Source: Candidatus Bathyarchaeota archaeon (GTDB taxonomy: Archaea; Thermoproteota; Bathyarchaeia; Bathyarchaeales; Bathycorpusculaceae). From it: a DNA stretch of 64,000 nt. Below the pieces are notes generated by a model. That model had not been told where the DNA came from, ran no database searches, and saw only the letters and a program-made list of their open reading frames with translations. Numbering within the stretch: the first letter of the stretch is position 1; every line of letters starts with the position of its first letter. Below are positions 1 through 64,000 of the stretch, piece by piece. The stretch covers positions 512,001 to 576,000 of the forward strand of contig CAWHXY010000007.1 of the NCBI GenBank assembly GCA_963833575.1. Direction: 5' to 3'. Both the position numbers and the translations under genes were made by a program.

Positions 1-1726
1 GCGTATAATAATTCAAAGTTGTAGCTCCTGCCCCAAAAGTGTTGTTGGCGTAGAAGTTGTTTGCTATAATATCTGTTCCAGAACCTTCGTTGCTTTCTTC
101 CATACCCCAAGCCCCTGCTGATGTGACAGTGTTACCTTCAATTAGAGTATAATTAGATAGAGCATCTTCAATTCCAACTCCGCTATTCGAAACATTGTTA
201 TTAAGAATTTCTACATGTAAGCTGTTTTCGGCAGCTATGCCCCAGTGGCTTGCTCCGGTATACTGAGTGACATTTGTCACGTTGCAGTTTTCTATCGTGC
301 AGTTGGTTGAGTGAAAAGTGTTGATGCCGACATCTTGACCGCCAATATCGGTACAATTGTTTATGGTGCAGTTGGAACAGCCGGAATCAAGTGTTATTGG
401 GTTGTCTCCGTCGTTGATTGTCGTGCAGTTGTAGATGTAAGAGTTTTTGCAACCAAGTAGATCAATGCCTTGGCCTATACAGTTTTCAACCACAGCATTC
501 TTGATCGTGACGTTGCTTGATGTTATATCGCTGTAAATGCTTATTCCAAAATATAGGAAATAGTTAGGAGTCCAAGTGCCTGTAGTTCTATGGTCAGATA
601 ATGTACCCTTGTTACTGTTCCATATTCCACCATCCACAACAAAGTTGTTTACTCCGCCGTTAGTGTTAAGCATAAGTGAGATACTTCCACCGAGTGTTGC
701 AGGTGTAAGCTGCTCTATTGTTATTCCTGTTGCCTTAAAATAGATGTTACTTTGAGGAATCAAAGTATTGTCAAGAATTATGGTGCCGTTGATTAGTGTT
801 ACACTGCCACCGCCGAAAGAGTTAACCTCAGTCATGGCATTATTTATTATAGTTGAACTTGAAGAGCCCAAAGCGTAGTAGCCGTCATCGCTGAAGTAAG
901 TTCCGTTAGTAAATACTCCACAGCGCACATTAGTTGATGAACCTATACCTGCTACTGAACCTCTTGCAATAAAAGTAGCAATGCAACCTACATACATTTC
1001 ACTTTGCCCTAATGTTACTCCTGAACTTTCTGTTCCTGTGGAAAATAGTTTTTCGTTTAAATAAGCCAATGACGCTGAACCACCAGCGCCAAACGATGTC
1101 AATGCGCCATCTGAAAGTGTGAAACCGTTGCTTGCGGAAGATTGCGCTAAATTCCATGCAATTGATGCCCCTATCGCTATTTCGTTTGGGCAAGTGGTTG
1201 TTACTGTTCCTGTAGTTGTTGTTGTAGAGCTTCCTTCAGCAGAATTTGTTTGGTCAAGATAACCGCCAATAAGAATTCCCGAATATTCATAGACATCTGC
1301 AATCGCGCCAGCCAAATAAGTAGTTCCCGAAAGAGTGATTGTCAAGGTTTTTGAAACGCCAGAAGGGTAAATTGTTCCATGCCATATTTCGACATCTTGG
1401 CTATTAGTTCCTGACAAGTGACTTACTTGACTTGTCCATTGAACCCCAGATTCAGTGATGCTTGAGACTGTTTCATACCCAAGTATGCCGATGGCAGCAA
1501 TCAATGTGTCGCCACTAGTTGGAATAGAATTTAATGTTACTGAGATGGATGAACCAGTAGTAATTCCTCTAGCTGGACCCTGAACTAAAGTTAAACCGCC
1601 GTGACCTATGCTGCCAAAAAATTGAATAGTTATAGAAGAAATTGACGCTGAAAACGCAGCAGCAGATATGATAAGCAAGCAAAATGCTGCGGCAATAACA
1701 GCATAAATAATTCTGCGTTTTATCAT
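1..1726 (-). CDS. Secreted right-handed beta-helix (pectin-lyase-like) protein, 3' end runs off the window
   Basis: Not in ORF track; open frame from ATG at 1726 (MIKRRIIYAVIAAAFCLLII signal peptide). C-terminal N/C/I-rich coils (IKNAVVENC, IYNCTTIN, IENCNVTN). N-terminal domain resembles 10062..11021. Confidence 0.8.
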   Translation of the reverse strand, partial: MIKRRIIYAVIAAAFCLLIISAAAFSASISSITIQFFGSIGHGGLTLVQGPARGITTGSSISVTLNSIPTSGDTLIAAIGILGYETVSSITESGVQWTSQVSHLSGTNSQDVEIWHGTIYPSGVSKTLTITLSGTTYLAGAIADVYEYSGILIGGYLDQTNSAEGSSTTTTTGTVTTTCPNEIAIGASIAWNLAQSSASNGFTLSDGALTSFGAGGSASLAYLNEKLFSTGTESSGVTLGQSEMYVGCIATFIARGSVAGIGSSTNVRCGVFTNGTYFSDDGYYALGSSSSTIINNAMTEVNSFGGGSVTLINGTIILDNTLIPQSNIYFKATGITIEQLTPATLGGSISLMLNTNGGVNNFVVDGGIWNSNKGTLSDHRTTGTWTPNYFLYFGISIYSDITSSNVTIKNAVVENCIGQGIDLLGCKNSYIYNCTTINDGDNPITLDSGCSNCTINNCTDIGGQDVGINTFHSTNCTIENCNVTNVTQYTGASHWGIAAENSLHVEILNNNVSNSGVGIEDALSNYTLIEGNTVTSAGAWGMEESNEGSGTDIIANNFYANNTFGAGATTLNYYT

Positions 1727-1992
1727 GCCAGTCAATTTCCTAATCGAGTCTGTTTAAGCAATATAGTGTTATTTAATCATGTTTAAGCAATACGGTATTA
1801 TTAAATCTTACGATATAACTGTTGTGTTCTGCAAAACATAATACTTTGCTCTTTTGTAGACGAGATCAGACGAGGACCACTTTTACAAAAGCAATTAAAA
1901 AGGTCTCCTTAATTATACCTGAATCCAGAACGCTTATCTAATGCATTAGTTCTCGCTAACAGCGGCGCGCTTTGAAATGAAGAGATGAAGAA

Positions 1993-2550
1993 GTGTTCAG
2001 CAAAGAAGAAATACGATTAGTATTAGTAATAGTCGTTTGCTCAACCATATTGATAGCATCGGGCATTTACTTTTCTATTTCTCCATCGCAGAAGACTGGT
2101 TTTTTCCAAATATCACTAACCAGCCCTAATGGAACTATTTTGCCTCCAGAGCTAAACGTAAATTCAGATCAAAACAATGTTCTGACAATAGCCGTCCAGA
2201 ATTCGATGGGAAAAACCCAGACTTGTAGATTGGACACTGAACTTATAATTTTGAACTCCTCTGGCAGCTCACTAAATTCTATAATGCTGGAAAACAACAC
2301 TTTAATTCTGAATAATACGGCTACTTGGACAAAGACTTTCACATATCAAATAAATAACAACATAAAGAATAACACGACAATTAAAGAAATATTCTTTGAC
2401 AATTACACAACTAACATTTCGGAAAACCAATACAATCAAAGTCTACTTTTCCAGTTCAGATTCGACCTCTGGGTCTTTAATAACTCAATCAACAACTACA
2501 CATTCACAAATACATGGGTATCGTCCCCATTCCTCAATGCCACAACATAA
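1993..2550 (+). CDS. Membrane-anchored DUF1616-like protein
   Basis: N-terminal TM helix, C-terminal FRFDLW motif, glycosylation-cluster context. Confidence 0.55.
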   Translation: MFSKEEIRLVLVIVVCSTILIASGIYFSISPSQKTGFFQISLTSPNGTILPPELNVNSDQNNVLTIAVQNSMGKTQTCRLDTELIILNSSGSSLNSIMLENNTLILNNTATWTKTFTYQINNNIKNNTTIKEIFFDNYTTNISENQYNQSLLFQFRFDLWVFNNSINNYTFTNTWVSSPFLNATT

Positions 2551-2584
2551 GCCTGTAAACACAACAAAAAACATTGGCGACAAT

Positions 2585-3517
2585 ATGTCACAGAATAATA
2601 AATTTCCCTTAGTTTCCGTCGTAATAATCGTTCGTAATATGCCTGACTCTATTGGAAGCGTTCTTCAGTCATTAATAAATCAAAACATATCTCAAGATAC
2701 CTATGAAATAATCGTTATCGACTCGTCAAATGATCGCACAACTAAAATTATACAGCAGTATCCTGTCAGACTCTTATCAGTAAAACTTACAGGCGATTTT
2801 GGAAGGGCAAGAAATATTGGCATCCAGGAATCCCGAGGAAGCATAGTTGCTTTTGTCGACGCTGATTGCATCGTAGATGAAGATCATATCCGTAAAATAA
2901 TAGATTTTCACTCCAAAAATCCCCACATTGCAGGCATCGGTGGTTCCTTAGTTAATCCTTACCCAAATAATAAAGTAGCAAGAACACTATGCTATGGACA
3001 ATGTGGCTCTTGTTCAATAAACGCTCCGAAACGTTTTGTGACGTGGCTTCCGGGTGGTAATTGTAGCTATAAAAAAGATTTTCTTATTGAAGTTGGTATG
3101 TTTCCTGAAGGCACTGCTTCAGAAGATATTCTTCTTGGTTGGAAATTAACTGCTAAGGGTAAACAATTACTTTTTGATCCTTCCTATAAAATTACACACG
3201 ATTTCAACAGAACATTAAAAATGTTAGCGCTTAAAGAAGAGAGGAGTGGCACAGCGCATTTCAATATGCATTCATCTAATACTAACTTGACTTTTGCCAG
3301 ACTGTTAGGCATAGTTCTTTTTACGCCTATATTTATTATAGGTAGAACCATGACTGGCTTTGAAAGAATGCTCAAGTTCTCTCCAGACAAAAAGGATGCG
3401 ATTTTTCTCTTTCATTATTTGTCTTATTCAGCTTTCTTTTGGTCCAGAGGATACCTTAAGCAAGTGTTCCTAGTGAAAAAAATTCAAAAAAATAACAAAT
3501 CGGGGAGACTAAAATGA
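2585..3517 (+). CDS. Glycosyltransferase family 2
   Basis: VSVVI, YEIIVID, ARNIG, FVDADC and ED motifs; start moved to in-frame ATG 2585. Confidence 0.92.
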   Translation: MSQNNKFPLVSVVIIVRNMPDSIGSVLQSLINQNISQDTYEIIVIDSSNDRTTKIIQQYPVRLLSVKLTGDFGRARNIGIQESRGSIVAFVDADCIVDEDHIRKIIDFHSKNPHIAGIGGSLVNPYPNNKVARTLCYGQCGSCSINAPKRFVTWLPGGNCSYKKDFLIEVGMFPEGTASEDILLGWKLTAKGKQLLFDPSYKITHDFNRTLKMLALKEERSGTAHFNMHSSNTNLTFARLLGIVLFTPIFIIGRTMTGFERMLKFSPDKKDAIFLFHYLSYSAFFWSRGYLKQVFLVKKIQKNNKSGRLK

Positions 3518-4596
3518 AGGTAGCAGTACTTTATTGGCAACTTACTTATTTCGGGGGGGCAGAGAGAGTGCTTCTTTCAATCGCAAAAAGCTTTAACACA
3601 ACAATCTACACAGGAGTATTTAATCCTACAAAGACTTATCCTGAATTCCAAAAGATAAATGTTAAAACCTATGGGCACCATTTAATTAAAACACAACTTA
3701 GAATGTATGAGGCAGCCCTTAATTCTTTTTTCCTCAATTTAGATGAATTTGACATAGTCAATCCTCATTTTTTCCCAAATACCATGGCTTCTTTACGATT
3801 TGGAGACCGCACTGTATGGTATTGTCACTCGCCACTCAGAGCGATCTATGACCTCAAAACCTATTATTCCGGAAACCTGAAAGCTCTCTCGAAAATGATT
3901 TTTTGGTCACATCATTCTGTTCTTGAAATACTTGATAGAGTAGCATTGCAGAGAATTTCGAAAATATTGACAAATAGCTACGTTACCCAAAAAAGAATAC
4001 AAAAGTTTTACAAAAGAAATTCCGTTGTAATCTATCCTGGAATAGATACCAATTTATTTAAGAAAGAAGAATTCGGAGATTTTCTTCTCTATGTTGGAGG
4101 TTTATCAAGAGGTTCTGACGAATCTAATAAGAGACCTGAACTTGCAATTAACGCTATGCGACTCTTAAAGAATCAGCAACTCTGCGTTGTTGGCGATGGC
4201 TCAAAAAGATCGTACTTGGAGGCTCATTCACCAGAGAACGTCAAATTTCTTGGAAACGTTAGCGACAAAGTTCTTAAGGATCTATATGCGAGATGTTCTG
4301 CTGTAATATATCCTTCTTTCAATGAAGAGTTTGGATATGTTCCCATAGAAGCTATGGCCTCAGGCAAACCAGTAATAGCCTGTAACGATGGCGGCGGCGT
4401 GTGCGAAACAATAGTTGATAAACAAACTGGTTTTATAGTAGAACCAAATCCCAAAGAAATTGCTCTTGCAGCCAACAAACTCAAAGATAAAAAGCTCTTG
4501 AGCGAAATGAGTGCAAACTCAATACAACGAAGTCTCCTTTTCTCTGAAGAAAAATTTATTGAAGGCATAAAGGAGAATTTTGAAAATGCTCGATAA
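3514..4596 (+). CDS. Glycosyltransferase family 4
   Basis: GGAERV and EEFGYVPIEAMASGKPVI motifs; ATGA overlap with upstream gene. Confidence 0.93.
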   Translation: MKVAVLYWQLTYFGGAERVLLSIAKSFNTTIYTGVFNPTKTYPEFQKINVKTYGHHLIKTQLRMYEAALNSFFLNLDEFDIVNPHFFPNTMASLRFGDRTVWYCHSPLRAIYDLKTYYSGNLKALSKMIFWSHHSVLEILDRVALQRISKILTNSYVTQKRIQKFYKRNSVVIYPGIDTNLFKKEEFGDFLLYVGGLSRGSDESNKRPELAINAMRLLKNQQLCVVGDGSKRSYLEAHSPENVKFLGNVSDKVLKDLYARCSAVIYPSFNEEFGYVPIEAMASGKPVIACNDGGGVCETIVDKQTGFIVEPNPKEIALAANKLKDKKLLSEMSANSIQRSLLFSEEKFIEGIKENFENAR

Positions 4597-4751
4597 CAAT
4601 TTCCGCTGCGTAAATAACAATCTTAGAAGCAGAAGACAAATTAAAATCGAAGCTCTTTGTCTAATTTTAAACAAGATTTACATGTAAGCTCAAAATTATT
4701 TGTTGCAGAAAATTTACTAGTTACATAAATAAATATTAAACTTGAACAAAA

Positions 4752-5255
4752 TTGGTGATAATTAGGTTGAAATCATCTAACCAAGTGGCTGTTGCTTCTG
4801 GGAAACCATATTCTGAGCATTTACCTGTTTGGTACTGTGGAGTAATCTTATCAAGCGTGTTGTCAATAGTTTCCGTTTTTTTTATATCGCCTACCAATTT
4901 TCCATTAGTAATCGTAAGATGGCTTTCTGGCTTAGCTATCCTTTTTTGGGTGCCAGGCTTCTGTCTTGTGAAAGCGCTTCTTTCTGACAGGGATATCAAC
5001 AACATAGAAACAATTACCTTTAGTGTTGCACTAAGCATTATTGTGGTAATTATCGTAGCATTAATCTGTAATTTTACTATATTGAGCCTATCCGAGAAAC
5101 CCATAGTTGTTATTTTATCTGTGATTTCTATTGCACTTGCTAACATCAAAATCTATGGAAAAAATATTTTGCACATTCTAAATAACATGGTGCAAAAACT
5201 AAGTAAATACGCAACAAAGCAAAAAAAACATCGTTATTTTGCACATAGAACATAA
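4752..5255 (+). CDS. DUF1616-like membrane protein
   Basis: Multiple TM helices, WVPGF..L and IE..SVALS motifs. Confidence 0.65.
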   Translation: MVIIRLKSSNQVAVASGKPYSEHLPVWYCGVILSSVLSIVSVFFISPTNFPLVIVRWLSGLAILFWVPGFCLVKALLSDRDINNIETITFSVALSIIVVIIVALICNFTILSLSEKPIVVILSVISIALANIKIYGKNILHILNNMVQKLSKYATKQKKHRYFAHRT

Positions 5256-5354
5256 TCTTAAATTATCTTACAAAGTTAAAAATAAACGATATACATGTCG
5301 TGTTGAATGCTTTGCAAATGAACAAATAAGTACACGGAGGATAAGAGAAAATTT

Positions 5355-6083
5355 ATGTCTAATCTCTTGAAACAACATTTGAGTTACCGAATAGGTGTTA
5401 TGTTACACAAACTAATGCCTGCTCATCTTCTTGTAAGAATTCCAATGGGTCAATTGCGAGGAAAGAAATGGTATTTTGATTCCGGTACCTATAAAATGGT
5501 TTCAGGAGTATTTGAAAAAGAAACAGTTCTTCTTTTTTCAAATCTGGTTAGGAAAGCCGATGTAATTTACGACGTTGGTGCTCACGTTGGATATTATACG
5601 CTTTTGTCTTCCGAATTGGTTGGAAAGAATGGGCTTGTAGTTGCTTTTGAACCAAATCCAAGAAATCAAGTTTTCTTAGAAAAACACCTGAAATTAAATT
5701 ATTGTCACAATGTCAAGATAATAAAGGCTTGTCTAGGAGACAAAACTGAAACAGTAGCTTTTTCCACTGAAGATGACTCAACAACTGGTAGGATTAGAAA
5801 CAATGGAACCTTGAAGGTGGAAATGACCAAATTGGATGATCTTGTTGAAAAAAATATTATTCCTCCTCCAGATTTTATGAAAATCGATGTAGAAGGCGCA
5901 GAAATACTCGTTCTTGAAGGATCTAAACATACGATCATTGATTACCATCCTAAGATTTTTCTGTCAACTCACAGTGCTGAACTTCATATCCAATGCCTAA
6001 AATTTTTGAAAGCTAATAAGTATAATTTAATGGCACTTGACCATAGAGAGCTTAATTTATCAGACAACGTATTAGCATATTGA
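5355..6083 (+). CDS. FkbM-family SAM-dependent methyltransferase
   Basis: DVGAHVGYY, AFEP and KIDVEGAE motifs. Confidence 0.93.
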   Translation: MSNLLKQHLSYRIGVMLHKLMPAHLLVRIPMGQLRGKKWYFDSGTYKMVSGVFEKETVLLFSNLVRKADVIYDVGAHVGYYTLLSSELVGKNGLVVAFEPNPRNQVFLEKHLKLNYCHNVKIIKACLGDKTETVAFSTEDDSTTGRIRNNGTLKVEMTKLDDLVEKNIIPPPDFMKIDVEGAEILVLEGSKHTIIDYHPKIFLSTHSAELHIQCLKFLKANKYNLMALDHRELNLSDNVLAY

Positions 6084-6239
6084 AACAGCGCACTAATTGG
6101 ATGAAATTCTCCTCTCCCAAAAAATGAATTTGATCATTTTCATCCTCTCTCTTACTCTAAGGAGTGATTTTACTTCAAAAAAGCAGAAAGTATTTCTAAA
6201 GACTTAAGGTGGCTCCTCTTCTCTTTTCTGGCAATTCTA

Positions 6240-6782
6240 TTGATTATAGTTATCGGCTTTGCGGTTTCTAATGAAATCTTTCACTCTGAATATAATACTG
6301 AACCGACGCCTTCGCCTACGCAAACACTAAACCCGACGCCTTCGCCTACGCAAACACTAAACCCGACGCCTTCGCCTACGCAAACACTAAACCCGACGCC
6401 TTCGCCTACGCAAACACCAATTCCAACAAGTGAAGGTCACGTATACGTTATCGGAATTAACGTCTTCGGCGGAGATCTTCAAGGAAACACAATACAATTG
6501 AACACTCTTAACGAGGGTGAATCAAGAAACATTTCTTTCTGTGTGCAAAGCACGAGCGATGAACCTATTACTCTCTCATTTTGGGTAACTGATTGGTCAC
6601 CGCCTGAACTTGGATCTTTCCTGCAAATAACTTGGGACTATAATGGATTTTCAATAAACCCGAACCAAACAATAATGCTAACTTTTACACTAACTTCGTC
6701 ACTTTCTGCTGACTTTACAAATTACATTATTGATAACAATGTCACGACATTCAGCTTCAACCTCTACATTTTTCCAGAGTAA
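6240..6782 (+). CDS. Membrane-anchored surface protein with Pro/Thr linker (true start uncertain)
   Basis: Hydrophobic N-terminus, PTPSPTQTLN repeats, C-terminal domain shared with 7868..8887 and 11299..11748. Confidence 0.7.
   Translation: MIIVIGFAVSNEIFHSEYNTEPTPSPTQTLNPTPSPTQTLNPTPSPTQTLNPTPSPTQTPIPTSEGHVYVIGINVFGGDLQGNTIQLNTLNEGESRNISFCVQSTSDEPITLSFWVTDWSPPELGSFLQITWDYNGFSINPNQTIMLTFTLTSSLSADFTNYIIDNNVTTFSFNLYIFPE
6303..6417 (+). repeat. Perfect 30-bp coding tandem repeat, about 3.8 copies
   Basis: CCGACGCCTTCGCCTACGCAAACACTAAAC repeated without spacers. Confidence 0.95.
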
Positions 6783-7155
6783 TACTAATTTGCAACTGAT
6801 TATCTGAATTAATAAGTGAATATTTTATTTTCTTCAGTGCCTCCAGCTATTCTGCTGCCAAAATTATGCAGCGTCTGGAGAACACCTAAACGTGACACTA
6901 TCCTTGACCTGAAAAGAACTGACTGAAAAATCCTGTTATAATAAGAATTTAAACCCAATTTGTTTTGCTTCGAGTTTCGATTTTTATACCCTGGAAAAAA
7001 CGATGATTATTAATAAGAAGGTAAACAAACTATTTTTTTAAGTTGTCATGGAAGAAGTCGGTATGGTTTTGAGCGATTTTTGGTAATTTGTGTCCCTCTT
7101 GTTTAAGCCAGATTCTTTTCAGCTCACTATCGAAGAGGGAACCAGGTCCATCTCC

Positions 7156-7569
7156 TCATTGAATTTTTTTGAGGGTGCCTATATCAAGTGGATCAGCAAA
7201 ATACTTTTTGAAAGTATCTTCGAATTGACCACTGTAAAGACTTGCATTCGCAGCTTTTGTTGTTGCTAATTTTTCTAACGACTTTTCTCGGGCTAAGTAG
7301 TAGATTGTAGTTTTTGATGCTTTGCGTTTGTTCAGCCAGCCCATTCAGGAAAGTTGATTTAGGTAATTGCTTTCCGATACGCGGCATCGTCCCGTTAGAT
7401 TGGAAATCTGTGTGGCTTCGCATTCACCTTTAGAGGCAGCGAACATGTATGTTTTTCGAAGGTTATCTGGCAAAGAAATTAGTTTTGACTCAGATATATC
7501 TAAAGGCTGCGGTCTCCAATTCGACAGGTGTTTTTCAAGGTCATCTAATCGGAAATGAATGGCTTGCAT
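7156..7569 (-). pseudogene. Winged-helix transcription regulator interrupted by an in-frame TGA at 7345-7347
   Basis: ORFs 7345..7569 and 7156..7344 are contiguous in one frame (SLPDNLRKT...ESNYLNQLS*MGWLNKRK). Confidence 0.75.
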
Positions 7570-7867
7570 TTCACGAAATATTTTTTCAAATACTGATCTT
7601 TTTACTATTTTTACTCCCCTCTCCTAATTTTCCTTTCCGCATGAATCACGTATTAGGATTTATCAGTTTTTGAGAATAAAATTGCCACTATTTGCGAATT
7701 CAATTGCCATACCTTGCACCCTTGTTAATTTGACTTCGTAAAAACTGTTAAGTGGACTTTGCAAAACTTTTGTTTGGGTTGACAATTAACGTTAATTTGA
7801 TTTTTCAACAAGCCTTAAAATCGATTAAGTCTTAAGTGGTGTCTCGCAACTCGGAAGAGAGACAACA

Positions 7868-8887
7868 ACGAACAAACACAATATAAAATCAACAGTATAC
7901 TCCATAAACTCCAGAAAGCTGACAAAACCAATAGTTATAGGCATCAGTGCTCTTCTCATTGTGAGCATTCTGTCAGTTTTCTGGGCAGTCCCGCTTCAAG
8001 CTGCAACTGTTCCCACTCGACCCGTTATCGGATTTATTATTGTTTCTGGTGGCTCAGGATATACTACTCCCCATTTTACTCTTTCAGGTGGAGGCGGAAC
8101 AGGTGCGAGGGCCACAGCAAGAGTTTCGCAGGGTGTTATCTCTCAAGTCTTGTTAACAAGAGCAGGTTCAGGATATACTTCTGCACCGACTGTTACTATA
8201 TCTGACCCAAATCCACAAGCTCATGGTGCTATTGTCATAGCGACCTACAAGGGTCAGCCAAATCCAACTCCAACACCCAATGCAACACCTTCGCCCAGTC
8301 CATCTTCAACCCCTTCGCCTACAATATCGCCAACTCCAACTCCTTCACATACTCCTAACCCGACTCCTACTCCAACCTCAACCCCAACACCTACTCCATC
8401 TCCAAGCCCGACTCCGACTCCAAAACCGTCGCCAACGCCAACCCCCACGCCTACTCCTACACCTAAGCCAACTTCTTCACCAACTCCTTCTCCAACTCCC
8501 ACTGCTACTCCAACTCCTACACCAACCTCAACTCCTACTGCATCTCCAACTCCGTCGCCTCAAGCTTCAATAGGGATTTATAGTGATCAAGGTTGTACTG
8601 TGGCTTTGTCTTCTTTTAATTGGGGAACGTTGTCTCCTGGAGCTAGTTCGACTTTGGTCCTGTACGTTCAAAATCAAGGAAATACTGCAGTCACTCTGTC
8701 AAAAGGTATGACGAACATTAACCCATCAAATCTTTCCACGTACTTAACGCTCAACTGGGACTACTCAAATCAAGCGTTAAACCCTGGAGCCATATTGAAG
8801 ATTGCCCTTAATTTGACATTATCTCCAAATACCCCAGCAACGGCAAACTTCGGTTTCAACACAAACATTTACGCAACCACTAGCTAA
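7868..8887 (+). CDS. Secreted surface protein with long Pro/Thr/Ser linker
   Basis: GGSGYT repeats, ~100-aa PT linker, C-terminal [17 protein letters not shown] domain; frame stays open upstream of the GTG at 7961. Confidence 0.8.
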
Positions 8888-9229
8888 GCTTCAGAATTGT
8901 TTCTTCCTTTATTATAATGACCGAATAGAAAAGATCCACCAACTTACAAATCTAACTCAAAATACTGTTCAAATACAATCATAAAATAAACCTCTTATTC
9001 TAAGTCCTAAAATGGAGCTGGAAAGAAACATAATCTTGCATTCATTGCAAATGAACTTTTGCTGGTTGACTTTGTGTTTCATTAATTTTCTTTTGTTTAA
9101 TAGAAAATTTGCTTTTAGACACGATATTTTGCAAATTTAGGCACAACAAACCTGATCTGCCCAAAAAAATTTTTGAAAAAGAATTCCAGAAACAAGAAAA
9201 TATTATAAGTAACTTGTAACGTAAGATAA

Positions 9230-9439
9230 TTGATGCCTCGGCGAAACAAACGTGCTGCGTTTCTGGCGATGCCTTTAGTAATTTTTATCTGGCTTATCGG
9301 GTTGTTCCTTATGCGTTTTAACTCCAACCGTAAAAAGTCAATACAGAAAAAATCCGTAAAAAGAGAAACAACTTTAACAGTATTGGTTCCTGAACAAGAA
9401 ATCCTAACTTTAGACAAAGCTCCCCATCCCAAAAAATAA
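9230..9439 (+). CDS. Small single-TM hypothetical protein
   Basis: Basic N-terminus followed by a TM helix. Confidence 0.45.
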   Translation: MMPRRNKRAAFLAMPLVIFIWLIGLFLMRFNSNRKKSIQKKSVKRETTLTVLVPEQEILTLDKAPHPKK

Positions 9440-9550
9440 TGCAATTCTTTCTTCTTTTGGTGGTGAAAAGCACCTAAAGTTGATTTTGCATCTGCCTTAC
9501 CTACTGACCAACCTGCCAATTTTCAAGGCGCTACAACAATTGCGAAAGTT

Positions 9551-9594
9551 GTGCCGTTATCATTCCCCTTAATATGTTATTGGCGAGCACCTAA
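9551..9594. repeat. Bulged hairpin related to those at 13617-13660 and 27526-27571
   Basis: Shared (G)TGCCGTTATCATTC...CGAGCACCTAA. Confidence 0.75.
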
Positions 9595-9823
9595 AAATGA
9601 CTTCAAACATAATAAGAAACGTGCGTTCTTGCCAGAAATAATTAACCGTCAATAGCTGATTCGGAACGTGTAAACATAGAAAAACACATTTCAACGCAAA
9701 TAAACGAGAAAAAACGCTACCGCAAACGCAGCTCCGAGCAGGATAAAAACTGGGTGAATACTCTTAAATGTGGATGATTGCAAAGTATGTCTTGTCTGCG
9801 ATTGCTATGTTGGAGGTTAGATT

Positions 9824-10030
9824 ATTAGGAAAAAGAAAGCTTTTTTCTTTACACTCTGGTTATACTCTTTTCTTTTCTGGTTGTATCTTGTTGTAAGAAT
9901 AGTCATCGATCAAGTTCCGTTAGACGCCTTATTCATAAATCAAGTACCATTTTTCACGTTCACCATACTTGGAATTATTGCTTTTGTTCTGAGCATGATA
10001 TTCATGTACCTGTTTTTAGCAGAGACTTAG
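9824..10030 (+). CDS. Small two-TM membrane protein with apparent ATT start
   Basis: GGAGG at 9812, then ATT; IRKKKAFFFTLWLYSFLFW...MYLFLAET*. Confidence 0.55.
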   Translation: MRKKKAFFFTLWLYSFLFWLYLVVRIVIDQVPLDALFINQVPFFTFTILGIIAFVLSMIFMYLFLAET

Positions 10031-10061
10031 AATATTGGCGTCCAATGGAGAATGAGCTTAA

Positions 10062-11021
10062 ATGAAACTGAAAAGGATGCTCACGCTCTTTCTTGCCGTT
10101 TTGTTAGTGGCATCAAGCTCTCTTTTTCTTTGTGCGCATGCGCTTTATGTAATTTATAATACACCAGCGATAGTTTCTCAAGGGACAAATGGATATGCAC
10201 AGGGTAAATCAACAAGTGGATATACGTGCATTGTGAATCTTTTTCGCGCTCCAAAAATTGGTGACACATTGATTATGGGTATAAATCAAAACATCAACGA
10301 TATTGAATATCTTTCGAGCATTTCAGAGTCAGGAACTACTTGGTATATTGCAGCCAATTACACTTATGGCGAAAACTATGCAGCCTTCGTCTGCTATGCA
10401 TATATTAACGGCACGACCGGAACGCGAATAAACATCACTTTCACAGGTGACACGATTTACGGTGTTTCTGCTGACGTATGTGAATGGTCAGGGATATTGT
10501 CAACATCTCCTGTTGATAGAAACGCAACTAACTATGGTAGCGCTTTTACTGCTGACACAGGTACTACCGCCACCACAAGACAAACTCGTGAGGTATTTGT
10601 CGGAGTAATAGCCACAGGTGCCAGTTATGCACAAACTTTGAGTTCTGCAAGTGTCACTAATGGTTATACAATGCTTGATGGACGACCTTCTTCTGGCTTG
10701 CTCTCGCACGAATCTCTAGCTTATATTTATAAAGTTGCAAGCGGTGAAGAAACCGCTGATGCTGGAACAACTTCTTCTAATACACTATGGGCTGGATGTA
10801 TTGCCACTTTCTACGCATCCCCTATCTCAACTACTTCTGCTGGCTCGACTACCTCTCCGTCGACAAACCCTACTCCTACACACACCTCGACTCCAATAAC
10901 TCAACCAACGCTTTCTCCGACATCTACGGTTCCAGAGTTTCCAACTTTGATTCTGCCTCTTTTTGCAACGATGATATTTTTATCAATTCTTTTTACCAGA
11001 AAAAGAATACTCAACAAATAG
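10062..11021 (+). CDS. Secreted protein with PEF-CTERM-like sorting signal
   Basis: Signal peptide; C-terminal VPEF + TM + RKR. Confidence 0.8.
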   Translation: MKLKRMLTLFLAVLLVASSSLFLCAHALYVIYNTPAIVSQGTNGYAQGKSTSGYTCIVNLFRAPKIGDTLIMGINQNINDIEYLSSISESGTTWYIAANYTYGENYAAFVCYAYINGTTGTRINITFTGDTIYGVSADVCEWSGILSTSPVDRNATNYGSAFTADTGTTATTRQTREVFVGVIATGASYAQTLSSASVTNGYTMLDGRPSSGLLSHESLAYIYKVASGEETADAGTTSSNTLWAGCIATFYASPISTTSAGSTTSPSTNPTPTHTSTPITQPTLSPTSTVPEFPTLILPLFATMIFLSILFTRKRILNK

Positions 11022-11298
11022 TTTCCATTTTTGTTTTTTGACATAAAAAGTAACCCCACTACTTTGCAAATCAACACCATACAAATAGACGCCGTAACGC
11101 TAAATGTAGCAAGTCCACCTTATGGAATTAGACAGCGCCAAATTCTCATGTCAATTAATCTTTGAATTATAGTTTGTAGGGTATTTGCCAAAATTGAACA
11201 ATGCTTAACACTTAAACAAACGGTAGAGTAACTGGCGGCTTTGAAAAAGTTAGGTGCGGCCTTTGACTTTTGCCGCTAATTTTCCCATTGAATGTTAT

Positions 11299-11748
11299 TT
11301 ATTGAGTGCCTGTGATTGTTACGCTGCAGCTGAAGGTTGTCATGGATCCGCAGTTTGATGCTGCTGTCACGGTTAATACTGCTGGGACCGAGTTTCCGGC
11401 TGACAGGATTGTGTTTTGTTGGTTCCATGTTAAGGTTAATGAAAGTGTGGCGTTGGATGGGCTCCAATTGCTTGCTGCCATTGTTAGTGTTTCGGGTACG
11501 TTGCCGGTGTTTTTGATGTACACTGTTTGTGTGGCTGTTCCTCCTGGGTTAATTGCTCCAACGTTTAGGGCTGTGGCGGTTTGTGTGCAGCCACTGTCGG
11601 AGTACACGCCTACGTTTACTGCAGTTATTGATCCGCTGAGGGGAACGACTTGATTTGAGGTTAGTACTGCTGCTGTTGTTACAGTTAGAAGTAGTCCTGC
11701 TATTACGACTGCGATTATTGCTCCTTTGGATAGCTTTTTAAATTCCAT
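11299..11748 (-). CDS. Secreted Ig-like surface protein (paralog of the 6240 and 7868 C-terminal domains)
   Basis: N-terminal hydrophobic helix; GVYSDSGCT, YIKNTGN and NWSP motifs. Confidence 0.75.
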   Translation of the reverse strand: MEFKKLSKGAIIAVVIAGLLLTVTTAAVLTSNQVVPLSGSITAVNVGVYSDSGCTQTATALNVGAINPGGTATQTVYIKNTGNVPETLTMAASNWSPSNATLSLTLTWNQQNTILSAGNSVPAVLTVTAASNCGSMTTFSCSVTITGTQ

Positions 11749-12199
11749 GTTGTATCCACACACGTTTAGTATCACAAGTCTTGAGTATTAATAAACATTA
11801 TCATCTGAAAGAAGTGCCGTCTGTGAGAAGTACACAAATACACTTCCTCAACCAAAAACTTCCCGTTTAGCTTACGCAGACCTAAGCCCGAGGGCGTTTT
11901 TGCAATCTTGTTAACATGAGCATAAGCTGGCTACACAATGGCCACAGCACAAACTAGAACTCGCAGAAGAAATCACAATCAAAACCAAACAAAAACTCGC
12001 GCACCTCATGACTCCCAGTACAACACCAAGACGCCAACAATAAACAAATATTCATCAAATCCTCAAGGTCACATTTCAAATTATTGCGTTATTTTAATCA
12101 ATTCTCCTGTTTACACGCACATCAGTTAGTACGAACCAACATTCAAAACTGCTATGAGGGCCGCAAGCATTACTTCATATTGTAACTAGACAACTCGAA

Positions 12200-12544
12200 G
12201 TGGAATGCGTGGTCAAAATTCAAACTATCATCTGTTCTACCCTGCTTCTTCTAGGAGCAGCAGATTTGCTGACCACAGTTGTGGGCGTATCAAGCAAAGG
12301 CGCCATTGAAGTTAACCCAGTGTTTGCAACCCTCACCCAAACAAATATCTTAGCCTTCATAAGCCTAAAACTGCTTGCCGTGCTGTCCATAAGTTTTCTT
12401 TTTCTGGGCGCTGCAAAAATCGCCAAGACCTCAAATGACAACATTATTGGAAAATACTTTGTGCCCTCAGCCTCAATGGTCTCTTGTTTCATAATGACTG
12501 GAGTCGTAGCAAACAACCTGTTAATTATTCTTCACGTACCATGA
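12200..12544 (+). CDS. DUF5658-like membrane protein
   Basis: D..TT, EVNP, LK and V..NN motifs across three TM helices. Confidence 0.7.
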   Translation: MECVVKIQTIICSTLLLLGAADLLTTVVGVSSKGAIEVNPVFATLTQTNILAFISLKLLAVLSISFLFLGAAKIAKTSNDNIIGKYFVPSASMVSCFIMTGVVANNLLIILHVP

Positions 12545-12846
12545 ACAAATCACAGCCCCACTATACCAACATATATAGATCAATAACTACAAAATCCGAA
12601 AGTACAAGTTCTGAATTATTGCTGTGCGCACTCACTAATTTTCTCACTTTTCGCACGCACTCAAAACTTTCTGTAAACAGCCAATGAAATTTAAACGATT
12701 ACAAACTGTTTTTGTTATTGGCGTTTAAGGCAAAAAAACCTGAGAATTAATACATAAATAACGTCATACTTGTACACCGATTTGTAGGACAAGAATGTTT
12801 TTATTTTCCTGAACAAATAAGATACTTATATTGTGGAAGAAAGTCT

Positions 12847-13062
12847 ATGTCTTCAACGTACACCATACGGATACCGCGTGAACTGAAAGAGAAAATGGAA
12901 AAAAACCCTGAAGAGTGGAGTGTGGAAATCAGAAATTTCCTTGAAGAAAGGGTCAAGCAAATTGAACTTATGAAAACAATTCAACAGATAGAGTCAAGAG
13001 CTGAAAAAAGGAAAACAAAAACAGACTCAACCATTCTTATCAGAGAGGACCGAGAACGATAA
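12847..13062 (+). CDS. vapB: RHH antitoxin (VapB-like)
   Basis: TIRIPRELKEKM...WS.EIR..LE and C-terminal LIREDRE; directly upstream of a PIN gene. Confidence 0.85.
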   Translation: MSSTYTIRIPRELKEKMEKNPEEWSVEIRNFLEERVKQIELMKTIQQIESRAEKRKTKTDSTILIREDRER

Positions 13063-13487
13063 AACTAATCCTTGACTCCAGTATTCTTTCAAAACTGGTG
13101 TTGAATGAGTCTGATTCTAAAGAGGCTAGAACTGAGGTCAGCGACTTCTTAAAAAAAGGATACACTCTTTGCACAGTAGACATAGCATTGGCTGAGTGTC
13201 TAAATGTAATTTGGAAACATTCAAACTTACTAAAAGATCTAGAGCCCAAAGAAGCAAGCTTGGCGGCGCAAGACCTCACAAAACTGTATGATGCCTTATC
13301 AGTCACCCCGACAAGAGAGTTAAAAGATGAAGCAATGCAAATTGCCATATCTCAAAACATAACTGTATATGATGCATTGTTCATAGCGGCCACGCAAAAA
13401 ATAAACGCCACTCTATACACAGCAGACAAAAAACTCTACTCTAAAACAGATAAACACATAAAATCAAAACTGCTAACAAAAGAATAA
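13059..13487 (+). CDS. vapC: PIN-domain toxin (VapC-like)
   Basis: ILDSS, E, ITVYDALFIA and LYTAD motifs; apparent ATA start overlapping the antitoxin TAA. Confidence 0.88.
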   Translation: MKLILDSSILSKLVLNESDSKEARTEVSDFLKKGYTLCTVDIALAECLNVIWKHSNLLKDLEPKEASLAAQDLTKLYDALSVTPTRELKDEAMQIAISQNITVYDALFIAATQKINATLYTADKKLYSKTDKHIKSKLLTKE

Positions 13488-13674
13488 ATAGTTCTGAAAA
13501 AATCATTTGGATCCATTGTACTGTACCACCTCACTTGCTATTTTTTTTACCATTTCGTTCTGGTTAGTCGTGACTATCCCCGTAATAATGTTTTGAAAGA
13601 CAATTTAGGCCTAATATGCCGTTATCATTCTCCCATCAAAGCGGAGATAACGAGCACCTAACTGTAACGAGGCT

Positions 13675-14091
13675 TTACTGGCAAACTTTTTGCAGAAAAT
13701 CTTTCGCCTGTGGAATTTTGTCTTGCCATTTCTCTGCTTCATTGATCCAATGCTGTCGCCAATCTCGGTTAGGATGAGGATCATTCCATTGGCTAAAAGC
13801 TAATCCAAATGATCTAGCTTTTTCGTCTAGTTTCTGTTTCTCTTTTTGCTCTTCACTGGTAAGTTTTTGCGGTTGCTCTTCTGGAATGAGTTTTCGTGAG
13901 TATCGGTATTGATATTTCTCGTACACTTCTTTTGTGATTAAATGTTCCTGGTAAGCCGCTTTCGTGAGTAAGAGAAGCCCAGCGTAGGATTTGCCAAGTT
14001 CGTGTGCCGCCTGAAATTTAATTATTGCAAAATAAAGTTCGGGCGGTAAACAAAGTTTCATTATGTGTTCTTGAGTGAATTCTTTACCCAT
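13675..14091 (-). CDS. Hypothetical protein with RHH-like N-terminus (module gene A)
   Basis: MKLCLPPELY..IIKF...LGKS; near-identical to 27585..28001. Confidence 0.75.
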   Translation of the reverse strand: MGKEFTQEHIMKLCLPPELYFAIIKFQAAHELGKSYAGLLLLTKAAYQEHLITKEVYEKYQYRYSRKLIPEEQPQKLTSEEQKEKQKLDEKARSFGLAFSQWNDPHPNRDWRQHWINEAEKWQDKIPQAKDFLQKVCQ

Positions 14092-14219
14092 CTTGATTCC
14101 TTCCTCTTTATCCCGCTTTCCAAGAAGGAAAGACGTTTGGACAATGTTAACGTAGTAACAAATAGGAAAATAGTAGACTTAACTAGCTAGCTACCTGAAA
14201 AAAAAAATAAAAAAGCTAC

Positions 14220-14768
14220 CTACCCTCCATCTTCGCTTTCTTGGTTTTGAGAGTTCTTTTCATCTGAATCGTTTAAATCTTTCAACTGGCTGATTTCTTT
14301 ACAATTATCTTCATAGAATCCTCTAGGAATGCGAAACAGATGTGCTCCATTTTCTTTTAGGTCTGAAAGAAATTCTTCTCTGTCTTTATCGGTCCAGGTA
14401 CGCATATGGGATAGGCATTCGGATAGATCTGTTTCGAAATTGTAAAAATGCAGCTTAAAGAAGTAATCAACAATTTCCTTGTTTTGGCCACCCGCTAACA
14501 AAGTCGTTGCAACATAGCAGTAAAGATCTGTTACACGCCTAAAGATTACTTCAGAGGGTTTGAGGAGTAATTCTGCGTTCTTGATTAGAATTTCTTCGTC
14601 TCCGGTTTTTAGCCACTCTTCTTCTATGTCATTGACTTTTTGGAAAAGGATCCTTTCAGCGTCTGAGAAAGACTTGAAATCAATATGGATTATCTCTTTA
14701 GGGTCAGGGTCGTTGATTTTCTTTGACAAATTATCAATCCTCTTAACTAATCCGAAATTTTTAACCAA
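14220..14768 (-). CDS. Hypothetical acidic helical protein (module gene B)
   Basis: Paralog of 28131..28728 (LYCY, LHFYNFETDL, RTWTDKD, LFRIPRGF). Confidence 0.75.
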   Translation of the reverse strand: MVKNFGLVKRIDNLSKKINDPDPKEIIHIDFKSFSDAERILFQKVNDIEEEWLKTGDEEILIKNAELLLKPSEVIFRRVTDLYCYVATTLLAGGQNKEIVDYFFKLHFYNFETDLSECLSHMRTWTDKDREEFLSDLKENGAHLFRIPRGFYEDNCKEISQLKDLNDSDEKNSQNQESEDGG

Positions 14769-14892
14769 AAATTACCTCTCCGTTTTTCTTGTTTGCCATC
14801 TGCCAAGTTTTTGGAACACAACAACGATAGCATAACCAAAATTTTAGTAACGATCTATTCAAAATTGGTTGAAAAGCAAAGCTGTGAAGTTT

Positions 14893-15285
14893 TCAAGGCA
14901 CAAAAACTCCCTTAGCTGCTAACTTTTCGAGAGCCTTTAATCTGTAAACAAGGTCAGGCAATACGAGTGTTTCATACATCATCGAATTTACCTTGAGCAT
15001 GGTGTTTAGGGCGCCTAGTTGGACTATGGGGTTGTCGGATGAGAGCATTCGTAGGCTGGCTTGGCGGTAGATTTGTTCGTATCTGTTGGTTATTTTGAAT
15101 AGTACATCTTCGGGTTTGGTGATGCTCTGCAGGTAGGGCTGCCAATTTGCTCGGGTTTCGAAATCGTTGTAGAGCGTTCGCTCTGCGCAGCCGTTTTTTT
15201 CGCTTAATTGTTTTATTATTTCTGCCTGGGAGTAACCCAAGCCTTCAAGTTTTAACAATTCTGAACGTCGTTTAGCGACTTCCAA
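14893..15285 (-). CDS. HTH + helical protein, possibly terminase-small-subunit-like (module gene C)
   Basis: GYSQAEI..L...G..ERTLYND HTH followed by amphipathic helices; paralog of 28814..29206. Confidence 0.65.
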   Translation of the reverse strand: MEVAKRRSELLKLEGLGYSQAEIIKQLSEKNGCAERTLYNDFETRANWQPYLQSITKPEDVLFKITNRYEQIYRQASLRMLSSDNPIVQLGALNTMLKVNSMMYETLVLPDLVYRLKALEKLAAKGVFVP

Positions 15286-15524
15286 GAGAATTCACCTTGT
15301 AGACTGTACTTCTAACAAATTTGATTCATGATACATATCGTCAGACAATGTCCAACTGTAGAGCGAGGCCCCTTTCTCTGATTCAAATTCTAATCAAAAC
15401 TTTTCCAAACAGACACCATGCTTTGTCAAGAAACCAAAAAAAGAAGAAGCCACATGACCTAACGCGGACAAAATTAAATTCTCAATTCCAACTAACTTTT
15501 CAAAACTTTGATCTCCCCTAACAA

Positions 15525-16340
15525 TTAAAAAAGAAGCTTGGACAATCTGCGTATTGTTTTGCGGGTCACACCAAAGATTTCTTCAAGCTGTCTTTCTGAA
15601 ATGCCTTCTCCCTGATGTTTCCATACCGCCATATTTGCTGTTCTATAGATGGCTGCAGCAAAAAGTTTAGGCATCTTTTTGGCCGAAGCCTTATTGTTTA
15701 TTTGATAATGGGTCACTTTGTTTTTGGCGAAGTTTATAGTTTCAAGGCTTAATCCTGCTTTGTAGAGCTCTGGCAGTTTTGCTTGGATTAAACTGTTGAG
15801 TTCTTTGTCTGATTTGGCTTTGTCTGAAATTGCTTTTGAATATCTTTGAGCGCATTTCTTGAAAAGAACATTTTTTTCAGAGAGCGCGGGTTTTCCTTTT
15901 ATTCTTAGCGGTTGATTTCCGGTGGGTTCCAGATTTGCCTGCATGTGTGCCGATATTTCCGCGTTGGCGCGGTAGTCGCCTGAGCAATCTATCCAGTAGG
16001 TGAAATATGCTTGACAGGAGGAGCATTTGAAAACTATTAGGTCAAAATCTCCATATTTATGAGTTTTTTCAGAGCGGCAATAGATTTCCTCAAATACGTG
16101 ACTACACTTGGGGCATTTATCCGGGATTATGTCGCGGTCTTCTGTAAGAGTTTCAATTTTCATTTCAACTGAGAAATCTATTTTTTCAATTGCTTTGGAG
16201 TTTAATTCATTAATTATTAATTTTTTTTCCAGACGGCATCTTCCCTCTTTATCGTTAACATTTTTCAAGAAAAACATTGTGCACTGCATTATTGAAATTT
16301 CAAAAATGTGAGCGGGCATTGAAGGCCAACTCTCTCTCAA
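15525..16340 (-). CDS. Zn-ribbon protein with a C-terminal TFB/TFIIB cyclin-repeat-like HTH (start uncertain)
   Basis: CPKC...CSSC; LFAAAIY...ISERQLEEIFGVTRKTIRR resembles the TFB C-terminal repeat. Confidence 0.6.
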   Translation of the reverse strand: MRESWPSMPAHIFEISIMQCTMFFLKNVNDKEGRCRLEKKLIINELNSKAIEKIDFSVEMKIETLTEDRDIIPDKCPKCSHVFEEIYCRSEKTHKYGDFDLIVFKCSSCQAYFTYWIDCSGDYRANAEISAHMQANLEPTGNQPLRIKGKPALSEKNVLFKKCAQRYSKAISDKAKSDKELNSLIQAKLPELYKAGLSLETINFAKNKVTHYQINNKASAKKMPKLFAAAIYRTANMAVWKHQGEGISERQLEEIFGVTRKTIRRLSKLLF

Positions 16341-16436
16341 TAGAAGGCTAAATTCTGTCCATGAAAACCCCTGAAAACTACCCCATGGACTAGATTCATA
16401 GTTTATGTGTCATGCTAACAACCTGCGTTCCACAAG

Positions 16437-16536
16437 TTTTGGGTGAAGGGGGCTCAGAGACTCAGGAGCATTGGAGCATAGTTCGTTTTAGATCGGCAAA
16501 TATTTTTGCGCAAAAGATATAGTCTCTCGCCTAAAA
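16437..16536 (+). other. Conserved branched stem-loop element (RNA or ssDNA structure)
   Basis: TTTTGGGTGA pairs with TCGCCTAAAA via G-U; inner GAGC/GTTC and GCAAA/TTTGC hairpins; conserved at 29288-29388. Confidence 0.55.
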
Positions 16537-16852
16537 AGCTATCGGTTATCTTCAGGCTCTCGACACCAAACAACACAAAACCATCCCCTTCCCCACTTAA
16601 AGTTGCAAAACGCCAAACAAAAATAAGCTCAATTCTTAATCATTTAACAAATTCGGGCAGGAAAAACCGACTTTAAACTAGACCAACCCCCTAAAACCGC
16701 AACTTTCTTGCAAACCATCTTTTGAATTCAACCAAAAACCACATAGTCCTTTCAGATCTTTTTTTGCCATTTAATATATTAGTAAACAAATAATTGTGAC
16801 TTGCAAACAGACTTAAATTACGTACAGCCAGTTTGCTGGTGAGTAAAACAAG

Positions 16853-17863
16853 ATGGACAAAATAATACGCGAAGACATTGAAAAAATAAAAAGCAACGTG
16901 AAAGAGGAATTTTTCGCATCAAAAAAAGTCCTGGTAACGGGTGGCGTGGGGTTTATCGGCAGTTGGCTTTGCGATGTGCTTGTTGATTTTGGCGCTGATG
17001 TAACGGCTGTTGATGATTTGTCAACTGGACGAATGAAAAACATAAACCATTTAACGAATACCTCCAAATTTAGGTTTATAAAAGAAGACGTTTGCAAGTT
17101 CCGCAGCCAAGAAAAATTCGATCTAATTTTGCATATGGCGGGACATGCTTCTCCTGACGAGTACCTGGAACATCCAATTGAAACGCTTCAAACCAGTTCT
17201 GTGGGCAGTGCCATTATGGCGGAGTTAGCAAGGAAGAATGATGCTACTTTGCTGTTTGCATCTACCTCGGAGGTTTATGGTGATGCTGAGGTTATTCCTA
17301 CGCCTGAGAGTTACTGGGGAAAAGTTAACCCGATTGGTCCCCGATCATGCTATGATGAGGGAAAACGGTATGCGGAAGCGTTGCTTGTCGCGTATCATAA
17401 ACAATATGGCTTGGATGTAAAGCTGCCGAGGATTTTTAACACCTATGGCCCACGCTTAAGAGAAGATGGGTTGTATGGCAGAACAATGTCACGTTTCATC
17501 CTGCAGGCTTTAACTGGAGAACCGATAACAGTTTACGGTGATGGAAACCAAACCCGATCATTTTGTCATATAACAGATACCGTAACGGGTTTGCTGGAGC
17601 TGGCAGCATGCAAGAAGGCTAAAGGCGAAACCGCAAACATCGGAAACCCCCAAGAAGTAACCATCATAGAACTTGCAAAAAGAATTAAAGAAATAATCAA
17701 CTCCAACTCGCCAATAGAGTTTCGCTCACTACCCAAAGATGACCCAAAAAGACGCTGCCCAGACACACACAAAATAGAAACACTCGTAAACTGGAAACCA
17801 AAAATAACCTTCGAAGAGGGGCTCAAAAGAACAATAACATGGTTTACATCAAACATAGCCTAA
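16853..17863 (+). CDS. UDP-glucuronate decarboxylase-like NAD-dependent epimerase/dehydratase
   Basis: TGGVGFIGS, ASTSEVYG, RSCYDEGKR, RIFNTYGP, DDPKRR. Confidence 0.92.
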   Translation: MDKIIREDIEKIKSNVKEEFFASKKVLVTGGVGFIGSWLCDVLVDFGADVTAVDDLSTGRMKNINHLTNTSKFRFIKEDVCKFRSQEKFDLILHMAGHASPDEYLEHPIETLQTSSVGSAIMAELARKNDATLLFASTSEVYGDAEVIPTPESYWGKVNPIGPRSCYDEGKRYAEALLVAYHKQYGLDVKLPRIFNTYGPRLREDGLYGRTMSRFILQALTGEPITVYGDGNQTRSFCHITDTVTGLLELAACKKAKGETANIGNPQEVTIIELAKRIKEIINSNSPIEFRSLPKDDPKRRCPDTHKIETLVNWKPKITFEEGLKRTITWFTSNIA

Positions 17864-17914
17864 AAACAGAACAGAAAAACCTCAAGAAAAACACTCTTCG
17901 AATAACTAGAAAAT

Positions 17915-18163
17915 ACAGACATGCAGGTTAGTCTAATTTTTCCAAACTCGATAATAAACGCGCTGCTTGAACTGCTATAACAAGTGGCTCTACTTTTTAG
18001 GCATTTTATTTGTGATATAGCATAGCGCGCGCAATATGTTGCATGTATAGCCTAAAACGAGTAAACACTTGTTGCCTTCTTTTGAGAATGATTAACCACA
18101 TTTACCTTAACCAACCTTAGTAGTCCGCCGTCGTGGTCGTCGTAGTTTGGTTGGTTGGATTAA
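17915..18163 (-). repeat. ~250-bp non-coding repeat, inverted homolog of 22953-23200
   Basis: Shared in order: TTAATCCAACCAAC..ACGACGACCACGAC, GTGTTYACTCGKTTYAGG, AGCGCGTT, AAAAAAT..TARCCTG. Confidence 0.7.
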
Positions 18164-18369
18164 GATTTAGTCCACACACACAAACGACCTCTCAGAAGAT
18201 TATGTGGTATAGAACCTACTGGTGTAGGTTAAAAAACAATAATCCTTTCTTGGGTATGGTATTGGTAGGTAGGTATGTAGGTAAAAATAATGTATGTGCT
18301 AACTAAAAGTTAAGGCATACATTTCAACAGGGCATACATTTGTTAAAGAAAACAAAAAGAAGGAAGATG

Positions 18370-18389
18370 GGAGCTTTGGGTCAAGCTCC
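18370..18389 (-). terminator. Hairpin plus T-rich tract downstream of the 18408 gene
   Basis: GGAGCTT-N6-AAGCTCC followed on the minus strand by T runs. Confidence 0.45.
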
Positions 18390-18407
18390 TATTTGATTAA
18401 TCGTTGC

Positions 18408-19058
18408 TTAACTATTGTGCTGGAACATAGAGTCTGAAAGTGAAGGATTAATCTGGATATTGGTGAACGTAGCCGTGTCTCCTGCATTTGTTTGTCCACT
18501 GGGTATGGTGTAAGTATAGCTTCCAGAGCCACCATAGTAGGTTAGCATGTTTACGTATACACCTGCTGACGATTGAACGGTGGACTGAAAAGATGAGTAT
18601 TCGGCAGAAAGGTCAGTCCATGTTCCGCCACTATTTTCCCATACTTTCTGCTGGGCGCCGTTAATAATTAACTCGGTGGTGCCGCTCGAAGGCGTCGTTA
18701 CAACCCACAGTAGCTCTGCGTTAGACGTCCCAATGTTCTTTGCCGCATAATATACCGTATCAATTACTGTGCCATTGCTAGCTCTACCTGTCTCGTTGAA
18801 CTCATAACTGGTTGCAGTCGCAATACCGCTAGTTGAGGTTGAAGTTGGTTTGGGTGTAGCTGTTGCACTTGAACTACTTGTAGCCGTCGCAGTTGGTTTA
18901 GGTGTAGGTGTAGCGCTGGAGCTGGCATTACTGCTACCACGTGTGGCCACATATACGCCGACTCCCACCACAATAACTGCAATGATAACTATTGCAACGA
19001 TAATTAACGTGCTTATAGCGCGCGTGCTGTTTCTATTTATTATTTTTCTTTCTCCCAT
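18408..19058 (-). CDS. Membrane-anchored secreted protein with class III-like signal peptide and Ser/Thr linker
   Basis: RAISTLIIVAIVII N-terminus; S/T/P linker. Confidence 0.75.
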   Translation of the reverse strand: MGERKIINRNSTRAISTLIIVAIVIIAVIVVGVGVYVATRGSSNASSSATPTPKPTATATSSSSATATPKPTSTSTSGIATATSYEFNETGRASNGTVIDTVYYAAKNIGTSNAELLWVVTTPSSGTTELIINGAQQKVWENSGGTWTDLSAEYSSFQSTVQSSAGVYVNMLTYYGGSGSYTYTIPSGQTNAGDTATFTNIQINPSLSDSMFQHNS

Positions 19059-19203
19059 TTTTAATCCCTGTTTTGTATAATTTGCTCTTTGCAAATATAA
19101 GCTTACTACGAACTTTAGTTCCTCAAATGGAACGATTTACGGCGTTTTTTAACTTTCAAGTTGCCTTGGTGTTGGTTAATAATCAATTTTGTGCCCATCT
19201 TCA

Positions 19204-19431
19204 AAATCTATGGAAAAACTATGGAAATCTATGGACTTGCCATTGTACCCATAGATAGTGCGCGTGTTTGAATATGTGGTTTGAATTTTGGGTTTGTTGA
19301 GGCTCTGGCACAGAATATAGGAGAAAAGAGCAAACGAAAATGCTCTCTCACGCACTATGGCTATCGCGTGAATTTTAACCAGAGCCTACTCAACCCCAAT
19401 CTTTCTCAATAGCTTTTTTAGCACGCGTTAT
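19204..19431. other. Three short direct repeats followed by a ~175-nt branched inverted-repeat structure
   Basis: AAATCTATGG-like unit x3; CGCGTGTT/AGCACGCG, AGGCTCTGG/CCAGAGCCT, GAGCA/TGCTC and CACGC/GCGTG stems. Confidence 0.65.
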
Positions 19432-19451
19432 ACCTAAATAAAAAAATAGGA

Positions 19452-19748
19452 TTAAGCTGGAATTAACGTAAAACCTAGTCCCTCAAGTCGCGCCTGAAAA
19501 GAACCTAAGTAATTGACATTTTCTAATGGCTCTGAGTTTTTTGCTTCCTTCTTGATTATCTTGTACTCTGTTGGCTCTTCACCCTCACGTTTACTGACAA
19601 TTTCAAGTTTCCGCTTAGAAGCAACTTGAGCGATTTGGCAAATTTCACGTTCTAAGATAGCTTGATCATCAGCAAGTTCAGCTATGAAAGATTGAGCGAA
19701 AAAGGACTCAGGCGCATAAAGCCAAAGAATCGGTACTTTACCAGTCAA
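19452..19748 (-). CDS. Hypothetical protein
   Basis: 98-aa ORF with upstream GGAGG. Confidence 0.55.
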   Translation of the reverse strand: MTGKVPILWLYAPESFFAQSFIAELADDQAILEREICQIAQVASKRKLEIVSKREGEEPTEYKIIKKEAKNSEPLENVNYLGSFQARLEGLGFTLIPA

Positions 19749-20118
19749 TCCACATTCGCCTCCCTTCTTATCTTTTAGTCTTCACTGTTAATTTTGGAAG
19801 TGAAGTTAAGCCGCTTATGGCGGCTAAATCTTGAATAAGATGCCTTCTTTTCTTGGGGAGAAAAGCAGCGATTCGTTGGTCGCATGCAACTTGTTTTTGA
19901 GGATTTGGTGTTTGCCTGCGATTCATGTGAGTTTAATAGCCTTGGACAGTTAAGCCTCTGCCAGCGGCTTCTCTCACTTCACTTTTCAGGAAGCTTGTTG
20001 TGCGGTTTAAATTTTGCGGTAGCAAGCTCAGATCAGCCCGCTTGTGGCAAAAATTAAAATCGATTGTATGCTCATTTGGTACAAGTGAAGGCTCTCGTTT
20101 ACGATAATAATCGAGTAA

Positions 20119-21312
20119 ATGGATGGGATGAAATTGAAAGTATTGGTGAATGATGGTTTGGATAAAGAAGGCATGAAATTATTTGAGGCTGCTGGAATCG
20201 AGGCGGACTGTAATAGGAGGGACGGAAATGCACTAGTCACACAGGTAAGGGAGTTTGACGCTCTGGTTGTGCGAAGCGCAACCGTCGTCACCCGAGAAGT
20301 TATCGAGTCAGGCAGCCGGGGCAAGCTGAAGATTGTTGGCAGGGCTGGCGTTGGTATTGACAATATCGATGTAGCTGCGGCCACTAAGAATGGCGTTGTA
20401 GTTAAATCTGCTCCGTATGGTAATACTAATGCAGCGGCGGAGTTGTCTTTGACTCTGATGCTGGCCGTTTCTAGGAATGTAGTATCTGGGGACAATTCTC
20501 TGAGGCACGGCGTTTGGCGTAAGAAGGGGTTTGAGGGATGTGAACTTTCGGGAAAAACACTGGGAATTTTGGGGTGTGGACGAATCGGTCAGAGACTAAG
20601 CGAGCTTGCTGTAGGGTTTAACATGCACGTGATAGGGTATGATCCTGTTGTGGTTTCGAATTCCAAGATACAGTATGTGCCGAAAGAGGAGGTCCTTTCC
20701 AATGCTGATTACGTAAGCGTAAATACAAGTGGAAAAGAGACTGTGATTGGAAGAAATGAGTTGTTTTTAATGAAACCTACTGCTTACTTGATTAATACTG
20801 CTCGCGGCCACAACGTGGATGAGAAGGCACTGCATGCAGCGTTAAAAGCAGGGAGCTTAGCTGGGGCGGGTCTTGACGTTTACGAGGATGAGCCCACAGA
20901 GGAAGGGGCCGAGTTCAGAAGTAAATTGAGGGAATTGGATAATGTTGTTCTAACCCCACATTTGGGGGCATCAACCGTGGAAGCGCAGCAGAAAACTTCA
21001 ACAGAGATTGCGCGAGTCGTCATTGATTATCTGTTGTATGGGAATTTCTCTAACGCTGTTAACGTTGGAGAAAACATCGAGTCAGAAGAGAGAACGTTTT
21101 ACCCTCTGTTTATTTATCACATGGACAAACCAGGCATGTTTGCCAAAATCGACAAGGTGCTTGCAGATTACGGGGTTAACATAAGGGAGAATCCATCAAG
21201 GCAAATAGGAGAGGGCTATGCAATCGCTGTTTACTTAGTGCATCAAAAAATCGAGCAGGAAGTGATAGATGAACTGAACAAGATCGACGGTGTCATTAGA
21301 GCCAAAAAATAA
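20119..21312 (+). CDS. serA: D-3-phosphoglycerate dehydrogenase with ACT domain
   Basis: RAGVGIDNID, GILGCGRIG, INTARG, TPHLGAST; C-terminal ACT (DKPGM). Confidence 0.88.
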   Translation: MDGMKLKVLVNDGLDKEGMKLFEAAGIEADCNRRDGNALVTQVREFDALVVRSATVVTREVIESGSRGKLKIVGRAGVGIDNIDVAAATKNGVVVKSAPYGNTNAAAELSLTLMLAVSRNVVSGDNSLRHGVWRKKGFEGCELSGKTLGILGCGRIGQRLSELAVGFNMHVIGYDPVVVSNSKIQYVPKEEVLSNADYVSVNTSGKETVIGRNELFLMKPTAYLINTARGHNVDEKALHAALKAGSLAGAGLDVYEDEPTEEGAEFRSKLRELDNVVLTPHLGASTVEAQQKTSTEIARVVIDYLLYGNFSNAVNVGENIESEERTFYPLFIYHMDKPGMFAKIDKVLADYGVNIRENPSRQIGEGYAIAVYLVHQKIEQEVIDELNKIDGVIRAKK

Positions 21313-21446
21313 AAGACGAATTTTCCTAACACGCTGGCTTGTCCTTAAATTAAGTCAATGTTTGCTTTCAGGTCGGCAAGAGTTGTTAGAGACCAGAGTA
21401 AGCACCAGCAAAACTTATAACAAATTAGGGTCGGTTGGATTGAAGT

Positions 21447-21644
21447 TTATTCATTCCATTTCATCGTATATTTTTCTTCTAGAGTCTTATAAAATTCCTT
21501 TTCTAACTCGATCTCTTTCTTCACCAGTTTATCCCAATCTGCTCTTGTACATTCTGTTTCTAAATTGAGGATCCAATTCTTCATTTCATCCTGAAAATCG
21601 TCCAAGTTTTTCGCTATTTCTTTTAGTTCTCTCAATTTGGTCAA
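21447..21644 (-). CDS. Small coiled-coil hypothetical protein
   Basis: 65-aa charged helical ORF. Confidence 0.5.
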   Translation of the reverse strand: MTKLRELKEIAKNLDDFQDEMKNWILNLETECTRADWDKLVKKEIELEKEFYKTLEEKYTMKWNE

Positions 21645-21721
21645 GTATAATACTCATTAATCACTTATTACTTGTTTGTTATGCTTTGGAAAATATGGGC
21701 GCGCTATTGACTACTTTAAAC

Positions 21722-21886
21722 TTATTTAGCCAACCGGTTTTGCCTTATCCCACTGACAGTTGTTGTTTTGCCTGCGCCGTTCGAGCCGAGGAAACCGAAG
21801 ACTTCGCCGTCGTTAACATGCAGCGTAAGGCTTCCAACAGCTGCAAGGTTGCCGAGTTTTTTTGTCAGGTTCTCTGTGCCGATCAA
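21722..21886 (-). pseudogene. Truncated ABC transporter ATPase (N-terminus only)
   Basis: ENLTKK.G...[22 protein letters not shown], then an early stop. Confidence 0.85.
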
Positions 21887-21909
21887 TTTAACATTACCAG
21901 ACTTCTTTC

Positions 21910-22090
21910 TTACTTGTAGGCTAATTTACCGTTTAGTTCACTTTGGGGGGGCAAACGAACAATAAAAGTTGTTCCTTTACCCTCTTGGCTCTCAAAAGTT
22001 ACGGTGCCTCCTAACGATTCGGTCATACGTTTAATTACTGCTAATCCGAAGCCTTGACCCTTAGGCTTTAGTTGAAAACATGGGGATAAA
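21910..22090 (-). pseudogene. Histidine kinase HATPase_c C-terminal fragment, frameshifted
   Basis: LFIPMFSTK / KGQGFGLAVIKRMTESLGGTVTFESQEGKGTTFIVRLP. Confidence 0.85.
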
Positions 22091-22208
22091 CAATTTATTT
22101 TTAGCGCGCTTTGGTTAAGTATCCTGATTGTGGGAAATTGAGAAGCCTGATAGGTTACTTGAGGTTAAATATCAGAAAAAAGAATAGCAACCATGGAAGG
22201 TTAAGAAA

Positions 22209-22859
22209 GTGAGAGCAGCGAGTCTTTTCTCTGGGGGCAAAGAATCAGTTCATGCCATATCTAATGTTGAAAACCAAGGTGTAGAGGTTAAGCATTTGAT
22301 TCACGAAATCCCAAGTTTCACATCGCCTCATGCACACAACAATGAAGCCCTAAAAACCCTTGCAAAATCCATGAACAAACATTTCGTAATCGTAGACCTT
22401 CACAAAGGTGAACAAGAACTTGTTGACTCGCTTAAGAACCTCAAGATTGATGCACTCGTTGCAGGAGACATCAACGTTCCTCAACACATAACGTGGCTCC
22501 AAAACATATGCAGTCAAGCGGGCATAGTACTGCTTGAACCGCTTTTCGGGAAAAAAACATCAATCTTGTTTCAGGAAATGTTCAGCGATCCTAGGTTCAA
22601 AGCAACAATCATAGGCGTAAACACAAAATATCTGACAGATGAGTGGTTAGGGTTCACAATAAGCAGTGAAACAGCTGAAGATTTCTTGTCAAGAACGAAA
22701 CAAATAGACCCTCTCGGAGAGAACGGTGAATTCCACACCATAGTTGTTGAGAGTCCTCTCTACTCCAACAAATTCAAAACAAAGGCATTGGAAAAAATAA
22801 CTGAAAAAGATGTGACATATCTTCGCATAACGCTAAATGAGTGGTTAGAACGGACATGA
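22209..22859 (+). CDS. Diphthine-ammonia ligase-like PP-loop ATPase
   Basis: SLFSGGKES, GDI, EPL, DPLGENGEFHT. Confidence 0.85.
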   Translation: MRAASLFSGGKESVHAISNVENQGVEVKHLIHEIPSFTSPHAHNNEALKTLAKSMNKHFVIVDLHKGEQELVDSLKNLKIDALVAGDINVPQHITWLQNICSQAGIVLLEPLFGKKTSILFQEMFSDPRFKATIIGVNTKYLTDEWLGFTISSETAEDFLSRTKQIDPLGENGEFHTIVVESPLYSNKFKTKALEKITEKDVTYLRITLNEWLERT

Positions 22860-22939
22860 AAACATTGTTTCCAATAATCCCTCATCTGATGCGGTAGTAT
22901 ATAAGCAATTTTGAGTTTCGTATATTTCATAGGGAGGAG

Positions 22940-23200
22940 GGATTAAAAAAAATTAATCCAACCAACGACGACCACGACTACCGTTTACCATGTTACGTTT
23001 CTAAAAAATAACAAAGTGTTCACTCGGTTCAGGTAACACATATCATACAAGGGTAAGGTATAGTATATGTAGTGTCGAAATCGAGTAAACACATCAAACT
23101 ACAAAAAATAAGAAAAAATAAAGGAAAACAAGAAAAACGAGCGCGTTATCCAACATTTAGAAGAAAAAATAAGCATTAGCCTGAAAGAATCTATGATGTT
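22940..23200 (+). repeat. Non-coding repeat with GGATTAA-N6-TTAATCC core and ~80-nt imperfect hairpin
   Basis: GTGTTCACTCGGTT pairs with AATCGAGTAAACAC; homologous to 17915-18163. Confidence 0.7.
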
Positions 23201-23373
23201 TTAGGCGCGCGCAAACAAGTATGCAACCTCTAAAGAAATAAGAGTAACGTTAGAAAGCTGACTTTACACTATTCAATCAGCCGTTTTGGGGTAATAACTT
23301 GCCTGAGTTTGAAAGGCTGTTCAGCTTGCACTTTTAGAGTTAAAAAGAGTAAGCCAGTCGCCTGTGACTGCGA

Positions 23374-25218
23374 CTATCGTTTATTGTCTTGATTCAATTT
23401 GCTAAGGTCAAAACCGCAGAAAGGACAGAATCCTCCAGCATTAGTTAGCTGTTTTCCGCAGTTGGGACAGAAAGCAGGTTTTGGTTGCATAACAGTCGAT
23501 TGAACGGTCACTGTTGTAGCTGTTTCTGTGGCTAGCGCTGTTGTTTTTGGCATTTCAGACATAACCAGCGGGGACGGGGGCAAATTTTGATTTCTAATAT
23601 TTTGACTGGATAGGCGAGACTTCTTTGAGATTTTTCTTCTGCTCAGGATACCAGCGAGCACTGCCACTATTGCTATGATCACTATCAAAAGAATTAAAGC
23701 TAAAATCATTGAATCAGAAAGAAAAGCCGCAGCTCCTTTTGTTGGTCCAGCAACTATAGGTGTAGCAATAACTGTTGCAGTTTGTGTTGGTGAAGACACT
23801 GGCTCTATTTGTGTCCACCATTGATTGATTGAAGAAGAATCGAAGGCAGATATTTTCGAGTTTAGATCCAGTTGGCTGAACCCATTTGTGACTCCAGATG
23901 CAAGTGATAACATCTGACCTGCTGGTATGGTTATTGAGGCGTTTGTGTATTGATCAACAAATAAGACTGAACCATCCATTACCTGTATGGTTGTTGCTCC
24001 GTTGATAACCGTGACGATGTATTGCGTTCCGTCACCCATTAATATTCCCTGAGGCACCTGTACTGGTCTCACGTCGTAGGTTCCTTCTTGGGGAGACATC
24101 TGTTCATTGATATATGCTATGCCTGTGCCCAGCAATATTGTTCCTTCAACAACTAATGCCCCACCTAAAGTTATTGGCGCCCCAGTCACTGCCATAATAG
24201 CTAAGCCGACGCCGACTTCAGCGGCAAGACCCACTCCAGCTTGACCTAACTCGTCAGGCTCTATGCCTTCAGAAAACTGAAACGCACCAGTTGCCGGTGG
24301 CGGCACTGCAACATAAGAAATGTTTCCATTCACTGGATCAGTTGTAGGCTCAAGATATACCCAGCCAGCATCTGAGTTTGCGCCTAAATACACTTCTCCG
24401 CCGTTGTCAGGATAAGTAAAACCGATAATCCCGTTACTGCCCGTTTGAACTTCTGAACCTGAACCTATTTGACTTTCCGCAGTGACCGGAGCACCAGTTG
24501 CTACAAGATTTGTTGTTCCTTGGGCGACCGAAATTCCTGCAAGATTGGTTGCTGTAGGTGGGGCAGGTACAGGTGTTGGAGAGGGCGTTGGAGATGAAGT
24601 GACAACAGGAGGCAACGTGGCAGATGAACCCGAGCGCAAAACAATTATGCCATTGGTGTCTGTGTTTTCGTTGGGTCCAGTTAGCGTTGCGGTTATGATG
24701 TCGGTAGTGAAGGTTCCAGCTATGTTTTCTTGGTTTCCTGTGCTTGTGTATTGCTCATCAGCGGAGAAACTGGCGCCTGAAACTGTTCCGCTAAAAGCAA
24801 TTTGGTTAAAGCCTACCATAGGAACGCCAGCCATACCATATTCATTCCAATATGCAGGGTCTGTAGAGAAGCTTATCACATTGATGTTCAAGATTATGCT
24901 TATTGAGCTACCGCTTTGAGTTATCTGCATGCTATATGTTACGTTTGCATCGTTCATCCTTGTAGTTGGGTCAGAAGGATCCAAGTCATAGTATTTTTCA
25001 GGTATGGCGTTGGTCCATGTTCCAGTTAAATCTCTGGCTGGAGTAAGTGCAGCACGCAAAGACGGGGTTAAAGCTGAAAACAACAATATCGCTAACAATA
25101 CCGGAGTGATAATTTTAAAAATGTTAGAGGTTTTTCTAGATCTAAAAGATAAACGGGTAACTTTCAGTTTTTGCATTTGATTTGTCGCCGAATACCGCAT
25201 ACGCAGATTGTTTGGCAT
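23374..25218 (-). CDS. Secreted/membrane protein with FecR-like segment and C-terminal zinc ribbon
   Basis: Signal peptide, GTQY.V....TTIQV.DGSV, TM helix, FCPNCG...FCPFCG. Confidence 0.75.
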   Translation of the reverse strand: MPNNLRMRYSATNQMQKLKVTRLSFRSRKTSNIFKIITPVLLAILLFSALTPSLRAALTPARDLTGTWTNAIPEKYYDLDPSDPTTRMNDANVTYSMQITQSGSSISIILNINVISFSTDPAYWNEYGMAGVPMVGFNQIAFSGTVSGASFSADEQYTSTGNQENIAGTFTTDIITATLTGPNENTDTNGIIVLRSGSSATLPPVVTSSPTPSPTPVPAPPTATNLAGISVAQGTTNLVATGAPVTAESQIGSGSEVQTGSNGIIGFTYPDNGGEVYLGANSDAGWVYLEPTTDPVNGNISYVAVPPPATGAFQFSEGIEPDELGQAGVGLAAEVGVGLAIMAVTGAPITLGGALVVEGTILLGTGIAYINEQMSPQEGTYDVRPVQVPQGILMGDGTQYIVTVINGATTIQVMDGSVLFVDQYTNASITIPAGQMLSLASGVTNGFSQLDLNSKISAFDSSSINQWWTQIEPVSSPTQTATVIATPIVAGPTKGAAAFLSDSMILALILLIVIIAIVAVLAGILSRRKISKKSRLSSQNIRNQNLPPSPLVMSEMPKTTALATETATTVTVQSTVMQPKPAFCPNCGKQLTNAGGFCPFCGFDLSKLNQDNKR

Positions 25219-25241
25219 ATTAACATTATGAACCCTAACTA

Positions 25242-25500
25242 AATAGTGCGTGTGACCTCTTGCTTCATGAACGCTTCATTCTTGCAAGTTTTACAAATTG
25301 CTGGAAAAAGGTTCAAGAAGAGTTTATTTTAGCGAGCATGCGTGTTCCTAAAATGCTTATAAGTGGTTAAAAGTCTGCTTTTGTGTTCAAGTTGTGTTTC
25401 AAGGCCTGGATTCTGAATGGAAACAGAGAGCTGGGTCAGACAGCCAAAAGACGAATTATAACCATATTTCACCAATTTAGGAACAACCACGCGTACTATT
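25242..25500 (+). other. ~260-nt non-coding region closed by a 13-bp stem
   Basis: AATAGTGCGTGTG/CACGCGTACTATT (two G-U) and TGTTCCTAAA/TTTAGGAACA. Confidence 0.55.
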
Positions 25501-25988
25501 GAGGTAGATTTAGTGCTAACTATTCTAGTTCTTCGCTTGAAACAAGAAACACAGGGTATTGTTGCAAACCACTTGATTTGTTACTTGTGCTTCTATGACC
25601 GTCCCTACATCTCATTCCGTATCTTGTTTTAGTTTCATTTTCCCAAACCTTTTCAGTTGGTCCACCACATATTGGACACTTAAAATCTTTCATATATTTT
25701 CACCAAAACCGAAAAAGGTAAAAGTAAATAAGTCGTTGCTGAGTTTTTCCAAGTTCTTCCGCTCTGTACGCGTATTGTTAGCTTGTTTTCTTTAAGTCTT
25801 CCTATTCTAATGAAGCGACCAAGAGCGAAGAAAATAAAAAAAGAAGTCGAGCTAATTCTCAAGCATAAATCGAACAATCGAGAAGTTGGCTACAAAAGAT
25901 GCCCAAAGTACAAAGTGACAAAGAAATAGAATTACTCACGCTCATATAGGAAAATTAAGGATTTACATGCATTATTGTATTGACCGGT

Positions 25989-26336
25989 TTAGTCGCTGAG
26001 TTTCTCTTCGAGTTTCCTCGCTTCTCTTTGAATCTGTTCTTGAGCGAATGCAATTAACAGACATAAGCCGTTATTTTCCACACACATTTCGCTATCTTTT
26101 AGCGAAATTGCCTTATCGTAAAAGATATTCTCGATTTCTTCTTCAGCATCTGGTTGCAACTTTAGTAACGATAAGTCAAGGTGCGTTTCTGCAAAGGGAA
26201 ATCTCTCTTGCAATTCTCGAAGTATTGTTCTTTCTTCGCACAGTTTTCTGGTCTCTTTCAATGGCATACCTTTTCCTTTGTCAACGAGCATGTTCAAATT
26301 GAAAGTTAGATAGGTCAATAGTTTTATTTTTACCAT
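25989..26336 (-). CDS. Hypothetical protein
   Basis: 115-aa ORF with upstream GAGGT. Confidence 0.55.
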   Translation of the reverse strand: MVKIKLLTYLTFNLNMLVDKGKGMPLKETRKLCEERTILRELQERFPFAETHLDLSLLKLQPDAEEEIENIFYDKAISLKDSEMCVENNGLCLLIAFAQEQIQREARKLEEKLSD

Positions 26337-26395
26337 TTATTGAACCTCTAAAAGCAGTATTTCAAAGCGATTATTAGTTTATTTATCTTCATGCT

Positions 26396-26560
26396 TTAGC
26401 ACGCAACATTTAAAAAATTAGACTTTCGTTTTTCGTCCTTCAAAACGAACTTGTAACATTCACAGTTAGGTTTAGTACATACTCTATCTAAAAAATATGA
26501 ATGTTCACTTTTAAGATGCCCACACGTGCACATTCCATCTTTAATTTCAGCTTTATCCAT
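26396..26560 (-). CDS. 54-aa Cys/His-rich putative metal-binding protein
   Basis: MDKAEIKDGMCTCGHLKSEH...CTKPNCECY; below the ORF-track cutoff. Confidence 0.55.
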   Translation of the reverse strand: MDKAEIKDGMCTCGHLKSEHSYFLDRVCTKPNCECYKFVLKDEKRKSNFLNVAC

Positions 26561-27230
26561 CAAGATTTATCCTTATTAAATAAACAACTTTAGCCTCAAA
26601 AGGTTTTAGGTTTGGATCTCCTTAACTTTTAATCCCACACACACCGACCTACCTAACGTTCAGGTGTAATGGTAGAGGCTACTCGTGTTGAAAAAAATAA
26701 TAATAACAACATAGTTAGGTATTGGTATGAGCAGTAAGAAACATAATAAAACTTCCCTGTCAATCATAAAATAATGTTATCAGGGGTAAAAAATAATAGA
26801 AAACTTGTCCCTCATAAACTAACAAATAATTAAGAATTATGTTAGGATTTCCTGCGATAATTATGCTGCCCATTGATTTTTAGTATTTTGTTTAAGCACT
26901 GTTTTTCTTCTTTGAATTGTCAGCTTGGGTCTGTCTCGAACGGTTGGCGTTGGCTTGCTTCTGTCTCGAACTATTGGCGGCATTTGCTTTTCTGGCTATA
27001 CTGCTCCTGTTTGGAGAGGTCGTATTTCCTTCTGGTCTTTGTTGTTTACGCAAAACATTCAACCAAAATTATATAGTACTTTGTTCTTAATTTGTCTTAC
27101 ATTGAGTGCCCGAAATGTGTAATTTTGAGTTTAGCCTCATGTACAAGCCGACGTTGATTTAAAAGAGATTGTTGCTCAAACACGCTCAATCTACGCTTAA
27201 ATCATCCCTTAACCCTCTATTGGCGATAAA

Positions 27231-27362
27231 ATGAAGCTTTATCATGTGACACGGCAGCGAAACCAAAACTCAATTATGAAGCACGGATTAATCCCAAAAA
27301 AAACCCTGATAAATGGAAAAGAAGGGCAACACGAACAGCCTAAACAAAAAACTCTGCTCTAA
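27231..27362 (+). pseudogene. Truncated ADP-ribosyltransferase-fold (KptA/Tpt1-like) N-terminus
   Basis: MKLYHVT....SIMKHGLIP motif, then runs into the duplicated segment. Confidence 0.55.
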
Positions 27363-27584
27363 AACAGATAAACTCACAAAATCAAAACTGCTAACAAAAG
27401 AATAACTAGTTCTAGAAAAAACATTTGAATCCATTGTGCCACCTCACTTCCTATTTTTTGCCATTTTCATTCTGGTTAGTCACGAATATGCCCGCAACAA
27501 AGTTTTGAATGACATTTAGGTTTATGTGCCGTTATCATTCTCCCATCAAAGCGGAGATAACGAGCACCTAACTGTAACGAGGCT

Positions 27585-28001
27585 TTACTGGCAAACTTTT
27601 TGCAGAAAATCTTTCGCCTGTGGAATTTTATCTTGCCATTTTTCAGCTTCATTGATCCAATGCTGTCGCCAATCTCGGTTAGGATGAGGATCATTCCATT
27701 GGCTAAAAGCTAATCCAAATGATCTAGCTTTTTCGTCTAGTTTCTGCTTCTCTTTTTGCTCTTCACTGGTAAGTTTTTGCGGTTGCTCTTCTGGAATGAG
27801 CTTGCGTGAATATCGGTACTGGTATTTCTCGTACACTTCTTTTGTGATTAAATGTTCCTGGTAAGCCGCTTTTGAGATTAGGAGAAGCCCAGCGTAGGAT
27901 TTGCCTAGTTCGTGTGCCGCCTGAAACTTGATTACTGCAAAATAAAGTTCGGGCGGTAAACAAAGTTTCATTACGTGTTCTTGTGTGAATTCTTTAGCCA
28001 T
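27585..28001 (-). CDS. Module gene A, copy 2 (RHH-like N-terminus)
   Basis: Near-identical to 13675..14091. Confidence 0.75.
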   Translation of the reverse strand: MAKEFTQEHVMKLCLPPELYFAVIKFQAAHELGKSYAGLLLISKAAYQEHLITKEVYEKYQYRYSRKLIPEEQPQKLTSEEQKEKQKLDEKARSFGLAFSQWNDPHPNRDWRQHWINEAEKWQDKIPQAKDFLQKVCQ

Positions 28002-28130
28002 TCATGATTTCCTCTTTTTTGTCCCGATTTCCAAGAAGGAAAGACGTTTAGACAATGTTAACGTAGTAACAAATAGGAAAATAGTAGACTTAACTAGCTA
28101 GCTACCTGAAAAAAAAAATAAAAAAGCTAC

Positions 28131-28728
28131 CTACCCTCCATCATTCCTTTCTTGCTGTTGGTTGGGCTCTGTTATGTCGCTGGGTTTCTTTGAATTTACA
28201 TCATTTTCGGGGGTTTGATCAGTCTTTTCATCCAATTCCTTAGAATTAATCAGCTCGGAGTTTTTGACAATATTCCTTGTCGAATCCTCTTGGAATTCGA
28301 AATAATTGTGTTCCATTCTTTTTTAGGTCCAGCAGAAATTCTTCCTTGTCTTTATCTGTCCAGGTACGCACGTTTTCCAAACATTCTGCTAGGTCAGTTT
28401 CAAAATTGTAGAAATGCAAGTCAAAGAACCATTTTACAATTTCGTAGGTTCCGTCACATCCTAGCGCGAGAGGGGCAATATAGCAATATAGCTCTCTTAC
28501 ATGTCTTAGAATGACCTCAATTTGCTTGTCAATTAACTCTGCATTCTTAAATAGAATTTCGTTTGAACCACTTTGGCGGTATTCCTCTTCGATTTCATCA
28601 ACTTTAGCAAAAAGAGCCTGCTCTTCTCCAGAAAATGAATAATAATCAATTTTTATCAATTCCCCATTGTTGTCTTTGATTTTCTCGTTCAAACCATCAA
28701 TCCGTTTAACTAACTTCAAATTATCCAA
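28131..28728 (-). CDS. Module gene B, copy 2; apparent frameshift near 28270
   Basis: Homology in ORF 28246..28728; the ...DGG* tail of copy 1 lies in ORF 28131..28316. Confidence 0.7.
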
Positions 28729-28813
28729 AAACTACCACCTCCGACGCAGTTCTCTACTTGAATAAATTTCCTGAAATTTCCACAGACATTGCTCCAAAAT
28801 TCTGCTCGACACC

Positions 28814-29206
28814 TCACGGAACAAAAACTCCTCTAGCCGCCTTCTTTTCCAAAGCTCTAACTCTGCCCATCAGATCCGGCAAAACCAATGTTTCATACAT
28901 CATAGAATTCACCTTAAGCATCGTATTCAAAGCACCCAACTGAACCAACGGGTTGCTGGAAGAGAGCAATCTTAGGCTTGCCTGGCGGTAGATCTGTTCG
29001 TACCGATTGGTTATTTTGAATAGCACATCGTCAGGTTTAGTTATGCTCTGCAAGATGGGTTGCCAATTTTGACGTGTTTCAAAATCGTTGTAGAGCGTTC
29101 GCTCAGCGCAGCCGTTTTTTTCACATAGTTGTTTAACTATTTCAGCTTGAGTTAAACCCAAGCCTTCAAGTTTTAGTAATTCTAAGCGTCTTTTGACTAC
29201 TTCCAT
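28814..29206 (-). CDS. Module gene C, copy 2 (HTH, TerS-like)
   Basis: Paralog of 14893..15285, same length. Confidence 0.65.
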   Translation of the reverse strand: MEVVKRRLELLKLEGLGLTQAEIVKQLCEKNGCAERTLYNDFETRQNWQPILQSITKPDDVLFKITNRYEQIYRQASLRLLSSSNPLVQLGALNTMLKVNSMMYETLVLPDLMGRVRALEKKAARGVFVP

Positions 29207-29287
29207 GGTTTTACACTCGCGAAATTCAGACTGTCTGCTGAGTGATCTTGTTTTTTATGAAGTATGCTGTTTCCCGCACTCCGCGAC

Positions 29288-29388
29288 TTTTGGGTGAAGG
29301 GGGCGAAGACCGTAGGATCATTGGAGCAATGGCTCGTTTTAGATCGGGCAAATATTTTTGCGCAGTAGATATAGCTTCTCGCCTAAAA
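29288..29388 (+). other. Conserved branched stem-loop element, copy 2
   Basis: Same stems as 16437-16536, with pairing-compatible changes (GAGC/GCTC vs GAGC/GTTC). Confidence 0.55.
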
Positions 29389-29934
29389 AGCTATCGGTTA
29401 TCTTCAGGCTCTCGACACCACACTGCACAAAACCCATTCTATTTTCTCTTTAAAGTTGCAAAACGCCAACTAAAAATAAGCCCAATTCTTACTTATTTAA
29501 CAAAACTAAGCAAGAAAAACCGACTTTAAACTCGACCAACCCCCCAAAACCGCAACTATCTTGCAAACCATCGTTTGAATTCAACCACAAAACAAATAGT
29601 CTATCCAGAGCCTTTTTCGCCATTTGACTTGCAACATAGCACACGCCATAAAACTCAAAATTTCCCATAAGACCAAACTGGACCAAAAAACAAGAAAACT
29701 TCATTTGAAGTAACGTAGCTTATAAAAAAACCAATTCAAAAACCCCGTCAGATACAGATCTCTATAGTAGGAAAAAAGAATAAAAATCTTCAAACTGGCA
29801 ACTATGTAAAAACGCTTTTTCTCTTTTCGTTTTCTAAAATAACTAAAGTTTTCATTGGTTTAAACTTGATTTGCTCGGCTCAGAAGAATTGCAGGTTCGT
29901 AAAACTTAAATGCAACTCCAACAAAAAGCAAACT

Positions 29935-30261
29935 ATGCCTTATAAATCGGGTACGTGGGGTCCAGAAGCGCAGGAACGAAGTAAAAGACGCTTAGACTAT
30001 TTCCACGCGCATAATCAAAGCAGATATGAACTTAACAAAGACGAAGAAAAAGAAAAAGCTGCCATTTACTATGAGTTAAATCGGGAAAAGATATTGGAAA
30101 ATAAAACCAATTCTTACTCTAAAACAGATGCTCAACTTAGATATCAATTGAAAAAAGATGAAATAAAAGCAAAAAGTGCAATTTATTATAAGTTACATCG
30201 TGAAGAGATTTTGAGAAAAAAAGCCCAGGCTTACTCTAAGAAAAAGTCTATTCATCAATAG
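29935..30261 (+). CDS. Basic protein with YYxxNREKIL-type repeats (virus-like)
   Basis: AIYYELNREKILE / AIYYKLHREEILR repeats. Confidence 0.6.
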   Translation: MPYKSGTWGPEAQERSKRRLDYFHAHNQSRYELNKDEEKEKAAIYYELNREKILENKTNSYSKTDAQLRYQLKKDEIKAKSAIYYKLHREEILRKKAQAYSKKKSIHQ

Positions 30262-30390
30262 TTACTTCCCCGTAACCGCATTTTTTGACTTTAAACTTTC
30301 AGATATATTTCGAGATTGGAAACACGGTATATAAGCGCTCCTCCAGAATAGAATGTCAAATGGAAATTTAGGCGGAGGTGGAAGAAAAAA

Positions 30391-30858
30391 ATGAATTTCA
30401 AAAAATTTATCAAGAACAGTAAAGCCATTTCACCAATTTTCGCAACTCTTATTCTTATTGCAATTGCAGTTATCGCAGGAGTAGTAGTTTACATGTTTAC
30501 AAACGGAACACTAGCAACCATGACAAGCGGCGGAACAGCAGCACAAGAAAAAATTTCAGTTCAAGGATCGAGTATTGTCGCAAGTAGTGGTGTGGCAACG
30601 ATGTATGTTGAGCAGACCAGTGGTCCAGCTGCAACACCAAACAGCATAATAATTAAAGACTCATCCGGAACTACACTCGGCGTCGTTACAGTTACAGTAG
30701 CCCCAGCGATAACATCAGGCTTAGTAAGTGGAACAATGTATACTATTACTGGCGGAGCTTATTCTGGTACTGCTCTCACTGCAGGTAGTCAATACACACT
30801 TACGCTAACAACTAAAGCAGGCGGCAGTTTCGTATCAACAGCAGTAGTTGCAACTTAG
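30391..30858 (+). CDS. Archaeal type IV pilin
   Basis: Class III signal peptide KA|ISPIFATLILIAIAVIAG; GGAGGT RBS. Confidence 0.9.
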   Translation: MNFKKFIKNSKAISPIFATLILIAIAVIAGVVVYMFTNGTLATMTSGGTAAQEKISVQGSSIVASSGVATMYVEQTSGPAATPNSIIIKDSSGTTLGVVTVTVAPAITSGLVSGTMYTITGGAYSGTALTAGSQYTLTLTTKAGGSFVSTAVVAT

Positions 30859-30927
30859 TTTGAACGGCAATTTCTTTTCCGTAAAACTTTTTTTTATTTC
30901 TAACTCAGACATAGCGGTGAAATTAAC

Positions 30928-31356
30928 ATAAAAACGAACGTAATAACACTTTTTGCAACTCTTATTCTTATTGCAATTGCAGTTATCGCAGGAGTAGTAG
31001 TTTACATGTTTACCAGCGGAACATTAGCAACCATGACAACTGGCGGAACAGCAGCACAAGAAAAAGTTACAGTTCAAAGCGCAAGCGGAACCACTAGCGG
31101 AGTAACAGTTTATGTTGAGCAAACAAGCGGCCCTCAAGCTACAGTCAACGGTTTGATAGTTAAAGACAGCTCAGGAAACACCGTAGGAAGCGCAATGGGT
31201 CTCGGTGGTACTCTGGTTCTACGACAAGGAACATTGGAGACTATAACTGGAACTATCACTCTTAACGCTGGCACTGCTTACACAGTGACAGTTACCACAT
31301 CTGCAGGCGGCAGTTTCGTTTCAACAAGCTTCACAACACAGACGCCAGCGCCTTAG
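30928..31356 (+). CDS. Second pilin copy lacking the prepilin cleavage motif (possibly silent)
   Basis: Near-identical FATLILIAIAVIAGVVVYMFT; no upstream in-frame ATG/GTG/TTG or KA/ISP. Confidence 0.7.
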   Translation: MKTNVITLFATLILIAIAVIAGVVVYMFTSGTLATMTTGGTAAQEKVTVQSASGTTSGVTVYVEQTSGPQATVNGLIVKDSSGNTVGSAMGLGGTLVLRQGTLETITGTITLNAGTAYTVTVTTSAGGSFVSTSFTTQTPAP

Positions 31357-31567
31357 CAGCAAAAATTATCAGGCAACTCTTTTCTCCAGGACTATCTCTC
31401 TTTGCTTGCTTTTGATATGTTACGGTTTTGGAAATATGGCTTATATGCTTTCTTACGATTGTCTTGTTTAAGGAAAGAAAGGAGCACCGGAGAAGGAGAA
31501 GGCTTCGACACTTTTTTGAGGAAAAAGAGGAAAGGAGCAAATCCGACTTGGGGAACGTTGATTTAAA

Positions 31568-31753
31568 ATGATTCGGAAAACTACAGATGAAATTCGAACT
31601 CTTCTAAGTAATGCTGAAATAGATTTTGAGCTAGTAGAGAATAAGGCGCTAAATGATTATCTTCCCAAAATATTTCACAGTTGCCCCTTTACAGAGGATC
31701 TATGCACGACAAAACAATGCATAGAATGCGCAGTCTTCAATGAACACAAATAA
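31568..31753 (+). CDS. Small Cys-rich hypothetical protein
   Basis: CPF...C...CIEC. Confidence 0.55.
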   Translation: MIRKTTDEIRTLLSNAEIDFELVENKALNDYLPKIFHSCPFTEDLCTTKQCIECAVFNEHK

Positions 31754-31971
31754 ACAAACTTAGGCGAAAAAACAAAAAGCAAAACAACCCTCAGAACCTC
31801 TTAGAAAACAACGATAAATAAGTTTGTCAGCTTCTTTCTCTAAACAAAATTTCAGTTTCCCATTCAACTTACCTTTTTAAAACCTCAGCTATCCCCGTCT
31901 TTTCTGTGCGGTCGTTAGGCTTAAATATCGATAGCACCAAAGTAGAGTTTAGCGTTTTAGGAGTTGAAAGT

Positions 31972-33666
31972 TTGTCTAGATTACAAAGAAGAGGTATAGC
32001 AGCAAGTCTGTTAGCTTTAATGATTATGATTTTTGTGTGTCCAATTGTTGTTAATGCAAGTTCAACTGAGTGGCATGCGCAGCCCTTCCATAACATAAGA
32101 GACTCAAATGCTACGCCATATGCAGTTAGTGGCAACAGTCCCGTAAATATCAGAGCAGCCTATAATCTACCGTATTCTGGAGGACAAGGCGAAACCATCG
32201 CCATAATAGACGCTTACGACAACCCAAACGTAGCCTCAGACCTAATCCAATTTTCAACACAATTTCAGTTACCAGCCGCAAATTTAGCAGTTCATAAAAT
32301 GTCTAGCTTCATATCGCCTAATGTTAACTGGGGCGTAGAAATATCCCTTGATGTACAGTGGGCTCACGCAATTGCACCAAATGCAAACATTTTGCTCGTC
32401 GAAGCCAAATCCTCTTCTCTTAGCGATTTGCTCTCAGCTGTCAGCTATGCAAAAAGCCAACCAAACGTGGTGGCAGTTTCAATGAGTTGGGGCGGAGCGG
32501 AATTCTCAACTGAAACAGCCTACGACAGCTACTTCACAAGCACTTCCGGCATCGTATTCTTTGCATCCTCAGGAGACAACGGCGCAGGAACAAGCTGGCC
32601 AGCAGCTTCAACCAACGTAGTTTCAGTAGGCGGCACATCACTCGCCCTTTCCGGCGGAACATATTCTGAGACTGCATGGAGCGGAAGCGGCGGCGGAATA
32701 AGCACATATGAACCAAAGCCAACCTACCAATCAAGCCTCACCTACTCTAATCGCGCAATCCCAGACGTATCATACAACGCCGACCCAAACTCTGGATACG
32801 CAGTATATGACAGCTATGGTTACGGATGGATCGTTGTAGGCGGCACCAGCGCAGGCGCGCCCCAATGGGCAGCAATCCAAGCCTTAGGCCTCTCAGCAAA
32901 TAATCAGAATTTCTACAATGACTACGCTCAAACCACAAACTACAACACTTTCTTTAGAGACATAACAACCGGTTCGAACGGATTAAGCGCGGGTTCAGGG
33001 TATGATTTAGTGACGGGAATAGGCAGCCCACTAACAACCAGCTTCGCAGCTCCCCCCACACCAGACTTTAGCATCTCAGCTACACCAAACACATTTACAA
33101 CAAACGCCGGAACACCAGTCCAAACAACCATAAACGTAATTGCACTAAACGGCTTCACAGGACAAGTCAGTCTATCCACTGCATTACCAACCGGTTGGAG
33201 CGCAACCCCAGCCACCAACTCAATAACAGGATCAAGCTCATACCCACTAAGCATAACTGCGCCTACAGGAACACCAACAGGAACATATCCAGTAACCGTC
33301 ACCGGAACCAGCAACACATTAACTCATACAACAACCATAAATGTCCAAATCACAAAGCCAGACTTCTCTCTCACCGCAAACCCCACCAGCCTCAGCATCC
33401 GACAAGGAGCACACGGCACCTCGCAAATAACTGTCAATTCCCTCAACCTCTACGCAGGTTCAGTAACATTAACAGCCAAAACAACAACCTCCTCAATAAC
33501 ATTCAGCTTCACTACAAACCCCGTAACCGCCGGAACTACATCAACACTAACCATCAATGTGCCATCGTCGACTAGCAGAGGAACCTACACAGTCACAATA
33601 ACTGGAACAGACGCTTCTGCAGCGCTAACACACCAAACAACCATCAGACTAACCGTCACGAGATAA
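31972..33666 (+). CDS. Secreted S53 (sedolisin) peptidase with two C-terminal Ig-like repeats
   Basis: EISLD, SMSWG, SSGD.G, GGTSAGAP, GYDLVTGIGSP; two PDFSI/L repeats. Confidence 0.92.
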   Translation: MSRLQRRGIAASLLALMIMIFVCPIVVNASSTEWHAQPFHNIRDSNATPYAVSGNSPVNIRAAYNLPYSGGQGETIAIIDAYDNPNVASDLIQFSTQFQLPAANLAVHKMSSFISPNVNWGVEISLDVQWAHAIAPNANILLVEAKSSSLSDLLSAVSYAKSQPNVVAVSMSWGGAEFSTETAYDSYFTSTSGIVFFASSGDNGAGTSWPAASTNVVSVGGTSLALSGGTYSETAWSGSGGGISTYEPKPTYQSSLTYSNRAIPDVSYNADPNSGYAVYDSYGYGWIVVGGTSAGAPQWAAIQALGLSANNQNFYNDYAQTTNYNTFFRDITTGSNGLSAGSGYDLVTGIGSPLTTSFAAPPTPDFSISATPNTFTTNAGTPVQTTINVIALNGFTGQVSLSTALPTGWSATPATNSITGSSSYPLSITAPTGTPTGTYPVTVTGTSNTLTHTTTINVQITKPDFSLTANPTSLSIRQGAHGTSQITVNSLNLYAGSVTLTAKTTTSSITFSFTTNPVTAGTTSTLTINVPSSTSRGTYTVTITGTDASAALTHQTTIRLTVTR

Positions 33667-33822
33667 TAACTAAACAACCATCCCTTTCTCTTTTTGTAAA
33701 ATCAAATTCTCGAAAAAATCCAGAGAATCAACGTTCGTCTTTTTTCATACTTTCACAGAAAACCTTAAGTGTTTTTCCAGAATAGGTAACATGTTTAGCA
33801 GGGCTTCGATACCTGAGTCAGA

Positions 33823-34266
33823 TTGTTAGGAAAGAAAAGTATGCAAGTTGATGATACTTCAGCTAATACGTCTTCTGAGAATAAACGTGAAGCTCAAAAA
33901 AAGCTGGTTGAAGAATTAAAGGTTCAGTGGAAACTGTTGTGGTCTGAACGCTTTGACGACAAGGTTAAGGCTGAAGGAATCTCAGTAAATGACTATTCTT
34001 CTTTGCGGATTAATCGGGGCACAGTAATCCATGCTACTAGAAATTTTAAAGCGCTTAATTTCAGCGATATTGTCAAAGAGCACCTAGCTGAAGACACTGA
34101 TCGATTTGTTCAGCCAAATGTTAACGAAGGCGGCTGGAACAAATTCATAAAAACAAACATAACTAATTGTCCAAGAAAAAGCAAGCGAGCTGATTCTTAC
34201 GTTCCAGCTAAAAGTGTTGACCAGCAGCCCAAGAAAGGTGGACGCGGCTGGCTCCATTCAACTTAG
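33823..34266 (+). CDS. Hypothetical protein
   Basis: 147-aa ORF with protein-like composition. Confidence 0.65.
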   Translation: MLGKKSMQVDDTSANTSSENKREAQKKLVEELKVQWKLLWSERFDDKVKAEGISVNDYSSLRINRGTVIHATRNFKALNFSDIVKEHLAEDTDRFVQPNVNEGGWNKFIKTNITNCPRKSKRADSYVPAKSVDQQPKKGGRGWLHST

Positions 34267-34358
34267 AGCTCAGCTTGGACTGTTGTATCAGGCATCTACC
34301 CACAAATCTTCATATAGATTTCCGCCCATCGATATGATTACTTATTGGAGTAGCTTGC

Positions 34359-34497
34359 TTGATTAATTGCCCAAATTGCGGAAAAGAAATTAGCAAACCA
34401 GAGAAAACTCAAAAACTGTGTTTTCCAAATAGACGCCTACACATGCGACAGCTGCGGCCACTGTTTTAAGGTTACAACTGATCTTCCTTGTAGGTAA
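34359..34497 (+). pseudogene. Frameshifted small zinc-ribbon protein
   Basis: CPNCGK in one frame, YTCDSCGH in the +1 frame. Confidence 0.55.
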
Positions 34498-34764
34498 ACT
34501 AATCCATTAAGCTATCTTGTTGACTGTAAATAATATAAAGTTAAATCTTTTATCGCCTTTGTTTCAAGTTTTTACGCTCCAAGTTTTTGCAACACAATCG
34601 CTTAGAGGGCTACCTAAGTTTAACCAGGTTATAGCCTGCACACCATCTCACAAAACCACCATTTGGGAAAACGTCAGTAGCAGATAACTTGTCCTGAGCA
34701 AAACCTTTGGCACCTGAGGACTCTCTTTTGCAAAACAAGCCAATAAATAAGGAAATTTTAGTGG

Positions 34765-35484
34765 TTAAGAAGTTTCTTTTATATAGCGTTCTACTGCTTT
34801 GTCAGTCAGCATATCCATTTTCTTTGTTGCTACAGGTATTACAGCAATCTTTATTCTGATCGGTAACTCCCTTGCTTTTAACGTTTTTACTAAACATTTT
34901 ACTGCAAGCTGTATGCCTTCTTCAAGAGTTAAATCTTTACGGTACTCTTCTTTCAGCATTGTTTGAACTGTTTCTGTTCCTGCACCTACCGCTGTGGCTT
35001 TGTATCCCTTGTAGTTTCCGCTTGGGTGAGTCCCGAAGACATGTGGACCGGTTTTGTCGACTCCTCCAAGGATCATGGCAACACCGAAGGGTCGTCCACC
35101 GCCATGCTGTGTATAGTTTTGTTGGATATCGCATATTTTTTCGGTTGCAACTTCTACATCAATAGGTTCATCGAATGTCAGCTTATTACTTTGCGCATCG
35201 ATGCGTGCTTGGTCGATTAAGACTCTTGCGTCGGAACCTAAGCCGATGATAGCTGCTCCGATATGTTCGTCTACCGGAAAAATTTTCCATGAGCGTCCCA
35301 CTTCTTCAAGAACTTCTATGTTTTCTTCAGAAGCTAAAACAACGCCTTCCCCACATCGGATACCTAAAATGGTGCCTCCACGATTCACCAATTCTCTCGC
35401 GTACTCGACTTGATAAAGCCGGCCATCAGGCGAGAAAACAGTTGCATTATAGTCATATGCTCCTGGTTTTGCAAACGCAGACAT
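34765..35484 (-). CDS. psmA: Proteasome subunit alpha (divergent paralog)
   Basis: TVFSPDGRLYQVEYA, TQHGG.RPFGV; start at ATG 35484. Confidence 0.93.
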   Translation of the reverse strand: MSAFAKPGAYDYNATVFSPDGRLYQVEYARELVNRGGTILGIRCGEGVVLASEENIEVLEEVGRSWKIFPVDEHIGAAIIGLGSDARVLIDQARIDAQSNKLTFDEPIDVEVATEKICDIQQNYTQHGGGRPFGVAMILGGVDKTGPHVFGTHPSGNYKGYKATAVGAGTETVQTMLKEEYRKDLTLEEGIQLAVKCLVKTLKARELPIRIKIAVIPVATKKMDMLTDKAVERYIKETS

Positions 35485-35849
35485 AATAACCCCTATTTCA
35501 CGATATAACTTTAAAGTTTTCCAGAGACATATATAAGGGTACACACAGTCCACAACAGATTTGGCTCCATAACCAATTTCTTTAAGGACACTACCGGCTT
35601 CTATCAAACATCTTTCATGAAATTGCAAACCTGTAAAACTTACAACTAGATTGAATTAACACAGAACTAATAGAACTGCGATTGAGACTATTTTTTGCTG
35701 TCTAAGAACCTGTATTTACATTAATAGAATGCTGTTTATTGTATTCATTAATAGTCATTATCCAACATTGAGGCTTAGAAATTGAATTATGGATTGGAGT
35801 TTGATTTAAAGCTTATACATTAACTGAATATTCAACTTATAGGAAAATT

Positions 35850-36266
35850 CTACTTAGTTAATCTACATAAATACTGCCAGTTTTCTCCTAAGAAGAATTT
35901 CTTAACAATAATCTTTACTTTTTCAGTCGTAAGGTCATCATCTTTGAGAGAATAAATAAAATACCCATTTTCAACCACTGGCACATCTAACACCCAAGCA
36001 TCTTCTTCGTTTTTGTGAAATTGAATAGTTTCACCTTCCTCGTTAATGAAGCCTATAAAATTACCTTCAGTTGTTGGGAAACCCCCAATCTCCTCAAGAG
36101 CATTTTCCAAAGAGATTTCTTTTGGCTTGGTTTCATTAATAAGCTCCTTTCCATCATCTTTATAATAATTCAATTTAACTCCCTCTATTGCGTGAAGATC
36201 ACGGGCATAACTAAGTGGCATTAGAGCAATAAATGTACCTTCAAATAAAATGCGTTCTTCAAGCAT
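35850..36266 (-). CDS. Hypothetical protein
   Basis: 138-aa acidic ORF. Confidence 0.6.
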   Translation of the reverse strand: MLEERILFEGTFIALMPLSYARDLHAIEGVKLNYYKDDGKELINETKPKEISLENALEEIGGFPTTEGNFIGFINEEGETIQFHKNEEDAWVLDVPVVENGYFIYSLKDDDLTTEKVKIIVKKFFLGENWQYLCRLTK

Positions 36267-36290
36267 TATTTCAACTCACTCCATGCTGAT

Positions 36291-36548
36291 TTAAGGCGTT
36301 TTAGTCTTGGTGTCATTTCCATTTAGCGATTGTCTTAAGATGTCTGCTTCTTTTTGATAGTTTGCCAATTCAGCATTCAAGTATTTGATAAGTTCAATTT
36401 TCAGCCGTATTTCCTGAACGTTATCTATTACAGCTTTTCTGTTTGATTGGAATTGCTTTTTTTGCCACTCCAAATCTTCAAGATTTTTTTTGACCTCTTC
36501 GACATAAATTTTTGTTGACTCTTTTTTTGTCCTACTATTTTTGCTCAT
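36291..36548 (-). CDS. Coiled-coil hypothetical protein
   Basis: 85-aa ORF. Confidence 0.5.
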   Translation of the reverse strand: MSKNSRTKKESTKIYVEEVKKNLEDLEWQKKQFQSNRKAVIDNVQEIRLKIELIKYLNAELANYQKEADILRQSLNGNDTKTKTP

Positions 36549-36739
36549 ACGGCCTTTTCCATTTATTCATGTGGTCTAAATATTTCGACGTTATCAGAAT
36601 TTAAAGATTTTTCTTCGTCTTTTTTGGCAGGTCCGGTAATGAAATCATCTTTTTTTTCGGGGTTAACCACGGTAACTGCTGTAACTGTTTATCGACAGTC
36701 ACAAACGTTGAAATAATCTAAAGAATAGAGAGCACTAAG

Positions 36740-37795
36740 ATGTTTATGAAAGCTTTTGTTATGAAGGAAATAGGCAGTGTTGGATTCATGGAGAAGCCTG
36801 TCCCTGAGGTTGGACCAAACGACGCGATTGTCAAGACAAAGGCAGCGTTAGTTTGTACATCAGATTCACATACCGTACGTGGTGCAATTGGACAACGTAC
36901 AAACATAACTCTGGGACACGAAGCAAAGGGCATAGTCTATAAAGTTGGAAGAGAAGTGAAACTCTTTAAGCCCGGTGACAGAGTTGCGGTCGGCGCTATA
37001 ACTCCTGACTGGGGAGATATCGCTTCTCAAGCAGGTCACTCATCCCAATCTGGCCAACCATTGGACGGATGGAAATTTTCCAACACCAAAGACGGCGTAT
37101 TTGCAGAGTATTTTCACGTAAACGAAGCCGACGCGAACATGGCCAAGATTCCTGACGAGGTGCCTGATGAAGCTGCCGTTTACGTTTCAGATATGATGTC
37201 AACCGGGTTTGCTGGCGCAGAAGCCGCTGACATACCGATAGGGGGTTCTGCAGGGGTATTTGCTTTAGGACCAGTGGGTCTTATGGCTGTTGCTGGAGCC
37301 AAATTCAAAGGAGCAGGAATGATAATAGGCGTTGATTCAGTACCTAAACGACAAGAGCTTGCCAAGTTTTATGGTGCAGATTTGACGGTTGATCCAACTA
37401 AGGAAGATGTCATATCTAGAATAATGGATCTTACAGCGGGGTTGGGCGTAGACAGCTCAATTGAAGCGCTTGGCGCAGATTTAACCTTCGAGAATGCTTT
37501 AAAAGTGACAAAAGCAGGCGGAACAATATCAAACGTTGGCTACCATGGAGTAGGCGAATGCGTTTGCATTCCCAGATTGGACTGGGGTGTAGGCATGGCG
37601 GAAAAAACCATCAAAACTTCACTATGTCCAGGAGGACGTTTAAGACTGCAAAGGTTGCTGTTACTACTAAAGAACCATAAAATTGATCCAACACGCATGA
37701 CTACCCATACATTCATCTTTGACGAAGCGGACAAAGCATTTGAAATAATGGACAAGAAACTCGACGGCGTCATAAAACCACTCATCAAGTTCTAA
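36740..37795 (+). CDS. adh: Zn-dependent NAD(P) alcohol dehydrogenase (secondary-ADH type)
   Basis: CTSDSHT, LGHE, GAITPDW, DMMSTGF, LCPGGR. Confidence 0.92.
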   Translation: MFMKAFVMKEIGSVGFMEKPVPEVGPNDAIVKTKAALVCTSDSHTVRGAIGQRTNITLGHEAKGIVYKVGREVKLFKPGDRVAVGAITPDWGDIASQAGHSSQSGQPLDGWKFSNTKDGVFAEYFHVNEADANMAKIPDEVPDEAAVYVSDMMSTGFAGAEAADIPIGGSAGVFALGPVGLMAVAGAKFKGAGMIIGVDSVPKRQELAKFYGADLTVDPTKEDVISRIMDLTAGLGVDSSIEALGADLTFENALKVTKAGGTISNVGYHGVGECVCIPRLDWGVGMAEKTIKTSLCPGGRLRLQRLLLLLKNHKIDPTRMTTHTFIFDEADKAFEIMDKKLDGVIKPLIKF

Positions 37796-37914
37796 GAAAC
37801 ATATATTGAAAAAATAGACCTACAAATTTAAGGTTTTAATTGATCCCTGTTGGTTCAAGTTTTTCTTATCTTTTTAGTGAAATGAGGTTAGTTTGAGTTC
37901 GAATTTGCAAAAAC

Positions 37915-38056
37915 TGGTTGGAGATTATGTTTTGTTTTTGAAATCTGCCAACCATTTTAATGTTGAGTGAGAGGTAGGTTTGAACCTGGGTGACTGTCAA
38001 GCACTATGCCGACTCGGGTAGCAAACAACTTTGGTGCAGAGAACCACCTTTCTCAC
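37915..38056 (+). other. Bulged hairpin followed by a three-way stem-loop
   Basis: TGGTTGGAGATT/AATCT-G-CCAACCA; GTGAGA/TCTCAC; ACCTGGGT/ACTCGGGT. Confidence 0.5.
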
Positions 38057-38218
38057 CTATCCTTTGACTACCGTTAAAGTTTAAGAATAAACTGAAGAAC
38101 AACTAGCTTTATATGCCAAAAAATATTGAAGGACTTAGAAAATTATACAGTAACAAATTGCTTTGGATAATTATGATGAATATTTGGTTTTTTGTTGTTT
38201 TGTTGCTGTTGACCAGAC

Positions 38219-38794
38219 TTAGAAGCATTTGTTGATTAGAGTGTAACAGGCTCTTTGGATGTTTCGTTTTGACTTTTGCAGCCCAAGTTCTTTGACTCTT
38301 TCCTTTATTTGGGGCCAACTCTTTGATTGTTCACCGCAATTCTTGAAAGCATACGCTAAATTCTTCTTATCAACGGGATATAGCGTTCTAATTATTTCAT
38401 CTTGAACCAGCAACCATTCACCAAGTTTTTCTCCGAATTTTTCTTCAACATAAGTTCTCTCCTTTTGAATTATCTTCTCGTGCCCACCGCCAATTAACAA
38501 TTCATAAACCTCATGAAAAACAAGTTCATGAAATGCTCGTGTATCTTCGCATCTTGTTAACCAAATTAACCCTCCAAAACGAATAGGATCCTCGTTAAAG
38601 TGGATTCTCACCCCATTACTTCCCCAAGCATAATTCTTGAAGTTACATTTCCACTCAGAACTTAATGGTTCAAAAACCTCGAACTCCTCAAGCTTAACAG
38701 TTTCTTTGCCGAATTTCTCTTTGATATACTCCATTGTTTCATTAATAATCTCAATTTCTTTGTCGGTTGGACTAAAGTAAGTTGTCACAATCAA
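38219..38794 (-). CDS. Hypothetical protein with HELVFHEVYE...H motif (metallopeptidase-like?)
   Basis: His/Glu cluster; AAGGAG RBS. Confidence 0.55.
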   Translation of the reverse strand: MIVTTYFSPTDKEIEIINETMEYIKEKFGKETVKLEEFEVFEPLSSEWKCNFKNYAWGSNGVRIHFNEDPIRFGGLIWLTRCEDTRAFHELVFHEVYELLIGGGHEKIIQKERTYVEEKFGEKLGEWLLVQDEIIRTLYPVDKKNLAYAFKNCGEQSKSWPQIKERVKELGLQKSKRNIQRACYTLINKCF

Positions 38795-39279
38795 GTCATC
38801 TCCTTACTATGCTTTCACTAGTTTCCGGTAATATCTTTGATATTTCAAATCGCGAAATATTCCAACTAAGAAATCATTCCTAAGCCAATTATGCAATAAG
38901 CCAGTCTAAAATCGAGAGGTAAGATTAGCTTCTTTTGTTATGTATTTGACTTTGACGTAGTTTCTATTTCAAAGCATATCGGGTTTTGTAAATCGTTCCA
39001 AAACCGCGCGCACCGTAACATCTTAACAACGCCTAGCTTTCAACTGCCCTACCAACATTACTTTTGAAAATCTTAGCGCTAAGTCGGAAAGCGTCTCTAC
39101 CAAAGTTCTTATTTATTTTTCTAAAATCTTGTCGATCGTCAGCAAACTTGGCAGGCAATTTCACGTTGACATACCATTTAGACACTTTGTTGCCTCTTGA
39201 AATACCAATAGGCAAAGAGAGTCTATTAACAAAATTATTATAATCCATGCTTCAATTAACAGTCACCAAGGTGTCAACG

Positions 39280-40047
39280 ATGAAACAATTCCTAATTACT
39301 CCAGCGGCAGGAAAACGCTTAATAGCCAAAACCCTAGCAAACCACCCAGCAATTAAAAAAGCCCTCAAAAACGGAACGCTCGTGATTGTTGCTGGAACAA
39401 CCAATGGCTATGTGGCTGAAGAAATTTTCAGAACTAACAATATCTCAAATGATTTCTCTAGGGGAAGGTTCTTTAGGGGGATAACTTTGCCGCCGACCAA
39501 GTCAGTAACCGTTGAGGGGAGGCTTGCTGACGAGAGCAAGTTTCCTGGCGACGTTGTTATAACTGAGGGTGTGTGGCAGAAAGGCAAAACAATTGCTGAT
39601 GTCGTTGATTCGCTTAAAGAGGGCGATGTTATCTTGAAGGGCGCAAACGCTTTGGATCTGACCCGTAAGCAGGCGGCTATTTTGATTGGTCATCCGAAAG
39701 CTGGAACTATAGGTTTAGCCTTGCCTGCCGTACTGGGGCGACGAGTGAAACTCATAATACCCGTTGGCATTGAGAAACGTGTAAACAGCGATTTGTCCGC
39801 CTTAGCAGAAAAGCTCAATGTTCCTGGTGTAGGCGGGTACCGTTTGTTGCCTGTTGTCGGAGAAGTATTTACTGAGTTGGATGCGTTAATTGCTTTAACT
39901 GGTGCTGAAGTTGAATTGATTGCTGCTGGTGGAGTTTGTGGCGGCGAAGGCTCCTGCTGGATAGCTGTAACTGGAAATGAAGAACAAGAGGAATTTGCCG
40001 CCGAAATTATTGCTTCAATAAAATGTGAACCAGCATTTAGTCTTTGA
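39280..40047 (+). CDS. Conserved hypothetical protein
   Basis: [32 protein letters not shown]. Confidence 0.75.
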
Positions 40048-40340
40048 CAAAACATTGCACGGCGTAGAAAATTTCTAAGTTTCAGGTCAAAACTTAAGGA
40101 TAACTTGTGTGGATTTATCAAATCACTGTATTGACAGCATTATTTGCGACAAATTGTAGCCACACTTTTGTTGTCACAAATATTTAATAGAAAATCTCAT
40201 CATTAGATTAGTAGGTGCGTCCTAACAATCAAGAAAGATAGTAGTAATTCAGAAATTCTATTTTAATCCAACCAACCAGATTTGCAAACAAGGGTTGAGG
40301 TTTGAGTTTGCATGAAGAAAATATAGTGTTTGAATACCTT

Positions 40341-41114
40341 TCAAACCGGTTTTTTCTTACCTTTGTTTCTCATTGCTCTGATACCAATGACAATAGTCTT
40401 GGCTTTTCCAGTCAGCCCTCCTCTAAAGCTGGCGTTAACCATTTCCCTATAGTCGTTTTTAGATATTGGTACGTCACTGATAGTTTGCATTGTTTCAGGA
40501 GATATAGTTCCATTAACCAACTCAGCACCAGCTTTTCTAATCGCGTCAATATTGTCATCAAGCAAATGCGGAACGTTTGCTGCCCCGGCAGACGGGATTA
40601 GAACTTCGCCAGCCCAGGTTAATCCCATATGCATCATAATCTTCTCAAAATGTTGACTCATTAAGGCGAAATTCTCCATGTCTGGAAAACCGCAAGTCGA
40701 AACTAAGACCCCTTTTGCCTTAGGTGCATACCGCTGAGGGTGATTAGTTATCCCATTATCCATTAGAATCTGAGAGGATTCCAAGTTTACAAAGAACCTA
40801 TCAATTATGTTTTTTACGGTGGCAGGAAAACCAAAAACGTACACGGGAGCTGCGATGATAAAGTAGTCACATTTTTTGTAAACGTCGTATATTAATTGAA
40901 AATCGTCTTTCTGGACACATTGACCTTTGTTTTTTCTTTGCCAGCAGCTCCAACAGCTTGTACAGGGTCCAATTTTCATTTTATGCGGATAAAACTTGTG
41001 AATTTCCACTTCACCCATTCCTTCAAGCAAGCGGTCTAACATTTTTTCAGTGAAAGAGGGGCTTCTGAGAGAACCCGATATAGCCAAAACTGTTGGGATC
41101 TTTTTGACAGACAT
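40341..41114 (-). CDS. NADPH-dependent FMN reductase / iron-sulfur flavoprotein
   Basis: ISGSLR, CTSCWSC...C, APVY...K..IDR. Confidence 0.88.
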   Translation of the reverse strand: MSVKKIPTVLAISGSLRSPSFTEKMLDRLLEGMGEVEIHKFYPHKMKIGPCTSCWSCWQRKNKGQCVQKDDFQLIYDVYKKCDYFIIAAPVYVFGFPATVKNIIDRFFVNLESSQILMDNGITNHPQRYAPKAKGVLVSTCGFPDMENFALMSQHFEKIMMHMGLTWAGEVLIPSAGAANVPHLLDDNIDAIRKAGAELVNGTISPETMQTISDVPISKNDYREMVNASFRGGLTGKAKTIVIGIRAMRNKGKKKPV

Positions 41115-41277
41115 TGTTCGTGACTTCCAAGTAAGTCAACTTATTTCCACTTTTTAAGTTTCCTTTTATTACCTTATTATGATCAAAACTACGCGTCCTT
41201 TTCATTCAAGGCTCAGCATACTTAATGTGCAATTTCAGGAAAACTATTGAGAACAATTGTGGGGTGTACATTAAAAC

Positions 41278-41427
41278 TTAAACCAACCAACTTTACTCCA
41301 CTCAGTACCACGAAAAATGGCTTATTCAGCAGTAGACCGACTCACCAGATACATAGAAACCATTTATCAGTGTAGAAAAGAGGAAAATAAAAATCATCAC
41401 ATGGGCATATTCGGAATCGAATATACG
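41278..41427 (+). repeat. Dispersed repeat (A box ... B box) upstream of blc
   Basis: TTAAACCAACCAACT ... TATTCAGCAG ... GGGCATATTCGGAATCGAATATACG. Confidence 0.65.
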
Positions 41428-41540
41428 ACTCTAACAAAAGTAGACGTTCCAAGAATACGCACTAAGAACAAAGAACAAGTTCTGTTTAGCCCCAGCTACC
41501 CCAAAAGCCTTAAGCTAATGCCACGCTTTGGAGTTATAGC

Positions 41541-41999
41541 GTGATTCATTTGTCTCTTGAAGTTGTACCGCATGTTGAGCTGGAAAAATATTTAGGCAAA
41601 TGGTATGAGATAGCACACCTTCCCGCAAAATTTGAAGAAGGCTGTAATGAAACCACTGCCACCTACACATTATTAAAAGATGGCAGCATATCCGTGCTCA
41701 ACCAATCTATAAAAAACGGCAAGATAAAACAGGCAAAAGGCAAGGCAAAAGTAGTTGATAAGAACTCTAATGCAAAACTCAAAGTAACGTTCTTCTGGCC
41801 GTTTTATGGTGATTATTGGATCATTAAATTGGGGAATGATTACGATTACTCTGTTGTAGGTACACCAAACCGCAAATATCTTTGGATATTGAACAGAACC
41901 CCACAAATGAATGACAAGCTATACTCACAATTAATAGAATACGCAAAGTCAAAAGGCTTCGAAGTAAACAAGCTCATCAAAACTCTTCAAAAAGCATAA
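41541..41999 (+). CDS. blc: Bacterial-type lipocalin (Blc) without lipoprotein signal
   Basis: YLGKWYEIA, KLKVTFFWPFYGDYWII, YLWIL.R. Confidence 0.92.
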   Translation: MIHLSLEVVPHVELEKYLGKWYEIAHLPAKFEEGCNETTATYTLLKDGSISVLNQSIKNGKIKQAKGKAKVVDKNSNAKLKVTFFWPFYGDYWIIKLGNDYDYSVVGTPNRKYLWILNRTPQMNDKLYSQLIEYAKSKGFEVNKLIKTLQKA

Positions 42000-42045
42000 T
42001 GCAAATACGTCTAAAAATAATACCCCAGAAATGTTGAATTAAATT

Positions 42046-42166
42046 TTGATCCCACCAACCCAACCAACTACTTTTACCTCAGCGGTTTAAGGCATAAGCG
42101 GGAGACACGGTTCAGTAAATACTCAGCAGATTAACCATATAGGGTATAGTCGGAATCGAGTATACG
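42046..42166 (+). repeat. Dispersed repeat (A box ... B box) downstream of blc
   Basis: TTGATCCCACCAACCCAACCAACT ... TACTCAGCAG ... GGGTATAGTCGGAATCGAGTATACG; ATACTC/GAGTAT hairpin. Confidence 0.65.
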
Positions 42167-42238
42167 CCATTTTTTGCTAATCCTGAATTGATTCTTAATT
42201 CATAATCCTTATTTGAGAATCTTCCAAACATATGAAAT

Positions 42239-42595
42239 ATGAAAAAGCTTTCGAAGTCTTTATTCATGAACGTGCCTGTAGAATCCTGTTATGACATAAT
42301 AAGGACAACTGACCCTTCTCGGTACGTAAGCGATTTAGTTAGTTTTTGGTCACTAGGTTTTAGCAAGGAAATTCCAAATGCTCTGTTGGTTTTTGAATGC
42401 AGAGACAATCAAGGGCGATATGTTATTACTGAGATTTCATTTCTTAAAACAACTGATTCCTCGTGCGAACTCACATTAAATTTCTCTTATGACCATATGG
42501 ATGGAAGATATTCGGGGTTAATTCTTACTCAAATAATTAATGGGTACACACTATTAGACCATGCATACAACATTGGAAAATCTACGAAAGGATGA
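42239..42595 (+). CDS. Hypothetical protein (SRPBCC-like pattern)
   Basis: S...NVPVE..YD N-terminus. Confidence 0.55.
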   Translation: MKKLSKSLFMNVPVESCYDIIRTTDPSRYVSDLVSFWSLGFSKEIPNALLVFECRDNQGRYVITEISFLKTTDSSCELTLNFSYDHMDGRYSGLILTQIINGYTLLDHAYNIGKSTKG

Positions 42596-42698
42596 AGAAG
42601 TTTTAATCCACCACCTCATCGTGGCTCAATTACTGATTACTAATTCCTAAAGCAGAAATAGCGTTAAATCAATTCGTCAATAGAACTAGGCGAACTGC

Positions 42699-43082
42699 TT
42701 GAGTGATGTAAAGAAACGTGGAAAGCAAATAATCCATTGTGAAGTGCAAGACGGAAAAGACTGCCCTCACCAAAATCGCCTTGTCTACGACGAGGCTTTC
42801 TATAAAGAAGTTAACGGAGATTGCTTTGATTATGAAAATGAAATGGGAAAGCAAATTTTGTTACATTTGCAAGATCTTACAAAGAGAGTTTATCGCAAAT
42901 GTCCAAATTGTGGGTCATTAATTCCAGAGATTGAGTTACACACTGAAGACAGGATATTCACTCTGACTTGCACGAAAATAGCGAATAGGAAAGGGAAAGT
43001 GATAGCTGAAACTGAATACGAACAGTTGAAAAAATATTTGCATAGCCATAACAAAAATCTACGCACTAAGAAAACAAACTGA
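42699..43082 (+). CDS. Hypothetical Cys-containing protein
   Basis: CPH, CPNCG. Confidence 0.55.
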   Translation: MSDVKKRGKQIIHCEVQDGKDCPHQNRLVYDEAFYKEVNGDCFDYENEMGKQILLHLQDLTKRVYRKCPNCGSLIPEIELHTEDRIFTLTCTKIANRKGKVIAETEYEQLKKYLHSHNKNLRTKKTN

Positions 43083-43230
43083 TGCAATTGTAATACAGTG
43101 ATAGTATAGTATTAATCGAGTGTACGCGAGGCTCAAGAGAACAAAAAAGAAAAATGAATGCAATAGGTCAGTTTCGCTAAGTAAACCTTATATTTTAGTA
43201 TTGAGTATTACGATATAATAGGTAATACGT

Positions 43231-44028
43231 ACGGGTAGGAAAAAAAGCATTTCTCTAATTGCAATTATAATCTTAGTGGTAAGCATTGGAGTTGTCTCAG
43301 CTGATCAAGCAGGCTTCATTACAATTAACATATTTAACAGTCCAGGACAAGTAGACGTTAACGCTTCAAATAGCACAATAACTCAGAATGTAACACTTAG
43401 TAACTCAACATTAAACCTAAATGTCAACGGTCAAAACATAACAATAAGCACACAACCGACTCCAACGCCCACATCAACACCTTCACCCACACCGCTTCCA
43501 GATGTTAAAGTGTCAATTCCCATTGGCACCTCTCCTACGTATTTTGCTCAAAATTACAATTCGACTTTGTATGATAATAATGGAGATGCGTATGCTGCTT
43601 TCTTTTACAGTTACTACCTTAATGATACAAGCATAAGCCAAGCGAGTTACTTCGCCAATTTCGCGGTTTCAGGGGAGGATTTTCAGTCGGCTAATCAGAC
43701 GGCTTCTGGTGTAGCAACAGTTGACGGAAAGGTTGTGCCCAGTTGGCACGTTTTAAATACGCAACTACTCTATGATAGATTCCGAAACGTCATTGAATAT
43801 AACGACGGCAATATTAATGGAGCAACCTCCACAAATAATACGCTTCTATCCACCCAAATAACAAATCAAATAGGCAAAGTCATTTCTATTGCTGAGGGTA
43901 TAACGATCCCTGGCAACTACTTCGTAATTACTTTGGATTTTCCAACACAATTGACACCTGACCAGCAACTTGTTCTTAACCAGATCATAAACGGTTACGT
44001 TATCTTAGAGCTTGGACTACCAGGATAA
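43231..44028 (+). CDS. Secreted Asn/Thr-rich protein
   Basis: Signal peptide GRKKSISLIAIIILVV extends upstream of the GTG at 43276; PT linker. Confidence 0.7.
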   Translation, partial: TGRKKSISLIAIIILVVSIGVVSADQAGFITINIFNSPGQVDVNASNSTITQNVTLSNSTLNLNVNGQNITISTQPTPTPTSTPSPTPLPDVKVSIPIGTSPTYFAQNYNSTLYDNNGDAYAAFFYSYYLNDTSISQASYFANFAVSGEDFQSANQTASGVATVDGKVVPSWHVLNTQLLYDRFRNVIEYNDGNINGATSTNNTLLSTQITNQIGKVISIAEGITIPGNYFVITLDFPTQLTPDQQLVLNQIINGYVILELGLPG

Positions 44029-44351
44029 TTGTTCAACTTGTTTTTTAATTAAAACTTAAAGCAAAAAAATTGAGTAAAGGCAGGCTTTATGAAGAATTAA
44101 TTCCAATTGAACAATTATCCTATAAAGGGTATATTACTCCTGAACTTGTAAATGCTAAAATAAAACAAATTTTAGATTAAGTTAAAAAAGAAATGTCGCC
44201 TTTCGTCGAAAAATGGGTCAATAAAGAAAACGAGTCTGATTGGAAAGCAACCTGTGAAGCTATGGACAAAAGAAATATGGCGAGAGAAAATTGGTTTATT
44301 AAATGGTTTGGTGAATAAAAGTCAATAAAAAAAAGAAAACTGTTTTTTTTA

Positions 44352-44552
44352 TTATTGGCCATGGTGCATCATACCCATGCCCATACCGCCTCCTTCTTTG
44401 CGTTTTGCCATCATGCCTTCTCGCCAATTCTGAATAAGTCCTGGTATTACATTGCTCATCATTTCCGTGTCCATTTTGATTAACTCCATTGCTGCCTGGT
44501 TGATTTCAAGCTCAAAAGTTAATTTTACTTTACCGTTCTTTTCTGCTTCCAT
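44352..44552 (-). CDS. Small Met/Gly-rich protein
   Basis: GGAGGT RBS; 66 aa. Confidence 0.65.
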   Translation of the reverse strand: MEAEKNGKVKLTFELEINQAAMELIKMDTEMMSNVIPGLIQNWREGMMAKRKEGGGMGMGMMHHGQ

Positions 44553-44774
44553 AAATCCACCTCCTCAAAATCAAAGTTGAAAACTGGCTTCAGTTATTTA
44601 ATTGGTTAACGATTGAATGTTTTAAAGTTAAGTGGCTGTGTCGATACAACAACAAAAGGTTTTATGAAAAATGACGGTTTTTCAGTAGATTGGAAAATTG
44701 GCAATGATCAAATTTTACAAATCTGCCTGAAATTTATCGAAGAATTTTTTAGCATTTGAATTACCAAAAAACAA

Positions 44775-45407
44775 TTAGTCAATTAGGAGTAGAGCGAAAG
44801 TTTCAGGGTTTTTAATGAAAGGTAAAGTGAATTTTATTCCGGCTTTTTCTGCTGTAGCTTTAACGTTTACGCCGACACCTTCTTCAGAATAACGCTTTGC
44901 CATTGGATGAATGCAGAGTCCTTTTTCCACATTACATTTTTCGCATAATGTGCATGATCCTGAGACCAGACCCGTTGCGAGAAGGTAGCCTTTTGCAGCT
45001 GCTATTTTTTCGAGCTGAATCACGGTTTCACGGAGTTTTTGAGCGTCAATTTTCCAGGCTGACCAAAAATTGTCAACTTTGGATTTTATCTCTTTAGGAA
45101 TAGTTGGGTCTTCAGTTTTTGCGAGGTATTTTATAAGTTCTGGTTCTGCTTGGGCTTGAGATTCAAATTTCATGAAGAGAGCGTAATGGTATTCGCTGAC
45201 GATTTTTCTAAATTTCTCAGGTGTAGGTGCGTAAGGTGGGCAAGCTAATGTTTTTCCATATTTTTCGCAGCCTAGTTGACATTTGAAAACAACACGCTCT
45301 TCGATAACAATTTTTTCCACAGGAATTATCTTTGCATCTGCTGCTCCCAATTCTAAAGCGTGTTTTCGAAGAAAATCAAAAGAACTCAACTCATTATTTT
45401 GTGTCAT
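44775..45407 (-). CDS. DUF2284 metal-binding protein
   Basis: KC..GC..YG....CPP, GSC.LC..C, E..G.NV. Confidence 0.85.
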   Translation of the reverse strand: MTQNNELSSFDFLRKHALELGAADAKIIPVEKIVIEERVVFKCQLGCEKYGKTLACPPYAPTPEKFRKIVSEYHYALFMKFESQAQAEPELIKYLAKTEDPTIPKEIKSKVDNFWSAWKIDAQKLRETVIQLEKIAAAKGYLLATGLVSGSCTLCEKCNVEKGLCIHPMAKRYSEEGVGVNVKATAEKAGIKFTLPFIKNPETFALLLID

Positions 45408-45419
45408 AAAATTCAGGCT

Positions 45420-46529
45420 TCAAGTGGTTTTTGTTTTTGATTTTTTTGGTTGGTAGACGCATGCTGGGTCTTGATTTAATGGGTCTTTTGAATAGATGAA
45501 TGCTCGAGCTCGGCAGCCGCCACAGATAGGTTTGAATTCGCAGACGCCGCATTTTCCTTTTAATTTGGTACGGTCTGCAAGTATCTTGATTTTTTCAGAT
45601 GTGCGCATTCGATCTGTGATTTGTTCAATACTGTCTGTTTTAATGTCACCGAACTCCAGGTTGAGGGGGGCGCAGGCGTAGGCTTTGCCATCTTCCAGAA
45701 TCTCGAGCCACTCATTTTTTACAAGGTTGTCACACATGCTGCAGGTGCTTCGCAGTAGCCGTTCAGGCTCTTTTGTTTTTAAAATTCGGTTATTGAACAT
45801 TTCATAGGGAACAATTAGAATTTTGTCTTTTACTTTTTTGTTCATTTCGTAGACTTCTTTAAGTTGTTTTTCTTTTTGCTGTGGCGTTGGTTCTAGTGGA
45901 CCTAGTAGTTTGAGTTGGTTTTCAACGTCTATGGGTTGGGGAATTAGGGAAGCTAAATGGAAACCGCGTGCTCCTAACTCAATTGCGAGTTCGATTAAAG
46001 CGGGAACTTCGTCAATAACGTATTTTGTGTTGATTACGCTGATGGCAAATTGAATACCGAATTTTTTGCATAGCTTTGCGGCATTTATGCTGTCCTCAAA
46101 GGCAGCTTCACCTCGCAGTTTAGCATCGGTTTCTTTGAGCCCTGAGAGGCAGACAATAGCTTTGCAATTGGCGGCGGCAAGTTCTTTTGCGACCTTTCGA
46201 TCAAAGTGCCAACCAGTAACTTTCACGTAAGGAGACAGACCTAATTCGGCAGCATAACGAATGAGCTCTATGAAGTCTTTTCGCATTAATGGCTCGCCAG
46301 TCCAGCCTGCACCGGTAATGAATAGGTTGTCTACTCCGAAATCTGCGGCTTTCTTAAGCATCGACTTTGCTTCAGCGGTGGTTAGTTCATTTGGAAGAGG
46401 TTTTCCATCTGAAAGACAAAATGCGTGTTTAACTGGATAGGCTCTGGTGCATGACCAAATAAAATGGTCTAATTTTCTGCCATGTTTTTCGGCGCCAAAA
46501 ATTAATTTAGATTCTGACTGCGAAGACAT
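45420..46529 (-). CDS. Radical SAM/SPASM-like protein with degenerate CxxxCxxC
   Basis: ELTT.EA, GEPLMR.D and SPASM CGVC..ICGGCRARA...DP.C, but WSCTRAYPVKHAFC. Confidence 0.8.
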   Translation of the reverse strand: MSSQSESKLIFGAEKHGRKLDHFIWSCTRAYPVKHAFCLSDGKPLPNELTTAEAKSMLKKAADFGVDNLFITGAGWTGEPLMRKDFIELIRYAAELGLSPYVKVTGWHFDRKVAKELAAANCKAIVCLSGLKETDAKLRGEAAFEDSINAAKLCKKFGIQFAISVINTKYVIDEVPALIELAIELGARGFHLASLIPQPIDVENQLKLLGPLEPTPQQKEKQLKEVYEMNKKVKDKILIVPYEMFNNRILKTKEPERLLRSTCSMCDNLVKNEWLEILEDGKAYACAPLNLEFGDIKTDSIEQITDRMRTSEKIKILADRTKLKGKCGVCEFKPICGGCRARAFIYSKDPLNQDPACVYQPKKSKTKTT

Positions 46530-47885
46530 TTAGTTTGCTCCCTTTCCAAGAGAATGTTGAGTGATTTCTTTTGTGATGTTTTTGGTGTGACCTGGAATCT
46601 CCATTTTTCCGCTTTTGTTAGGTTTCATCAAATCGTGAGTTGCGTTAACTAGTGTAGGAAGTTCAGACGGAGATTTGATGAATATAGCACCTTGTTTTCT
46701 CATCTCCTCCATCAGAGCTGTTGCTTTGCCAGCGGTAAAATCTCGACTTTCTAGGGGCACTTCATCGATGACGTAAGTTCGGATCCCCATTTTTACGGCC
46801 TCAAGTGCCGATTCCAAATTTGAGAGATTGCCGTACCCAAACGGAACAGAAGAGACAACAACAATAGCAGCTTTACTTATCATTTTTAGATTCGCATGTT
46901 TTGTCTCCTCAGTTATCGGCGAAAAAGGTGCCTCATTCACGTTAGGAATCTTGAGAAGCTCGGCGGTCTCATAGTCGGTGTCTAACATGTTAAGTACACC
47001 AGCTGTCACTTCATAGCCTTCGTCGACCAATGCCTTCATTACGACAGTTCCCGTTCCTGCTCCACAGATGACGTGGATCGAACAGTTACGCGGTTTTGAA
47101 GGTTTGTCAGGTGACAACGGAATAATATAGAGTGAATTCGTGACCAAGCTTTTTTTGACTAAGGCATCAACTTGGAATACGCTTTTTATGTTCTGGCTTG
47201 TCAACACTTCATCTAAAGTTCCTGCTGCAAAGACCGTTTTTCCCTTAAGCAATAGAGCTGAGCTACAGTAGCGTGCAGCCAAATTCAAGTCATGGATAAC
47301 CGCTAAAACGATCATGTGTTCTTTCAGGCACAGTTCCTTGACTAAGTCCATGATTTCTAACTGATTGACCATGTCCAAATGTGTCAATGGCTCATCGAGC
47401 AAGAGCACTTGAGGTTCTTGAGCTAAGGCACGAGCAATGACCACCCGTTGTTTTTCTCCACCGCTTAATTCATTTATAGGCCTGTTTGCGAGCTGCCAAG
47501 TGTTAGTCCGTTCCATTGCTTTCTTAACGATAGCCAGATCCTTTTCGGATTCCATCTGGAACCGATTCATATGCGGATTGCGACCCATTAAAACAATATC
47601 TAAAGCTGTAAAACTGAAGCCTATTGTGCTTTCCTGAGGAACAACAGCCATGTGTTTAGCGAGGTCGACACTTTTTATGTTGTAAATATCCTTCTTATCT
47701 AAAAGTATAGTTCCTTTGTAGGGTTTTAACGTTCGACTAATGCTTTTAAGCAAAGTCGTTTTTCCTGAACCGTTAGGGCCAAGGATGCCAACGAAGTCGC
47801 CCTCTTTAACTTGTAGGCTGACGCTATCCAAAATAGTTACTGAACCATAGCGGCACTCAATTCCATCCACGCTAAGTAACACCAA
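46530..47885 (-). CDS. btuD: Cobalamin/iron-chelate ABC transporter ATPase with C-terminal extension
   Basis: GPNGSGKT, LSGGE, LLLDEP, HDLN; HVICGAGTG domain. Confidence 0.88.
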   Translation of the reverse strand: MVLLSVDGIECRYGSVTILDSVSLQVKEGDFVGILGPNGSGKTTLLKSISRTLKPYKGTILLDKKDIYNIKSVDLAKHMAVVPQESTIGFSFTALDIVLMGRNPHMNRFQMESEKDLAIVKKAMERTNTWQLANRPINELSGGEKQRVVIARALAQEPQVLLLDEPLTHLDMVNQLEIMDLVKELCLKEHMIVLAVIHDLNLAARYCSSALLLKGKTVFAAGTLDEVLTSQNIKSVFQVDALVKKSLVTNSLYIIPLSPDKPSKPRNCSIHVICGAGTGTVVMKALVDEGYEVTAGVLNMLDTDYETAELLKIPNVNEAPFSPITEETKHANLKMISKAAIVVVSSVPFGYGNLSNLESALEAVKMGIRTYVIDEVPLESRDFTAGKATALMEEMRKQGAIFIKSPSELPTLVNATHDLMKPNKSGKMEIPGHTKNITKEITQHSLGKGAN

Positions 47886-47902
47886 AGTCCACCCAACCCT
47901 CC

Positions 47903-48991
47903 TTACAGTGAATAGCTTGTCTTTCTTTTCCTTAGCAAGTAGATAAAGAATGGGGTTCCAGCTAAAGCAGTTATGACGCCAACTGGCAACTCTGAAGCTC
48001 CTGTTGCAACTCGGGCTAAAGAATCACAGAGAATCAGGAATATGGCTCCCACAATTGCTGAAGTAGGCAGTAGAATTCGATGGTCAGGTCCGATTACGAG
48101 CCGTGTCATATGCGGAATGATTAGTCCAACGAATCCTATGACTCCGCTTATCGAAACTGCCGCCGCAGTTATTAAAGAACTTACAAGCAGAAGTATTTGG
48201 CGCACTCTCTCCGTGTTTACGCCTAAATGTTGGGCTGTGTCATCTCCCATCGCAAGCATGTTAAGATCTTTAGTGAAGAAATACGCTATGAAAATTCCTA
48301 CAAAAACAAATGGAAAAACCGCGTAAATATCTATCCAAGTGATGTTTGTAAATCCACCAGCTATCCACGCTACAATGCCTATTAGCGCTTTTCCAGATCG
48401 CAGTTCAAAAACTGTCTGAACAGCTAAAATAAATATATTTACAACAATACCAGAAAGAAGCAAGGTAGTTACCGGCACTTTGTTTCCAACTCGCGACATA
48501 AAATAAACCAGAAAGACCGTCAAGACGGCTCCAACAAAAGCGACAGCCTGAAACAGCCCCAGCCCCCAAACAGAGAGAGCAAGAGAACCAGAATATATAA
48601 CAGCCAAAGTATATCCCAAAGAAGCCCCGGCTGAAGCCCCTAAAAGATAAGAGTCAGCCATTGGATTTCTGAAGACGCCTTGATACATGACTCCGGCAGC
48701 AGCTAATCCAGCACCAACCAAGGCACCTGCTATTATTCGAGGAAGCCGAATTTGAAGAATTATGGTATCGTAATTATGCTTAAGAACGACTGCTGAGTAT
48801 TTTATGGACCCCCCAAGAAAAGGAATCTGCTTACCAAGTATGGTTAATATATCAGAAAAATTGATGGGGGCGTACCCTATGTTGAGGCAAAAAAAAGCGA
48901 CACCGAAGAATGCAAGAATTAGCAATAATAAGATTAGTTTCCATCTTGAGGAACGTTTTGAATATTTGAATTCTGCATTATCCGCAGTCAT
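47903..48991 (-). CDS. btuC: Cobalamin/iron-chelate ABC permease (FecCD)
   Basis: IRLPR, FRNPMAD, GVIGFVGLIIPH. Confidence 0.9.
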   Translation of the reverse strand: MTADNAEFKYSKRSSRWKLILLLLILAFFGVAFFCLNIGYAPINFSDILTILGKQIPFLGGSIKYSAVVLKHNYDTIILQIRLPRIIAGALVGAGLAAAGVMYQGVFRNPMADSYLLGASAGASLGYTLAVIYSGSLALSVWGLGLFQAVAFVGAVLTVFLVYFMSRVGNKVPVTTLLLSGIVVNIFILAVQTVFELRSGKALIGIVAWIAGGFTNITWIDIYAVFPFVFVGIFIAYFFTKDLNMLAMGDDTAQHLGVNTERVRQILLLVSSLITAAAVSISGVIGFVGLIIPHMTRLVIGPDHRILLPTSAIVGAIFLILCDSLARVATGASELPVGVITALAGTPFFIYLLRKRKTSYSL

Positions 48992-49009
48992 ATCTTAACA
49001 CAAGAAAGG

Positions 49010-49993
49010 TTAAGAGGTTGAATTAAAGAGTGTTGGATAGAATGCTTTTGCGGCTGCTGCGATTTGGTCGCCGATTCTTGGTCCTGCTTCAGCAAAGAGG
49101 TCTCCGTCGACTACGATTATTCGATTGTTTTGCACTGCGCTAATTGAGCTCCAGCCTGGCCTATCTTTTACTTGCTCGACGCTTCCGTAGAATGGTGTGT
49201 CTCCTGGGTTTGCCATGTCTGTAGGTAGCAAAATAACGTCAGGGTTCTTTGCGACAATGGTTTCTGAACTTACGGTGGGGTATTGTTGGGTTTCGTTTTC
49301 GAAAATGTTTTGTCCTCCAGCTTTCTCAATTACATCGTTTATGAATGATGTTGAGCCCGCTGACATTAATGGAGGAGTCCATACTTCATAGTAGACTAGT
49401 GGTTTGGTTAGGTTGGCGGCTGCTATCTTGGCAGTTATGGTACTGATTTGGGTGTTTATGGAGTTGATAAGTGTGGTTGCGTTTTGGTTTGCGCCTGTAG
49501 CTTGGCCTACCATGGTGATGTCTTTGAGTACGCCGTTAACGTCATTGGGATTTAAGACGAGCACTTTTTCGCCTAGGCTTCGCATGGTGACGACGTCTGG
49601 GTCATTTATTGGTGTGGCTAGGATTAAGTCTGGGTTGAGTGAGGCTATGGTTTCTTTGTTTGGGGTTGAGAAGCCTCCGACACTAGTCATGTTGCCGGCG
49701 GCTATCCATGCGGTGAAGTTGTAGGGGTAGTGGTCGTAGTCTGTTACGCCGACGACTTTGTCGCCAACGCCTACAGCGAATAGGATTTGTGTGTTGCTTG
49801 GCGCAAGTGAAATTATTCTCTGGGGAGTTGATGTTATGTTGGTTGCGTAGCCTTCGTCATCTACTACGGTGATGGTTTTTGAAGTGGATGTTTGGTTTGA
49901 TTGCCCGTTATGGTATGCGTAAATAAAAGCTCCTGAAGCAATTGCCAGTATTATTATTACGGTAACAACATAGATGAGGGTTTTATTTGCCAT
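49010..49993 (-). CDS. btuF: Cobalamin-binding ABC substrate-binding protein
   Basis: PQRIISLAPSNT, PDLI, GPR; cbiZ neighbor. Confidence 0.88.
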   Translation of the reverse strand: MANKTLIYVVTVIIILAIASGAFIYAYHNGQSNQTSTSKTITVVDDEGYATNITSTPQRIISLAPSNTQILFAVGVGDKVVGVTDYDHYPYNFTAWIAAGNMTSVGGFSTPNKETIASLNPDLILATPINDPDVVTMRSLGEKVLVLNPNDVNGVLKDITMVGQATGANQNATTLINSINTQISTITAKIAAANLTKPLVYYEVWTPPLMSAGSTSFINDVIEKAGGQNIFENETQQYPTVSSETIVAKNPDVILLPTDMANPGDTPFYGSVEQVKDRPGWSSISAVQNNRIIVVDGDLFAEAGPRIGDQIAAAAKAFYPTLFNSTS

Positions 49994-50261
49994 TTTGAAT
50001 CACTTTATAGAGGGATGGATTATCCAACCTAGTATAATAAACTTTCTAAGCTCGCAGGCAACGTAATCTAACCATTTGAAAAAGAACTTTTTCTTGGAGT
50101 TTGTCTTTAGGCGATTTTTTCATTAAATTTTATTAAGCAACACTGCAAGCTATGCCCAAAACGCAAAGTTCTAAATTCGATTTCGCCATAGTTTGAAACA
50201 CTCTGAACTTAGCTAATGCTTATATTATTTCAAATTCAAAAAATTAGCCGCTGGGAATAAA

Positions 50262-51368
50262 TTGAAACTTAACGTGAAAATAAGCGGCATCACAGCTGAA
50301 GTTAACGATAACATCCTTACTATTTGGTCTAAAAACTCTTTGAAGACCCTAAGTTCGGCTATTCTGAATGGGGGTCTGCAAGAGGCAAATGGAATAATTA
50401 ACGTTCAAGTTCCTGAAGGGTGCGGAAGCGACAAGTCCGATGTACACTGGAGCCCTGAAAAATTCTTGAACGAGGAAGCGCAACGGCTACAGTTTCCAGA
50501 GAATAAAGTGGTCGGGCTGATGACCGCTGCCAAAATGCAGAATATAGCAGTATACAGTGAGACATACGACAAAACAGTGCTGACTGCTTTAGTTACGGCT
50601 GGCTCAACCGTGGCAGTTACGGCAGGTGAACCTGCAGCATCAAAAAACGGTGATAAAATAGAACGTGTCGGTACAATAAACATTATTTTGTTAGTTGATG
50701 GAAACTTAACAGAAGGCTGTATGGTCGAAGCCATCAAAACATTGACAGAAGCTAAGACGGTTGCCTTGCGAGAGCTTGACATTAGAAGCCAGTTTTCTGG
50801 AGATATTGCTACTGGAACTTTAACAGACAGTATTGTAGTTGGCTGTACCAAAAAAGGAGAGCCCATACAATACGCCGGGACTTTCACATTGCTAGGCGAG
50901 CTAATTGCCAAATGTGTGCGGAAAGCGGTAAAAGAAGCCATGTATAAACAAGAAAACCTCACATCAAATAGAACTGTAAAAGAAAGATTGGGCGAGAGAG
51001 GGATATCATCTGAATTTATCATATCACTCGCATCCGAGCCAAACGAGAAACTTGATGACTCTGAGAAACTTCAAAAACAGATTGACTTAATTCTGTCGGA
51101 CACGAAAATAGCGCCACTTCTCATGGCTGCCCTCAGGCTAGATGATGATATAGAAAAAGGCTTGATCCCTAAAGACCACGTGAACAACATAGACAATGTT
51201 ACATTTGAAGAAATTATATTGTCAACTCTAAAGTGCGCCCTATACGACGAAAAAAATCTATATGACTATGTGGGAAAAAACCAGGTCAACAAGAACCGTC
51301 GTTTAGGCCCAACCACAAAATGCTTCTTAATGGCTATCCTAAAAAAAGCTTGCTCAAACATCAGTTAA
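50262..51368 (+). CDS. cbiZ: Adenosylcobinamide amidohydrolase
   Basis: LSSA..NGG, GLMTAA, GTINI, TEAK, ATGT.TD. Confidence 0.88.
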   Translation: MKLNVKISGITAEVNDNILTIWSKNSLKTLSSAILNGGLQEANGIINVQVPEGCGSDKSDVHWSPEKFLNEEAQRLQFPENKVVGLMTAAKMQNIAVYSETYDKTVLTALVTAGSTVAVTAGEPAASKNGDKIERVGTINIILLVDGNLTEGCMVEAIKTLTEAKTVALRELDIRSQFSGDIATGTLTDSIVVGCTKKGEPIQYAGTFTLLGELIAKCVRKAVKEAMYKQENLTSNRTVKERLGERGISSEFIISLASEPNEKLDDSEKLQKQIDLILSDTKIAPLLMAALRLDDDIEKGLIPKDHVNNIDNVTFEEIILSTLKCALYDEKNLYDYVGKNQVNKNRRLGPTTKCFLMAILKKACSNIS

Positions 51369-51427
51369 TTAAAGAGGAAGTCGGTTTAATGCAACTTATA
51401 AAAAAAGCTTAGCTGGTTTGAGTAACT

Positions 51428-52110
51428 ATGGATCTGTCTGTAATCCTTATTCTTCTAACTGGATTAGCATTGGGATTAGGGCATTCTTTGGATCCTGATC
51501 ATATTGTTGCAGTTTCCGCTCTTCTGTGCAATAGTCGGAGTCTAAGAAAATCAATCGCCTCTGCAACGGTTTGGGGAGTAGGGCATTCTTCAGTTTCTTT
51601 GTAGCGGGATTTTGTGTGCTGATTCTAAGAGTTTCAATTCCAGAAAACGTAGTCACCCTGTTCGAGTGTGCAGCCGGAGTTATGCTGATAATCTTGGGCA
51701 TTCTTGTGATTAGACCACTTATCTTAGATCGAATTAAAACTTCTCAACCAGGAGTTCAAATAGAAAAACTCTCCCACGACCATAATCATAATGTGTCTGA
51801 TTTGAAAGAAGGGCACACGCATATTCACAAATCGGCATTAGCGGGGCTTCTTCAGGGATTGGGCGGTAGTGCGGCCTTAATGTTAGTTGTATTAACGACT
51901 GTTAATTCAGTTGTGACTGGTTTAGCCTTTATTTTGGTTTTTGGAGTTGGTGTGATATTAGGTATGATAGGCATTTCCTGCGTTGTAGGCTCAATCATAG
52001 CATATACAGCATCAAACTTAGAAAGAGTTCACAAAATAATTAAAGCCATAACAGGATCAGTTAGCATAATTGTGGGAATACTTATTATTTTGTACACTTT
52101 AATTTATTAG
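51428..52110 (+). pseudogene. Frameshifted Ni/Co transporter (HoxN/UreH-like)
   Basis: GHSLDPDHIVAV...WGVGHS in one frame; GLLQGLGGSAAL in ORF 51571; shift near 51595. Confidence 0.8.
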
Positions 52111-52275
52111 ATTTCAAAGATCAACAGGTCAGTCACGAAAGAAAGCTTCATGGGCATTAAACCCGATTAAGTTGATCCATGCGCAAAATTAAAAGCACTC
52201 GACGATGATGAAGCTGCAGAAGATTTGTATCGAAAAATTTTCTAAAAAAATAAAAAAAAGAAAAGAATTTTCGTC

Positions 52276-53025
52276 TTACTTTTTAGATCTTTTGTATGCG
52301 ACTGTGCCGATTGCACTTACAGCTAAAGCAACAGCTAAAACTGCTACTATTACAGCAGAGAATTCGGGTATTGTTACTGTGCTGGAGGTTGGAACGAAAA
52401 ATGCTTGTACTGCGACATCACTTGTTGGAATTGTCAGATTCATAGTGCTAGAGGTGTAGTAGCTTCTGCCTTGTGCGCTGACGACTAACCAGTATAGGAA
52501 GTTGAAGCCGGAACTTGCTGTTGCTGTGAAGCTTGCAGATGAGCCGATGGTGTAGTTTGTGTATGAGGCTGTTCCGCTTCCTGCAGATGGAGATGTTGTT
52601 CCGCCTGCTGAAAGTAGGGCAATAACGGTGGCTGCACCTGTTCCTGTTGTGGTTTGGGTTGAGTTACTGACTGGGACAAATAATGCCTGAATTGCACATG
52701 AATCTGATGCTGAGAGTGTCTCTGTAAGAGTGTTGCTTGTAGAAGTTACCGGAGTTGCTGTGCCAATCCAATCCCAGCATAAGAAAGCAAATCCATCACC
52801 CGCAACCGGGGTATAGTTTACTGTATCTCCGCTGGTATAATTGTAGTTGGTTGAAGGAGTAAGCTGTGTTCCGTTAGCATCAATATTTCCGCCTTGCGAA
52901 TTGTAAACGTAAACGCTGGGCTGAGTAGCTGCTTTTACAGATGCGGCGCCAATGCTCGTTATTAAGAGTATTGAAGTTAGAAGAATCAAAGATAAGACTT
53001 TCATGTTTCTTGTTTGCGATTTCAT
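52276..53025 (-). CDS. Secreted protein with PEF-CTERM-like sorting signal
   Basis: Signal peptide; two G..F..W repeats; IPEF + TM + KRSKK. Confidence 0.8.
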   Translation of the reverse strand: MKSQTRNMKVLSLILLTSILLITSIGAASVKAATQPSVYVYNSQGGNIDANGTQLTPSTNYNYTSGDTVNYTPVAGDGFAFLCWDWIGTATPVTSTSNTLTETLSASDSCAIQALFVPVSNSTQTTTGTGAATVIALLSAGGTTSPSAGSGTASYTNYTIGSSASFTATASSGFNFLYWLVVSAQGRSYYTSSTMNLTIPTSDVAVQAFFVPTSSTVTIPEFSAVIVAVLAVALAVSAIGTVAYKRSKK

Positions 53026-53182
53026 TAAATCACCAATTAGTTAGGCTATTGTCACAGCTCAAAAGTGCTTATAAGCTTTTGCCCGAATCTCAAACTTAGA
53101 ATTAAGCGGACACAAAAATAATAAGTCTGCAACAACATGTTTTCAAAAGGGATGTATCAGTGAAACTGAGAAAGACACTTAT

Positions 53183-55264
53183 TTATCGTTCAATTGAGAT
53201 TTTGCTGTTTCCAGCTTCTTTTTCCAAAACAACCACGTGATCAGCTTTACCGGCAAACGCTTCACTGTGAGTTACCGCAATGATTTGTTCTATGGCTTTG
53301 AATCGGCTTATAGCTTCAGCTAACCGTTCTATGCTGCCGTCTTCGCTTCCCAAGTTTTCCGTGGGTTCATCAAGCACAAGCATGCTTAATCCATGGCCAG
53401 TTCGTGACTGCATAATTAACTGTCCTAAACCTAAGCGGTAAGCAAAAGCCAAAAGTGTGCGTTCTCCTCCAGAGAGGTTTGAGACTTCACGATCAACACT
53501 CGCTTCGCTTTTCACGTAAGGAGTATAAGTTTCGTCAATGGCAATATTTAGCAATGGTGCTTCTCCACCCACTAGGCTATCGAGCACTTGTTGAACAAAA
53601 TTTCGCAAAACCTTCACAAACTCACTTCGAAGCTTAGGCTGAATACTTCTATATGCATCACGGATGGCGGCTAAAAGTTCCACAGTTTTGCGGATTTTTT
53701 CAATGCGTTCAATTTTTTCTTGGGCAAGATCAATTCTTTCTTTAATTTCGTCTAAGCGTTTGAAGAGATCTGTTTTGCGGTTCTCCTTAGTTCGTAACTC
53801 CGAATCAAACTGATAATATTGCCTGAAAGTTTGCTCACGCAGAAGTCGGGCCGCATCAAGTTCAGACAAATCAAATTTTCCAATCTCAAACTGAACCTGT
53901 TCAATCTGCAAATGCAAATCCGTTTCAAGTTGCTGCTTTTCCAAAAACTCGCTTGACAGCGCTTTGAGGTTAGTTTCTTCTTCGTTAAGCCGGTTTTTCA
54001 ATTCTTCACTTCTTGTCATGCACATCTGCAGATTCGAAGAAGCTTCAGAAGCCACGACTTTTGTTTTCTGCAAAACATCAATTTCAATTCGCAGTTGGCT
54101 AATGCTTTTTTCCCGATCAATATTCTCAGTTTGAATCCTTGACAGCAAATTACTTTTGTATTCGCCGTCTAAAGGTTGTATACAAAGTGGGCACTTACTC
54201 TCTTTAGACAACTCAGATGCCCGTTTCCTGTCAGTTTGAAGGTTCCTTGAAGTTGCTTCTTGATCTGCTCGTAAACTGCTGATTTTATCATCAAAGGATG
54301 CTAAACAAGAATCCAGTGATTCAACAGACTGACTGATAGGCAAACCTGCTTGTTCAAGTTTACTCATGCATGCCTTTATTTGAGCATCAATTGAGTTTTG
54401 GCGTTGACCCAAATTGCTAATTATTGTTTTTTTACCTTCGATGCGCTCAGTTAAAGAAGCCAAAGTTCTGCTCATGTTAACGATATCAGCGTGCAGCCTT
54501 GCTTCTTTTCGCTTAAATTCTTCAATAGCTTGCCTTTTTTCTTCAAGCTTCTTAAGTTTTGAATCTGCTTCGTCCAACGCTTTCTTGGCAACTGATAGCT
54601 TTTGCGTTGCGTTTTCAAGATCCATTTCTAGAAGCGTGTATTCTTCGCTTGATCTGTTATATTCATTGCTTAATTTTTCCATTCCTGTAACATCGGGGTC
54701 TTTCTCGTAAACCCGCTTTTCTGTTTCGTAATCTCTCTGGTACTGGGCAATATTGCTCCAGGCGACTTCGTAGTCAGATAAACCGAAGAGTTCATCCAAA
54801 CGTGTTTGCCTATCTCGCGGTTTAGCGTCGAGCAACTCTTTGAGGTGTTCTTGCTTAAACCATACAATTTCACGATATAGGTCGCTGTCTAAGCCTGTGA
54901 TCGCTTTAAATTGTTCAGCTATTGCGTCGGTTTTCATGCTGGCAATTAGCTTCTCATTTTCCCAGAGTTTGAGTTCTTCAATGTTTTGGGTGATGCTTTT
55001 GCCTTTGCGTTTTAAGCCGCGTGTAAGCTTGTAGGTGTTTCCATTTTGGCTGAACTGAACAGTGACTTTTCCCCAGTCTGCGCCTTCTCGCAATAAATAG
55101 TCGTAGGTTCTTGATTCGCCAAATAAGGCAAAGTCAACCGCGTACAATACACTGGATTTTCCGCAACCCACTCCACCTACAAGACAGTTAAAGCCATGAG
55201 TAAACGGCACAGTCGATTTAACGTGGCTTCGGATGTTTTCAAGCTGGACAATTTCAATTTTCAT
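53183..55264 (-). CDS. rad50: DNA double-strand break repair ATPase Rad50
   Basis: Walker A GKSS, CPLC zinc hook, LSGGE, LDEPT; coupled to mre11. Confidence 0.92.
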   Translation of the reverse strand: MKIEIVQLENIRSHVKSTVPFTHGFNCLVGGVGCGKSSVLYAVDFALFGESRTYDYLLREGADWGKVTVQFSQNGNTYKLTRGLKRKGKSITQNIEELKLWENEKLIASMKTDAIAEQFKAITGLDSDLYREIVWFKQEHLKELLDAKPRDRQTRLDELFGLSDYEVAWSNIAQYQRDYETEKRVYEKDPDVTGMEKLSNEYNRSSEEYTLLEMDLENATQKLSVAKKALDEADSKLKKLEEKRQAIEEFKRKEARLHADIVNMSRTLASLTERIEGKKTIISNLGQRQNSIDAQIKACMSKLEQAGLPISQSVESLDSCLASFDDKISSLRADQEATSRNLQTDRKRASELSKESKCPLCIQPLDGEYKSNLLSRIQTENIDREKSISQLRIEIDVLQKTKVVASEASSNLQMCMTRSEELKNRLNEEETNLKALSSEFLEKQQLETDLHLQIEQVQFEIGKFDLSELDAARLLREQTFRQYYQFDSELRTKENRKTDLFKRLDEIKERIDLAQEKIERIEKIRKTVELLAAIRDAYRSIQPKLRSEFVKVLRNFVQQVLDSLVGGEAPLLNIAIDETYTPYVKSEASVDREVSNLSGGERTLLAFAYRLGLGQLIMQSRTGHGLSMLVLDEPTENLGSEDGSIERLAEAISRFKAIEQIIAVTHSEAFAGKADHVVVLEKEAGNSKISIER

Positions 55265-56466
55265 TTTGCCAGCTCCTCAATGCTTTGCTTAATTTTTTCG
55301 TCTTGTTTTTTTGTTAAAGGCTCAATTAGACTTAACGCTGAATGAGCGATTTTATCTGCTTCCTCCCGACTGTAGCGCTGAGCAAAAATCTCTACGAAAT
55401 ATTCAAACGCTTTGGTTTTCAAATCTTTAAATTCGCCTTCAAATATGGAGCGTACTACTTCGTCTGAAACCGCAGTTTCTTTTAACTGTACGATGGGGTG
55501 AACAAGCAAGGCTTTCTCGCCGGCATTCCTGATTTTTCCAATGTCTACCTCGGCTCGGCTGGCTTCAACTGGAAGGGTGCCTCTTAGGATGGGAATTATG
55601 ATTGTGCCTTCCTCATCATTGTCTTTTACTTGTTGAGCAGCTATCTCCGTGATTTTTTCAGATGTCATGCAGGGGAAATCTTGCTCTAAAATGATGAATC
55701 GGCGTGTTGTCGCTAAATCTATGCATTCAGTGTTGGATTGGCCTTTCTCATCGACTTTAACGTAAAGGAAGCCTTTGGGATCCTTGGCTTCTCGGTAATC
55801 GGTTGTTTCTACGCAACCACTGTAGGCTAAAGTACCAGTTTTGAATGTGCCTAAGAACCGTTCATGTACGTGGCCAGCTGCGTAATAGTTGAAGCCGTCA
55901 GGTATTTGCCCCGGTGAAAGTTCTGCCTCAATGTACGGGGGTGCAATATTTGGCAAGTCCAAAGCTCCATGGAAAACAAAAATGTTGAAAAGCCTTTCGA
56001 CTGGTGCTGGAGGGTTTTCTGCAATGAATTTTGGCAGTGCCTCTTGAGCTTTATGTTTGTTGTGGAAGTTTGGGATGCCATACACGTAGCAGCTGTCTGG
56101 TTTAAACCAGCATGCGCCGCTATGCCTGGGAAGATGATGAATTAATCCTGCACTATCTAAAGGGTAGAGAATCGTGCCCGTTATGGTGTTTGGTGCAGAA
56201 TCATGTGAACCGTCAACAGTCAAAACTGGAATGTCAGCATCTTTAAGCCGCTTAAAACTTCGAATGGTATTCTCCAAAGTAACGTTTGACGGTCTGGGTT
56301 GATGAAACAAGTCGCCGGCGATAATCATAAAGTCAGGTTTTAACTCGATGGTTTTGTCAACAATCTCTTTGAAAGAGTTGTCGAAATCTTGCCTTCTAGC
56401 TTCCAGTCCATACTGGGAGTAGCCTAAATGTAAATCTGCAGCGTGGACAAAGCTAAACGGCTTCAA
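55261..56466 (-). CDS. mre11: DNA double-strand break repair nuclease Mre11
   Basis: ADLHLG, AGDLF, GSHD, GHVH. Confidence 0.92.
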   Translation of the reverse strand: MKPFSFVHAADLHLGYSQYGLEARRQDFDNSFKEIVDKTIELKPDFMIIAGDLFHQPRPSNVTLENTIRSFKRLKDADIPVLTVDGSHDSAPNTITGTILYPLDSAGLIHHLPRHSGACWFKPDSCYVYGIPNFHNKHKAQEALPKFIAENPPAPVERLFNIFVFHGALDLPNIAPPYIEAELSPGQIPDGFNYYAAGHVHERFLGTFKTGTLAYSGCVETTDYREAKDPKGFLYVKVDEKGQSNTECIDLATTRRFIILEQDFPCMTSEKITEIAAQQVKDNDEEGTIIIPILRGTLPVEASRAEVDIGKIRNAGEKALLVHPIVQLKETAVSDEVVRSIFEGEFKDLKTKAFEYFVEIFAQRYSREEADKIAHSALSLIEPLTKKQDEKIKQSIEELAK

Positions 56467-56624
56467 GTTACCCCAACTCCCCTTTCTTTCCCTTTGTATT
56501 TCTGATTAGGGTTTGCTTATTTTAAAGCGTTATTGCAACTAAAATGTTAAGGCAATTTTTGTTATTAAAGGGGAAAAATATAAAGCATCATATGCGCGTT
56601 ACCTGTTAAAGGCGCCCTAATTAG

Positions 56625-57428
56625 ATGAAATGCCAAGCATGCGATCAAGAAACGCTTCTTCCATTCCGCTGTCCATTCTGTGGCGGACAATTTTGCAGTG
56701 CACACCGTATACCGGAAAACCACTCATGTCCACAAATATCTTCTGCGCGTGTTCAAAGACAAGAACAGGTAATGACGTCACAATCATTTAACAGCTATCA
56801 GTATACGTACAATTTAGGCCAGCCAAAACGACAGAGACATATAACGACTAGCCCAAAAGAGCTAAAACATATAGGGGTTGCAGCAGCGCTTGTCATCGGC
56901 ATTGGCTTTTCCATAGGATTATATGGTTTCAGTTGGGGCTGGACTGTTATGGCTGTTTTCGCTTTAGTGATGACAATGTCTTTTCTGGTTCATGAAATTG
57001 CTCATAAAGTGATGGCTCAGCGAGCGGGGATGTGGGCTGAATTCCGCCTTACAACCTGGGGAGCTGTGTTAACGCTTTTTTCAGTGTTCTTACCTTTCAA
57101 AATGATTGCTCCGGGAGCCATGATGATTGGTGGACAGGCGCCCTCTGCCAAAGAAATGGTTAAAATCTCCATTGCAGGAGTTATCACAAACATGATTTTC
57201 GCCGCCACATTTCTGGCTTTAGCATTTGGTTTACCCATTAGTGCATATTCCGGGATGCTGTTCTTCGCAGCCTACATCAACTCGTTCATGGCACTCTTCA
57301 ACTTGATTCCATTCGGAGTCTTGGACGGCTACAAACTATTTATCCTGAACAAGACTGCGTGGATTTTAGCGTTTATTCCCAGCGTCGTCCTTACAATAAT
57401 TTGCGGTTGGATAATTTTTATTGGCTGA
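56625..57428 (+). CDS. AN1-type zinc finger + M50-family metallopeptidase
   Basis: CxxC..CxxC..C..H...HxC; HEIAH; NLIP...LDG. Confidence 0.88.
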   Translation: MKCQACDQETLLPFRCPFCGGQFCSAHRIPENHSCPQISSARVQRQEQVMTSQSFNSYQYTYNLGQPKRQRHITTSPKELKHIGVAAALVIGIGFSIGLYGFSWGWTVMAVFALVMTMSFLVHEIAHKVMAQRAGMWAEFRLTTWGAVLTLFSVFLPFKMIAPGAMMIGGQAPSAKEMVKISIAGVITNMIFAATFLALAFGLPISAYSGMLFFAAYINSFMALFNLIPFGVLDGYKLFILNKTAWILAFIPSVVLTIICGWIIFIG

Positions 57429-57563
57429 AGCAGAGTTCTATTTGTCTTTTACACAGAACAGATAATGTTCAATTTGTATAGTTCCATACGCCGCCCATAC
57501 ACGTGCCACCAAAAAAGCCTAAGCTAACATAACAGAGAACTAAAAATTAAAAATTAAAAGATG

Positions 57564-57872
57564 TTAGATAAGTTCGATTGTTACGTGGACTTCTTCTGGT
57601 ACACGTATGCGCATGATTCGTCTCATGACTCGTTCTTCAGAGTCAATGTCGATTAGGCGTTTGTGAATGCGCATTTCCCATCTGTCCCATGTTGCTGTTC
57701 CTTCGCCTGAAGGTGCTTTGAGAACTGGGACACGCAGCCGTTTTGTCGGTAATGGCACTGGACCATTGATTTTTACACCTGTTTTTTGGGCAATGCTTCT
57801 GAGTTCTCCACATACCTCTTCCAATTTTGCGTAATCTGTGCTTGTAAGGCGTATTCTTGCTTTTCTCACCAT
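57564..57872 (-). CDS. rps10: 30S ribosomal protein S10 (uS10)
   Basis: [24 protein letters not shown]. Confidence 0.97.
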
Positions 57873-58274
57873 TTTGGTCCATCAATCCATTATTTTGCCA
57901 TAATATATCTTGGCGACACCTTAGAAACTTCAGAGGAACATAAAAACCTATCGTCGACATTTTTTTCTTTGTCGTCTAACGTTTGGTAAGACCAAGAAAT
58001 GATTTTAATTTCTGGTCCAAAAATAGGAGAAGACAGCATTGACCATTTTATCTTCATCAAACAGTGCAATTTCATGTTTTTGTGCAGATCTGATGTACAG
58101 GTTCTATCAAACAAAATGTAGGCTTGGAATATCACTTCCTACGTAGCATTTTACGTATTATTGTGTTCTTGTGTTCGACAAATGAGGTTCTTGATATGCT
58201 TGGGTTATGTGCGAGGGTTTATGTGGCGGTTTACTCACATTGAAGAATGGAGAAATGTGTCTTAAAAAGACACA

Positions 58275-58478
58275 TTGTACATGAGTACAACACAACCACG
58301 GAGAAAAATCGAGATGAAAACCAAACGTATAGTTGTTGCCAAATCTTCAGGCAGAAAAAATATTCCAAAGCAGCCGAGCGAAAAAGCAGAGCGCGGGTTT
58401 GAGCGATTAGTAGTCGATGCCGGGCGTTCCAAAAAAGCTGCTGATGAGATCTTAAAATGGTACACAAATTCAAGTTGA
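58275..58478 (+). CDS. Small basic hypothetical protein
   Basis: ORF with helical C-terminus AADEILKWY. Confidence 0.4.
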   Translation: MYMSTTQPRRKIEMKTKRIVVAKSSGRKNIPKQPSEKAERGFERLVVDAGRSKKAADEILKWYTNSS

Positions 58479-58707
58479 AAAGAAGGAAAAAAGGAAAATT
58501 AAGGGCAAAAATCGCCTCCCATAGAATATAAAAAACCATTCAAACTTCTGCCAACTATCTTAGTGGACGGAAGCATACAGAACGCGTGTATCTTAATCTC
58601 AGAGTTCTAAACAGATTGGTCCTTACGTCGTATTCTAAACCATTTGGGCAAACCTAAATCGGATAGATCTGACCGCAACAACCTGCCATTTTTTGATTAC
58701 AAATAAG

Positions 58708-58941
58708 CTATATGTTGATTCTTTTCTTGATTGTCTCGTATTGTTCAGGTGTGAATACTTCTTTGTCACATGCGGGACATCTTAAAGCTTTAACATTACG
58801 CAAGATAACGCCTTCAACTTCAAAATCAAACTCGACTTCGAGATACTCAATGCAGCATATGGGGCATAGTAATGCACCTGCTTTAGTGCTTTTTGGCTTA
58901 TTGGGTGAATTGTCTTCCAAGTTGCTCTGCCCAAACCTCAA
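58708..58941 (-). CDS. YgiT-type zinc finger protein
   Basis: CPIC...NV.ALRCPAC..EVF. Confidence 0.7.
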   Translation of the reverse strand: MRFGQSNLEDNSPNKPKSTKAGALLCPICCIEYLEVEFDFEVEGVILRNVKALRCPACDKEVFTPEQYETIKKRINI

Positions 58942-59371
58942 CCTTAGATAAATCTGTATTGTCTACCATAGTTTTTCGAAAATATCTTATCCGCCCGCCG
59001 AAAGCTTCCGTACTTACAGGATTAATCTTGGGGTATTTAGCCAAAGTATTTTCCACGAATTTGGCTTTTGCATTATCATAACTTCCTGGCGTACCAGCCC
59101 AAGTGGATGAAACGTAAAAGGCAATGTTTTTGCCACTAAGGTCGTTTTCGAGAAACTTTAGCGCTTTGCCGTAGACTCTACCGCTCCTTACGCCGGCACC
59201 CACTATTATGTTTTTATACATCGTTAGATCAGGTATTTTTTGCTCTTTAAGGTCAACAAGGTCAACTTCTAACTGATACTTCGAACGCAAGATATCAGCT
59301 ATTTTCCGTGCCGACTCTTCCGTAACACCGCCTTTGGTTTGATAGGCGATAAGAGTTTTGTTCACATTCAT
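58898..59371 (-). CDS. Flavodoxin-domain (HemG-like) protein
   Basis: LIAYQTKGG.T...A..IA, IIVG, FGG. Confidence 0.85.
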   Translation of the reverse strand: MNVNKTLIAYQTKGGVTEESARKIADILRSKYQLEVDLVDLKEQKIPDLTMYKNIIVGAGVRSGRVYGKALKFLENDLSGKNIAFYVSSTWAGTPGSYDNAKAKFVENTLAKYPKINPVSTEAFGGRIRYFRKTMVDNTDLSKVEVWAEQLGRQFTQ

Positions 59372-59373
59372 CT

Positions 59374-59733
59374 TTAAGCGCTACCATGCGACTCTTCAGC
59401 AGGTGCAAGCCTAGTGCCGCAGTTGTGGCAAAATATTGAGCCTGTTGGGTTCTTTGTGGAACATTGGGAACATGTTAAAGTCTGTTCTTGAGGCGGTTTT
59501 TGTTGCCAATTCTCCCTTGCTCTATGGATAGCTGCATGTGTTTCTCGCGCTGCCATATTGAATGCTCTTTCAAGCTCTACACCCACTTGGTAAAAAGCAT
59601 CCCGTAACTCATCGACTGGATAAGCAGCTTTTGCAGCCTTTCCTTTATCAGTTTTTGTCCCGCATTTCTGACAGAAATAAGCGTCATCAGCAATTTTTTC
59701 CCCACAATTTGAGCAGTAAACCAATTCTTTCAC
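59374..59733 (-). CDS. Double zinc-ribbon protein
   Basis: Four CxxC motifs. Confidence 0.8.
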   Translation of the reverse strand: MKELVYCSNCGEKIADDAYFCQKCGTKTDKGKAAKAAYPVDELRDAFYQVGVELERAFNMAARETHAAIHRARENWQQKPPQEQTLTCSQCSTKNPTGSIFCHNCGTRLAPAEESHGSA

Positions 59734-59818
59734 CGTAAAGATGCATGTTATTTTGATAATTTAAGCCTTTACTGAACTAAAAAGAAAAGAATAAAAAGAA
59801 AAAGTAGGAATTGGCTGT

Positions 59819-61186
59819 TTATTCTACGAGTTTGTGCTTGGCATCTTCAATGAGTTTTACGGTCTGCAGTCGCCATGACTCAAAGTTTTGCGGTGAGGTT
59901 GGGTATGTGTTGTAGTGTGCGCTGAGTCCTCGCATCATTGTAACGGTTAGGCGGAGTTTGTTGAGGAATCCTACGCGTCGTATGCCGCGGAACACGCGCT
60001 TTGCGGTTTCTGTGATGTTTAGGTGGAAGTCGTCGCCCATGCCTGCTTTGAGAACGTCATCTTCTGTCATGAGTTTTTCGTTCATGCCATAGTTGAGGTC
60101 TGCGTCGCTACAGGATAAGAGGAACATCTTGAAAATGTCAAGGGTTCCTTGTTTCTTTCCGTAAGTGTCGATGTATTTTTTGTTGTAGCCCCAAAGCGCC
60201 TCTTTTGTCGGTTCACCTTTGCTTAGGGCTTCAATGATTTGTTGCCCTGCAAGATGGCCACTGAGCATTGAAGGCCCAATGCCGCCGCCATGAATTGGAT
60301 TAACTAATGATGCGGCGTCACCAGTCAATACGACTCCATTTGATACCATGTTGTCTAATGGTCTTCGTACTGGATCAAACCATGAGCCACCAGTTAAAAC
60401 GACGGATCCTTCAAAGATTGGTTTCTTAAAGGCTGTCTCATAGAGTTGCAGCTTGGGGTTCGGATAGTTGGTGCGCATGCAAGTGCCTATGCCCACGTTG
60501 ACACGGGCACCTCCTTTGGGAAAAATCCAGATATAGCCGCCCGGTGAGGCTTTTTGGTTAAGATAAATTTCGCAGAAGCGGGTGTTTTCGGTTTCTTGTT
60601 TAAGTTGGCGAATTTCTCGGTAGCAAGCTTCAACATCTTCATTTGCTATGTCGCGATCTATGCCCATCTCAGCAGGCAGTTGTTTGCGTACCATGCCAAA
60701 GTAGCCAGTAGCGTCCACCACGACCTTACTTCGCATCTCTGCAACCTTGCCAGTTTTCATGTTCTTCGCAGTTATGCCAACTACAGAACCTTTCTCAATG
60801 ATGGGTGAACGAAAATTCATGTTATCTTGCAGAAATGCACCTGTGTCGGTTGCTTTCTTTAGCAGCCACTGCCCAAATAATCGCCTGTTTAACAGAAAAC
60901 CGACAAAGTCTTTGTCTGCTATGGTGAAGATAGTGTTTTCATCTGGAGAGTAGATTTTTATGCCATCAATTTTTGCTTCTAACTCGCCGCCTGTCGGTTT
61001 CTCCAACCCTAAAAATTTGAGGTGGTGTTCGCCTAAGGCGTCACCACAGATTTTTTCGCCGATTTCGTCACTTCTTTTCTTTTCGACGATACAAACTTTT
61101 AATCCTTTTTCAGACATGGTTTTTGCCGCTAAGCAACCTGCTGTTCCCGCGCCAACAACTATTACGTCGTATTTTTCCAAATTCAA
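59819..61186 (-). CDS. Geranylgeranyl reductase family (digeranylgeranylglycerophospholipid reductase-like)
   Basis: GAGTAG, KICGD, PGGYIWIFPK, GDAA...NPIHGGGI. Confidence 0.9.
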   Translation of the reverse strand: MNLEKYDVIVVGAGTAGCLAAKTMSEKGLKVCIVEKKRSDEIGEKICGDALGEHHLKFLGLEKPTGGELEAKIDGIKIYSPDENTIFTIADKDFVGFLLNRRLFGQWLLKKATDTGAFLQDNMNFRSPIIEKGSVVGITAKNMKTGKVAEMRSKVVVDATGYFGMVRKQLPAEMGIDRDIANEDVEACYREIRQLKQETENTRFCEIYLNQKASPGGYIWIFPKGGARVNVGIGTCMRTNYPNPKLQLYETAFKKPIFEGSVVLTGGSWFDPVRRPLDNMVSNGVVLTGDAASLVNPIHGGGIGPSMLSGHLAGQQIIEALSKGEPTKEALWGYNKKYIDTYGKKQGTLDIFKMFLLSCSDADLNYGMNEKLMTEDDVLKAGMGDDFHLNITETAKRVFRGIRRVGFLNKLRLTVTMMRGLSAHYNTYPTSPQNFESWRLQTVKLIEDAKHKLVE

Positions 61187-61247
61187 TCCTCCAGTATGAT
61201 GTAATTTGTATACCTTGTTGTATAAGTAAACCCTTATAAATTATGAA

Positions 61248-61718
61248 GTGAGCCAAACTACACCGAGTGTATACCAAATGAGCGCCCCATTAACCTTGAG
61301 TGCCGAGTTCCGCAAAATCGTAGAGGGCAGAATGAACCAAGTTCTAAAAGGCGTAGAGCAAACATTCAACCAAATCATAGAAACCCAAAAGATAACGCCC
61401 ACCGAACTCAAAAAAGAACTCGATAGCCTGCAAGAAACCTTCAACCTCCTGTTCCAAAAATGGAGCCTAGAAATCCTCTACACTTTACTGCTTAAAGACG
61501 CCATCGGCTTTGGCCAAATAAAAAAAATCTTAACCGTCAACTCTCGCACTCTCTCAGACAAACTAAAAATGCTACAAAAACACGATTACATAACAAGGGA
61601 AGTAACGTCTGGACCGCCCCTGCGAGTGGAATATGGCCTTACTCCAAAAGGGAAAAACACTGTACTCCTAGCTTTGCCGCTTTTGTATTATTCCAGTTCA
61701 CCTGAAGTTATGGCTTAA
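61248..61718 (+). CDS. HxlR-family winged-helix regulator
   Basis: KW...IL, RTLS..LK.L, PLRVEYGLT.KG. Confidence 0.88.
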   Translation: MSQTTPSVYQMSAPLTLSAEFRKIVEGRMNQVLKGVEQTFNQIIETQKITPTELKKELDSLQETFNLLFQKWSLEILYTLLLKDAIGFGQIKKILTVNSRTLSDKLKMLQKHDYITREVTSGPPLRVEYGLTPKGKNTVLLALPLLYYSSSPEVMA

Positions 61719-62223
61719 TCAACTTGTTCTCATTTCTTTTTAGAGATTGCTGGAAGCTTGTTGTTTCTTTAACGGTTTCAAAAATCATACATGTCAGCGT
61801 CTTCTCTATTCCCTTAATTAACCGCAGCTTATCCACCACAAACTTGCCGACAGCATCAACGTTTTCGGCGCGAAGCTTCACAAGTAAGTCCCAATCCCCA
61901 GTAATTATGTGCACCTCCTGCACTTCGGGGAATCGTGCTATTTCTTCAGCAATAACTCTTTGAGAAACTGGCGCATCATCGGTTTTTGATCGATATGAGA
62001 CTGATGTTAAGATGAAGGCGGCTGTACCTAAATTTAGTTTTTCGGGAGCTAAAATTGCTCTGTACTGTTTTATTATTCCTATTTCTTCCATCCGTTTTGT
62101 TTTTGCGAAAACTGTGGTAATTGGAGAATTGATTTTTTTGGCGATTTGTTTGGCTGTGAGTTTGCTGTTTTCCTGTATTAGTTGGAGAATGGCTAGATCT
62201 TTTTCATCTAGTTTAATGCTCAT
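61708..62223 (-). CDS. Lrp/AsnC-family regulator
   Basis: LDEKD..IL..L, HTH, ITGDWD; divergent from the asparagine synthetase gene. Confidence 0.92.
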   Translation of the reverse strand: MSIKLDEKDLAILQLIQENSKLTAKQIAKKINSPITTVFAKTKRMEEIGIIKQYRAILAPEKLNLGTAAFILTSVSYRSKTDDAPVSQRVIAEEIARFPEVQEVHIITGDWDLLVKLRAENVDAVGKFVVDKLRLIKGIEKTLTCMIFETVKETTSFQQSLKRNENKLIKP

Positions 62224-62350
62224 ATGTAAATATTACAAGTTTTAACTATAAAACCTTCTGTTTTTTGTAGTTTATCCATGTTTTATTATAAAAAATTTAT
62301 TATCTTCTTTGCACAGTGTAGTTCTAACAATTAGGGTAAAGTGAACCAAA

Positions 62351-63316
62351 TTGAAACAAGAATTAATTGAAACTCCAAAACCATTAGATCAACTCACACC
62401 CAGCGAGTTAGAAAGGAAAGCCTGTATAGGCAAAATTATGACTTACACTTTAAAAAGTCTCACGAACACGTTTGTTAATCAGGGTTTTCAATGGCTACTT
62501 CCAGTTGCATTAAGCCAAAGCACTGATCCTCTTTGGCCCGATCCAGGCGCATCCATAGAGAAAAGAATCGAAGTAGACATTTACGGCAAACCAGTACGCA
62601 CCACTGCAAGCATGATAATACACAAACTCGTTGCTTCCTCTACAGCATACCCGAAACTTTTCATACTTTCACCCAACATACGCATTGAAAAAGCAGAGCG
62701 CGCCAAAACAGGCAAACATATTTACGAATTTACTCAACTTGATTTCGAAGCACGAGATGCTACTTCAAAAGACGTTATGACCTTGGTCGAATATGCCCTC
62801 TGTATTCTTGTTAATGATTTGAAACGTGAAATGAAAAGTGAATTAACTACACTTTGCCACTTTGACATACTTAAAGCGCCTAAAGCACCGTTCAAAGTTT
62901 ATGATCGCGTTGAACTTGAAGCCAAGTATGGTGCTGATGGGTGGGAAGCAGGTATAGCCAAAGACATAACGGAACCTGTTTGGGTTATGAACATTCCTCG
63001 AGAATTCTACGATTATGAAGACTTCAAAACGGGCAAATGGGACAACTATGACTTATTCCTGCCACAGTTCGGTGAAGTACTTTCAGGCGCCAAACGTGAA
63101 TGGGAATACAGTAAAATTTCAAAGAAAATTGAGCGCGACCAAGTCAAAAAAGAAAACTATACTCTGATACTTAAGATGGCTAAGGAAGGACGATTGAAAT
63201 CTACTGCTGGCGGAGGAATTGGTATGGAACGTTTAGTAGGTTGGATTACGGGTGTTGAACATATTGGCGAGTGCCAACCTTTTCCAAGAGTCCCTGGCAT
63301 TGTAAATGAACTCTGA
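62351..63316 (+). CDS. asnA: Archaeal asparagine synthetase A (AsnRS-like)
   Basis: TDPLWPD, SPNIRIE, EFTQLD.E, GEVLSG..RE, GGGIGMERL; no anticodon-binding domain. Confidence 0.88.
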   Translation: MKQELIETPKPLDQLTPSELERKACIGKIMTYTLKSLTNTFVNQGFQWLLPVALSQSTDPLWPDPGASIEKRIEVDIYGKPVRTTASMIIHKLVASSTAYPKLFILSPNIRIEKAERAKTGKHIYEFTQLDFEARDATSKDVMTLVEYALCILVNDLKREMKSELTTLCHFDILKAPKAPFKVYDRVELEAKYGADGWEAGIAKDITEPVWVMNIPREFYDYEDFKTGKWDNYDLFLPQFGEVLSGAKREWEYSKISKKIERDQVKKENYTLILKMAKEGRLKSTAGGGIGMERLVGWITGVEHIGECQPFPRVPGIVNEL

Positions 63317-63330
63317 GAATGTGTAAAGAA

Positions 63331-63368
63331 ACGGGATTGTGATTAATACAATCCGTAACTTTTCTTTG
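63331..63368 (+). terminator. Hairpin plus T tract after asnA
   Basis: GGATTGT/ACAATCC followed by TTTTCTTT. Confidence 0.5.
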
Positions 63369-63456
63369 TCTTGCACAAAGTTTTTAATTTACTTATGCAA
63401 AACAATGAGGGGAAAGCATAAACTGCTGAAAAATATCGAAGTTTACGGTGAAAGAA

Positions 63457-64000
63457 ATGACAACAACCCTGATTATGAATCCTTATCTTGAGGCACTTCA
63501 ACCAAAACTGAGCACTTCAGATTTTAAGAGACTAAGTGCTATAAATAATCCTATTGTTCATGAGTTCATAGCTAAAGAAAATGATCTTTGTCATCCAAAG
63601 GATATTTTTATTTGCAGTGACTCAGCTGAAGACATTACTTACGTCCGAAAGCAAGCAATTGCCTCAGGTGAAGAACAAGCAATCTTAACCCTGCAAGGAC
63701 ACACCGTACATTTCGATGGTGAACATGACCAAGGACGAGACCGTCAAGCCACTAAGTACCTTGTACCAAAAGGAGTTACTTTAAGCAAAGCCCTCAACCA
63801 AATAGATCGGCAAGAAGGTTTAGCTGAAGTCACAGGTGTACTTCGAAATTCCATGCAAGGAAAAACAATGATTGTCCGCTTCGTCTCTCTGGGTCCGCAA
63901 GATTCAATTTTCACCATTTTAGGATTACAATGCACAGATTCGTGGTACGTAGCGCATTCGGAAAGCCTCCTTTACCGACCAGGGTACGAACAATTCATAA
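63457..64000 (+). CDS. pckG: GTP-dependent phosphoenolpyruvate carboxykinase, 5' part
   Basis: Not in ORF track; GHTVHFDG..DQGRD, M.GKTMIV, QCTDSWYVAHSE.LLYR. Confidence 0.88.
   Translation, partial: MTTTLIMNPYLEALQPKLSTSDFKRLSAINNPIVHEFIAKENDLCHPKDIFICSDSAEDITYVRKQAIASGEEQAILTLQGHTVHFDGEHDQGRDRQATKYLVPKGVTLSKALNQIDRQEGLAEVTGVLRNSMQGKTMIVRFVSLGPQDSIFTILGLQCTDSWYVAHSESLLYRPGYEQFI

Follow-up and report, generated by a model that had tools for sequence, protein, structure and literature searches.

Two recombined copies of a putative small-terminase gene cassette in a Bathyarchaeia genome and their PICI-like integrated relatives

In bacteria, terminase-hijacking satellites of tailed viruses play a major part in carrying genes and are hot spots of defence. 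The accessible part of a survey from 2019 names PICIs as one of the classes known from bacteria for which no archaeal example was detected (PMC6563490), and the archaeal satellites named in the accessible part of a 2025 preprint are only those of spindle-shaped viruses (10.1101/2025.02.15.638363). These satellites, pSSVx, pSSVi and SRCE, resemble the family described here in being archaeal and in carrying a partial morphogenetic module, but as the same part of that preprint presents them they are plasmid-derived, have no terminase and parasitise spindle-shaped viruses via ATPase/MCP.

The window, the whole stretch of 64,000 nucleotides of a Bathyarchaeia genome that was analysed, holds two copies of a cassette of genes A, B and C, in which C belongs to a small terminase (TerS) family. 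We see an even chance that both copies derive, through recombination and now without an integrase, from a family of PICI-like, helper-dependent elements integrated in Bathyarchaeia genomes. Carrying a virus packaging-recognition gene and no capsid, the family may consist of virus parasites, of which the window copies are probably stranded derivatives; it is best read as a satellite-like family of archaea that has not been described before.

The following comparisons draw on the accessible parts of the sources cited. Three relatives (G087, G111 and G131) show between them the features of PICI/SaPI elements with their own TerS (PMC12829572, 10.1101/2024.04.22.590561), namely an integrase at a fixed att site, a primase, an own TerS, a size of 12-22 kb and no TerL or capsid, and in all three the cargo lies between the presumed pac end and the opposite one. 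The present family differs in being archaeal, in carrying a ParB-ABC-GNAT block and one or, often, two B genes and in having no recognised repressor-alpA-xis-ppi set; the window copies are without integrase, primase and att. The PICI-like tycheposons of Prochlorococcus (10.1101/2020.12.28.424599), compared by description only, are alike in their tRNA-targeting tyrosine integrase, in the presence of terS and primase in some of them and in degenerate remnants that pile into islands, but they belong to another domain of life and the window copies lie far from any tRNA. NitKor-E1 of Nitrosopumilus, likewise integrated in an archaeon, carries TerS, an integrase and VapBC but no capsid, and was read as a likely relic (PMC6563490); it is a single case and has TerL, whereas here a TerL-less lineage is spread over the genus. 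The pac mimicry of PLE, Gpi/GpsA/GpsB and P4-type signal mimicry (10.1101/2024.04.22.590561) likewise place a helper-shared cis sequence upstream of a small packaging-gene cluster; the shared sequence here is a promoter/leader by position and a candidate for a pac role.

Self-BLAST of the window gave three same-strand matching segments, 13426-14776 with 27344-28736 (79% over 1411 columns), 14893-15284 with 28814-29205 (78%) and 16429-16772 with 29280-29625 (84%, E 3e-102), which confirms the ordered repeat placed at 13426-16806 and 27344-29634 in the preliminary description. Its further statements that gene A and the spacer are near-identical, that B is diverged and that the divergence is mosaic agree with the protein identities between copy 1 and copy 2 (A 96%, B 58%, C 86%), the spacer identity (94%) and the dS values (A 0.22, B 2.1, C 1.6); dN/dS between the copies, a check it had proposed, is 0.07 for A and 0.06 for C. 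The term "three-gene module" is apt in that A, B and C occur in both copies; copy 1, however, has a fourth gene, T, between the upstream block and C. The two-copy duplication is genuine and mosaic. An assembly artefact is ruled out by the approximately 20% divergence between the copies and by one public run (it may be the source sample) that contained pieces of both copies at 99%+, with 28 of 30 bins covered. Recombinant modules were seen in the population, with joints at 16559/29518 and 27818/14032.

Gene C (14893..15285 in copy 1 and 28814..29206 in copy 2, both on the reverse strand) encodes 130 AAs with an HTH followed by a helical hairpin. Its sequence places C in homology with the small terminase of head-tail viruses of Bathyarchaeia, and its TerS activity is presumed. 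The likeness to TerS, already suggested in the preliminary description, is borne out by the position of C homologs before TerL, in proviruses as well as viral contigs, and by a profile match (hhalign 86%, E 5e-6; residues 25-101) to the gene that precedes TerL in the provirus of this genome. C homologs stand directly before TerL in 7 of the 112 collected C sequences (L035, L036, L037, L039, L040, L041 and L048) and before TerL across a ParB-ABC-GNAT block in 2 more; C also comes before TerL in L234, L236, L238 and L253-L256, and a C homolog directly precedes TerL in 3 of the 6 viral contigs in which the shared leader (see below) was found. The window's own C copies have no TerL beside them. 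The model of C (pLDDT 88) has predicted helices that fit an N-terminal HTH and a two-helix hairpin, and it aligns with 6ejq (Z 6.1, rmsd 5.4, 112 aligned), 4xvn (Z 5.7, rmsd 4.9, 107 aligned) and 6v1i (Z 5.3, rmsd 5.7, 111 aligned), all three below the tool's threshold for helical proteins. These three, structures of G20c and P74-26 TerS, align weakly over residues 1-114/121 of the model and make up three of the four matches spanning both domains among the 50 listed. C is matched by none of the TerS models of Pfam and PHROG, and fold searches against viral and wide PDB libraries returned nothing significant.

TerL-adjacent C sequences form one separate group (SH-aLRT 94) in a C tree that is a quick, unrooted version on 130 columns with long branches, and they carry a C-terminal tail that the window C subfamily is without. 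B-linked C has TerL within 6 kb in none of the 25 loci with at least 4 kb of room; C followed by B appears to represent a separate lineage under purifying selection. The dN/dS of C is 0.08-0.17 against 11 relatives and is still low in close pairs (0.17 at dS 0.16). The C-terminal GVFVP of C was considered as a TerL-binding motif; an overlap with the ribosome site of the next gene is simpler, presumably so because a viral A homolog ends alike. Some "C fragments beside tRNAs" turned out to be integrase C-termini matched via one C-integrase fusion, a member excluded from the final C query set.

Gene B (14220..14768 in copy 1, 182 AAs; 28246..28728 in copy 2, 160 AAs; both on the reverse strand) is the constant downstream neighbour of the window C subfamily and is often doubled. 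A 2-base frameshift near 28250 removed the acidic tail in copy 2. We collected 430 B homologs; B comes next after C in 79 of the 112 C loci, and the order (T)-C-B-spacer-A is found in 11 of them, from at least two parts of the C tree. B as a mimic of the TerL N-terminus was rejected, with no profile likeness to either TerL type, and the ESM Atlas gave no usable match. Gene T (15525..16340, reverse strand, copy 1 only) combines a zinc ribbon, a helical part and a C-terminal HTH-like part, and elsewhere adjoins primase/helicase/integrase genes or TerL operons, as a gene of integrated elements. It was rejected as a TFB paralogue: only the ribbon of its relatives aligns to the host TFB (34-36 columns), and PF00382 (cyclin repeats) was matched by 0 of 10 T members. 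IMG/VR scans found neither B nor T in the viral collection, and a close C only once; this counts against a satellite, since a packaged satellite might be expected there.

Gene A (13675..14091 and 27585..28001, reverse strand) encodes a helical protein of 138 AAs; it gave no Pfam or PHROG match, no significant fold match in three libraries and no usable match in the ESM Atlas. Among the 99 homologs collected, divergent ones lie in proviral regions and in a complete virus; the latter, 46 kb long with terminal repeats and a TerL, has a 37% homolog. A had been called "RHH-like", and by eye its N-terminal pattern does fit the RHH motif; the monomer model has a helix at residues 7-14, in an N-terminus that the fold search barely covers. 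The label found no backing in any search, with no RHH match in 38 A members or against one RHH control. The spacer (14091..14224 and 28001..28135, reverse strand) is the putative promoter/leader of A, in copy 1 with two AGGTAGCT boxes, and it moves with A, behind other genes too. The bulged hairpin reported after A (13616..13656 and 27525..27567, reverse strand) exists in both copies and would be terminator-like; it folds no better than shuffles, however (z -0.17 and -0.66). A similar stem follows A in L072, L074, L076, L125 and L191, of 13 aligned. A fragments lying between toxin-antitoxin pairs had suggested that the gene's 3' end holds an att of the integron type, which the ragged ends of the fragments led us to reject.

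The approximately 350-bp conserved non-coding block upstream of C, shared between the copies at 84% as described earlier, consists of two apparently borrowed viral parts and is not an element end; elsewhere in this genome the block recurs once in full, at a distance of 60 kb, and six times in shorter form (9 matches in all). Part b (16402..16551 and 29268..29402, reverse strand) is a copy of a viral packaging-operon leader of about 100-120 bases, which in copy 1 is accompanied by a TATA-like box and ends with the first four codons of the first viral gene of the operon. In 6 of 6 viral contigs the leader precedes ParB-ABC-GNAT-TerS-TerL; it also occurs alone at 6 further places of this genome and is fused directly to C in copy 2, L076, L077 and L151. 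Part b was rejected as a structured RNA, as 0 of 13 predicted pairs have compensatory change in 19 sequences; the block has no Rfam match and folds no better than shuffles. Part a (16600..16772 and 29450..29625, reverse strand) may, tentatively, be a frame-broken, non-coding look-alike of the terS 5' end and is a candidate pac or operator. In copy 1 it resembles the beginning of a C/terS gene, from the operator through the ribosome site into the first codons (E 0.002 against an independent terS 5' profile), with a 1-base gap, variation that is not codon-like and reciprocal matches; the corresponding value for copy 2 is E 0.26.

On the other side, homology between the copies continues into the 3' end of the flanking vapC. 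Copy 1 is flanked by the vapC (PIN) of a vapBC cassette (13098..13487, forward strand; Pfam PF01850, E 9e-9), and copy 2 by a vapC 3' relic (27346..27405, forward strand) that matches the last 19 vapC codons at 16 positions. Because the homology enters vapC, of which copy 2 still has the final 19 codons, this is a shared flank and not the end of an element. The vapBC cassette (12770-13508) occurs in different surroundings in 3 of 4 public runs. The "conserved ends" once read as termini thus resolve into a promoter/leader and a shared vapC flank. The reported lack of integrase, terminal inverted repeat and target duplication holds for the window copies: their end regions share no 9-mer, direct or inverted, no target duplication is seen, and none of the 5 integrases of the genome lies within 500 kb on the window's contig. 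Nor does the window contain a tRNA. A transposon/MITE or an IS200/IS605-type element was rejected on the lack of shared end repeats, the ragged fragment ends and the homology into vapC. Profiles for primase/helicase/MCM of the family matched nothing in 18 of 18 window-type loci nor among the genome's called proteins, and integrases of these families are likewise absent from all 18 loci. The copies have their own TerS-family gene without capsid, tail or lysis genes. That they form a discrete element mobilised in trans, as the preliminary description suggested, is not supported: relic A fragments have ragged ends, and no empty site, circle or att was found for the window copies.

A satellite link is upheld at the level of the family. 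Att repeats of 24-29 bases (24, 25 and 29), with an integrase beside a tRNA, were found in 3 of the 11 tRNA-bearing regions and not found in the other 8. The three att-bounded elements, G087:C22 (22 kb), G111:C13 (11.7 kb) and G131:C10 (14.7 kb, with a B-less C subfamily), show by gene content a PICI-like anatomy of 12-22 kb, with tyrosine integrase, tRNA att repeats and cargo and without TerL or capsid. A primase was recognised in one of the three (G111, PF01896, E 5e-6), the cargo of G131 having been scanned with family profiles only; the integrase of G111 is a 184-residue piece, and many copies are broken, including genes within this 11.7-kb element. The broken copies, the regions lacking an att repeat and the single recognised primase weigh against the satellite-derived reading. 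TerL-bearing, portal-less forms also occur. Among 120 genus genomes C is carried by 60, B by 28, A by 27 and T by 17, a patchy and multi-copy spread that favours this reading, as does the commonness of potential helpers, the TerL family being present in 105 of the 120.

We propose that a complete element would comprise 12-22 kb with a tyrosine integrase, a tRNA att, sometimes an AEP primase and cargo, without TerL, portal or capsid, and with C as its own small terminase. By binding an operator/pac motif at the 5' end of its own gene, C would bring in the large terminase and the capsids of a head-tail virus, either resident or infecting, and the element would be packaged along with downstream cargo. 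The window copies would retain only the packaging-initiation end, that is the copy of the viral packaging-operon promoter/leader, which would switch them on with the late genes of the virus, a non-coding second terS 5' motif, C, B and the promoter-A-hairpin, a separate unit of putative viral origin. They would be unable to excise; homologous recombination would keep and reshuffle them in a variable surface-glycan/pilin/toxin-antitoxin island, and any transfer would consist of in-place packaging and subsequent recombination in the recipient. It is improbable, in our estimate, that the window-type cassette is itself functional, a "packaging launch pad" without an integrase, made up of the late promoter of a virus, a site resembling pac, its own TerS and B, and kept by the host in this island, which any infecting head-tail virus would package and spread by lateral transduction and recombination. 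In that case the cassette and its att-bounded relatives would form the first family of PICI-like satellites known for head-tail viruses of archaea.

The copies could instead be plain provirus debris: a deletion would have brought the left end of a viral packaging operon up against gene A, an unrelated viral gene, and chance duplication and decay would have followed, with conservation that reflects past selection in viruses. Relics do abound in the genus (solitary leaders in this genome, TerL in six pieces in L242), and a portal fragment joined to spacer-A in L191, the ragged A fragments, the frameshift in B of copy 2 and the shared vapC flank all fit debris. We regard it as unlikely in view of a deep C-B lineage that never occurs with TerL, the recurrence of the (T)-C-B-spacer-A order in at least two parts of the tree, the existence of att-bounded capsid-less elements and the low dN/dS in close pairs.

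Two further readings give the cassette other uses. In one, which we find quite doubtful, the late promoter of the virus drives a TerS look-alike and B that jam the terminase of the infecting virus, a decoy kept as a defence gene in a toxin-antitoxin/restriction island and moving like island cargo. The direct fusion of the viral leader to C, the vapBC-type pairs, type I R-M systems and methylases that neighbour the loci, the lack of mobility genes in all 18 window-type loci and the satellite inhibitors of TerS/TerL described in the accessible part of 10.1101/2024.04.22.590561 agree with it; yet the same C-B pair heads integrase-bearing elements, and a decoy has no need of a second terS-like cis motif. 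The other, to which we give similarly little credence, is that C was re-used as an ordinary HTH transcription regulator of its own operon, in a DNA-modification/defence island that makes no use of terminase, autoregulating via the imperfect palindrome conserved just upstream of the ribosome site in many C genes. C is the first gene of its operon, its best PDB sequence match is an archaeal regulator (E 0.26) and TerL never follows B, but the TerS homology spans both HTH and hairpin (residues 25-101 by profile, 1-114 in the fold) and related C-x-ParB-ABC-GNAT operons run on into TerL (L067, L241-243, L249, L251 and L252).

With the satellite-derived reading, the genus would present a graded series that starts with the full provirus, passes through att-bounded islands with only TerL or only TerS and ends with minimal cassettes. 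This would be a testable route by which genes move in a lineage that is abundant in sediment and peat and has mostly escaped culture. It would also put a name to the TerS of Bathyarchaeia head-tail viruses and make the leader useful for recognising their packaging operons. The result is more modest where only the two window copies are concerned. By eye, glycan genes take no consistent side relative to C. Island markers show an enrichment that is only suggestive, because the markers were picked from the same loci and the loci are non-independent: at least one was present in 15 of 17 window-type, 3 of 23 ParB-type and 4 of 13 TerL loci.

Self-BLAST of the window resolved copy 1 (13426-16806) and copy 2 (27344-29634) of the module into three collinear homologous blocks on the same strand: 13426-14776 versus 27344-28736 (79%), 14893-15284 versus 28814-29205 (78%) and 16429-16772 versus 29280-29625 (84%). 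The minus-strand order in either copy is upstream block, gene C, gene B, spacer, gene A and hairpin. The preliminary description of paired, mosaically diverged three-gene modules was therefore largely right, save that copy 1 carries a fourth gene, T, between the block and C. Alignment of the copies, which that description had proposed, likewise revealed mosaic divergence, with dS values of 0.22, 2.1 and 1.6 and dN/dS values of 0.07, 0.14 and 0.06 for A, B and C, respectively. The low dS of A against the high dS of B and C, together with the low dN/dS, implies long-separated paralogues under selection, with a recent exchange on their A side. Gene B of copy 2 has a frameshift close to its end. 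Downstream, homology stops within vapC, whose final 19 codons are retained in copy 2; this end is thus a shared flank. The earlier idea that the module is mobilised in trans as an element whose ends are conserved was not demonstrated for the window copies. Neither copy has a tRNA, Rfam family, integrase or end repeat of its own. Read data agree with the presence of both copies, short pieces at least 99% identical to each being found in one public run (28/30 bins covered), possibly the source sample; three further public runs contain related recombined modules. The vapBC pair (12770-13508) occurs as a cassette in other contexts in 3/4 public runs. Tandem copies within one locus are almost always in the same orientation.

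No Pfam or PHROG model names gene C, and wide fold searches gave nothing informative. C homologs lie immediately 5' of a PF03237 large terminase (TerL) in the collected loci L035, L036, L037, L039, L040 and L041 and in viral contig L048, with portal and capsid genes further along the same operon in L037, L041 and L253-L256. The C profile also matches (86%, E 5e-6, residues 25-101) an ORF overlapping the TerL start of a provirus on contig C6 of the same genome (G000). The predicted structure of C consists of an HTH and a long helical hairpin (pLDDT 88); re-aligned to the 332 best Foldseek chains, phage small terminases (TerS) account for three of the four listed rows covering both domains (6ejq, Z 6.1; 4xvn, Z 5.7; 6v1i, Z 5.3; rmsd ~5). 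As these Z values are low, the assignment is based on synteny, and the initial guess that C belongs to the TerS family appears correct. The C6 provirus remnant (G000:C6:2400-21000; L002, L003), the kind of helper that is likely, comprises leader, ParB-ABC-GNAT, TerS, TerL, portal, capsid and neck genes and adjoins tRNA-Asn; it has no recognised tail genes and no integrase nearby.

Lineages were counted among the collected loci, which gave 112 distinct C sequences of full length once known duplicates had been excluded; the search pattern had enriched this sample for the window's subfamily. B follows C in 79 of them, and TerL was absent within 6 kb of B-linked C in all 25 loci having at least 4 kb downstream. 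The seven TerL-adjacent C sequences form one group apart (SH-aLRT 94, in a quick tree on 130 columns that carried a warning of long branches). Four architecture grades can be distinguished: a full provirus (leader, two small genes, ParB, ABC ATPase, GNAT, C, TerL, portal, capsid); a portal-less TerL operon (T or HTH gene, C, ParB, ABC, GNAT, TerL; L067, L241-L243, L249, L251, L252); a TerL-less unit of C, one or two B, ParB, ABC and GNAT with cargo behind it; and the window type, (T)-C-B-spacer-A, with 11 of the 112. We take ParB-ABC-GNAT to be a packaging-linked DNA-modification block, of which a full-text literature search returned no account. A second TerL-less subfamily, F12-C-ParB-ABC-GNAT (L042-L045, L068, L268-L275), has an internally repeated upstream gene and one att-bounded member. 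TerS-TerL operons without portal or capsid behind are numerous genus-wide (L035, L036, L039, L040 and the seven portal-less loci, for example), in which they resemble NitKor-E1; they constitute a TerL-only island class that deserves separate study. Downstream of C-B-ParB-ABC-GNAT in L232, L216 and L224-L225, the cargo contains several scattered pieces from the 3' end of the GNAT gene, all in a single orientation, which may mark a hot spot for recombination.

Of the 23 joined regions inspected, a tRNA was called in 11, and in three of these an att-like direct repeat of part of the tRNA flanks C and an integrase: G087:C22 (24 bases of tRNA-Leu, ~22 kb, with type I restriction genes), G111:C13 (25 bases of a tRNA 5' end, 11.7 kb, with an AEP primase, PF01896, E 5e-6, an integrase piece of 184 residues and a number of split genes) and G131:C10 (29 bases of tRNA-Ala, 14.7 kb, of a B-less C subfamily). 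TerL, portal and capsid are missing from all three, which supports the suggested satellite ancestry, and these complete relatives resemble PICIs in anatomy. An integrase lies within the fetched flanks of 5/23 ParB-type and 0/17 window-type loci; integrase, primase, helicase and MCM profiles matched none of 18 window-type loci. In L178 (10001-10470) a single ORF joins the 5' portion of C with the C-terminus of an integrase immediately before tRNA-Arg; it is a collapsed element retaining both ends.

The 'non-coding block' is made of parts from two sources. Part b, ~120 bases beginning at what we take to be a TATA-like box, is the leader of the viral packaging operon: its exact 20-base motif was found in six IMG/VR contigs, always upstream of the first small gene, ParB-ABC-GNAT and TerL, and in copy 1 it ends with the initial four codons of that small gene. 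Since part b also stands alone at non-viral sites (nine hits in G000) and shows no covariation (0/13 pairs), its signal lies in the sequence, probably that of the DNA. Part a matches, in the same order, the operator-like palindrome, the ribosome site and the opening codons found at the start of ParB-type C genes. C starts account for 21/65 hits of a block profile (E 4e-6 to 9e-4, with double counting of some loci), and a profile built from 40/106 such C starts alone recovers part a of copy 1 (E 0.002) and of copy 2 (E 0.26), the match containing a gap of one base. Its variable columns by codon position (10/13/11 versus 9/3/15 in real C genes) are not codon-like. Given the precedent of pac sites inside or upstream of terS (10.1101/2024.04.22.590561), part a is at most a candidate pac or operator. 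A third full block copy lacking module genes lies at G000:C7:600332-600690 (L001:10333-10691), between a PQQ-repeat gene and a thiolase, and six shorter leader copies occur elsewhere in the genome.

T homologs have as neighbours primase and integrase genes in L217, a primase gene in L246, and MCM and integrase genes in L250, hence T likewise belongs to integrated elements. Its likeness to TFB is confined to the zinc ribbon, and it forms a small separate family (94 clusters at E 1e-10). Spacer-A, found 3' of a portal fragment (L191) and of an ATPase gene (L188), is a unit in its own right and derives from viruses. A complete 46-kb virus that has TerL and terminal repeats carries a divergent A, and further divergent A genes lie close to terminase or head genes in L196, L197 and L202. 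Fold searches with A gave no assignment. Where pieces of A lie between toxin-antitoxin pairs, their ends are ragged, which fits deletion and speaks against cassette insertion.

Close-C records are titled Candidatus Bathyarchaeia/Bathyarchaeota in 35/38 cases; the three bacterial titles probably reflect misbinning. C is present in 20/36 same-genus genomes versus 1/24 from other families, and close relatives are encoded at 303 metagenome loci, the best 80 of which were retained. Among 120 genus genomes, profiles matched C in 60, B in 28, A in 27 and T in 17; a genome often had more than one match, and the matched genes were often broken. Helpers are plentiful in the genus, the TerL family being matched in 105/120 genomes (1-7 matches each).

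SaPIs, whose anatomy is matched by the att-bounded relatives, use their own TerS to steer the helper TerL to the SaPI pac site; their in-place packaging carries along chromosomal DNA from downstream, and homologous recombination brings this DNA into the recipient (PMC12829572 and 10.1101/2024.04.22.590561). We propose, at about even odds, that the window copies, which have lost excision and replication, are reduced satellite derivatives reshuffled by recombination. Against this reading count the many broken copies, the rarity of close C in the viral collection and the lack of B and T there (short-pattern scans). That the copies are plain debris is unlikely. Equally doubtful is that the window-type cassette works as a 'packaging launch pad', kept by the host and letting an infecting head-tail virus package and spread the surrounding island. 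Slightly less probable still are a decoy kept by the host and a role of C as a mere regulator. Full-text searches of the open literature found no paper on these elements, and 'satellite' and 'ParB' are absent from the main text of the Bathyarchaeia virus paper (10.1101/2023.08.24.554615); the supplementary tables of that paper and the provirus surveys may give C as TerS or list the elements.

Window-type neighbours tend to be glycosyltransferase, flippase, exosortase, pilin-like and toxin-antitoxin genes. At least one such marker accompanies 15/17 window-type loci versus 3/23 and 4/13 in other types, an enrichment that is suggestive only, the markers having been picked from the same loci. Immediately downstream of copy 2, 25516-27128 is a patchwork of short segments that recur at 85-96% on contig C4 (113 kb, 215 kb and 331-333 kb). 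The stretch 29866-30566, a gene with a degenerate 117-base internal repeat plus the start of a pilin-like gene, is 75% like C6:1271-1959, the broken end of the C6 provirus. PQQ-repeat surface proteins of 870-1000 residues form a large multi-copy family genome-wide, often within or beside such islands (G000:C7:464305-484267 and 590516-599905, for example).

Follow-up and report, generated by a model that had tools for sequence, protein, structure and literature searches.

In the 64,000-nucleotide stretch of bathyarchaeal DNA analysed here (the window, C7:512001-576000), two short repeats, box A and box B, separate the genes of a run that an initial annotation had likened to an integron. We found that these boxes form the two ends of a single modular, hairpin-forming element of 120-200 bases with a strand-specific stem, which belongs to a family dispersed through Bathyarchaeia. 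The run lies in a variable island, stretches of DNA shared between species end at the boxes, and neighbouring copies form directional arrays. Our preferred reading, held tentatively and with somewhat less than even confidence, is that the elements constitute a previously undescribed, dispersed family of strand-specific hairpin repeats in Bathyarchaeia, serving as seams for recombination. The repeats would cause the seams rather than merely lie there, and a dedicated recombinase would be unnecessary.

The copies in the window are listed in Table 1. Box A was recovered at 40263 (exact 14-mer), 41278 (one mismatch) and 42046 (two mismatches), while the fourth site first proposed, 42603, proved weak, having only the first nine bases and ACCACC in common and failing the 3-mismatch cut. 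The 11-base core of box A has just seven exact copies in the whole 2.75-Mb genome, and its clustering is real. Box B was found at 41403 (three mismatches), at 42142 (the reference 25-mer) and, as a 3'-terminal remnant with 83% identity over 24 nt, near 43102; the "weak" copy placed at 44126 had to be dropped, since it gave no match at up to three mismatches and lies inside a small frame that is protein-coding in other genomes. The similarity of box B exceeds that of shuffled DNA, the 25-mer being found in 0 of 100 shuffles. As had been described, blc is bracketed by two A-to-B units, and box B is the 3' arm of an imperfect long hairpin. The better preserved of the two units is 77% identical to an element of another genome (L067, in G023).

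Table 1. Elements, genes and island of the window, numbered from its first base
Feature	Position	Strand	Remarks
Element without 3' arm, second subfamily	18011..18194	-	box A 18150-18163, 5' arm 18052-18068
Full element, second subfamily, in convergent intergenic region	22925..23103	+	box A 22953, 5' arm 23016-23032, 3' arm 23075-23092
Variable island, 4.3 kb	40053..44321		between conserved gene 39247-40047 (+) and conserved small gene 44352-44552 (-)
Box A copy 1	40253..40276	+	exact right arm and CCAA repeats (40263-40276); left arm of palindrome absent
FMN-reductase/flavodoxin-like gene, mobile module	40341..41114	-	Pfam PF03358, E 6.8e-18
A-B element 1, long form	41268..41427	+	degenerate palindrome, CCAA repeats, decayed 5' arm, box B 41405-41426
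blc lipocalin gene	41541..41999	+	Pfam PF08212, E 4.7e-49; NCBIfam Blc subfamily
A-B element 2, short form, best preserved	42036..42166	+	palindrome 42036-42052, CCAA repeats to 42068, 5' arm 42101-42115, box B 42144-42165
ORF, 118 aa, no family	42239..42595	+	DNA unmatched in 60 other genus genomes searched
Weak box-A-like site	42593..42612	+	no box B behind; 4-5 mismatches to palindrome
ORF, 127 aa, possible zinc ribbon, no family	42699..43082	+	weak Zn_ribbon matches, E 0.03-0.13
Box B remnant, 3' end of element only	43104..43125	+	without box A or 5' arm
ORF, 250 aa, Pro/Thr-rich linker, no family	43276..44028	+	no family match
Degenerate A-like palindrome 3' of 250-aa ORF	44046..44062	+	repeat D12, 83% to 41270-41293
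Small conserved mobile ORF (83-85 aa in other genomes)	44070..44318	+	in-frame TAA here at 44178-44180

Each unit opens with an AT-rich palindrome of 17 bp; CCAA repeats and a 5' arm come next, and a variable stretch then leads to the 3' arm (box B). The palindrome has a 7-3-7 core with simple-repeat flanks that vary, and it was found at 12 sites at up to two mismatches, whereas 30 palindromes with shuffled half-sites gave a median of 1 (maximum 4). Box B is itself a near-palindrome, and one 13-nt motif is present three times in the element. The hairpin comprises two short helices with a 2-nt internal loop between them and a terminal part that varies, also in length; its 5' arm can pair alternatively with box B or with a box-B-like repeat immediately upstream of that arm. 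Matched changes in both arms distinguish two subfamilies. Decayed and shortened copies are frequent: box A lay within 260 nt upstream of box B at 43 of the 57 exact box B loci and, among the matches listed, in 63 of 100 metagenome copies, with B-only 3' remnants accounting for 14 and 37, respectively. Palindrome and box B, which make up the outer ends, are unrelated to each other; there is no terminal inverted repeat, and no target duplication was seen in the element flanks read. A MITE was rejected on these two points and because the genomes hold about 8-12 divergent copies each, not many near-identical ones.

The element is not local, and it is almost confined to Bathyarchaeia. A search of 185,579 species genomes for the exact 19-base box B gave 57 loci, of which 55 are in Bathyarchaeota MAGs, and a metagenome scan yielded at least 114 further unique copies from at least 122 loci. 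Within the genus, the 16-base core was found at up to one mismatch in 32 of 61 genomes. Conservation between species is high (19-22 bases are exactly conserved across more than 55), and the copies inside one genome are divergent. Such a low, divergent copy number is unlike that of repeats spreading in bursts, and it speaks against the hairpin-repeat reading; the 19-22-base conservation, combined with the nearly constant distance to a TATA-like palindrome, would also fit a functional RNA gene.

We examined the stem for the strand on which it pairs. Overall, 93% of stem cells were paired and, with the arms chosen by Watson-Crick pairs alone and the strand read from box A to box B, 144 elements showed 65 G.T against 22 A.C, and 165 elements showed 83 against 33. 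This roughly threefold tolerance of G.T over A.C points to a strand-specific single-stranded hairpin. One stem position was occupied by A-U 21 times, by G-U six times and by no other pair.

These pairing data are also what a small structured non-coding RNA gene of about 100-170 nt would give, an alternative we regard as possible though rather unlikely. It would run from box A to box B with the palindrome as its TATA box, its product would consist of a variable, single-stranded 5' part followed by a long hairpin in which the 5' arm pairs with box B, and its copies would ride islands like any other module. The wobble tolerated on the box A to box B strand, the A-U/G-U position, the matched arm changes of the subfamilies and the alternative pairing of the 5' arm are all consistent with this, as are the low copy number with high cross-species conservation and the placing of copies, which is independent of the orientation of neighbouring genes and can be solitary, between convergent genes. 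By eye, the palindrome also resembles the TTTAAAT-type motif 35-45 nt upstream of the genome's own tRNA genes. The hairpin of the second-subfamily element (23010-23100) gave a z of -4.9, and the minimum-energy fold closed the long stem in four of eight folded relatives, whereas the island copies folded no better than shuffles (z -1.9, -0.4 and +1.3). RNAalifold recovered a local box-B hairpin only, with no significant covariation, in an alignment in which box B was fixed by the search. Against an RNA gene, moreover, no T-rich terminator followed box B consistently across copies; an Rfam search at gathering scores gave 0 matches in the window and in 12 loci of relatives, and one at E up to 10 over 40000-44600 gave chance-level matches only. 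Among the matches listed, 25-37% of copies are 3' remnants that lack promoter and 5' arm. Finally, an RNA gene would leave unexplained both the seams at the boxes and the directional arrays described below.

The run occupies an island whose content varies between congeners. Between the conserved genes 39247-40047 and 44352-44552, the site is empty or holds two or six genes, depending on the species: in two congeners the flanks are joined with 5 (G045) and 2 (G021) bases between them, and in two (G044 and G009) a different 1.75-kb insert is present. The FMN-reductase gene, blc and the small ORF recur at other loci in other species. The first is 84-86% identical at other loci of G059 (three copies), G070, G012, G002, G076 and G074, compared with 73-75% for the flanking core, and has a second copy in its own genome (C7:672662-673456, 83%); the small ORF recurs with 82-89% identity in 14 or more further genomes of the genus, always at unrelated loci. 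The lipocalin gene is 80-88% identical in G044, G020, G016, G023, G010 and G068 over a stretch running from 41418 or 41526 to 42005 or 42052. It has its own TATA-like upstream motif (about 41495-41540), and in five of the eight genomes that carry it (outside or inside this window) it does so without the element. The same modules stand in differing orders across species.

Comparison between species placed the limits of shared stretches at or within the boxes: they ended at the palindrome or box B for blc, for a 228-aa membrane gene in three genomes, for a 723-nt module 86-92% identical in six genomes and for many further genome pairs, and a 1.7-kb stretch that G113 and G002 share at 95% identity began 10 nt before box B, breakpoints at conserved repeats being in part a by-product of BLAST extension through any common motif. 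The side of box B at which shared stretches end differs between modules. No clean pair of filled and empty sites for a single element was found in the genome comparisons, so the element itself is at most a candidate for mobility; this, like the missing terminal inverted repeat and target duplication, counts against hairpin repeats.

Under the hairpin-repeat reading, flexible islands would collect units at their intergenic seams, mainly in one direction. Conserved ends of 20-40 bases recur between unrelated genes in many genus genomes, and for this reason they could act as portable homology and as fragile hairpins, and recombination at element ends would join or swap single-gene modules, which would explain why shared stretches start and stop at the boxes. 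The island 40053-44321 would be one such mosaic and not an integron.

We then considered orientation. Among 24 neighbouring element pairs, 20 were direct, two convergent and two divergent, and where exactly one ORF lay between the two elements it was co-oriented in 9 of 13 cases. Arrays spaced by single genes were seen in the window, G070, G068, G002 and G011; in the run of the window every A and B copy is on the + strand, with four + strand genes coming after, giving a one-directional, mostly single-gene array. The integron-like run was to this extent upheld, also in other genomes, but no bias towards the next gene accompanied it, the ORF downstream of box B being co-oriented in 28 cases and opposite in 27. 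Passive repeats do not predict 20 direct neighbours in 24, an observation that site-specific or single-strand mechanisms fit better and that weighs against the hairpin-repeat reading.

The even split largely refutes the idea that the element is a portable promoter with 5' leader, or an operator, for the gene downstream of box B, which we consider very improbable. It would account for the three box B copies of the window that precede + strand genes by 73-150 nt, for the 21 of 28 co-oriented downstream ORFs that start 51-194 nt after box B, and for the near-palindromic box B, a type of site bound by dimeric regulators. However, some copies lie between convergent genes (the full element 22925-23103 does so with no cassette-like gene), the promoter-like motif of blc is kept with or without the element, and a stem that tolerates G.T speaks against a protein site that is purely double-stranded.

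The initial annotation had gone further and proposed cassette-type gene capture at a new recombination site by a recombinase acting in trans. Here the element, or its palindrome plus the box-B hairpin, would be a site folded from single-stranded DNA at which, for example, one of the genome's five tyrosine recombinases or a HUH enzyme inserts and excises single-gene units, and one-directional arrays would arise like those of attC sites or Xer-dependent dif modules. A capture mechanism is possible, but we think it improbable. The island with its empty sites in two congeners, the species-specific module orders, the seams, the arrays with mostly direct neighbours and co-oriented single ORFs, and the strand-specific, attC-like hairpin all agree with capture, and the 13-nt motif is repeated as expected of protein-binding sites. 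The palindrome connects units with different simple-repeat flanks, and in several families box B goes with the downstream gene (for blc in the window, L232 and L063).

The enzyme and the attC geometry did not follow. As had been stated, no tyrosine recombinase (PF00589) was found in the window; the genome's only matches are at C6:133344, C1:827, C2:778, C7:19451 and C4:4201, the nearest on the contig about 490 kb away. Nor did one recur near the 177 element loci, where, among the matches listed, a tyrosine-recombinase-like family was present at 5, near chance; the largest neighbour family of any kind reached only 4 of 55 loci. The sole IS200-type TnpA locus (Y1_Tnp, C7:653945-654303) is interrupted by an internal TGA and flanked by unrelated GC-rich hairpins, and a TnpB-type zinc ribbon domain (PF07282) was not found. 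No circular or deleted forms were seen in short contigs. The claim that RYYYAAC/GTTRRRY attC ends are absent fails to the letter (ATCCAAC at 40266 and ACCCAAC at 42058 lie in box A) but stands for their spacing, with 0 pairs 45-141 nt apart on both strands of 40000-44400 against a shuffle mean of 1.09. Units are also irregular: the FMN-reductase gene travels without the element, as does blc, stretch ends vary around box B, and some copies stand alone between convergent genes. A site that travels with its upstream gene was not found for blc, whose unit shares at most the palindrome and never the CCAA repeats or the box B part; where box B travels, the downstream gene is its partner. An integron was rejected on attC geometry, on the lack of a recombinase in the window or recurrently nearby, on the missing next-gene bias and on blc travelling without the element.

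There is likewise only a small chance, in our estimate, that Bathy-6-type Bathyarchaeia own a gene-cassette system in which the folded box-B hairpin and the palindrome are a functional analogue of attC, unrelated in sequence, served by a recombinase elsewhere in the genome. If so, insertion and excision of one gene at a time would assemble one-directional arrays at hot spots of the chromosome, for example 40053-44321.

Among known systems, the nearest include integron attC sites and integrase-less attC clusters; integrons have been reported from archaea (10.1101/2022.02.06.479319 / PMC9668308). The element has in common with attC strand-specific pairing and an imperfect hairpin, in which the arms are conserved, the internal loop is small and the centre varies, and its arrays, like attC arrays, are one-directional, spaced by single unrelated, often orphan genes and set in a variable locus. 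It differs in having no RYYYAAC...GTTRRRY at attC spacing and no integron integrase nearby, in not travelling with the upstream gene, in its lack of an overall orientation link to genes, and in its extra AT-rich palindrome and CCAA repeats; at 120-200 nt it is longer than attC sites, which measure 57-141 nt. On Acinetobacter plasmids, Xer-dependent dif modules are accessory-gene modules with short palindromic sites that are shuffled between replicons (PMC6449649, PMC13141974). The likeness lies in separate modules of accessory genes between short palindromic sites and in a recombinase whose gene would be located elsewhere in the cell. By contrast, pdif sites are 11-6-11 bp (28 bp) and alternate in orientation around each module, and Xer/dif modules of this layout were rejected on the 17-bp 7-3-7 palindrome core and direct neighbours found here, on an archaeal chromosome.

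REP/BIME sequences with RAYT and IS200/IS605-derived elements are strand-specific single-strand hairpins without terminal inverted repeats or target duplications, for which an orientation bias of nearby copies is expected. The G.T excess and the direct pairs agree with this; the element differs in that its left and right hairpins are mutually unrelated, and such an origin was rejected for want of a cognate Y1 HUH enzyme with matching hairpins. ERIC, BOX and Correia repeats are modular, imperfectly palindromic bacterial intergenic repeats of 100-200 nt, found in either orientation, conserved within clades and without a transposase of their own; they are frequently found where rearrangements occur, and they can form RNA folds. 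By analogy in all these respects, the element appears to resemble in kind the bacterial REP/ERIC/BOX/Correia elements, differing in its archaeal host, its much lower copy number, its directional neighbours and the absence of a terminal inverted repeat or TA-type target duplication. Neisseria minimal mobile elements place different cassettes between the same two conserved genes and are swapped inside a single species through transformation and homology in the flanks. Between 39247-40047 and 44352-44552 the content similarly depends on the species, but the internal seams of the island carry a dedicated repeat family.

The element that punctuates the variable island (40053-44321) is a unit of 120-200 bases that runs from box A, an AT-rich palindrome with a CCAA-repeat end, to box B, the 3' arm of a hairpin. 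Box B was borne out as a repeat of the island: its 25-mer is present at 41403 (3 mismatches) and 42142, was recovered in 0 of 100 shuffles, and has a third copy at 43104-43125 (83% identity over 24 nt). The weak box B placed at 44126 by the initial annotation was not recovered, the site falling within a short ORF that encodes protein in other genomes. Box A matches exactly at 40263, with 1 mismatch at 41278 and with 2 mismatches at 42046, but the site proposed at 42603 was barely recognisable. As described, blc is flanked by two A...B units (41268-41427 and 42036-42166), and the earlier observation stands once the two weak sites are dropped. Box B is a small palindrome in itself, and a box-B-like repeat often lies directly 5' of it, so that one 13-nt motif is then present three times. 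The order of box A, ~100-150 nt and box B was seen again beyond the island in the same 2.75-Mb genome, including on contig C4 (see table).

Modules of the element and further copies in the same genome
Feature	Position	Sequence or description
Palindrome	first module of element	17 bp, AT-rich, GGATTAAA-A/T-TTTAATCC
CCAA repeats	after palindrome	followed by variable stretch
5' arm		GTATAC-NN-GATTCAG; second subfamily GTGTTYACTCGGTTCAG
Variable stretch	after 5' arm	two conserved motifs, G-rich and TATAGGGTA-like
3' arm	within box B	last module of element
A...B copy	C4:113208-113372	
A...B copy	C4:215174-215384	
A...B copy	window 22925-23103	
Copy without 3' arm	C4:325811-325989	
Copy without 3' arm	window 18011-18194	

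Bathyarchaeia, essentially uncultured, rank with the most abundant archaea in sediments and soils. Within the genus, the 16-base core was found at ≤1 mismatch in 32 of 61 genomes. Among 185,579 species genomes, the exact 19-mer occurs at 57 loci, 55 of them titled Bathyarchaeota or Bathyarchaeia and the other two belonging to one Sulfotelmatobacter MAG and one Chlamydiota MAG, and a JGI metagenome scan returned at least 122 loci (at least 114 unique copies). Box A precedes box B by ≤260 nt in 43 of the 57 genome copies and, among the matches listed, in 63 of 100 metagenome copies; copies without box A are 3' remnants, as at 43104. The palindrome is enriched: it has 12 sites at ≤2 mismatches, whereas 30 control palindromes had a median of 1 site and at most 4. 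No Rfam family matches the element, its three motifs do not occur in the literature text searched, and the literature on mobile elements and cassettes of Bathyarchaeia yielded nothing on it.

Sequences shared between genomes repeatedly end at the boxes. Of six other genomes compared, five have the stretch holding blc stop at the palindrome of box A and one (G068) has it stop just past the stop codon; a seventh genome (locus L232) has blc followed by the palindrome alone, and wherever box B is present the stretch starts ~12 nt 3' of it. A 228-aa membrane-protein module common to three species starts within box B, a 723-nt module with 86-92% identity in six genomes, also found at window 26001-26631, has its end 3 nt away from box B, and a 95%-identical stretch shared by two relatives (G113 and G002) starts 10 nt before it. 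When left flanks of box A were compared all against all, the majority of ends fell at -9 to +8 of the palindrome, a clustering that is in part trivial because BLAST extends through the common motif. Even allowing for this effect, the comparison makes clear that the partners joined by the palindrome are unrelated, and these bear different simple repeats (GT/AC, GA/TC, GGTT/CCAA). For no single element was a clean pair of filled and empty sites found, the regions around other copies being mosaic as well. Reads of one DNA run assembled into contigs of 150-270 nt, among which no joints were seen. The element is an independent module and not part of each gene. Our tentative reading is that it represents a new family of dispersed, strand-specific hairpin repeats that may serve as recombination seams; ERIC, BOX, Correia, REP/RAYT and the Neisseria minimal mobile elements are comparison systems.

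For the island itself, window 36700-48000 was searched by blastn in 60 further genomes of the genus, and the relevant loci were then inspected. The conserved genes 39247-40047 (+) and 44352-44552 (-) adjoin in G045 (5 bases apart) and G021 (2 bases), which provides an empty site. At the same spot, G044 and G009 carry a different 1.75-kb insert consisting of a radical-SAM gene (HemN-like, 419 aa) and a 67-aa ORF, bounded by a 36-bp direct repeat of the conserved gene's 3' end (locus L053, G044:C8, 2267-2302 and 4018-4053; locus L054 in G009); this repeat looks like an att-type scar, and an integrase is absent. In the genome under study the spot holds 4.27 kb, comprising an FMN-reductase-like gene (-), blc and three ORFs without any family, for which no DNA match was found in the 60 other genomes. 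The FMN-reductase gene, blc and the small ORF 44070-44318 show 80-89% identity at unrelated loci of other species, whereas the flanking core reaches 73-77% in the same genomes. Since rates of evolution differ between genes, this gap is only suggestive of transfer; the differing gene contexts are the better argument for it.

Several further features of these genes were recorded. The small ORF 44070-44318 is intact (83-85 aa, 82-89% identity) at unrelated loci in at least 14 genomes of the genus; the copy studied here starts with TTG and contains an in-frame TAA (44178-44180). The ORF belongs to no family in Pfam or NCBIfam. The product of blc (41541-41999) aligns to the bacterial outer-membrane lipoprotein model from profile position 28 onwards and is therefore an archaeal Blc homologue without the signal and lipobox part. 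In G044 (L059, G044:C5) and G020 (L060, G020:C99), blc has a tRNA gene on one side and a partial duplicate of that tRNA gene's 3' end on the other, an arrangement like that left by insertion into a tRNA; a similar tRNA-like fragment is present near this genome's IS200-type gene, at about C7:654590. In most genomes of the genus, in the comparison of 36700-48000, the homologue of gene 39247-40047 is inverted and on the far side of a DUF2284/radical-SAM/ABC block, reflecting either a rearrangement of the locus or paralogues.

The long stem of the element is 93% paired. With the 5' arm chosen by Watson-Crick pairs only, stem mismatches were G.T in 65 and A.C in 22 cases (144 elements), and 83 versus 33 when 165 elements were counted; a choice of arm treating G.T and A.C alike was dropped, as it returned chance arms and control scores were equal. 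In the 27-sequence alignment used to look for covariation by RNAalifold and pair counts, box B was fixed by the search. The excess of G.T over A.C points to a single-stranded hairpin, of RNA or DNA, formed by the strand that reads from box A to box B. Neighbouring box-B pairs 250-2600 nt apart were direct in 20 of 24 cases (two of the 20 being near-identical copies in one genome), the remainder comprising 2 convergent and 2 divergent pairs, and where exactly one ORF intervened it was co-oriented in 9 of 13. Because tRNA promoters of this genome resemble, by eye, AAAGC-TTTAAAT, the palindrome could act as a TATA box. The element might be a small RNA gene with the palindrome as its promoter, which we consider rather doubtful, or part of a genuine capture system served by a recombinase in trans, which seems unlikely. 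What keeps both ideas alive is that neighbours are mostly direct and that the stem favours wobble pairs; with the enzyme missing and the units irregular, they stay unproven. A tiny reverse-strand peptide noticed by eye in subfamily-1 copies was rejected: its frame differs between copies because CAAC repeat numbers vary by 4 nt, and a start codon is missing from one copy.

That the element is the promoter, leader or operator of the downstream gene is highly improbable. The next ORF is co-oriented in 28 cases and opposite in 27, the copy at 22925-23103 sits between convergent genes, and blc has its own TATA-like motif whether the element is present or absent.

The integron-like cassette capture initially proposed for 40263..44135 was partly right in pattern, in that the locus is flexible, the arrays are directional, seams fall at the repeats and the hairpin follows an attC-like logic; it nevertheless failed each defining integron test run. 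No RYYYAAC...GTTRRRY pair occurs at attC spacing in 40000-44400, in keeping with the reported lack of attC ends, except that box A itself contains RYYYAAC by letter. The window likewise proved to hold no recombinase, all five PF00589 genes of the genome lying outside it. Clustering of neighbouring ORFs revealed no linked enzyme, the largest family being present at 4 of 55 genome loci; among the matches listed for 177 loci, the top neighbour family was a secreted beta-helix paralogue group (19 loci), and a tyrosine-recombinase-like family was found at 5. An IS200/IS605 parent was rejected, as the sole IS200-type TnpA locus has different hairpins and the search found no PF07282 (TnpB-type zinc ribbon). 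This only IS200-type Y1 transposase match of the genome (C7:653945-654303, outside the window) contains a TGA, and the GC-rich hairpins on either side of the match bear no relation to box A or box B. A viral origin was also rejected: scans of viral contigs were at chance level save for a genuine box B on a 9.9-kb fragment and a palindrome in one provirus record, and no PF00589 match accompanied either.

In at least 55 species the element can be searched for as a marker of island seams, and it is a candidate site for a clade-specific small RNA or recombination system; were it merely a passive repeat, it would still be a useful annotation feature and a warning against calling such arrays integrons. 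Genomic islands and lateral transfer have been described in Bathy-6 genomes, the accessible text naming no mechanism (PMC11697101). Archaeal integrons have been reported, and 'Bathyarchaeota' appears 0 times in the accessible text of that study (10.1101/2022.02.06.479319 / PMC9668308); dif modules are a further comparison system (PMC6449649, PMC13141974).

Other repeats and modules were noted around the element. A 55-aa Cys-rich ORF (26396-26563, -) and a 115-aa ORF (25989-26336, -) are modules that recur at C4:112488-113212 with 87% identity and show 85-92% identity in many genomes of the genus, often adjoining box A or box B. GCGCGCGC octamers, of which the 40%-GC genome has 15 as against 1-5 for most octamers of the same composition, are found at window 18025-18032 and 23205-23212 and at C4:114371; in several genomes they mark element truncation points and ends of shared stretches, for example where a duplicate of 417 nt with 96% identity (C4:113954-114370 and window 26712-27128) stops. 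Tandem GGGGTAA-(15 nt)-TTACCCC hairpins immediately precede box B in G042 (L021/L249) and at locus L275, and recur at window 26730-26815 beside a box-A-like site (26618-26640). Another dispersed repeat family, of 150-190 nt and 76-86% identity, is represented at 21753-22103 and has many copies per genome in relatives, with at least 10 in G045.
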